Shown here in pieces: positions 1-20,000 of a stretch of 20,000 bases of DNA. Each line of letters starts with the position of its first letter. The stretch's first letter is position 1. The stretch is from the NCBI GenBank assembly GCA_008632985.1, contig QPGO01000294.1, positions 49,906-69,905 on the forward strand, in the 5' to 3' direction. The position numbers were made by a program, and so were the translations under genes. Below the pieces are notes generated by a model, which made no database searches, had not been told where the DNA came from, and saw nothing but the letters and a program-made list of their open reading frames with translations. This DNA is from Psammoneis japonica. Lineage: Eukaryota.

Positions 1-1388
1 GTCGTTTTTGTGCACGATTTGGGTCACGTGCGGCTGGAACACGTCTTGGTCATCTTCCAGGAAGACAGATGCCAGGATTTTGCCGGTGCCCTGATTTCCA
101 TCGCAAGGAAGTGCAGCGGTGTCGGGGACTTCTTGATGACTGCATCATCAGAATGATCATGTTTACTGTGCAGTCGAGTCAGTCTCTGGCAACCGTTGCC
201 AATTGGAGCATTTGATCTAAACTGCGACACAACAGAGGAAACAATCAATTTTGTTTTGATCACTCTTTGGAAGCATTGCGGATGTCGCTTTTCCCATGTT
301 TTAAGACAGCGGTCGTTTCAAGGAGCACCGCGTGGTGTCTTGTTTCAATCCCCAAAGGCGGCAGCTCACTGGGTCGGCGGTTGAGTGTGCAAGCAGGAAA
401 TGTGTCCCCGGCAGTGGGAAGAGCAGTGGAGTCTGTCAAAGAGAGACAGCACAGCTTTAGAATCGTCCAACAAAACACCTCTGGCGGGTGAATTCAGCCA
501 AAAGGTCATGAAAAGCTCCACCGGCATGCACTGCACGACAGCTCATGGTGTTAAAAAGGAAGCAACCAAGACGACCTTGACCTCTTGGAGAAGCCTGTTG
601 GCTGCTCTGCTGCTGGTGCTGCAGGCCAGATGACTTTACAACACGAAACATGACAAAAGTCGTCACCTTGTGCGCGTTGCCATTTCCAGCCAATGAAATC
701 CAAAGTGGCATCATTTGGAATGAAGAGTGGAGTCGAGTTGTTGTTGGCTTGATTCCAATTTGCACGCCCAACGGATGCACCGTAACTGATGCTTCAATTC
801 TGCTAGAGTCAGTGTCATGCTGCTGCTGCTGGGAACCACCGCGATCCTAGAACAACACACATTCCAACACCGAGTGAGGTGATTGCACCCAATGGTTGTT
901 GCGTGTTTTTGTTGCGCACTGCTGCAGCACACAACATGAAATTGGCAATGACAGCAGAATCTTTAATGGAGAACAACCAGATTTTTCTTTTGGCAATTGC
1001 ACGTCAAACTTTTTTGGCTGCTGCACTGTAGATCCCTGCTGCCGGCAGTCGGATGGAGACAGGCAGTTTGGCGACCAAACGGCATTTCATGCCAGTGGTG
1101 CACTGCACAACATCTGTTTGCCCTCATCCATTTTAAGCTGCAATTTCATCACCAACTAGATCAAGAACGTCACCGCACCACTGCCATTCCTTCAGTGAAT
1201 TTGGACGTAAGACACAAGACGTGAGCATGTGCTGTTGCTGCAATTTGCTCTGGCTGTGCAGAGGGCATCGTGATCGTTCAAAAGGATGGCAGCGTGCCAC
1301 ACCATCAAAGTTACATTCACCATTGTTGAAACATTCAACAAACGATTTCACCTTGGCAAAGCTCCTCTGATGAGGTCTTGGGTGCCCA

Positions 1389-1990
1389 GGAAAAGATGTG
1401 CTGCGAAAAGTGCTGACTCCAAAAAGCGACGTTGTGGATTTCATCGATTGGCACTGTGGTGAATGTGCGCAAAGCAATGTTGAAAAAGAGCATGCAGTGG
1501 CAATGGCCGTTCAGCAGGGCTGTGATGTCGCACTCATTCACTCACTCCAACATGGGACATGGTGAGCCATTGCAATGGAATCCTTGACACAGAACATGAC
1601 CCTCTTTGTGAGAATGGTGAGGCGGAATTCTCGGCATCAGATCTTCCAAAACGATCCGTCAAGGCAAAGAAATGTGCACAACCTGTGATCTGTACATTGA
1701 CTGTGGAGATGTGGTGACTGTTGGGGTGTGGCTGAATCCCCAGCTCTGGATCTTTCCCAATCACGGTGTTTGCTTCGAAGTGGAAGGGTGCTGTGACGAA
1801 AGCAAAGAATTCGAACTTGACATTTGGTTGGAAGTGGAGCCTGAGCACCCAGGAAAGGATGCACTTGGATTGCCAGAAAAAAGTCTTTTTCTTCAGCAGC
1901 ATCTCAAGGAATTTGAAGAAAAGAGGGATTCAGACCTCAAGGCTGGAGGATCTGTGCCAAAAATGAATGGGATGTTTTACAGTGCAGTTC
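1389..1990 (+). pseudogene. Decayed SET-domain (LSMT/SETD3-SETD6-like) methyltransferase gene fragment
   Basis: Joining frames gives GKDVLRKVL...AVAMAVQQGCDVALI/PTWDMVSHCNGILDTE.../IRSSKTIRQGKEMCTTCDLYIDCGD...PQLWIF. This matches the SET signature LIPxxDMxNH followed by A(S/T)RxIxxGEE(I/L)xxxY. There is an 8-bp insertion at 1539-1546 and further frameshifts. The 5' boundary is uncertain and may extend to ~950. Confidence 0.65.
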
Positions 1991-4900
1991 TTCAATGCAA
2001 AATCAGACACAACAGAAGCTGTGCTTGAGTGGTTGGAGGAATGCGACAACAAGCTGTAAGGTGTTTTAAAGCTCCGCCTCACTGCAACTTGTCTCTTGAG
2101 GAGATTCACAAGCGGAAGAAATTTCTGGATCCCTGTGGCATGGAAATGCTCAGACGAGATTGTTGAACGACTTGTGGGTGAACAGGTCGATGAGGTCAGA
2201 GGACTGTCTTTGCTGACAGCAGCATTGGAGCTGGCTTGGTGGCTTGTCATGCCCTGGATGAGGCAGGACTCATTTGCAAATGTCTTGACATCAACAATGC
2301 AGTCAAGACAAAGAACAAGAAGATTGTGTGGTGTCAACTGGGGGATGCCACAAACGAAGAAAAACAAAGGCCTCATTTGTCAGTGCTTCACTTTGAGCAT
2401 GCAGCTGGACCAAACCTTCAGACAGAATGCCATGAAATGATTCTGCTTTTGCCCCTTTACTTTGGAGAGGGAGGCACAACCAGCGATGCTGTCTTGGACG
2501 CCAGCACACAATGGCAGGCCATTGGGAGAGTGTTTGGACCCGGACAGAGCAGCCCGGTTGTCAATCTCTTCAGGATTGAAGTTCGTGGTCCCAACGATGA
2601 AGAGTGCCTTGATGGTCAGCCAATTTGCCAAAACACTGACAAGGAGACAATCGTGATGGCAATCAATGCTGGGGATGAATGAAGATCATGTGGTGTTTGC
2701 TGCAATTGTTCTCAGTCAGTGTTGATCTGTTTGGCACTTGCTTGTTCCTCCTTCTGATGCTTCAGATGAAGTCCTTCCTCAAATCATTGTTGTCCAAGTT
2801 GACTCTGCCCAGCCTTGTTGCCTGGAACCACACACAAAGAGAACATCATTTGAGAAACATCCAGACTTGTTTGGTCTGCTGCAACTTAGAAATGACTGGC
2901 TGCCTCAACACTGCATCTGTTGTGTGCAAAGTGTCAATCTTGACAACAAACTGGGTTTCACAGAAATGGTGCTGGGAGAAGAATGTGCCCAAAGCCAGCA
3001 ACTCCAGCTGCTGTGGTGTGCATTCAGAGTCAAAAGAGCAGACAGCTGGGGGGGGGGATTGTCAAAAATCTAACTGCAGCAGGGTCTCCACATCTTTCAG
3101 CTTGATCTGTGGACAGCCAATGGCCTCCCCCTGCAGAAGTCCCCTTCACACACTTTTGCAGGATTGGATGCTGGTGTGCTGATGGCTCAGATTTGCTCAA
3201 GCACAGGCTTTTCCCCAGAGAGCCACCTGCTGCCAGCATTGTCACATTTTGAAGAGTTTTTGCCACACCATTGATTGAGTGCCAAAAGAGTGAAGAGGAA
3301 ACAAAAATCTCCAATGCCAAGGATCAGGCAACACATTTTCAGGCACCCCCCTGGCAGATGACTTGATGCACCCAGACATGACTTGCCCATGAGATTGTTC
3401 ATTTTGCTGCAAAGAGGCCCCACATGCACCATTGCTCAGCAAGCCATGCCCTCTGCTTGCAAAAGAAAAATGTCCCTGCACACACCAGTGCAAAAGCAAA
3501 TGTGGTGGATTTGAAACACAGGTGTGAACAGCACACAATCAGGCAAAGGCAATTCATTGAAGAAGCCAACCGTTTTTTTGTTCTGCAGCTTGTCAAGACT
3601 CACAATCAAGGCCTCTGTTCTTGGCACAATTGCCGCACCAAACACAGAGACAGGACAGCCCCAATTGTCAGCATGCAGAGCTGCACTCACCTGCATTGGA
3701 GCCACATGTTCTCCCACACAACAATGAAAAAAATTGAGAAAGACAGTCACCATGTGCTTCTTTGAGAATGTGCTGACATGGCTTTGTGAACAAGCCACTG
3801 CAGGTTGTGCTCAGAAAAACACCCCTCTGCCTGACAGATGGTGGCTTGCATTTGTCACAGATCAAGCCAAAAATGGAAGTCCACAACTTGGACATCATGC
3901 ACCACTTTGCCAGCTCTGCATCCTTGCATTTTTAGAGCAAACAGTGTTGCAGCATGGCCAGGGTTGGTGGGGTTTCAAGTTTGGGTCAGGGGACAGAGAG
4001 TGGAAATTTTCTGGCAAAACTTGAAGCATGTGTGTGACCAAGCAAGATTCCATCTAAAAAGTTAGTCTGTGACATGACCAAGTTAATCTGCTGTGAGGAG
4101 CCAGCACCCAAAATGCTTGCCACAGGTGGCATGGTGCCAACAAGAACAACAGCGCCATCAACACAGGCTCCCATGCTAAGAAATGTGTTGTTTCTTTTGC
4201 TCAGAGCACTGCTCCAATGTTTTCCATCACTCCCATTGATTGCACAACAACTCCTTTGAAACACAAGAGCTTCCTTCCTCCAAAATGATGCAGCCACCTG
4301 AGTTGATGCACTCATGTCCAGTGCCATGGTTGCTGCAAGCGCCTGCCCCTCCAATGACTCCCTGGTGTCATGTCCCATTGACTGAATGACCATGTGGCTC
4401 TTCTGAAACACAACAGCTTCTGCCTCTGAAACAACATTGCAGCTGCCAGAACTGAAGCACTCATGCCTCCCACAGATGCCAGCACAAGCCCACCCCTCCA
4501 ATGTCTTGCAGCCATGGTGTTGAAAACATTCCAAGAAAGACACAAAACATGCATTGCAAGGAGCAAGAACCTCATGCTGAGCTCCAGCCATCAAGCTGTC
4601 TTCATCCATCTTGACATTCAAAGTCCAGCCAGTGCTGCATGCTGTGAGCTGAGTGAACCACTGTTGCTGGTGCTGGAAGCACCAGAGACAAACGAGCTGA
4701 AACACAGTCACATGTGCTGGCACCATTTCACCTGAAAAAAGGACAGAGATTGTGCATGAGCATGCCCCACTGGCAATCAACAGACTGCACCCAAGACTCA
4801 ACTGGCAGCTGGAACGTCATGATTCAGCAGCGTGGTTGTGAGCAAATCTGGATGGAGAGCCATGTCACAATTGGTGATTGGTTGACACATGTGAGTCGAG

Positions 4901-5451
4901 TGGTGCTGCAGCAACCCGCTCACAATCCAATCAGGTTTGGGCTGCATTGACAGTGTTGCCACTTTCCATTGGACGCAAGGTGTCGCACTTGTTCTTTCGT
5001 TGCATCAAGATTTATTGCTTTGTCAGAGCCAAGACGAAAAAGACAGAACAAAATGGTTTCAAACACAACTCGTCATGGACGATTGTTTGTTGTGTTGTTT
5101 GCATGGAATGTGCAGCTGTAGAAACGGTGCTGAACTGTGCGCGATGCGTCAGAATTCGGATTGATGCGCATGAAGATGCGTCTCGTGTCGCTTGTCATGA
5201 TGTCCACAAAACAGCTTGCAATGGCAACACTTGCAATGACAGTCACTGTCCTCACATGTGTGATGGGTGTGAGGGGACTGCGGCATTGGGCGACATGCCC
5301 GAGCCTGTGCTCAATGATGTCGGTTGACATGAACGACACAGGACTGATCACCCTGACGTCGGGTGGCTGTGTGAACCCATCATCACAACACAGAGAAAGT
5401 GCAGCTGCCGTGACCATGCAGACTCACAGCTGTGTGTCCCCAATGCGGAGG

Positions 5452-6227
5452 ATGGCAGCAGTGGCAGCACCAGCAGCAGCACTTGTGGCATTGGCCGCGG
5501 CAGCTGACATTGACGCAGTTTTGCAAGTTTGTGGTGTTGCTGACCAGAACGCAAGGGCAAGGTTGGTTTTCTACGAAGGGTTCATGACTTTGGAAAACAT
5601 CGCAGTGATGGAGAGTGACCATGATGTGGAAGATGTGGTGCAGAGGGCATCTTGTCACACGGTGGCCGACGGACGCGTGACTCTGGGACTGTTCAGATCA
5701 AGAACTTGCAGGCGCTAGCATGGTGGTGCCAGGATTTGCTTGAATGGAACCAGCCATTGGTTGCGGCAGACTTTAATGCAGCAGCCATGGCTGCGGCCCG
5801 GGATGGCAGGCGCATCAAAAAGGAGCGCACGGACTTGGACGCGTCGGCAAGCGGCCTCGTGAAGTTTGAGCCTGATGATTTTGATGTGTGCGAAGACGCT
5901 TTCTTGAATCTCCTGGCACAGAAGTTTGGCGTGTTGAAAGATCCCCTTTGCCATGTGGCAAGGATGATGCCAGCTCCGGCTGCATTCGCGGACACCCAAC
6001 AACAGCGCATGCACCAGACACCTTTGAATGGTGCCGCATGTGACGAGGACAACCGCAGCGTTTGTCATGTGTTGAAGGAACACTTGGTCGACATGGCAGG
6101 ATGGGCATGGATCAAACCGTTTGACGCAACAGAAGATGGGCGTGGAGCATTCAACGCATGGGTTGACCATTGCAACGGACAGGGCGAGTTGAGCAAGCGC
6201 ATTCATCTGGCTGTGGCAACTGTTGAA
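5452..6227 (+). pseudogene. gag: Copia gag, N-terminal and central part (frameshifted, interrupted)
   Basis: ATG at 5452 opens MAAVAAP...DGRVTLG. A 1-bp frameshift at ~5686 continues as TVQIKNLQALAWW...PLCHVAR...DNRSVCHVLK...GWAWIKPFDATEDGRGAF..WVDHCNGQGELSKR, which I recognise as CoDi-type gag. Similarity is lost after ~6227. Confidence 0.8.
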
Positions 6228-6415
6228 ATGACGTGTTCCAGTCCCAGGTGACACACAAAATGACAATCGATTTTGAATGTAAATTGTGCATCTCTCAGTG
6301 CATGAAGCACTTTCACACAAAATGCTCAGGAGGATTGGCTTTTACAGGCATCTGGAGCATGAACAATTGTGAAGAATTAAACAGTTTTTTGTGGGGTGTT
6401 GAATTCCTCATGGGA

Positions 6416-6615
6416 NNNNNNNNNNNNNNNNNNNNNNNNNNNNNNNNNNNNNNNNNNNNNNNNNNNNNNNNNNNNNNNNNNNNNNNNNNNNNNNNNNNNN
6501 NNNNNNNNNNNNNNNNNNNNNNNNNNNNNNNNNNNNNNNNNNNNNNNNNNNNNNNNNNNNNNNNNNNNNNNNNNNNNNNNNNNNNNNNNNNNNNNNNNNN
6601 NNNNNNNNNNNNNNN
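6416..6615. other. Assembly gap (200 N)
   Basis: Run of N; the true length is unknown. Confidence 1.
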
Positions 6616-7088
6616 AAGCGCAAGATTTCCAAATGAGCCATTGTGGTGGCGGTGGCCACGGCTTTTGTTGAGGTCGTGGTTGCGGAGGAAGATTTGGATG
6701 TGGGGGCGGACGTGGACGTGGTGGTGGACGCCAAGGTGGAGGGGGCGACCACACTGCTGTGCTCAATGGAGCAGATGTGTCCGACCCCACAAGGAGCTTT
6801 AGCGCTCAAGAATGGGAAAAGTTGCAGTGCAATGGAGGCATGAGCTGCATGTTCCAGGCTCGCGAACGAATGGGTCATGGACGCGGTGGTGGCCGTGGGT
6901 CTCCCGCAGGTCGCGATGGGGGCGGCAGGCATGCAGCTGAAGCCCGAGTCCATCAAGATGGCCAAGACCAAACCCAACAACAGGATCAGGAGCAAAAGAG
7001 CAGCGGGCGTGGTCGCGGCGCTGACCGTGATCGCGGTGGATGCAATGGACGCACCTTTGGTCGGGGAGCCCATGATGGTTCCACCTGA
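6616..7088 (+). pseudogene. gag: Copia gag C-terminal RGG-rich region
   Basis: GR/RGG repeats flank LNGADVSDPTRSFSAQEWEKL and end FGRGAHDGST* (TGA 7086-7088). The internal TGA at 6669-6671 and several TGT/TGC codons are consistent with decayed Arg (CGN) codons. Confidence 0.75.
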
Positions 7089-7097
7089 CTCCTTGGG

Positions 7098-10000
7098 GTG
7101 GCAACAGCTGCTGGAGCATTGGCGCATTTGGCACACTTGTCGTTTTTGCTTGTGCCACTCTTCTTGCTCTTGACTCGACCCCACCCAATGTCTCGTTTCA
7201 AAGGAAAGGCGACAAAGAGACACATTGCTGTAACGTCAAAACGTGTGATCCGATCGATGAGTTCTGCACAGATGACAAATTTGATGACACCTGGGTTCAT
7301 TGCTCGAAATGAATGTGACACTCACGTGGACACTTGTTGCACTGGAGCGAACTGGAAACTCATGGAGTTGACGAATGAAGTGTGCAAAGTGCACCCATTT
7401 CTGGACTCTTGTGAGCCGATCAAACAGATTCCTGTGGCACGTTGTTGCACCGCACGGACAGATCCGGAAACGACTCGTGAACATTTGCTGGTTGGTGATC
7501 AAATGCTCTGGTTTGGAACCGACACGGAACATTCACTTTTGAATCCCAACCAACTCCGTGCGCACAACATGCCCGCACACGACAACCCTTGCAACACTCG
7601 AAACGGATTTGGCATTGAAGCTGACGAAGCTTTCATCCCTTTCAATGCCACGGGGACAATTGTGTCTTTCAAGTCTCGTGTTCCAACGGATTGGGAAGTG
7701 CAGAACTCACCGGTCATGCTGTTGACAGGTGACACATGGGATCCAGCACAGACAGACATGGGCTCACCGGAGCGCACTGGAGCGCAGGCGGAGATGCGTG
7801 CCATTCGATCATTGAACTCTGGCATGTGACAAGAAACGCTGGGGCAAGGTCAAAATGCAACTGTCATCAATGTCCCCCATCTGTCAACTTCAATTGTTTT
7901 GGGACAGACTTGTCAGCTCAGTTGATGTGGCTTGCACATGTCGCGACGACGTGGACAAGAGGCAGATGGCAGTCAAAGATTTGCACAGCAAGGATCGACA
8001 CTCAAAAGTTGACGCTGAAGAGTTGGCTCGGAAATGGAGTGTCGGCTTAGAAACGGCAAAAGACACTCTCAACGTAACTGCTCAGCGCGGTGTGCGAACG
8101 GCGACCCAGCCGATGTCACGAAGAGTGAGGGTGGATCATCTTGACTTGCATCGGAAGCGTCTGAAAGGAACATGATTTGTGGATGCTTTGACATCCAAGG
8201 TGAAGTCCTCACTCGGCAACACGTGTGCCAATGTTTGCACTCAGGGCAAATTCGTGAAGGTTGTGCCGATGACCGCCAGGTCGGAGGCAGGTTTGTCTCT
8301 TGTTGAATTTACAGACGACGTGGGTGCACCAGAACATCTTGTGTCAGATGGGGCAGGAGAGTTCACCGGAAGGAGCACCGAGTTTGTGAGACACGCACGA
8401 CGCATGAGGATGCAATTGAGAACATCAGAACAGGGCCGAAAGAATCAGAATCAGGCAGCGGAGCACGAAATTGGTTTCTTGGCCAAGCGCTGGCGGCTGC
8501 AGATGACAAAGAAGAAGGTGCCAAAGCGATCATGGGACTTCTGTCTTGTTTGCAAGTCGGAACTGGTGTCGCGCATGGCAAGAGGCAGAGACAAGAGGAC
8601 TGGACATGAAGAGGTCACTGGACAGACACCGGAAATGGGCGAGTGTTTGGACTTTGGTTTCTGTGACATGGTGTGGTGGTGGGACAGGCCCAACAAGCCA
8701 AATGCAACAGACGATCCTCGAAGGCTTGGACGGTGGCTTGGCATCTCTCACAAAGTTGGCTCGGACATGCGCCATTGGATCATTGCGGAAAGCGGGAAGA
8801 TTGTCTCCAAAACATCCGTTGAGCACGTGACACAGGCTGACATGGTGCAACCGGACATTTGTGTCAAGGTCGACAACTTTAATGAGCAGCTGGAGAAGCG
8901 ATTGGATGATGCCAACTTTGTCTCAAAGGGTGATGAAGCAGCACCCCCATTTGTGTTGGACGATCTTGCAATTGACGGCAACTCTGGTGTGGAATGTGAG
9001 GGCAGTGTCACGCCAGAGGACAAGGAACATGGCGACATGCCATTGCCCGACGAGCAACCAGACGACAATGATGAGCAGGCAATCGATCAACACCTGGGAA
9101 TGGAACTTGTGTTTGACATCGGAACCGACGGCAAGCAACGTGGTGTTGCAACGAAACCTGCAAGAGGACAGGATGGGCGTCCAGTTGGGACTCGGCATCA
9201 AAACCCATTGTTTGACACTCGCGAGTGCGAAGTGGAATGTGCCGACGGAACCACAGATGAGCACACAGCCAATGTCATTGCCGAGAACATGTTTGCTCAG
9301 GTTGACAGCAAAGGCAACCAGTGTTCTGTCTTGCACGAGATGCAGGACCACAAGAGGAGTGACGATGCAGTGTCAATTGCTGACGGTGCCGTGCGAACCG
9401 CTGACGGGAAGGAGAAGAAGAAGATCACAACAAAAGGGTGGAAGTCATTGGTCGGATGGAAGGATGGCAGCTCATCTTGGGTCAAACTCAAAGATCTGAA
9501 GGACTCCAACCCCATTGAAGTTGCTGAGCATGCTGTTGCGAACAGGTTGACGGAGGAACCTGCTTTTGCTTGGTGGGTCACACATGTCCTGCGCAAACGG
9601 AATCGCATTGTGTCCAAGGTTAAGAAGAAGCACTGGTGCATGACTCACAAGTTTGGGGTCTGATTGCCCAAGTCAACGGAGGATGCTCTGCGGATAGACC
9701 AGGAAATGGGGACAGATCATTGGGCTCGTGCAATCAACAAGGAGATGGCAAAGGTGAAGGTGGCATGGCGCGAGCACGAGGCTGAAACCCCTCAAGTCGT
9801 CCGGGAAGGCAAGAGTGCAACTTTGCGTGGTTGCAAGGAGATCAGGTGCCACATGGCATTCGATGTTAAAATGGATTTCACCAGAAAGGCAAGGTTTGCA
9901 GCTGGCGGACACACGACAGAGGCTCCGGCATCGATCACTTGTTCTGGCATGGTTTCCAGAGACAGTGTGCGACTTGGATTCTTGTTGGCAGCTTTGAATG

Positions 10001-10950
10001 GGATCGACATTGCAGCGATTGTTCTGGAGAGTGCTTGTCTCAATGCACCGTGCGCAGAGAAGATGTGGTTTGAAGGCGGAAAGGAATGCAGCGAGTGTGA
10101 AGGAAAGGTGCTTGTTGTCACTTGGGCGATTGATCTGGAGAATGCTTGTCTCAATGCACCGTGCGCAGAGAAGATGTGGTTTGAAGGCGGAAAGGAATGC
10201 AGCGAGTGTGAAGGAAAGGTGCTTGTCATCACTTGGGCGTTGTGTGGCTTAAAGAGCTCGGGACACTCGTGGAGGTCTGCACTGTCATCGGTCTTGCGTG
10301 ACTTGGGCTTCGAATTGACGAGAGTGGATCCGGATGTCCACTTGCGTGCGGCGACTCGTGAGGACGGGCATGAGCATTGTGAAATGCTTTTGGTTCATGT
10401 CGATGACACACTGATCATTTCCCATCAGGGGAAGTCCATTGTTGCTGCAACAGGTGAACACTGTGCCGTGAAGCCCGGCAGTGAAGGAGAACCAGAAGTT
10501 TGTCTTGGGGCCAACGTTGAGAGGGTTCAGACTCAGGATGGGCGCACGATTTGGGCAAGTTCACCGAGATCACATGTTAAATCGGCGATTGAGACTGTGG
10601 AAGGCCTGTTGGATGAAGACGGCAATGGAGAGGTTCTGAAGAACAGTGCAAAGGATCCACCACCCCCAAAATGCAAACCAGAGCTGGACGTGACGGACGA
10701 GTTGGGCCCCGACTTGGTGGACAGGTGTTTGCAGCTGACAGGGATTTGTCGTTGGGCGATCAAGTTGGGTCGCATCGACATCTTGCATGAGGTCTCAATC
10801 TCATCTCAATGTCAAGCCAACCCGAGGAAAGGACACCTTGAGGCATTGTGTCATGTGTTTGCGCACATGAAGAAGCACCAGAATGTTGGGCGCATCGGAT
10901 TTGATCCAAAGGAACCGGTGATTGATGAATCCATTTTTAATTCAAATGCA
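7098..10950 (+). pseudogene. pol: Copia pol: aspartic protease (~7300-7750), integrase (~7990-8850), chromo-like segment (~9425-9580), reverse transcriptase (~9700-10950)
   Basis: The ORFs 7098-7829, 7855-8175, 8179-9663 and 9664 onward join through one frameshift (~7827-7855) and in-frame TGA stops at 8173 and 9661. The RT catalytic motif reads HVDD at 10396-10407. RNase H is absent. Confidence 0.93.
10018..10239 (+). repeat. In-frame 111-bp tandem duplication inside RT
   Basis: 10018-10128 and 10129-10239 are near-identical (4 mismatches seen), with GCG at each boundary. The peptide IxLExACLNAPCAEKMWFEGGKECSECEGKVLVxTWA occurs twice. Confidence 0.97.
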
Positions 10951-11019
10951 ATTAATTTCACTCTGTGTGGGGGGGCATGGCATTTGGACAATCCAAACAT
11001 GCCGGTTTGTGCCGTCAAG

Positions 11020-12768
11020 AAATGTTCGCGTTGTGGTGCAAAAACACTTGGGACGAAGAGATTTTGTCTGAAAATGAAGACAGTGGCAAGCAAAATTGAC
11101 TTGCACGAATCTCACAAACAAGACTTGCCTCTGTGTCAGTCACGTCGCGGTGCTGTTTTCTTTGGTGGGGAATTTCAGCTGCTGCCTCCCGCAACACCTG
11201 CGTTGTTGCCTCCGTTTTCCCGTCTGTGTCCAATGCACGTGTTGGGCCACATGGAAAACCCATTGAAAATGTCTTTGAGAGCAGTTTTTCTACAAGGCAA
11301 CGGAACTCAAGCGACTCAATCATGCCCATGCATCCAAAGTGGACAACACAACATTGCGGAATTCGATGAAGGCAAGGAAGATGTGAAGGAGTTGCTTCAA
11401 GATGCTGTTGCAAACACCAAGCAAGTCAAGAATGGAAGCAGTTTCAAAAGTTGGGAAAGCTTGAAGATGCGCTTTGCATTGGCACGAACCGACTTGTTGC
11501 TGCAGCGCTGTTCCACTGGACCTTTCTGCCTCCTTGGCAACAGCACGCGATTTCTTTGTCATGCGCGACACTCTCTGCTGCAGCTGCCAGAGCTGGCTCT
11601 AGCTGCTGGAGCAGAGGACAGAGCTGCAACACTGCTTCTAACACTGTCTGCTCTAGAGAGATCGCCTTCGAGAGATTCGTGTTCTCAGCCCCGAAATGAA
11701 ATGATCTGATTGGGCAAACAACGTCCGTGCGGCTCTCAAACTGACATCATTGCTGATGCATTTGCTTGAAGCGCGTGAACAAACATGGAAGATTGACGGC
11801 CAAAGCCAAACACATGACAGTGGACAGGCATTGCATGTGGAGAGGCAACGACGGTCGCGCCTTTGCAGTGTTTTGGAACCTGGTGTGTCGGACAAATGTT
11901 CGCATCGTGGTGCAAAAACACTCGGGACGAAGAGATTTGGTCTGAAAATGAAGACAGTGGTGAGCGAAATTGACTTGTGTGAATCTCACGAACAAGACTT
12001 GCTGCTGCATCAGTCGTCGTCGCGGTGCTGTTTTCTTTGGTGGGGAATTTCAGCTGCTGCCTCCCGCAACACCTGCATTGTTGCCTCCGTTTTCCCGTCT
12101 GCATCCGATGCACGTGTCAGGCCACAAGGAAAACCCATTGAAAATGTCTTTGAGAGCAGTTTTTCTACAAGGCAACGGAACTTAAGCGACCCAATCATGC
12201 CCATGCATCCAAAGTGGACAGTGCAACATTGCGGAATTCGATGAAGGCAAGGAAGATGTGAAGGAGTCGCTTCAAGATGCTGTTGCAAACACCAAGCAAG
12301 TCAAGAATGGAAGCAGTTTCAAAAGTTGGGAAAGCTTGAAGATGCGCTTCGCATTGGCGCGAACCGACTTGTTGCTGCAGCGCTGTTCCACTGGACCTTT
12401 CCGCCTCCTTGGCAACAGCGTGCGATTTCTTTGTCATGCGCGACACTCTCTGCTGCAGCCACCAGAGCTGGCTCTAGCTGCTAGAGCAGAGGACAGAGCT
12501 GCAACACTGCTTCTAACGCTGTCCACTCTAGAGAGATCGCCTTCGAGAGATTCGCATTCTCAGTCCCGAAATGAAATAATTTGATTGGGTGAACGACGTC
12601 CATGTGGCTCTCAAACTGATGTCATCGCTGATGCATTTGCTTGAAGCGCATGAATGAATGTGGAAGATTGACGGCCAAAGCCAAACACATGATGGTGGAC
12701 AGGCATTGCATGTGGAGAGGCAACAATGGTCACGCCTTCACAGTGTTTTGGAACCTGGTGCATCGGAC
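11020..12768. repeat. Tandem duplication of a ~875-bp unit of unknown origin
   Basis: 11020-11893 aligns end to end with 11894-12768 at offset 874-875. Differences are mostly transitions among CG/TG/CA/TA dinucleotides. Confidence 0.97.
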
Positions 12769-14473
12769 AGACTCTGTCAGGACTGACACAGGTTCTTGTG
12801 GCAAACTTGGGCATTGCTGCGAGTGCAAACCGATCACGCTACAGACGAGGAATGCACGGGAGGCAAACTGCACTCATTGTCCTCTCTTGCTTTGGCATCG
12901 AAAGCTGTTCTTGACGTTGGAAATCTTGGTTTCTCTGTCACTTGAAGGGCACACAAGGTCAGAATGCGAGTGCTTGAAACTGATGAAAGCAAATGCTGTG
13001 TCTTGGAGAGCGCACTCGGATCGACTGTGTGAAACGTAAAACCACTGTTGCACGAATCTCGATGGCTCTTGAGGGGCTGTTTCAGCTGCCAGAACAACTG
13101 TCAAGGCTTGGAGAATTGCCTCATCTGCAGAAGCACCGCAAGAGAGATGTTTCTAATGGGGAACACGTCAAGCGCAACAACCGCCAACAGTCAGAGACGC
13201 CTGCATCATAAAAACTTCGTCTCATGTTTGGATTTGATGAAAATCACATGTCTGCATCATGTTCCGAGCAACTCGAATGAGAGAGGCTTGGAGGACTCGA
13301 GAAAAAACGCTTGTCGACCCGACTCGACGCTTTGACATGTTGCAAACGACATGGGATGACCACAATGGTGAGCCTTGAGAATGCCGCAGTCCTGTCATTG
13401 TCGCCAGCAATCGCAGATGGGGCTGCAAAACAATGTGTAGATTCCCCTTGTTGCATTTCTTCATTCATGTTCATCTGTCAAAAAATGGAAATCAAAATCT
13501 GAAAAAAGAGTGTGAGTTACAAAGCATGACTCAGCAAGACGGTCACAATCGCAAACTCAACAAAACAGATCTTCAAACGCTGTGGGACGTGGAGAATGTG
13601 GCTGATGCAATGGGCCGGCGACCCACAGGAGCATTGAGCCTGTGGGGGTTCAGACATGAGATGCTCAATGAGCAACTCAAGCGGTCTGAACCACCTTGCA
13701 ACCTTCACGAAAAAGGCTGCCCTTTGGGGCATCAAGCACACCGTCTTGGTCCACGACGTCGACAGGCGTTCAGCGTGCATTCAAAGAAAGAAAGCAGAGG
13801 CTGGCCCTCCTCTGATGGAGCCAATGCATCACAGTGCACTCAAAAGCACACTGGCTGGCTCTCACCACTGCCGCATTGGACGTTTGCAAGCATTCAGTGC
13901 ACACGCAAGAAGCGAGTTTGCTGGCAATCGTGGTGCATCTCCGTCGGAACCACGGACTGCTTTGACAGGCAATCGTCATTTCACCTCAAACCGACTTCCA
14001 AAGATGTGTGCAATCTAACGCACAGAGGAAAACCATCAAGGACCCAAGCCTTCAGGTCCACCTGGCAATCGTGTGTGGACAACATTCAATGACTTAACTC
14101 CAGCAGATCTAATTCGCAACAAGAGCGAGACGATTGACTCACCGTCGGCAGAGAACTGACGCAACCATGACAATCAAGAGAGCAATGTGTTTCAAAAGGT
14201 CAAATGGCGTTTTTTGTGTGCTCCGTGCAACAATGAGCAAAGTGATTTGGATTTCACTTGTCCCGAGCCTTGACGCTTGACGTTTCGAATTTTTTTGAAA
14301 TTGTGGCGGGAAAACCAACAGCTTCTTTTGCCATCACATTTTGTGTGAAACTCATGCGAACACCGATGACGTCTGCCAAACGGAGAATCTTTCGAGCTCC
14401 GAACTCCAAGATTTCCTTCCATCCGCCACATCCGCAGCACATGCCACATCAAGCATCACATTCATTTTGTCAT

Positions 14474-14528
14474 TGCAGTTGTTGTTGCTGTTGCTGCTGC
14501 TGCTGCTGCTGTTGCAGTTGCAGTTGCA
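14474..14528. repeat. Imperfect trinucleotide microsatellite (TGC/TGT)n
   Basis: tgcagttgttgttgctgttgctgctgctgctgctgctgttgcagttgcagttgca. Confidence 0.9.
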
Positions 14529-14576
14529 TTCGTCCTTGTCTGTTTTTCAACGACATTGAACCCAACACTCAACAGC

Positions 14577-15548
14577 ATGACGACCAAAGCCCCCAAAGAC
14601 AGCGGGCTGTCTCCAACAAAAGAAAAGGAGGAGGAAAATGATTCGCGAAGGCTTCCCCGTGTTGCTTTGTGCCGACGGCATGTGGCTCAGGTCCTCTGAT
14701 TGAGGGTGCTGTCAGCAGCTGGTTGTCATTCGACCTCAGTTTGAGAATGCCGCAGTTTTGAACTGTGAGGATGATTGGGATTGGTGACACGGACAAGACC
14801 TGCAAGGCATTCTTGGAGCTTGCAGAATTGCCACTCGGCATGCCACGGGTTGGCCCCAATGCATGGAGCCAGGCATTCATGCCGGACCAGGATGGCATTT
14901 CGAATGATCTCCTTTCCTTGTGCTGTCGACTCTGCCCGCAGTGTCCCAAACGACAAAAATCTTGTTCGCCTCGCCGCAGAAGCGTTGCTGCATGATCTTG
15001 CCTTGTGCACAGAGATTGGTGCTCCTGGGACGCTTCCAGAAATTCCACGGGGGTGTTTTCAAGTCAAGAGCACACCGGACCGCTTTGCCCAGAAGGACCT
15101 TGTAACTGCAGGTTTCATCAAAATTGGACGCTTGAGCTGTTTGCAGTGGTGGGCGGATGAACGAGGACACCAGAGGCCAGCCGAGCTTCCTGCTGTTCTG
15201 CTGAAAAACATGGTTGAGGTGCTGACCAAGTGGGACACCTGTGCAAGCAGCCCCACAGTCATTCATCAACGTGGTGAAAGCTTGCTCTTTGATGGATCTG
15301 ATGAAACCCTTTGCGAGTGCCGTCACCGAAGTGTGTTGACCTGTTCCGAAACAATGTCTCGACCACTGACGTTTCTAGTGCCCTTTGTTGGTGAAGAAAC
15401 AGCGCTGAACCCACTCTGGTTGCTTGTGACCAAGGTGCAAAAAAGAACAAGCGAGGCCGAGGAACATTGGCAATGGCACGGCATTGCACAAGCGTGGGTT
15501 AAAGTGAGCAAGTTCTTTTTGCCAAATCTAGAATCTTATGATCTCTGA
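14577..15548 (+). pseudogene. Decayed hypothetical protein gene, family not recognised
   Basis: A CAA-rich leader precedes ATG 14577 (MTTKAPKDSGLSPTKEKEEEND). Protein-like stretches continue in shifting frames to ...AQAWVKVSKFFLPNLESYDL* (ORF 14775-15548). No motif recognised. Confidence 0.35.
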
Positions 15549-15688
15549 ACGCCAAGATTTCCTTCCCTCCGACACCACCACGCTTCACTGACAGAGCCTG
15601 CGACACTTCACATGCATGCCACATGATGCTGCCACATGCAACGTCATGCTCAACAGCAACAACAACAGGAACAAACAACGCAACAACG

Positions 15689-16712
15689 ATGTCGTCACTT
15701 CCAAGAGCAGAAGAAGCAACACGGTGTGTTCGTGCGACAAACAAACGCCACTGCACAAATGAAGAGACAAGTCGAGTGCTGATGCTGCAGACCGCATTCA
15801 GAAGTGGCAGCATTGACAATGAAGCCACCCTCGTTGACCTGAAGTCTCGACTGGACTCGACTCCGCTTGCTCTCGTGGTGGCTGTGACATCCTTTGGTGG
15901 ACCCAGATGCAAATCTCTCCTTGACGATTTGCCTTTGCTCAAAAAGACTGCGCCAGTGGTTCTGCTTGCTGTGGTTCTGCCCCGTCAAACCCCAAATTTT
16001 GATTTTACATGCCGATCGAATTGGGCTTGAACGAGACACCGTGTCTGTCGCAAGCATTCGCGCCAATCTTCAAGAGATCAGCAGCAGCAATGGAGGGGGC
16101 TGCTGTCCCTTTTAGCACCAGCAACACCAAGAATCCTTCCGTGTGCTGTCCTGACGGTTCATTGGATCCCAGTTCCTCTCCCACCAACCCCTTGGATGTG
16201 CTGCGATTGGTGCAACAATGGGCTGCACGCTGAAACAAATCACCAAGGCGTTGACGGATTCCAATTTGGGTCTGGGTTGCGGCTTGCGGCAATGCCACGA
16301 GCTTTGCCAGCCTGCTTGAGAATGAGACAGTTCTCCATTTGTGAAGTGGCGCTGGAGTCCATTGCTTTTTGGCTGCCGACGTTGTGGGACCGTCCTGCAC
16401 TTTCATTGAAGTGTCGACATGAAACCCCACATGTTTTACAAGGCACGAACTCATGCCAACAAGAAGAAGACGACCAATGTCGAATTCCATTTGGGAGCGA
16501 TGGAACACCTTCCCATGGCCAACGGCCCAGTGGATTGTGCTGTGAGCAATTGCATCATCGATCTCAATCCTGACAAGCCGCAGGTGTCTCGAGAAATGCA
16601 CCGCATTCTCAAACGGGGTGGTCGCATTGCTGTGTCGGACGTCGTGATTCGCCCTGAAAAGATTGTGCCCGACACCCCATTTTGCTTCAAGACGGCCGAA
16701 GCGATGACATGC
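15689..16712 (+). pseudogene. arsM: Arsenite S-adenosylmethionine methyltransferase (ArsM/AS3MT family) pseudogene with a long N-terminal extension
   Basis: Core 16203-16712 reads MGCTLKQI..DSNLGLGCG/NATSFASLLENETVLHL*SGAGVHCFLAADVVGP..I/VDMKPHMFYKAR..NVEFHLGAMEHLPMANGPVDCAVSNCIIDLNPDKPQVSREMHRILKRGGRIAVSDVV. This follows the ArsM motifs LGLGCGNP, DLGSGAG.DC, GVDM and SNCV.NL.PDK. Lesions: 7-bp duplication TTGCGGC (16284-16290), stop at 16342, frameshift at ~16411. Assigning 15689-16200 to the same gene is less certain. Confidence 0.88.
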
Positions 16713-16912
16713 ATTCTCCCCGCAACTTGTGCGGACGAAGCCTTTTGATCCATGTGGGCAGAGTTTGAATGGGAAACAAGGTGACCATTCCAACGTTGGT
16801 TCCCAACTTGTTGGTTTTTCTCCATGACATTCTGTCGAGTCGACCAACATGCGTTGCCTCACTCTGCACGACACGTTGGAAACGGGAAGCTTCCTCACCG
16901 CCAATCTCTGCG

Positions 16913-17700
16913 CAAGACAGTGCTTGTTCTTGAGGCACGCTTGCCGATTGTTTCCCGGTGCGGCTTCGTGTTGAACACTGCGCAATGCGCTTTTTCACAG
17001 TGTCTGTCAATGCCGGGAGAAAGAAACTTCTCACAAAACTGTTGGCACCGACAAGGTGTCTTGCGACGTGTGCAGCACTGTTGCAAGCACGGGTGCGCAC
17101 CCGAGTTAGATCAGTTCTTTTGGGCACTTTTGCGCATTGGTGCATCATGTCTGTTTGCTGACACAGCTCAAGTTTCGCAGTCGTTAAACCGTCAACTAAC
17201 TCAAGCGCGCTCTGTTGCTTTTGCAGTGTCTTTGGTGAAGATGCTCTCATTGATGAGAAGGACAACAACGATGGCAAGTTGGCTGGGTGCATTCGGATTC
17301 GTTCCAAGACAGTGCTTGTTCTCGAGGCGCGCTTGCCGATTGTTTCCCGGTGCGGCTTCGTGATGAACACTGCGCAACAGGCTTTTTCACAGTGTCTGTC
17401 AATGCCGGGAGAAAGAAACTTCTCGCAAAACTGTTGGCACCGACAAGGCATCTTGCGACGCATGCAGCACTGTTGCAAGCACCGGTGCGCACCTGTGTTA
17501 GATCAGTCCTTTCGGGCACTTTTGCGCGTTGGTGCATCATGTCTGTTTGCTGATGCAGCTCAAGTTTCGCAGTCGTCAAACCGTCAACTAACGCAAGCGT
17601 GCTTTGTTGTTTTTGTAATGTCTTTGGTGAAGACGCTCTCGTCAATGAGAAGAAGGATGACAACGACGGCAAGTTGGCTGGGCACATTCGGATTCGTTCC
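16913..17700. repeat. Tandem duplication of a ~392-bp unit of unknown origin
   Basis: 16913-17304 aligns with 17305-17699. Both begin CAAGACAGTGCTTGTTCT and end ATTCGGATTCGTTC; copy 2 has 3 extra bases. Confidence 0.97.
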
Positions 17701-18465
17701 ACAACACAATGAACTGCTCTGAGTTTGGGAGACAGCATCACCAGCGTTCAGAGATCCGTGCCCGAAGCCACGCAGTAAAACAAACGATTGGAATGGAGCT
17801 CACAGAGTGTGTTCTGAGCCACAATGGCACTTTTTTAGCATTGCACTGCGTGAATTAGCCCTGCCACAATCCTTTCTAACGTGTGAACAAAGCCATTCCG
17901 TGATGCCAACACTTGCCTGACATTCTTCCACAATTCATTCTCCACGTCCGAAATGAGCAAGGGTTTGGTCCATTGACTGCCACGGGTCTTGAGCAAATGC
18001 AGAGTCGCCATGACGTTGAGGCACCAGCCATGCCTGGCGCACATTTTGTTTCGTAAAACACAAGTCGCGGGGCGGGACCCACTGTGACTTGAACCTTGGC
18101 ACTCAAACAAAGACTGACTGCCGAATGAAAGGTGTGTTTCTGTGTTGTTGAAACAAAGATGAAAATCAATGCCAGCAAGCATGTCTCGAATGAAAGCAGA
18201 AATGGGCACGAAAAACGACTTGCGTTGACGGTGCACTCGAATGCAACGTGACACAATGAACGCACCCCATGGCATTGTGAATTGCAGGACAAACTTGTGC
18301 ATCAATGTTGGCGAGTCTTTGATGTGCACAAAAGCTGCTTGTGATGTGAAATGGAAGAAAGAGATGCCCCCATGCATGCTTGATTTCCAACAGTGCAAAA
18401 CAAGCATTCAATGAGTCTGGCGGCGACTGATGATCCTTGCGGATCTGTGCACAACACTCCCAGTT

Positions 18466-19173
18466 TTAGATGAAAGACACTGCCCGTTGCTCCACGAGCC
18501 CAGGCAAGCTTCTCAAAGAGACAAGACGGGCCACTTTCTCCTCGTTTCTCACAACAACAACAGTGCCCACCAGATTGACCTTTTTGTCTGGCAACTCCGC
18601 ATTTTGCACTGACCAATCATCCACAGGTTCCTCCAAATTGTCCATTGGTTCTTCCACATCTGGTGGATCATTCAAGGAATCATCAGGCTCCTCGTCTGCT
18701 GCCACAATGACTTCCCCCTTGATGACAGAATTGTCATCAACAGCAACAGTGGGATCAGACAATGGTTCTTCTTCACCCTCTCCTTCTGGGACAATGCCAT
18801 GCTGCAGCAACCCATCACCCACAGGATCCTCCAAATCATCCATTGTTGGCACATCCGCATCTGGTGGATCATTCAAAGCATTGTCTGGCTCCTCACACCC
18901 TTCAACATCTGCATCCACTGGAGCAACTTCCTCCTTGGTGACAGGATCATCATCAACAGCAATGGCAAAATCAGCAATGGGTTTCACAATCACTGCATCA
19001 GCTGGAGCAAAAATGGCCTTGACCAGTTCAATTGCCACTGGAGTCCACACCCCTTCATGCCAGTGATCACATCTTGGGTGTGGCTGACATTTGCAAGTGT
19101 GTTGGATCTGTTGTTTCCACTCAAACTCAAGCAGGGCTGCAGTCAATTGCTGGTCATCCAACACAGGTGTCAC
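18466..19173 (-). CDS. Acidic, Pro-rich low-complexity ORF with a two-copy internal repeat; probably a decayed gene
   Basis: 235-aa ORF rich in D/E/P/V. The unit AVDDxxVxKxEV...EEPDxxLNDPPD...MDxLExPVxD occurs twice. Confidence 0.4.
   Translation of the reverse strand: MTPVLDDQQLTAALLEFEWKQQIQHTCKCQPHPRCDHWHEGVWTPVAIELVKAIFAPADAVIVKPIADFAIAVDDDPVTKEEVAPVDADVEGCEEPDNALNDPPDADVPTMDDLEDPVGDGLLQHGIVPEGEGEEEPLSDPTVAVDDNSVIKGEVIVAADEEPDDSLNDPPDVEEPMDNLEEPVDDWSVQNAELPDKKVNLVGTVVVVRNEEKVARLVSLRSLPGLVEQRAVSFI
18605..18966. repeat. Diverged direct repeat (~150-165 bp, two copies)
   Basis: 18605-18750 resembles 18803-18966. Shared cores are CATCTGGTGGATCATTCAA, CCACAGGxTCCTCCAAAT and TCATCAACAGCAA. 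Confidence 0.85.
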
Positions 19174-20000
19174 ACCAGTGGTGCATCAAGGGATCTGAAG
19201 TTCTCATGGAGCAACCACACCAGCTGGGGCTGGAGGAGCATTGCCAGTGCAAATGTCTCAAAGCAGCACTTGGTCCAGTCTCCATCCAATCTGACTGCAA
19301 CCACACAGTCTTGCACTTCAAGAGCAGCAGAGCCACATGGGGGCACAAACCAAAAGGGAGCACATGTGGCACAGTGCATGGTCCACACAGCCACTGCAGC
19401 TGCAAGAGTGGCCGCAACAGCATCACATGCTCAACCACACAGAAGAGTCATCAGGTCATCAATGTCCACAACTTGGTGGTGGTGCAAGCAACAGACATTG
19501 CTGCCAACCAACTTCAACACCAAGCATGAGAACATCACAGCACACAAAGCGAGGCAAACTTTGCAGAACACAATGACAAAGGACACAACAGTGTGAGTTT
19601 TGCACCAAAGCTTGTCCACAGCAATGCACAGACTCCAAAGGAAACCATTGGTGATCCGGCCATGGCTCTGCTTGCCACCAAATGTGCGCAGCAGGAGGTT
19701 CATGAAAAGAGCATGATCAGGTGCAATGCATGGTGCAGCCACAACTGGGCAATGGCATCAGCAAAGACAGATCAACAGCAGGGCATTTCAACTCAACAGA
19801 AGTTGGATTTTTGTGTGGTGAGCAAGATGCTTGCTTGTTGTTGCAGCTGGCGCCATTTGTGCTGTGGTCTGTGCTGGAGAAACACACAGAAAAGCAGACA
19901 GTCAGTCATGTGTCAGGCCCATTTGCGCTCTGTTCCTTGCAGGCTCTCTTGGTGAAACAATCAGAGGTTGGGGCCAATGTTGAACTCATTCACAATGATG

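Follow-up and report, generated by a model that had tools for sequence, protein, structure and literature searches.

Probable DNA-level, TpA-targeted A:T to G:C hypermutation in a tract of silenced repeats

The locus described here raises a simple question: what process could strip nearly every TpA step from 20 kb of DNA and leave CpA and TpG in excess? The window (the whole stretch of 20,000 nucleotides that was analysed) is a single tract of this kind.

1-20000, unstranded: whole window, an unbroken TpA-depleted, CpA/TpG-enriched tract with no boundary inside

Loss of TpA across the window

An earlier note, made from the sequence alone, had described TpA as almost absent (about 90 in 19.8 kb, with more than 1,000 predicted) and TG and CA as in excess, and the counts bear this out. 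The window contains 88 TA against 1198 expected from base composition (observed/expected 0.07; TpA frequency 0.0044, i.e., 88/19,800), together with 2077 TG against 1225 (1.70x) and 1997 CA against 1219 (1.64x), while CG reaches 759 against 1246 (0.61x). The local counts of that note, 12 TA in 7200-10960 and none in 18475-20000, were likewise accurate, the final TA being found at 18467. The deficit extends to all 1-kb bins, each with 0-10 TA vs 35-68 expected, and is restricted to TA, since the other AT-type dinucleotides do not behave in the same way (AA 1.19, AT 0.89, TT 1.26 observed/expected).

As a baseline for TA, 80 related copia loci from public metagenomes were used, with a median observed/expected TA of 0.69, a lowest locus of 0.38 and a lowest 1-kb bin of 0.32. 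From this baseline about 957 TA are predicted for the window, and the Poisson probability of finding 88 or fewer is about 3e-288. No tract similar to the window was found among these 80 loci, none of which falls below 0.38; the locus with the lowest TA still has 15 of 17 Tyr, and its decay is confined to CpG. The TA deficit of the window is therefore confirmed as real, and about nine tenths of the TA steps in this dead mobile-element DNA have been rewritten to TG or CA. As two of the three stop codons are gone from TA-free DNA, many long false open reading frames arise (54 frames of at least 120 codons in 20 kb), which can mislead gene prediction.

The preferred explanation, which is held to be probable, is that a silenced repeat tract was hit by a DNA-level, TpA-targeted A:T to G:C hypermutation of the type known from the chlorarachniophyte Bigelowiella natans. 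The window would consist of silenced repeated DNA: a Ty1/copia remnant, further repeats and the dead second copy of a cellular methyltransferase gene. Hypermutation would have set in once these had arrived and some duplication had taken place. It would then have turned A:T into G:C at 5'-TA-3' steps, with either strand hit at any given site, giving TG or CA independently from site to site.

Direction, strands and timing of the changes

The best-characterised part of the window is a copia-type retrotransposon, whose features are the following.

4670-11339, plus strand: high-copy element, a copia-type retrotransposon remnant of approximate extent (summed contig depth 1000-4470 vs 60-450 in most other bins)
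6416-6615, unstranded: 200-N assembly gap within the high-copy element
7089-11706, plus strand: dead Ty1/copia gag-pol, with open frames 7089-7826, 8176-9660 and 9664-11706

An RVT_2 domain is recognised at about 10126-10440 (E 1.6e-08, 34.9 bits vs a Pfam gathering cut-off of 31.6), while intact relatives score 60-77 bits. The search for gag-pol homologues gave 430 sequences with a top identity of 60%; among the 120 listed, four are named, namely three diatoms (Fragilaria, Nitzschia, Thalassiosira) at 43-50% identity and a bacterial metagenome-bin label, and none bears the name of Bigelowiella. The diatom names agree with the probable diatom origin proposed in the earlier note. All 120 have a Tyr content of at least 2.47%. 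The three gag/pol frames of the window, 1422 codons in total, have no Tyr at all, which agrees with the earlier remark that about 1,280 codons of pol lack this residue.

The relatives align to 7179-11028 and allow the changes to be polarised. At 25 Tyr columns conserved in 119 relatives the window has 12 Cys (TGY), 10 His (CAY), 2 Phe, 1 Val and no Tyr, so that 22 of the 25 are now TGY or CAY, almost solely by A>G and T>C; a smaller alignment of 13 relatives gave 9 Cys, 4 His, 3 other residues and again no Tyr at 16 conserved columns. In an equivalent test on nine related loci, 184 of 208 Tyr were kept, with 0 Cys and 3 His. Other conserved residues are mostly retained in the window (Lys 18/18, His 11/11, Asp 35/37, Gly 40/42), with Ile kept at only 7 of 18 positions (5 Ile>Met, 3 Ile>Thr). 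Judged from these alignments, the direction of change, from TA to TG or CA, is confirmed. The same direction had been read in the earlier note from 12 motif strings, all of which are present, and the codons it placed at 10396, 10243 and 9940 lie there.

6165, plus strand: DHCNG
8524, plus strand: KRSWD
9892, plus strand: RFAAGG
9931, plus strand: SITCS (TGT at 9940)
10057 and 10168, plus strand: EKMWF
10141, plus strand: NACLNA
10237, plus strand: ALCGLK (TGT at 10243)
10366, plus strand: GHEHCEM
10396, plus strand: HVDD
10402, plus strand: DDTL
10804, plus strand: SQCQA
10843, plus strand: ALCHVFAHM

The catalytic YVDD box, which reads HVDD at 10396, is not intact, the gag-pol frame is broken at 7826/8176 and 9660/9664, and neither a repeat search nor self-blastn revealed an LTR pair in the window; from its sequence the element thus appears to be non-functional. 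Selection against TA was rejected as an explanation, because the changes wreck invariant catalytic residues.

Both outcomes, 12 Cys and 10 His, lie on a single sense strand of the element, and they form 13 runs along it, with about 11.9 expected. Long one-strand processivity was rejected on the basis of these runs and of a TG:CA balance that is mostly even in 500-nt bins, the exceptions being 10001-10500 and 18501-20000. The presence of A>G (12 Tyr>Cys) together with T>C (10 Tyr>His) on one strand also bears on a different scenario, in which an ADAR- or APOBEC-like activity hyper-edited the element's RNA or cDNA during retrotransposition, so that copies were damaged before they were inserted. 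This would suit the LTR retrotransposon that is the best-characterised part of the window, and the retroelement intermediates of animals are well known to be hyper-edited (PMC4866542). A single strand with both types of change argues against this scenario, as does the rest of the window, where the flanking repeats and a methyltransferase gene copy of cellular type, broken by frameshifts, are equally TA-free over 20 kb. Moreover, ADAR is not known outside animals.

15740-16712, plus strand: arsenite-methyltransferase-like SAM methyltransferase pseudogene, of a cellular gene type, with frameshifts, in-frame TGA stops and TA depletion

This pseudogene is matched by NF008823, arsenite methyltransferase (E 2e-29), and by Methyltransf_31 within 16410-16745 (E 6.3e-17). 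A tblastn of three homologues (P0122-P0124) spread it over three frames and revealed two Tyr>Cys changes and one Tyr>His, and other copies in the sample bear TA or CG at positions 16314, 16428, 16515, 16517, 16521, 16554 and 16598. Its closest match in the protein collection reaches 63%, and an unmutated paralogue is absent from that collection. As for the remaining sequence, 86 of the 102 stop-to-stop frames of at least 90 codons were scanned with Pfam, which gave only sub-threshold matches beyond RVT_2 and the methyltransferase fragment. Frame 18613-19593 had no homologue at E <= 0.001 among 657 candidates, frame 13379-14089 had one weak match (E 5e-05) over a 21-residue stretch, and an Rfam and tRNA scan of the window gave no matches.

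Three tandem duplications make it possible to follow the changes after the sequences had been copied.

10015-10236, plus strand: tandem duplication of 111 nt (37 codons) in the reverse transcriptase, 96% identity, 3 differences including one TG<>CA double
11020-12769 (11020-11894 and 11894-12769), plus strand: tandem duplication of about 875 nt, the internal clock, 92.2% identity over 876 nt
16913-17701, unstranded: tandem duplication of about 392 nt, 90% identity

The 876-nt pair differs by 16 TG<>CA doubles, 23 CG/TG or CG/CA changes and 3 TA/TG or TA/CA changes, the remainder being 5 other transitions, 4 transversions and 1 indel. Hence 42 of 52 events are transitions of the TA or CG type, and just 9 substitutions belong to neither type, while the loss of TA is near-complete; in the proposed process, TA conversion would have reached about 90% completion against about 1% of ordinary substitutions between the copies. 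The pair of about 392 nt has 6 TG<>CA doubles, 9 CG-type changes, 2 CA/TA, 5 other transitions, 7 transversions and 3 indels. Taken over the duplicates of the window, adjacent TG<>CA doubles account for 23 of 87 events, whereas the 66 control alignments, made from unmutated relatives, have them in 125 of 9335 (odds ratio 26, p = 1.5e-22). Such a double may also result if one CpG decays to TG in one copy and to CA in the other, a route by which, given the control ratio of 125 doubles to 2545 singles (CpG-type changes being 2545 of the 9335 differences among environmental relatives), about 1 of the 16 doubles in the 876-nt pair is expected. The doubles therefore indicate that each TA site was converted on its own, on one strand or the other, once duplication had occurred. 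Since the three duplications diverged by independent TG and CA outcomes after they arose, editing during retrotransposition is regarded as very improbable. The earlier claim of a near-saturated, TpA-targeted A:T to G:C transition on both strands thus stands, and it is now founded on the alignments of Tyr columns and duplicates.

A sequencing run from the same sample, X1, which is possibly the source of the assembly itself, provided further copies. Its contigs have TA where the window has TG in 8 of 10 listed G>A rows and TA where the window has CA in 2 of 4 listed C>T rows; they have CG in place of TG or CA in 8 of 9 listed T>C rows and 11 of 13 listed A>G rows. Twelve loose-end strings of X1 contain 12 TA per 339 letters by an eye count. 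TA-keeping copies thus co-exist with the mutated tract in the same sample. Other X1 contigs are identical, with 0 differences, to 17003-17359, 18308-18669 and 18648-20000, the last match lying in a contig of 4846 nt, and therefore the window is not a read-level mixture. The summed depth in every bin of the window exceeds the 33-36 of the exactly matching contigs.

These data also concern the idea that a modified base or a polishing error wrote TG or CA for TA. This could find some support in the fact that X1 shares just 52% of sampled 31-mers with the window; even this share would be impossible if X1 held only TA-bearing sequence, because each 31-mer averages, by estimate, more than one former TA. 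In addition, contigs built from X1 give 2 kb of TA-depleted sequence with 0 differences, each site has one fixed outcome, duplicates have different fixed outcomes, and TA-bearing copies of the same families occur in the same data. In B. natans, according to the preprint on that alga, Illumina data of de novo mutations show the same signature (bioRxiv 10.64898/2026.01.13.699255). A technical artefact is accordingly considered scarcely credible.

Sequence context, CpG decay and candidate chemistry

The hypermutation preferred here depends on the bases that flank the TA step, with conversion in the window following the order TAY >> TAG > TAA. The survival of TA is 0-3% for ATAN, 1.5% for GTAC, 8% for CTAC, 15% for GTAA and 31-37% for CTAA, TTAA and CTAG, measured against a context baseline of copia relatives, although two thirds of the window consists of sequence of another kind. 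The net TA-derived products by 3' base, obtained by arithmetic from the same table, are about 576 TGC, 249 TGT, 100 TGG and 0 TGA. On the product side, the His:Cys ratio by preceding base (8:5 after a purine, 2:7 after a pyrimidine; p = 0.099) lends slight support to TAY; 4 of 10 listed TA-type differences to other copies run counter to the preference, and GTAA survives about twice as often as a multiplicative half-site model predicts. As read from these site counts, a three-base preference, TAY (RTA on the other strand), goes beyond the first reading of the locus. In the proposed mechanism hardly any TAY/RTA would escape conversion, TAG would escape more often, and TAA would be the least affected.

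Alongside the loss of TA runs a decay of CpG, which was absent from the first reading. CpG is also nearly absent in two zones, with 2 CG vs 60 expected in 3001-4000 and 6 vs 64 in 19001-20000.

2501-5000, unstranded: zone with CpG and TpA both nearly gone (500-nt bins 2501 to 4501: 5, 0, 2, 2 and 8 CG)
18501-20000, unstranded: zone without TA and almost without CpG (strand skew, CA 233 vs TG 138)

Summed from the context table, the TG/CA excess of 1299 is close to the 869 TA sites lost plus the 409 CG sites lost, so that CpG decay makes up about 409 of some 1280 sites turned into TG or CA in the window. It is proposed that this would be ordinary decay of methylated CpG to TG or CA, in parallel with the hypermutation. 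A single dual A/C deaminase behind the CpG loss as well finds no support: of the 23 lost C in the 876-nt duplicate, 10 have a T on their 5' side, with about one third expected.

Sequence alone does not reveal which base of the TA pair is attacked, since both strands read TA at such a step. The candidates named in the earlier note (DNA adenine deamination, a mutagenic modified base at TpA, error-prone repair) remain reasonable. The chemistry may be a conversion of adenine to hypoxanthine, read as G, by a deaminase of the TadA/ADAT2 type acting on DNA, a proposal to which we give slightly less than an even chance. The natural target of TadA/ADAT2, A34, lies, as far as is known, directly 3' of U33 and so in a T-A step; the substrate loop of E. 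coli TadA has the sequence U-A-C-G, and YAC was the preferred site of early base editors, which resembles the TAY of the window. As an alternative, thymine may be the base attacked, if it were oxidised or hypermodified (5-hydroxymethyl- or 5-formyl-uracil, by an enzyme of the TET/JBP type) and mispaired with G to give T>C. Owing to the palindromic nature of TA, a target T in R-T-A fits every observation as well as a target A in T-A-Y; the 5-hydroxymethyluracil of dinoflagellates is concentrated at TpA and TpC, and A:T>G:C is the change favoured by 5-formyluracil. On the other hand, deaminases usually read a strict -1 base and a modulating +1 base, and we know of no thymine-modifying system in diatoms or chlorarachniophytes. 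Adenine deamination is favoured by the authors of the B. natans preprint as well (bioRxiv 10.64898/2026.01.13.699255), and attack on thymine is rated as unlikely. As for the trigger of the hypermutation, silencing or repetition would be the candidates; since in live B. natans the targets are single-copy viral inserts and here they are repeats, the trigger may differ.

Comparison with known systems

The hypermutation of the window resembles fungal RIP in its dense transitions at one dinucleotide, on both strands, and in that unmutated copies can persist; repeats and a duplicated gene are among the sequences killed in the window, so that duplicated sequence may be the target here as well. As the earlier note had correctly stated, its direction is the opposite. 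RIP changes C>T mostly at CpA, makes TpA and leads to AT-rich DNA, whereas in the window TpA is destroyed (0.07), CpA (1.64) and TpG are made, GC goes up, and Tyr codons are lost rather than stops gained. Furthermore, RIP needs a cytosine-methyltransferase-like protein and a sexual cycle. With APOBEC3 and ADAR the window shares the killing of mobile elements by clustered transitions with a strict neighbour-base preference, which in those systems is the work of a host deaminase. Those enzymes act on single-stranded intermediates or RNA and leave a one-strand signature restricted to retroelements; the changes in the window affect both strands, include DNA other than retroelements and were made after duplication. 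Decay of methylated CpG gives equal products, TG and CA, in diatom LTR retrotransposons, but consumes CpG and not TpA; in Phaeodactylum these elements are cytosine-methylated, apparently at CpG (PMC2806351).

TadA, ADAT2-ADAT3 and the adenine base editors turn A into inosine, read as G, and may provide the enzymatic link to the window. Amphioxus ADAT2/3 deaminates both A and C in DNA, although in E. coli DNA its ADAT2 acts on A preferentially in GAA, not in TA as in the window, and on C in TCG, and natural TadA is described in the same source as having no action on DNA (PMC10354150).

The closest precedent is B. natans, in which a preprint describes de novo TpA to TpG/CpA changes in viral DNA integrated into the genome, at about 1000 times the background rate (Mettrop et al., bioRxiv 10.64898/2026.01.13.699255); the statement of the earlier note that no described pathway does this is therefore out of date. 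In two viral inserts, 230 of 231 de novo changes were A>G or T>C, all on TpA, at a rate of about 6e-7 per site per generation in mutation-accumulation lines. The same preprint reports 124 TpA-depleted clusters, a mean TpA frequency of 0.0018 in TpA-depleted predicted genes, among which reverse transcriptase is enriched, and ADAT2-type adenine deamination as the candidate activity (bioRxiv 10.64898/2026.01.13.699255). If the window came from B. natans itself or from a near relative, it would be one of those 124 clusters, and its TpA frequency of 0.0044 is low as well. Such an origin is rated as unlikely: the named homologues include three diatoms and no Bigelowiella, the top identity is 60% although the family is high-copy in the sample, and the absence of the methyltransferase paralogue from the protein collection would point to a genome without annotation, whereas B. 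natans has a public annotated proteome. A literature search found no other report of natural adenine-directed DNA mutagenesis beyond this 2026 preprint.

Natural DNA mutagenesis at adenine is barely documented. Should the host be a diatom, Bigelowiella would not be alone in having the process; the targets, moreover, would extend from integrated viruses to mobile elements and gene duplicates. A tentative extension, possible rather than likely, is an adenine-directed defence, a reverse RIP, common to diatoms and chlorarachniophytes and maybe old in the SAR supergroup, with a T-A-Y motif inherited from the anticodon-loop specificity of TadA/ADAT2 for tRNA. Its trigger would be repetition or silencing and not viral origin, because retrotransposons and a duplicated cellular gene have been destroyed alike. 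The TAY > TAG > TAA motif can be tested, both on the de novo mutations already published and on deaminases that are candidates. Moreover, diatoms are genetically tractable and ecologically dominant, so that knock-outs could lead to the enzyme at work, which might be a natural deaminase of adenine in DNA and useful in base editing.

Compared directly, the window and B. natans share a footprint of low TpA with high CpA+TpG, and reverse-transcriptase genes among the depleted ones; the process, local in B. natans, may be local here too, as other copies in X1 keep TA. They differ in that B. natans, a rhizarian, offers a live process on two inserts, one from a giant virus and one from a virophage, both single-copy and still only mildly depleted (rho TpA of the NCLDV region, 0.45), whereas the window, from an apparent stramenopile, preserves only the end state, 0.07, in repeats and a duplicated cellular gene. 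The main text of the preprint gives neither a trinucleotide context nor a link to CpG decay, both of which are described here for the window. The window is thus probably a second, saturated case of the process known from B. natans, and so is not without precedent.

Loss of TpA and its direction

The near-absence of TpA described in the earlier note was borne out by counting: with 5138 A, 4746 C, 5251 G, 4665 T and 200 N, the window contains 88 TA where base composition predicts 1198 (0.07), the last at 18467 with none beyond, and every 1-kb bin holds 0-10 against 35-68 expected. The observed/expected ratios are 1.64 for CA, 1.70 for TG and 0.61 for CG, and the remaining dinucleotides lie near 1 (AA 1.19, AT 0.89, TT 1.26). 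As a biological baseline, 80 related copia loci were fetched from metagenomes; the median of their TA ratios is 0.69, and the lowest values are 0.38 for a whole locus and 0.32 for a 1-kb bin. Scaled to the window, this baseline predicts about 957 TA, and the Poisson probability of finding 88 or fewer is about 3e-288. The depletion is a real observation. The stop trinucleotides TAA (44) and TAG (27) are nearly lost while TGA (462) persists, so that the window carries 54 stop-to-stop frames of at least 120 codons, overlapping in all six frames and mostly without a homologue; such long spurious frames in a TA-free tract are a pitfall for gene prediction.

Features located in the window
6416-6615, gap of 200 N in the copia element
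7179-11028, span aligned by copia relatives
9664-11706, copia remnant frame with the reverse transcriptase domain RVT_2 (profile search)
10015-10236, tandem duplication of 111 nt in the reverse transcriptase domain
11020-12769, tandem duplication of about 875 nt at the 3' end of the copia element
about 15740-16712, + strand, arsenite-methyltransferase-like pseudogene, frameshifted and stop-interrupted (Methyltransf_31, E 6e-17; NCBIfam NF008823, E 2e-29)
16913-17701, tandem duplication of about 392 nt

Repeat search and self-comparison of the window detected no LTR pair for the copia element, Rfam and tRNA scans found no RNA genes, and for the rest of the window no family or homologue was found by profile scans of open frames and a homologue search of two frames. 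For the copia frame, 8000 candidates were scored and 430 homologues were obtained at E <= 0.001, the best with 60% identity. Among the best 120 of these 430 matches listed, four are named, three of them diatom proteins (Fragilaria crotonensis, Nitzschia inconspicua and Thalassiosira exigua) and the fourth bearing a bacterial metagenome-bin label, and Tyr content is at least 2.47% in each of these 120. The consensus of the aligned copia relatives also shows some 60 conserved residues, with many Trp and Lys, directly upstream of RVT_2; in five full-length relatives this block matched no Pfam family.

The three copia frames contain no Tyr in 1422 codons, in agreement with the earlier note, whose twelve copia motif strings were all found in the window and whose three codon coordinates were also correct. 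At 16 Tyr-conserving columns of 13 aligned relatives the window has Cys 9 times, His 4 times and another residue 3 times; at 25 conserved-Tyr positions of 119 relatives, it has TGY at 12, CAY at 10, Phe at 2, Val at 1 and Tyr at none. Conserved Lys (18/18), His (11/11), Asp (35/37), Gly (40/42) and Trp (17/18) are kept; Ile is retained at just 7 of 18 positions, with five changes to Met and three to Thr, most of which are as expected from ATA>ATG and ATA>ACA. The same Tyr test on nine related loci, used as a control, gave 184 of 208 Tyr kept, with no Cys and 3 His. The replacement of Tyr by Cys or His relative to the relatives implies that the ancestor had TA where the window has TG or CA, and the direction and target proposed before (TpA to TpG/CpA) were thus right.

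Duplicates and other copies

The order of events can be read from the three tandem duplications, which lie within 8 kb of the window and measure 111 nt, roughly 875 nt and roughly 392 nt. The largest pair differs by 52 events.

Difference events between the duplicates of about 875 nt
Adjacent double change (one copy TG, the other CA): 16
CG versus TG or CA: 23
TA versus TG or CA: 3
Other transitions: 5
Transversions: 4
Indel: 1

TG/CA doubles also make up 6 of the 32 events in the 392-nt pair and 1 of 3 in the 111-nt pair. As a control, 66 alignments spanning 123 kb were made between unmutated relatives of 88-97% identity; there such doubles account for 125 of 9335 events, against 23 of 87 in the window duplicates (odds ratio 26, p = 1.5e-22). 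Opposite-direction decay of a single CpG yields the same double, and the ratio of doubles to singles in the controls predicts about 1 of the 16 from this source. The doubles imply that duplication came earlier and that each TA was converted independently afterwards, on either strand; all three duplications are older than the conversion. On the comparison of these sequences, conversion after duplication and the use of both strands are clearly demonstrated, and the both-strand action proposed in the earlier note holds.

In the large pair, just 9 of 876 columns gained a non-CpG change of another kind while TA was being converted, and ordinary neutral decay is ruled out on this ground. The same low count, together with duplications that preceded independent conversion, argues against editing during retrotransposition, in which a replication intermediate would have been the substrate, and this explanation is very improbable.

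The hypothesis of a technical artefact was confronted with sequencing run X1, which is possibly the source of the assembly and hence not an independent platform; it contains 52% of 1033 sampled 31-mers of the window, and its contigs are identical (0 differences) to 17003-17359, 18308-18669 and 18648-20000. From the window to other copies, the differences are mainly transitions: A>G was counted at 269 places, G>A at 294, C>T at 278 and T>C at 254, with 24-37 per transversion type. Site context was read from the best-supported 40 differences listed, ahead of 1383 further rows: a window TG is the site of 8 of the 10 G>A, where the other copies have TA, and of 8 of the 9 T>C, where they have CG; a window CA is the site of 11 of the 13 A>G and 2 of the 4 C>T; and 4 differences are transversions. 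Contig loose ends leaving the window have 12 TA in 339 letters (counted by eye), an ordinary rate. These TA and CG indicate that unmutated family copies co-exist with the tract, which is probably atypical of its genome and is no read-level mixture. The exact contigs and the TA-bearing copies in the same sample leave an artefact scarcely credible.

In the one sequencing sample containing the sequence, summed contig depth exceeds in every bin the 33-36 of the exactly matching contigs and reaches 1000-4470 over copia, so that the whole window is repeated DNA. A second run of the sample, X2, covers almost only 16676-19343 (depth 178-720), and one of its contigs joins 16917 to 17619, a variant without most of the 392-nt duplication. 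The methyltransferase pseudogene, on which tblastn of three homologues gave matches split over three frames, has Cys, Cys and His at the three alignable Tyr of the homologues; X1 and X2 both contain a copy about 93% identical that retains its TA and CG. A duplicated cellular gene is among the victims of TA conversion.

Context preference, CpG decay and proposed mechanism

Surviving TA were compared by four-base context with counts expected from the baseline of the copia relatives.

Surviving TA by context (expected, observed)
ATAT: 95, 0
ATAC: 167, 0
ATAG: 88, 1
ATAA: 147, 4
GTAC: 66, 1
CTAC: 86, 7
GTAA: 144, 21
CTAA: 78, 24
TTAA: 57, 19
CTAG: 29, 11

Most classes are fitted by a model that lets each half of the palindrome escape on its own, with probabilities of about 0.03 (5' A), 0.12 (G) and 0.6 (C or T); GTAA survives at about double the frequency that this model gives. 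The gain of 1299 TG/CA matches the loss of 869 TA and 409 CG sites. With half of the CpG loss subtracted as the expected per-strand share, the TG gained comprise about 576 TGC, 249 TGT, 100 TGG and no TGA, and the predicted product wins in all six asymmetric TA site classes. Weak trends in the same direction are seen in polarised Tyr codons (His 8 and Cys 5 after purine, His 2 and Cys 7 after pyrimidine; p = 0.099) and at Ile>Met sites, 4 of 5 with pyrimidine next; 4 of the 10 TA-type differences to other copies listed run counter to the preference. Tyr outcomes are unclustered along the copia element (13 runs against about 11.9 expected). In our reading the motif is T-A-Y with adenine as the target, or R-T-A with thymine as the target.

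TA loss is paralleled by CpG decay, the CG ratio being 1.08 in the relatives against 0.61 in the window, where two zones are near zero, and CpG-type changes forming 23 of the 52 events in the 875-nt duplicate. Such decay is the expected fate of methylated repeats and marks the tract as silenced DNA; cytosine methylation, apparently at CpG, has been reported for Phaeodactylum LTR retrotransposons (PMC2806351). There is no good sign of an enzyme shared by the two losses, a 5' T preceding 10 of the 23 lost C. In 66 pairwise alignments of environmental relatives, 2545 of the 9335 differences are of CpG type, which suggests that these copia families are commonly CpG-methylated in their hosts. One relative, the 2137-nt metagenome locus L054, with a CpG ratio of 0.06, a TA ratio of 0.38 and 15 of 17 conserved Tyr kept, is a case of heavy CpG decay without TpA hypermutation. 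Locally, 18501-20000 has no TA, almost no CpG and a strand skew (CA 233, TG 138), and 10001-10500 a smaller reverse skew (TG 63, CA 31).

It is very likely that TpA-targeted hypermutation occurred here at the DNA level. The likely overall reading is that a host process would mark silenced, repeated or foreign DNA and, acting on either strand, turn the A:T pairs in its TA steps into G:C. Chemically, the simplest route would be a TadA/ADAT2-type enzyme that deaminates adenine to hypoxanthine, the natural substrate of this family being the A after U33 in the anticodon loop; this assignment is plausible, though tentative. Thymine-directed modification at TA, inseparable from it by sequence, is an unlikely alternative to adenine deamination.

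Comparison with known systems

The earlier note knew of no described pathway with this outcome, a view overtaken by the only precedent that a literature search for TpA hypermutation returned, a study by Mettrop et al. of the chlorarachniophyte Bigelowiella natans (bioRxiv 10.64898/2026.01.13.699255). In its mutation-accumulation lines, 231 of 302 new substitutions were reported inside two integrated viral regions; 230 of the 231 were A>G or T>C changes, each of them at a TpA, and the rate was about 6e-7 per site per generation. The authors also describe 324 predicted genes depleted in TpA, among which reverse transcriptase and DDE endonuclease are over-represented, count 124 clusters of depleted windows and name an ADAT2 homologue as candidate. 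Origin of the window from B. natans itself is very improbable, given the names of the homologues and the lack of close annotated relatives. Diatoms and trinucleotide context are absent from the main text of the preprint. Amphioxus ADAT2/3 is reported to deaminate A and C in DNA, preferring GAA and TCG (PMC10354150), and a term search of a 2025 survey of diatom transposable elements gave no mention of a signature of this sort (10.1101/2025.10.24.684338). Fungal RIP is a functional analogue working in the opposite direction. The process in the window is thus of a kind described once, in 2026, rather than categorically new, and the window is a saturated, probably diatom case of it. What it adds to that kind is a context motif, a clear case of both-strand conversion after duplication, and a cellular gene duplicate as one of the targets.

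What the first reader, a model, noticed from the sequence alone, without database searches (positions are those of the whole stretch)
160..18470. Surviving TpA sites show an enzyme-like context preference (RTAY lost, YTAR spared)
Seen (approximate hand tally of ~88 survivors): about 54 are YTAR (TTAA, CTAG, TTAG, CTAA), about 33 are YTAY/RTAR, and only one is RTAY (GTAC at 1692). A neutral split would be near 25/50/25. In pol most survivors are TTAA (8879, 9620, 9866, 10249, 10577, 10937). Inference: the target is best written TAY and/or RTA on the modified strand. Established parallel: bacterial TadA edits the A in UACG, and TadA-derived DNA editors favour a 5' T. ADARs favour UAG, which is relatively spared here. 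This favours, but does not prove, a TadA/ADAT-like specificity.
Basis: partly seen in the sequence, partly recalled or inferred. Interest (0 to 1): 0.75.

Follow-up and report, generated by a model that had tools for sequence, protein, structure and literature searches.

The report
Flank-selective TpA mutator in diatom repeats
In this diatom's repeated and dead-gene DNA almost every TA step has been mutated to TG or CA, about three times faster when the A is followed by C or T, a fingerprint that narrows down but does not yet name the enzyme behind a little-known genome defence.

Summary
Observation exact: 88 TA sites, 54 YTAR, 33 mixed, 1 RTAY (GTAC at 1692). Unaffected DNA of the same diatom genome shows the reverse (18/53/30%). 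Alignment to TA-intact paralogues gives direct rates: TA survives at 16 of 60 YTAR, 15 of 191 mixed and 0 of 107 RTAY sites; at YTAY sites TG beats CA 123:53. So the changed pair is the A of 5'-TAY (equally the T of 5'-RTA), not the A of RTA; fitted rates are TAT≈TAC (1.9) > TAG (0.9) > TAA (0.6). Tyrosine codons in 20 retrotransposon copies repeat this. Mutations are single, on both strands and continued after duplication. The TadA label is only partly supported: bacterial and engineered TadA fit, but natural ADAT2/3 favours +1 purines, CA is not a second target, and no expanded deaminase family was found; two Pol-eta-like, one Pol-iota-like and several RID-like methyltransferase genes are rival candidates. 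TpA hypermutation is in print for Bigelowiella natans (preprint, no flank analysis, no diatom). This scan noted the same process and TAY bias on other pieces of this genome.

The parts
1..20000 (.). TA-erased domain: the whole window (TA O/E 0.07, every 500-base bin 0.00-0.18; TG and CA O/E 1.7 and 1.6)
   Evidence: unaffected bins of the genome have TA O/E about 0.4-0.8
164..18468 (.). The 88 surviving TA steps: 54 YTAR, 33 mixed, 1 RTAY
1692..1695 (.). GTAC, the only RTAY survivor
1387..2730 (+). Decayed copy of the 3' (SNF2 helicase) end of a DNMT5-type gene; TA-intact paralogues on C222, C349, C76, C217 used as reference for mutation rates
   Evidence: the C76 match lies in a 1,392-codon frame downstream of a PF00145 match; the DNMT5 label is inferred from that order and PMC9998398
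6416..6615 (.). Assembly gap, 200 N
8176..10956 (+). Broken pol region of a Ty1/copia-type LTR retrotransposon; no Tyr codon left; 41 genome matches
   Evidence: (RVT_2, E 4e-9)
11020..12317 (+). Direct repeat with 875-base spacing (88-96% alike)
   Evidence: families D1 and D3
13428..14425 (.). Dispersed repeat with TA-intact relatives on C21, C47, C49, C88, C256; used as reference
14818..18272 (+). Decayed duplicate of a host-type segment whose paralogue on C342 keeps its TA steps (84% alike over 14818-17308; TA 11 against 88)
16410..16745 (+). Fragment of a SAM-dependent methyltransferase pseudogene inside that segment
   Evidence: Methyltransf_31, E 6e-17
17863..19908 (.). Decayed segment with a TA-intact relative on C21 (74-76% alike)

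Best explanation
A targeted mutator works on chromosomal DNA inside repeat-rich, presumably silenced domains of this diatom genome and turns A:T into G:C almost only at TpA. SHOWN: it changes the pair that is the A of 5'-TA-N, about three times faster when N is C or T than when N is A or G (TAT 1.93, TAC 1.96, TAG 0.89, TAA 0.61 cumulative events per site); an A two bases upstream roughly doubles the rate and an A at +2 protects; hits are single, fall on both strands and accumulated over time, also after local duplication. Because TA is a palindrome, each site has two chances, so RTAY sites (two fast strands) vanish and YTAR sites (two slow strands) survive. INFERRED: the most likely chemistry is deamination of adenine to hypoxanthine in transiently unpaired DNA by a TadA/ADAT-fold enzyme (the housekeeping ADAT2/3 pair with a cofactor, or a deaminase too diverged for the Pfam models), fixed as G at replication. 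Odds: flank-selective targeted mutator 0.93; adenine deaminase of the TadA/ADAT fold as its catalyst about 0.45.
For: Survival 16 of 60 YTAR, 15 of 191 mixed, 0 of 107 RTAY (p = 3e-8) and TG:CA 123:53 at YTAY (p = 1e-7) in 358 paralogue-anchored sites; window alone 7 of 36, 7 of 103, 0 of 68 and 64:32 (p = 0.0014); other contigs alone 59:21. A>G at TA 471 of 1,112 against 0.05-0.08 after A, C or G. Conserved Tyr codons in 20 retrotransposon copies: Cys 90, His 27 at 6 YTAY sites; Cys 93, His 142 at 14 RTAY sites (p = 0.0006). No strand runs: 218 of 432 neighbours on the same strand, 215 expected. TG/CA disagree between tandem copies on C296 at 35 of 145 shared sites. Literature fit: bacterial TadA edits UAC; TadA8.20 on RNA prefers UA 5-10-fold, UAU 1.5-2-fold more, CA lowest (PMC12027372, passages); ABE8e-YA shows YAY > YAR (PMC12528748, abstract and passages); ABE8e genome-wide off-targets fall on TA (PMC13225742, passages). 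An ADAT2 with the Asn at the TadA-108 position is present, the candidate type named for B. natans (10.64898/2026.01.13.699255). In folds of the paralogue sequence, survivors are more often paired than lost sites of the same 4-mer (39 of 437 sites, difference -0.105, p = 0.0006; p = 0.004 with +2 A as a further stratum).
Against: Fungal ADAT2/3 editing of mRNA favours A or G at +1 and UAG/UAA (PMC11156358, passages), the opposite of this pattern. CA is not a second target (CAY 32 of 769 against 155 of 3,224 in intact-intact pairs), whereas AAY (63 of 746 against 135 of 3,342) and GAY (36 of 670 against 85 of 3,143) are about doubled; DNA-editing TadA variants put CA second. No expanded, fused or chromatin-reader deaminase: 9 PF00383, 5 PF14437 and 4 PF02137 matches resolve to ordinary genes. 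The bacterial-type TadA keeps the Asp at position 108 and has an N-terminal extension like an organelle targeting peptide (targeting inferred). The stem-protection signal was not reproduced without alignments: 820 present-day survivors are no more paired than flank-shuffled controls. No strand-coordinated clusters, which processive single-strand deaminases often leave (recalled).
Confidence: 0.45

Rival explanations
1. Error-prone repair synthesis: a Y-family polymerase (Pol eta or Pol iota type) puts G opposite template T after a T:A primer end while filling gaps in methylated repeats, as Pol eta does at WA motifs in antibody genes.
For: Two Pol-eta-like genes (C18, C19) and one Pol-iota-like gene (C22) are present. 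The best off-target context is AAY (excess 0.044 +- 0.021), as a WA rule predicts. TA loss goes with CpG loss: median CpG O/E 0.25 in 210 low-TA bins against 0.99 in 253 high-TA bins.
Against: TAY is about 44 times faster than AAY and AAR shows no excess, far stricter than the WA rule (about twofold, recalled; I saw only the title of Zhao 2013 in the reference list of PMC11507097). Transversions are not raised (0.033 against 0.030). No strand runs, and survivors are not farther from CpG. TA loss of 70-90% occurs in blocks with only 4-20% CpG loss.
Confidence: 0.18
2. The T is the base attacked: a base-flipping enzyme such as a DNMT4/RID-like methyltransferase modifies or traps T in 5'-RTA-3' (for example O4-methyl-T or a protein adduct bypassed with G), giving T>C. 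This is the same YpA step that fungal RIP uses, with the reverse result.
For: The sequence data fit T of RTA exactly as well as A of TAY. Read on the T strand the order is TpA, then TpT, then TpC; fungal RIP signatures also pair CpA with CpT (PMC4352252, passages). The genome has 27 PF00145 matches with at least three intact genes of a diatom family that includes chromodomain fusions, resembling the RID-related DNMT4 of PMC9998398.
Against: No such chemistry is known for a C5-methyltransferase (recalled). PMC9998398 found DNMT4 only in diatoms within its database, while B. natans has TpA hypermutation. The family is widespread in diatoms, yet 118 of 120 related reverse transcriptases keep normal Tyr content. 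No Tet/JBP match (a weak negative). The DNMT4 label was not tested by a tree.
Confidence: 0.14
3. An ADAR-fold deaminase edits the DNA strand of RNA:DNA hybrids at repeats.
For: A second PF02137 gene without RNA-binding domains sits on C79; ADARs can edit DNA in hybrids and like a 5' T (PMC5389660, abstract and passages).
Against: In that paper TAG (94%) and AAG (81%) are the best sites; here TAG is slow and AAR is not hit. Relatives of the C79 gene occur across diatoms. No strand bias in the retrotransposon (185 TG, 187 CA).
Confidence: 0.07
4. A TpA-specific adenine methyltransferase marks repeats with 6mA, and the marked base deaminates to hypoxanthine.
For: Gives A>G at a palindromic step, like CpG decay (inference).
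Against: No MT-A70 match (nothing rang in the control genomes either, so weak). ApT is not the target: AT O/E 0.89 and TAC equals TAT. Other adenine methyltransferase families were not searched.
Confidence: 0.06
5. No flank preference: the pattern reflects ancestral composition, selection or re-creation of TA by other mutations, or an assembly artefact.
For: Of 33 window TA steps in aligned columns, 14 are not TA in the paralogue, so some survivors may be new.
Against: Unaffected DNA has the opposite bias; paralogue-anchored rates and Tyr-codon outcomes show the preference directly; domains have sharp borders next to normal genes.
Confidence: 0.02

Closest known systems
TpA-restricted hypermutation of integrated NCLDV and virophage DNA in Bigelowiella natans (Mettrop et al., bioRxiv 10.64898/2026.01.13.699255; parts 1-3 of 5 of the text read, plus a word search of the whole text)
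   Same: A:T to G:C transitions at TpA on both strands, confined to domains, leaving TpA loss with CpA+TpG gain; an ADAT2 is proposed as candidate.
   Different: There: measured de novo in two viral regions, TpA only mildly depleted, no flank analysis and no diatom in the main text. Here: near-complete erasure in 106 of 200 sampled 1-kb bins, acting on retrotransposons and host-gene duplicates, with a measured +1 pyrimidine rule and weak RAY off-targets.
Bacterial TadA and engineered TadA base editors (ABE3.1, ABE8e, ABE8e-YA, TadA8.20)
   Same: A>G with a strong 5' T preference and a modest +1 pyrimidine preference (PMC12528748, PMC12027372, PMC13225742; passages).
   Different: Natural TadA edits tRNA; DNA-editing variants take CA as second target, which is not raised here; no enzyme is identified here.
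Fungal sexual-stage A-to-I mRNA editing by Tad2-Tad3-Ame1
   Same: A housekeeping ADAT pair redirected by a cofactor; U at -1; loops preferred (PMC11156358).
   Different: Acts on mRNA, and favours A or G at +1, the reverse of the diatom pattern.
Repeat-induced point mutation (RIP) of ascomycetes (RID/DIM-2)
   Same: Repeat-confined transition hypermutation at a YpA step with sharp borders; RID-like genes are present in diatoms (PMC9998398).
   Different: RIP makes C>T (CpA to TpA); this makes TpA to CpA/TpG. Pairing dependence and premeiotic timing could not be tested.
Pol eta WA-motif mutagenesis in somatic hypermutation
   Same: A>G favoured after T, with AA next (recalled).
   Different: Here TA outruns AA about 44-fold, with no rise in transversions and no strand runs.

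Membership tests
B. natans-type TpA hypermutation | A:T to G:C transitions concentrated on TpA | tested here: met
   A>G 471 of 1,112 at TA against 0.05-0.08 elsewhere
B. natans-type TpA hypermutation | Confined to domains of foreign or repeated DNA, genes spared | tested here: met
   Bimodal TA O/E: 106 of 200 bins under 0.2, 88 at 0.35 or more; housekeeping loci 0.45-0.60
B. natans-type TpA hypermutation | About 1000-fold raised de novo rate, in a subset of lines | not testable with these tools
   Needs mutation-accumulation lines
TadA/ADAT-type DNA adenine deaminase signature | Strong 5' T preference | tested here: met
TadA/ADAT-type DNA adenine deaminase signature | +1 pyrimidine preferred (bacterial and engineered TadA) | tested here: met
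   TAY 1.94 against TAR 0.73
TadA/ADAT-type DNA adenine deaminase signature | CA as second-best context (DNA-editing TadA variants) | tested here: not met
   CAY excess -0.006 +- 0.016; AAY and GAY are raised instead; CpG decay may mask part of a CA signal
TadA/ADAT-type DNA adenine deaminase signature | +1 purine preferred (natural fungal ADAT2/3) | tested here: not met
   TAA and TAG are the slow contexts (PMC11156358)
TadA/ADAT-type DNA adenine deaminase signature | Single-stranded or loop substrate | tested here: inconclusive
   Positive in paralogue folds, not reproduced without alignments
TadA/ADAT-type DNA adenine deaminase signature | Dedicated, expanded or chromatin-linked deaminase gene | tested here: not met
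   diverged families would be missed
TadA/ADAT-type DNA adenine deaminase signature | Deoxyinosine in genomic DNA | not testable with these tools
   Needs LC-MS or Endonuclease V mapping
ADAR editing | UAG/TAG best, AA nearly as good | tested here: not met
   PMC5389660
Pol eta WA mutagenesis | TA and AA both hot | tested here: not met
   TAY/AAY about 44; AAR no excess
Pol eta WA mutagenesis | Pol eta gene present | tested here: met
Fungal RIP | C>T at CpA giving TpA excess | tested here: not met
   C>T at CA 108 of 2,212, no higher than at CC or CT; TA is lost, not gained
Fungal RIP | RID/DNMT4-type methyltransferase gene | tested here: inconclusive
   Candidates found but not placed on a tree
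Fungal RIP | Triggered by pairing of duplicates before meiosis | not testable with these tools
   Some paralogues at 84-88% identity stay intact while their copies are erased

The most novel reading that the evidence does not exclude
A natural, repeat-targeted A-to-G DNA base editor (or an unknown T-modifying counterpart of RIP) has rewritten about half of a diatom genome, with its own readable motif (5'-TAY, helped by A at -2, hindered by A at +2); it is the long-term end state of the process seen de novo in Bigelowiella, shared across distant algal lineages, and its catalyst is an enzyme activity not yet described in nature.
Probability: 0.5. Interest if true: 0.88.

Novelty: new variant of a known kind. 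Interest (0 to 1): 0.7.

Why it matters
Natural adenine deamination of chromosomal DNA has hardly any established example, and genome defence by mutation is known mainly as fungal C>T RIP. A reverse-polarity system that has erased TA from about half of a diatom genome would extend genome defence to a new chemistry and lineage. The flank rule measured here is the handle for finding the enzyme: any candidate must reproduce TAT≈TAC > TAG > TAA, a weak AAY/GAY side activity and no CA activity. It also gives a direct test of common origin with Bigelowiella, whose 230 or so mapped mutations can be scored for the same rule. It matters for diatom genomics too: repeat ages and consensus-based dating are distorted by it.

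Tried and rejected
A of RTA as the target (5'-flank model): rejected, AIC 667 against 609. ApT-directed 6mA: rejected as the sole rule, since TAC equals TAT. Editing of retroelement cDNA during reverse transcription: rejected; host-gene duplicates are hit, both strands equally (161 TG, 166 CA), and copies differ site by site. Processive strand-coordinated clusters: not seen at any distance class in the main set; one of 15 distance-by-set tests reached p = 0.026. Dependence on nearby CpG: not seen at four window sizes (40 survivors, 294 lost). Direct use of TA-polymorphic columns in 20 retrotransposon copies had little power: 11 mixed sites, 7:3, p = 0.34. Hairpin protection: positive in paralogue folds, not reproduced in three alignment-free controls; kept as a lead only. 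Tet/JBP and MT-A70 searches found nothing (weak negatives). Sequencing runs: no RNA holder listed; one DNA run covers the stretch with exact pieces and 259 of 301 listed differences are transitions, but it may be the source of the assembly and is not independent. Look-alike findings in other genomes: none. Paper searches for a diatom TpA process or a flank rule returned only the Bigelowiella preprint; a 2025 diatom transposon preprint holds none of the words TpA, dinucleotide, hypermutation or RIP. bioRxiv supplements are closed, so the Bigelowiella mutation table, which may show the flanks, was not seen.
Full report
1. The observation. The window has 88 TA steps in 19,800 called bases (O/E 0.07), with TG and CA at 1.7 and 1.6. 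GTAC at 1692 is the only RTAY, and 7 of 12 survivors in 7186-10956 are TTAA.

2. The setting. The window is G000:C296:49906-69905 of a 91-Mb genome. Named relatives of its genes are diatom proteins, so I call it a diatom. The window holds a broken Ty1/copia-type pol and decayed duplicates of host-type segments, and much of it recurs on C296 at 92-97% identity. In twenty 10-kb stretches taken at fixed positions, TA O/E is bimodal: 106 of 200 bins are under 0.2, 88 are at 0.35 or more, 6 lie between, with sharp borders. Low bins have 55% YTAR and 3% RTAY among 437 TA; high bins have 18% and 30% among 3,450. A larger set, partly chosen around paralogues and leaving out C296, gives 56/39/5% of 818 against 17/53/30% of 10,343 (210 and 253 of 500 bins). 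The true neutral split is thus even further from the observation than 25/50/25.

3. Direct rates. Several decayed segments have paralogues that kept their TA steps. I aligned low-TA to high-TA sequence, keeping one best reference per position (26,398 columns), and left the two other C296 copies out of the main set because they share about three quarters of their outcomes with the window. In the main set A>G occurs at 471 of 1,112 TA adenines against 0.05-0.08 after A, C or G. Among 358 TA sites with both flanks conserved and outcome TA, TG or CA, TA survives at 16 of 60 YTAR, 15 of 191 mixed and 0 of 107 RTAY sites (p = 3e-8). The window alone gives 7 of 36, 7 of 103, 0 of 68; other contigs alone 9 of 24, 8 of 88, 0 of 39. 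Caveat: a paralogue is not the ancestor, and some 'other' copies may share history.

4. Which pair is hit. TA is a palindrome, so TG means the top-strand A changed and CA means the bottom-strand A changed. At YTAY sites TG beats CA 123:53 (p = 1e-7; window 64:32; other contigs 59:21). A two-strand competing-rate model gives AIC 666 with no preference, 667 with a purine/pyrimidine rule upstream of the A, 609 with a rule downstream, and 600 with both by single letter. Rates under the downstream model, with 5-95% bootstrap ranges, are TAA 0.61 (0.46-0.78), TAG 0.89 (0.69-1.17), TAC 1.96 (1.68-2.37), TAT 1.93 (1.58-2.41). The seven-parameter model adds about a twofold gain for A at -2, with a wide upper range. 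An A at +2 protects (for example TACA 0.099 against TACT 0.024 retention). An independent check uses codons: at 23 columns where relatives have Tyr, the window has Cys 11, His 9, other 3; across 20 copies, Tyr codons after a pyrimidine became Cys 90 times and His 27 times (6 of 6 sites favour Cys), those after a purine Cys 93 and His 142 (14 sites; p = 0.0006). Sequence cannot say which of the two bases is chemically attacked.

5. How it acts. Hits are on both strands (161 TG, 166 CA; 185 and 187 in the retrotransposon), show no strand runs (218 of 432 neighbours concordant, 215 expected) and no link to nearby CpG. The window and its nearest C296 copy disagree TG against CA at 35 of 145 sites where both lost TA, so mutation went on after duplication, in the chromosome. 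CpG decay accompanies TA loss (median CpG O/E 0.25 against 0.99) but lags: several blocks lost 70-90% of TA and only 4-20% of CpG. A weak side activity shows at AAY (63 of 746 against 135 of 3,342 in intact-intact pairs, p = 3e-6) and GAY (36 of 670 against 85 of 3,143, p = 9e-4), not at CAY, AAR, GAR or CAR; CpG decay could hide part of a CA signal. Folding the paralogue sequence, survivors are more often paired than lost sites of the same 4-mer (p = 0.001-0.009 over six settings; 39 of 437 distinct sites, p = 0.0006). Three alignment-free controls on 820 present-day survivors did not show this, although later mutation erodes stems; I keep it as a lead only.

6. Candidate genes. PF00383 gave 9 matches, PF14437 5 and PF02137 4. 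They resolve to a dCMP deaminase (two copies), a bacterial-type TadA that keeps Asp108, an ADAT2 with Asn at that position, a RibD-like and a guanine-deaminase-like gene (labels from my reading of the translations), a deaminase fused to a 2-oxoglutarate dioxygenase, an ADAT1-like gene and a second ADAR-fold gene without RNA-binding domains whose relatives occur across diatoms. No expansion and no chromatin-reader fusion was seen; diverged families would be missed. No Tet/JBP or MT-A70 match (weak negatives). There are five Y-family polymerase genes, two Pol-eta-like and one Pol-iota-like, and 27 C5-methyltransferase matches, with at least three intact genes of a diatom family resembling DNMT4 and several TA-erased copies.

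7. Comparison with known systems. The Bigelowiella preprint (10.64898/2026.01.13.699255; parts 1-3 of 5 read) reports T/A to C/G mutations only at TpA in two viral insertions, proposes ADAT2, and has no occurrence of 'context', 'flank', 'trinucleotide' or 'diatom' in its main text; its supplements were closed. For TadA: E. coli TadA edits UAC, and TadA8.20 on RNA prefers UA 5-10-fold, UAU most, CA least, although UAG scored highest in its fixed recorder (PMC12027372, passages); ABE8e-YA shows YAY > YAR (PMC12528748); ABE8e off-targets fall on TA (PMC13225742). Against: fungal ADAT2/3 favours A or G at +1 (PMC11156358). ADAR on DNA in hybrids gives TAG 94% and AAG 81% (PMC5389660), a poor fit. 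Pol eta's WA rule (recalled) is far looser than the 44-fold TAY/AAY gap. Fungal RIP acts at the same YpA step in the opposite direction (PMC4352252), and RID-related DNMT4 is reported in diatoms but not in other species of that database (PMC9998398). It works like the Bigelowiella process and like a TadA-type editor; membership in the TadA/ADAT family is not shown.

8. Novelty. Five paper searches found no report of this process in a diatom or of a flank rule. Earlier notes of this scan on other pieces of the same genome describe the same erasure and TAY bias and gave me the lead to the preprint; they are not independent support. One says TA followed by C is preferred; my fits put TAT level with or above TAC. 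Only 2 of 120 related reverse transcriptases in the protein database lack Tyr, so the process does not look general among diatom elements, though called proteins favour intact frames.

9. Verdict. The flank preference is real (0.93) and now has a polarity and rates. An adenine deaminase of the TadA/ADAT fold is the single likeliest catalyst (about 0.45), ahead of a Y-family polymerase (0.18), a T-side modifier (0.14), an ADAR-fold enzyme (0.07) and 6mA decay (0.06); the rest is unknown. New variant of a known kind; interest 0.70.

Noticed in passing
window 1387-2730; G000:C76:291624-298499: The window holds a TA-erased copy of the 3' end of a DNMT5-type gene; further partial copies lie on C222, C349 and C217.
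   Followed up: partly
L132, L133, L139 (intact); L136-L138, L142 (TA-erased): Expanded family of DNMT4/RID-like-looking C5-methyltransferases, some copies themselves TA-erased; relatives in other diatoms include chromodomain fusions.
   Followed up: partly
L127 (C18), L129 (C19), L126 (C22): Two Pol-eta-like genes and one Pol-iota-like gene.
   Followed up: partly
L123:1114-2830 (C79): ADAR-fold deaminase without double-stranded RNA-binding domains, besides the ADAT1-like gene on C40; conserved across diatoms.
   Followed up: partly
L025:310-1785 minus strand (C79): Deaminase domain fused to a DIOX_N/2OG-Fe(II) dioxygenase; probably nucleobase metabolism.
   Followed up: no
G000:C296:1-69905: Much of the window recurs once or twice upstream on the same contig at 92-97% identity, with a TA-intact island near 14-18 kb.
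   Followed up: partly
window 2500-4500 and 18500-20000: CpG is also nearly gone (O/E 0.00-0.18) in these blocks but only mildly reduced elsewhere, suggesting older silenced layers.
   Followed up: partly
proteins P0130 and P0202: Two of 120 related reverse transcriptases in the public protein set are nearly Tyr-free and His/Cys-rich at only 50-57% identity to the window's; whether they come from another organism is unknown.
   Followed up: no
paralogue alignments, window and other contigs: A weak A>G excess at AAY and GAY but not CAY, and protection by A at +2.
   Followed up: yes
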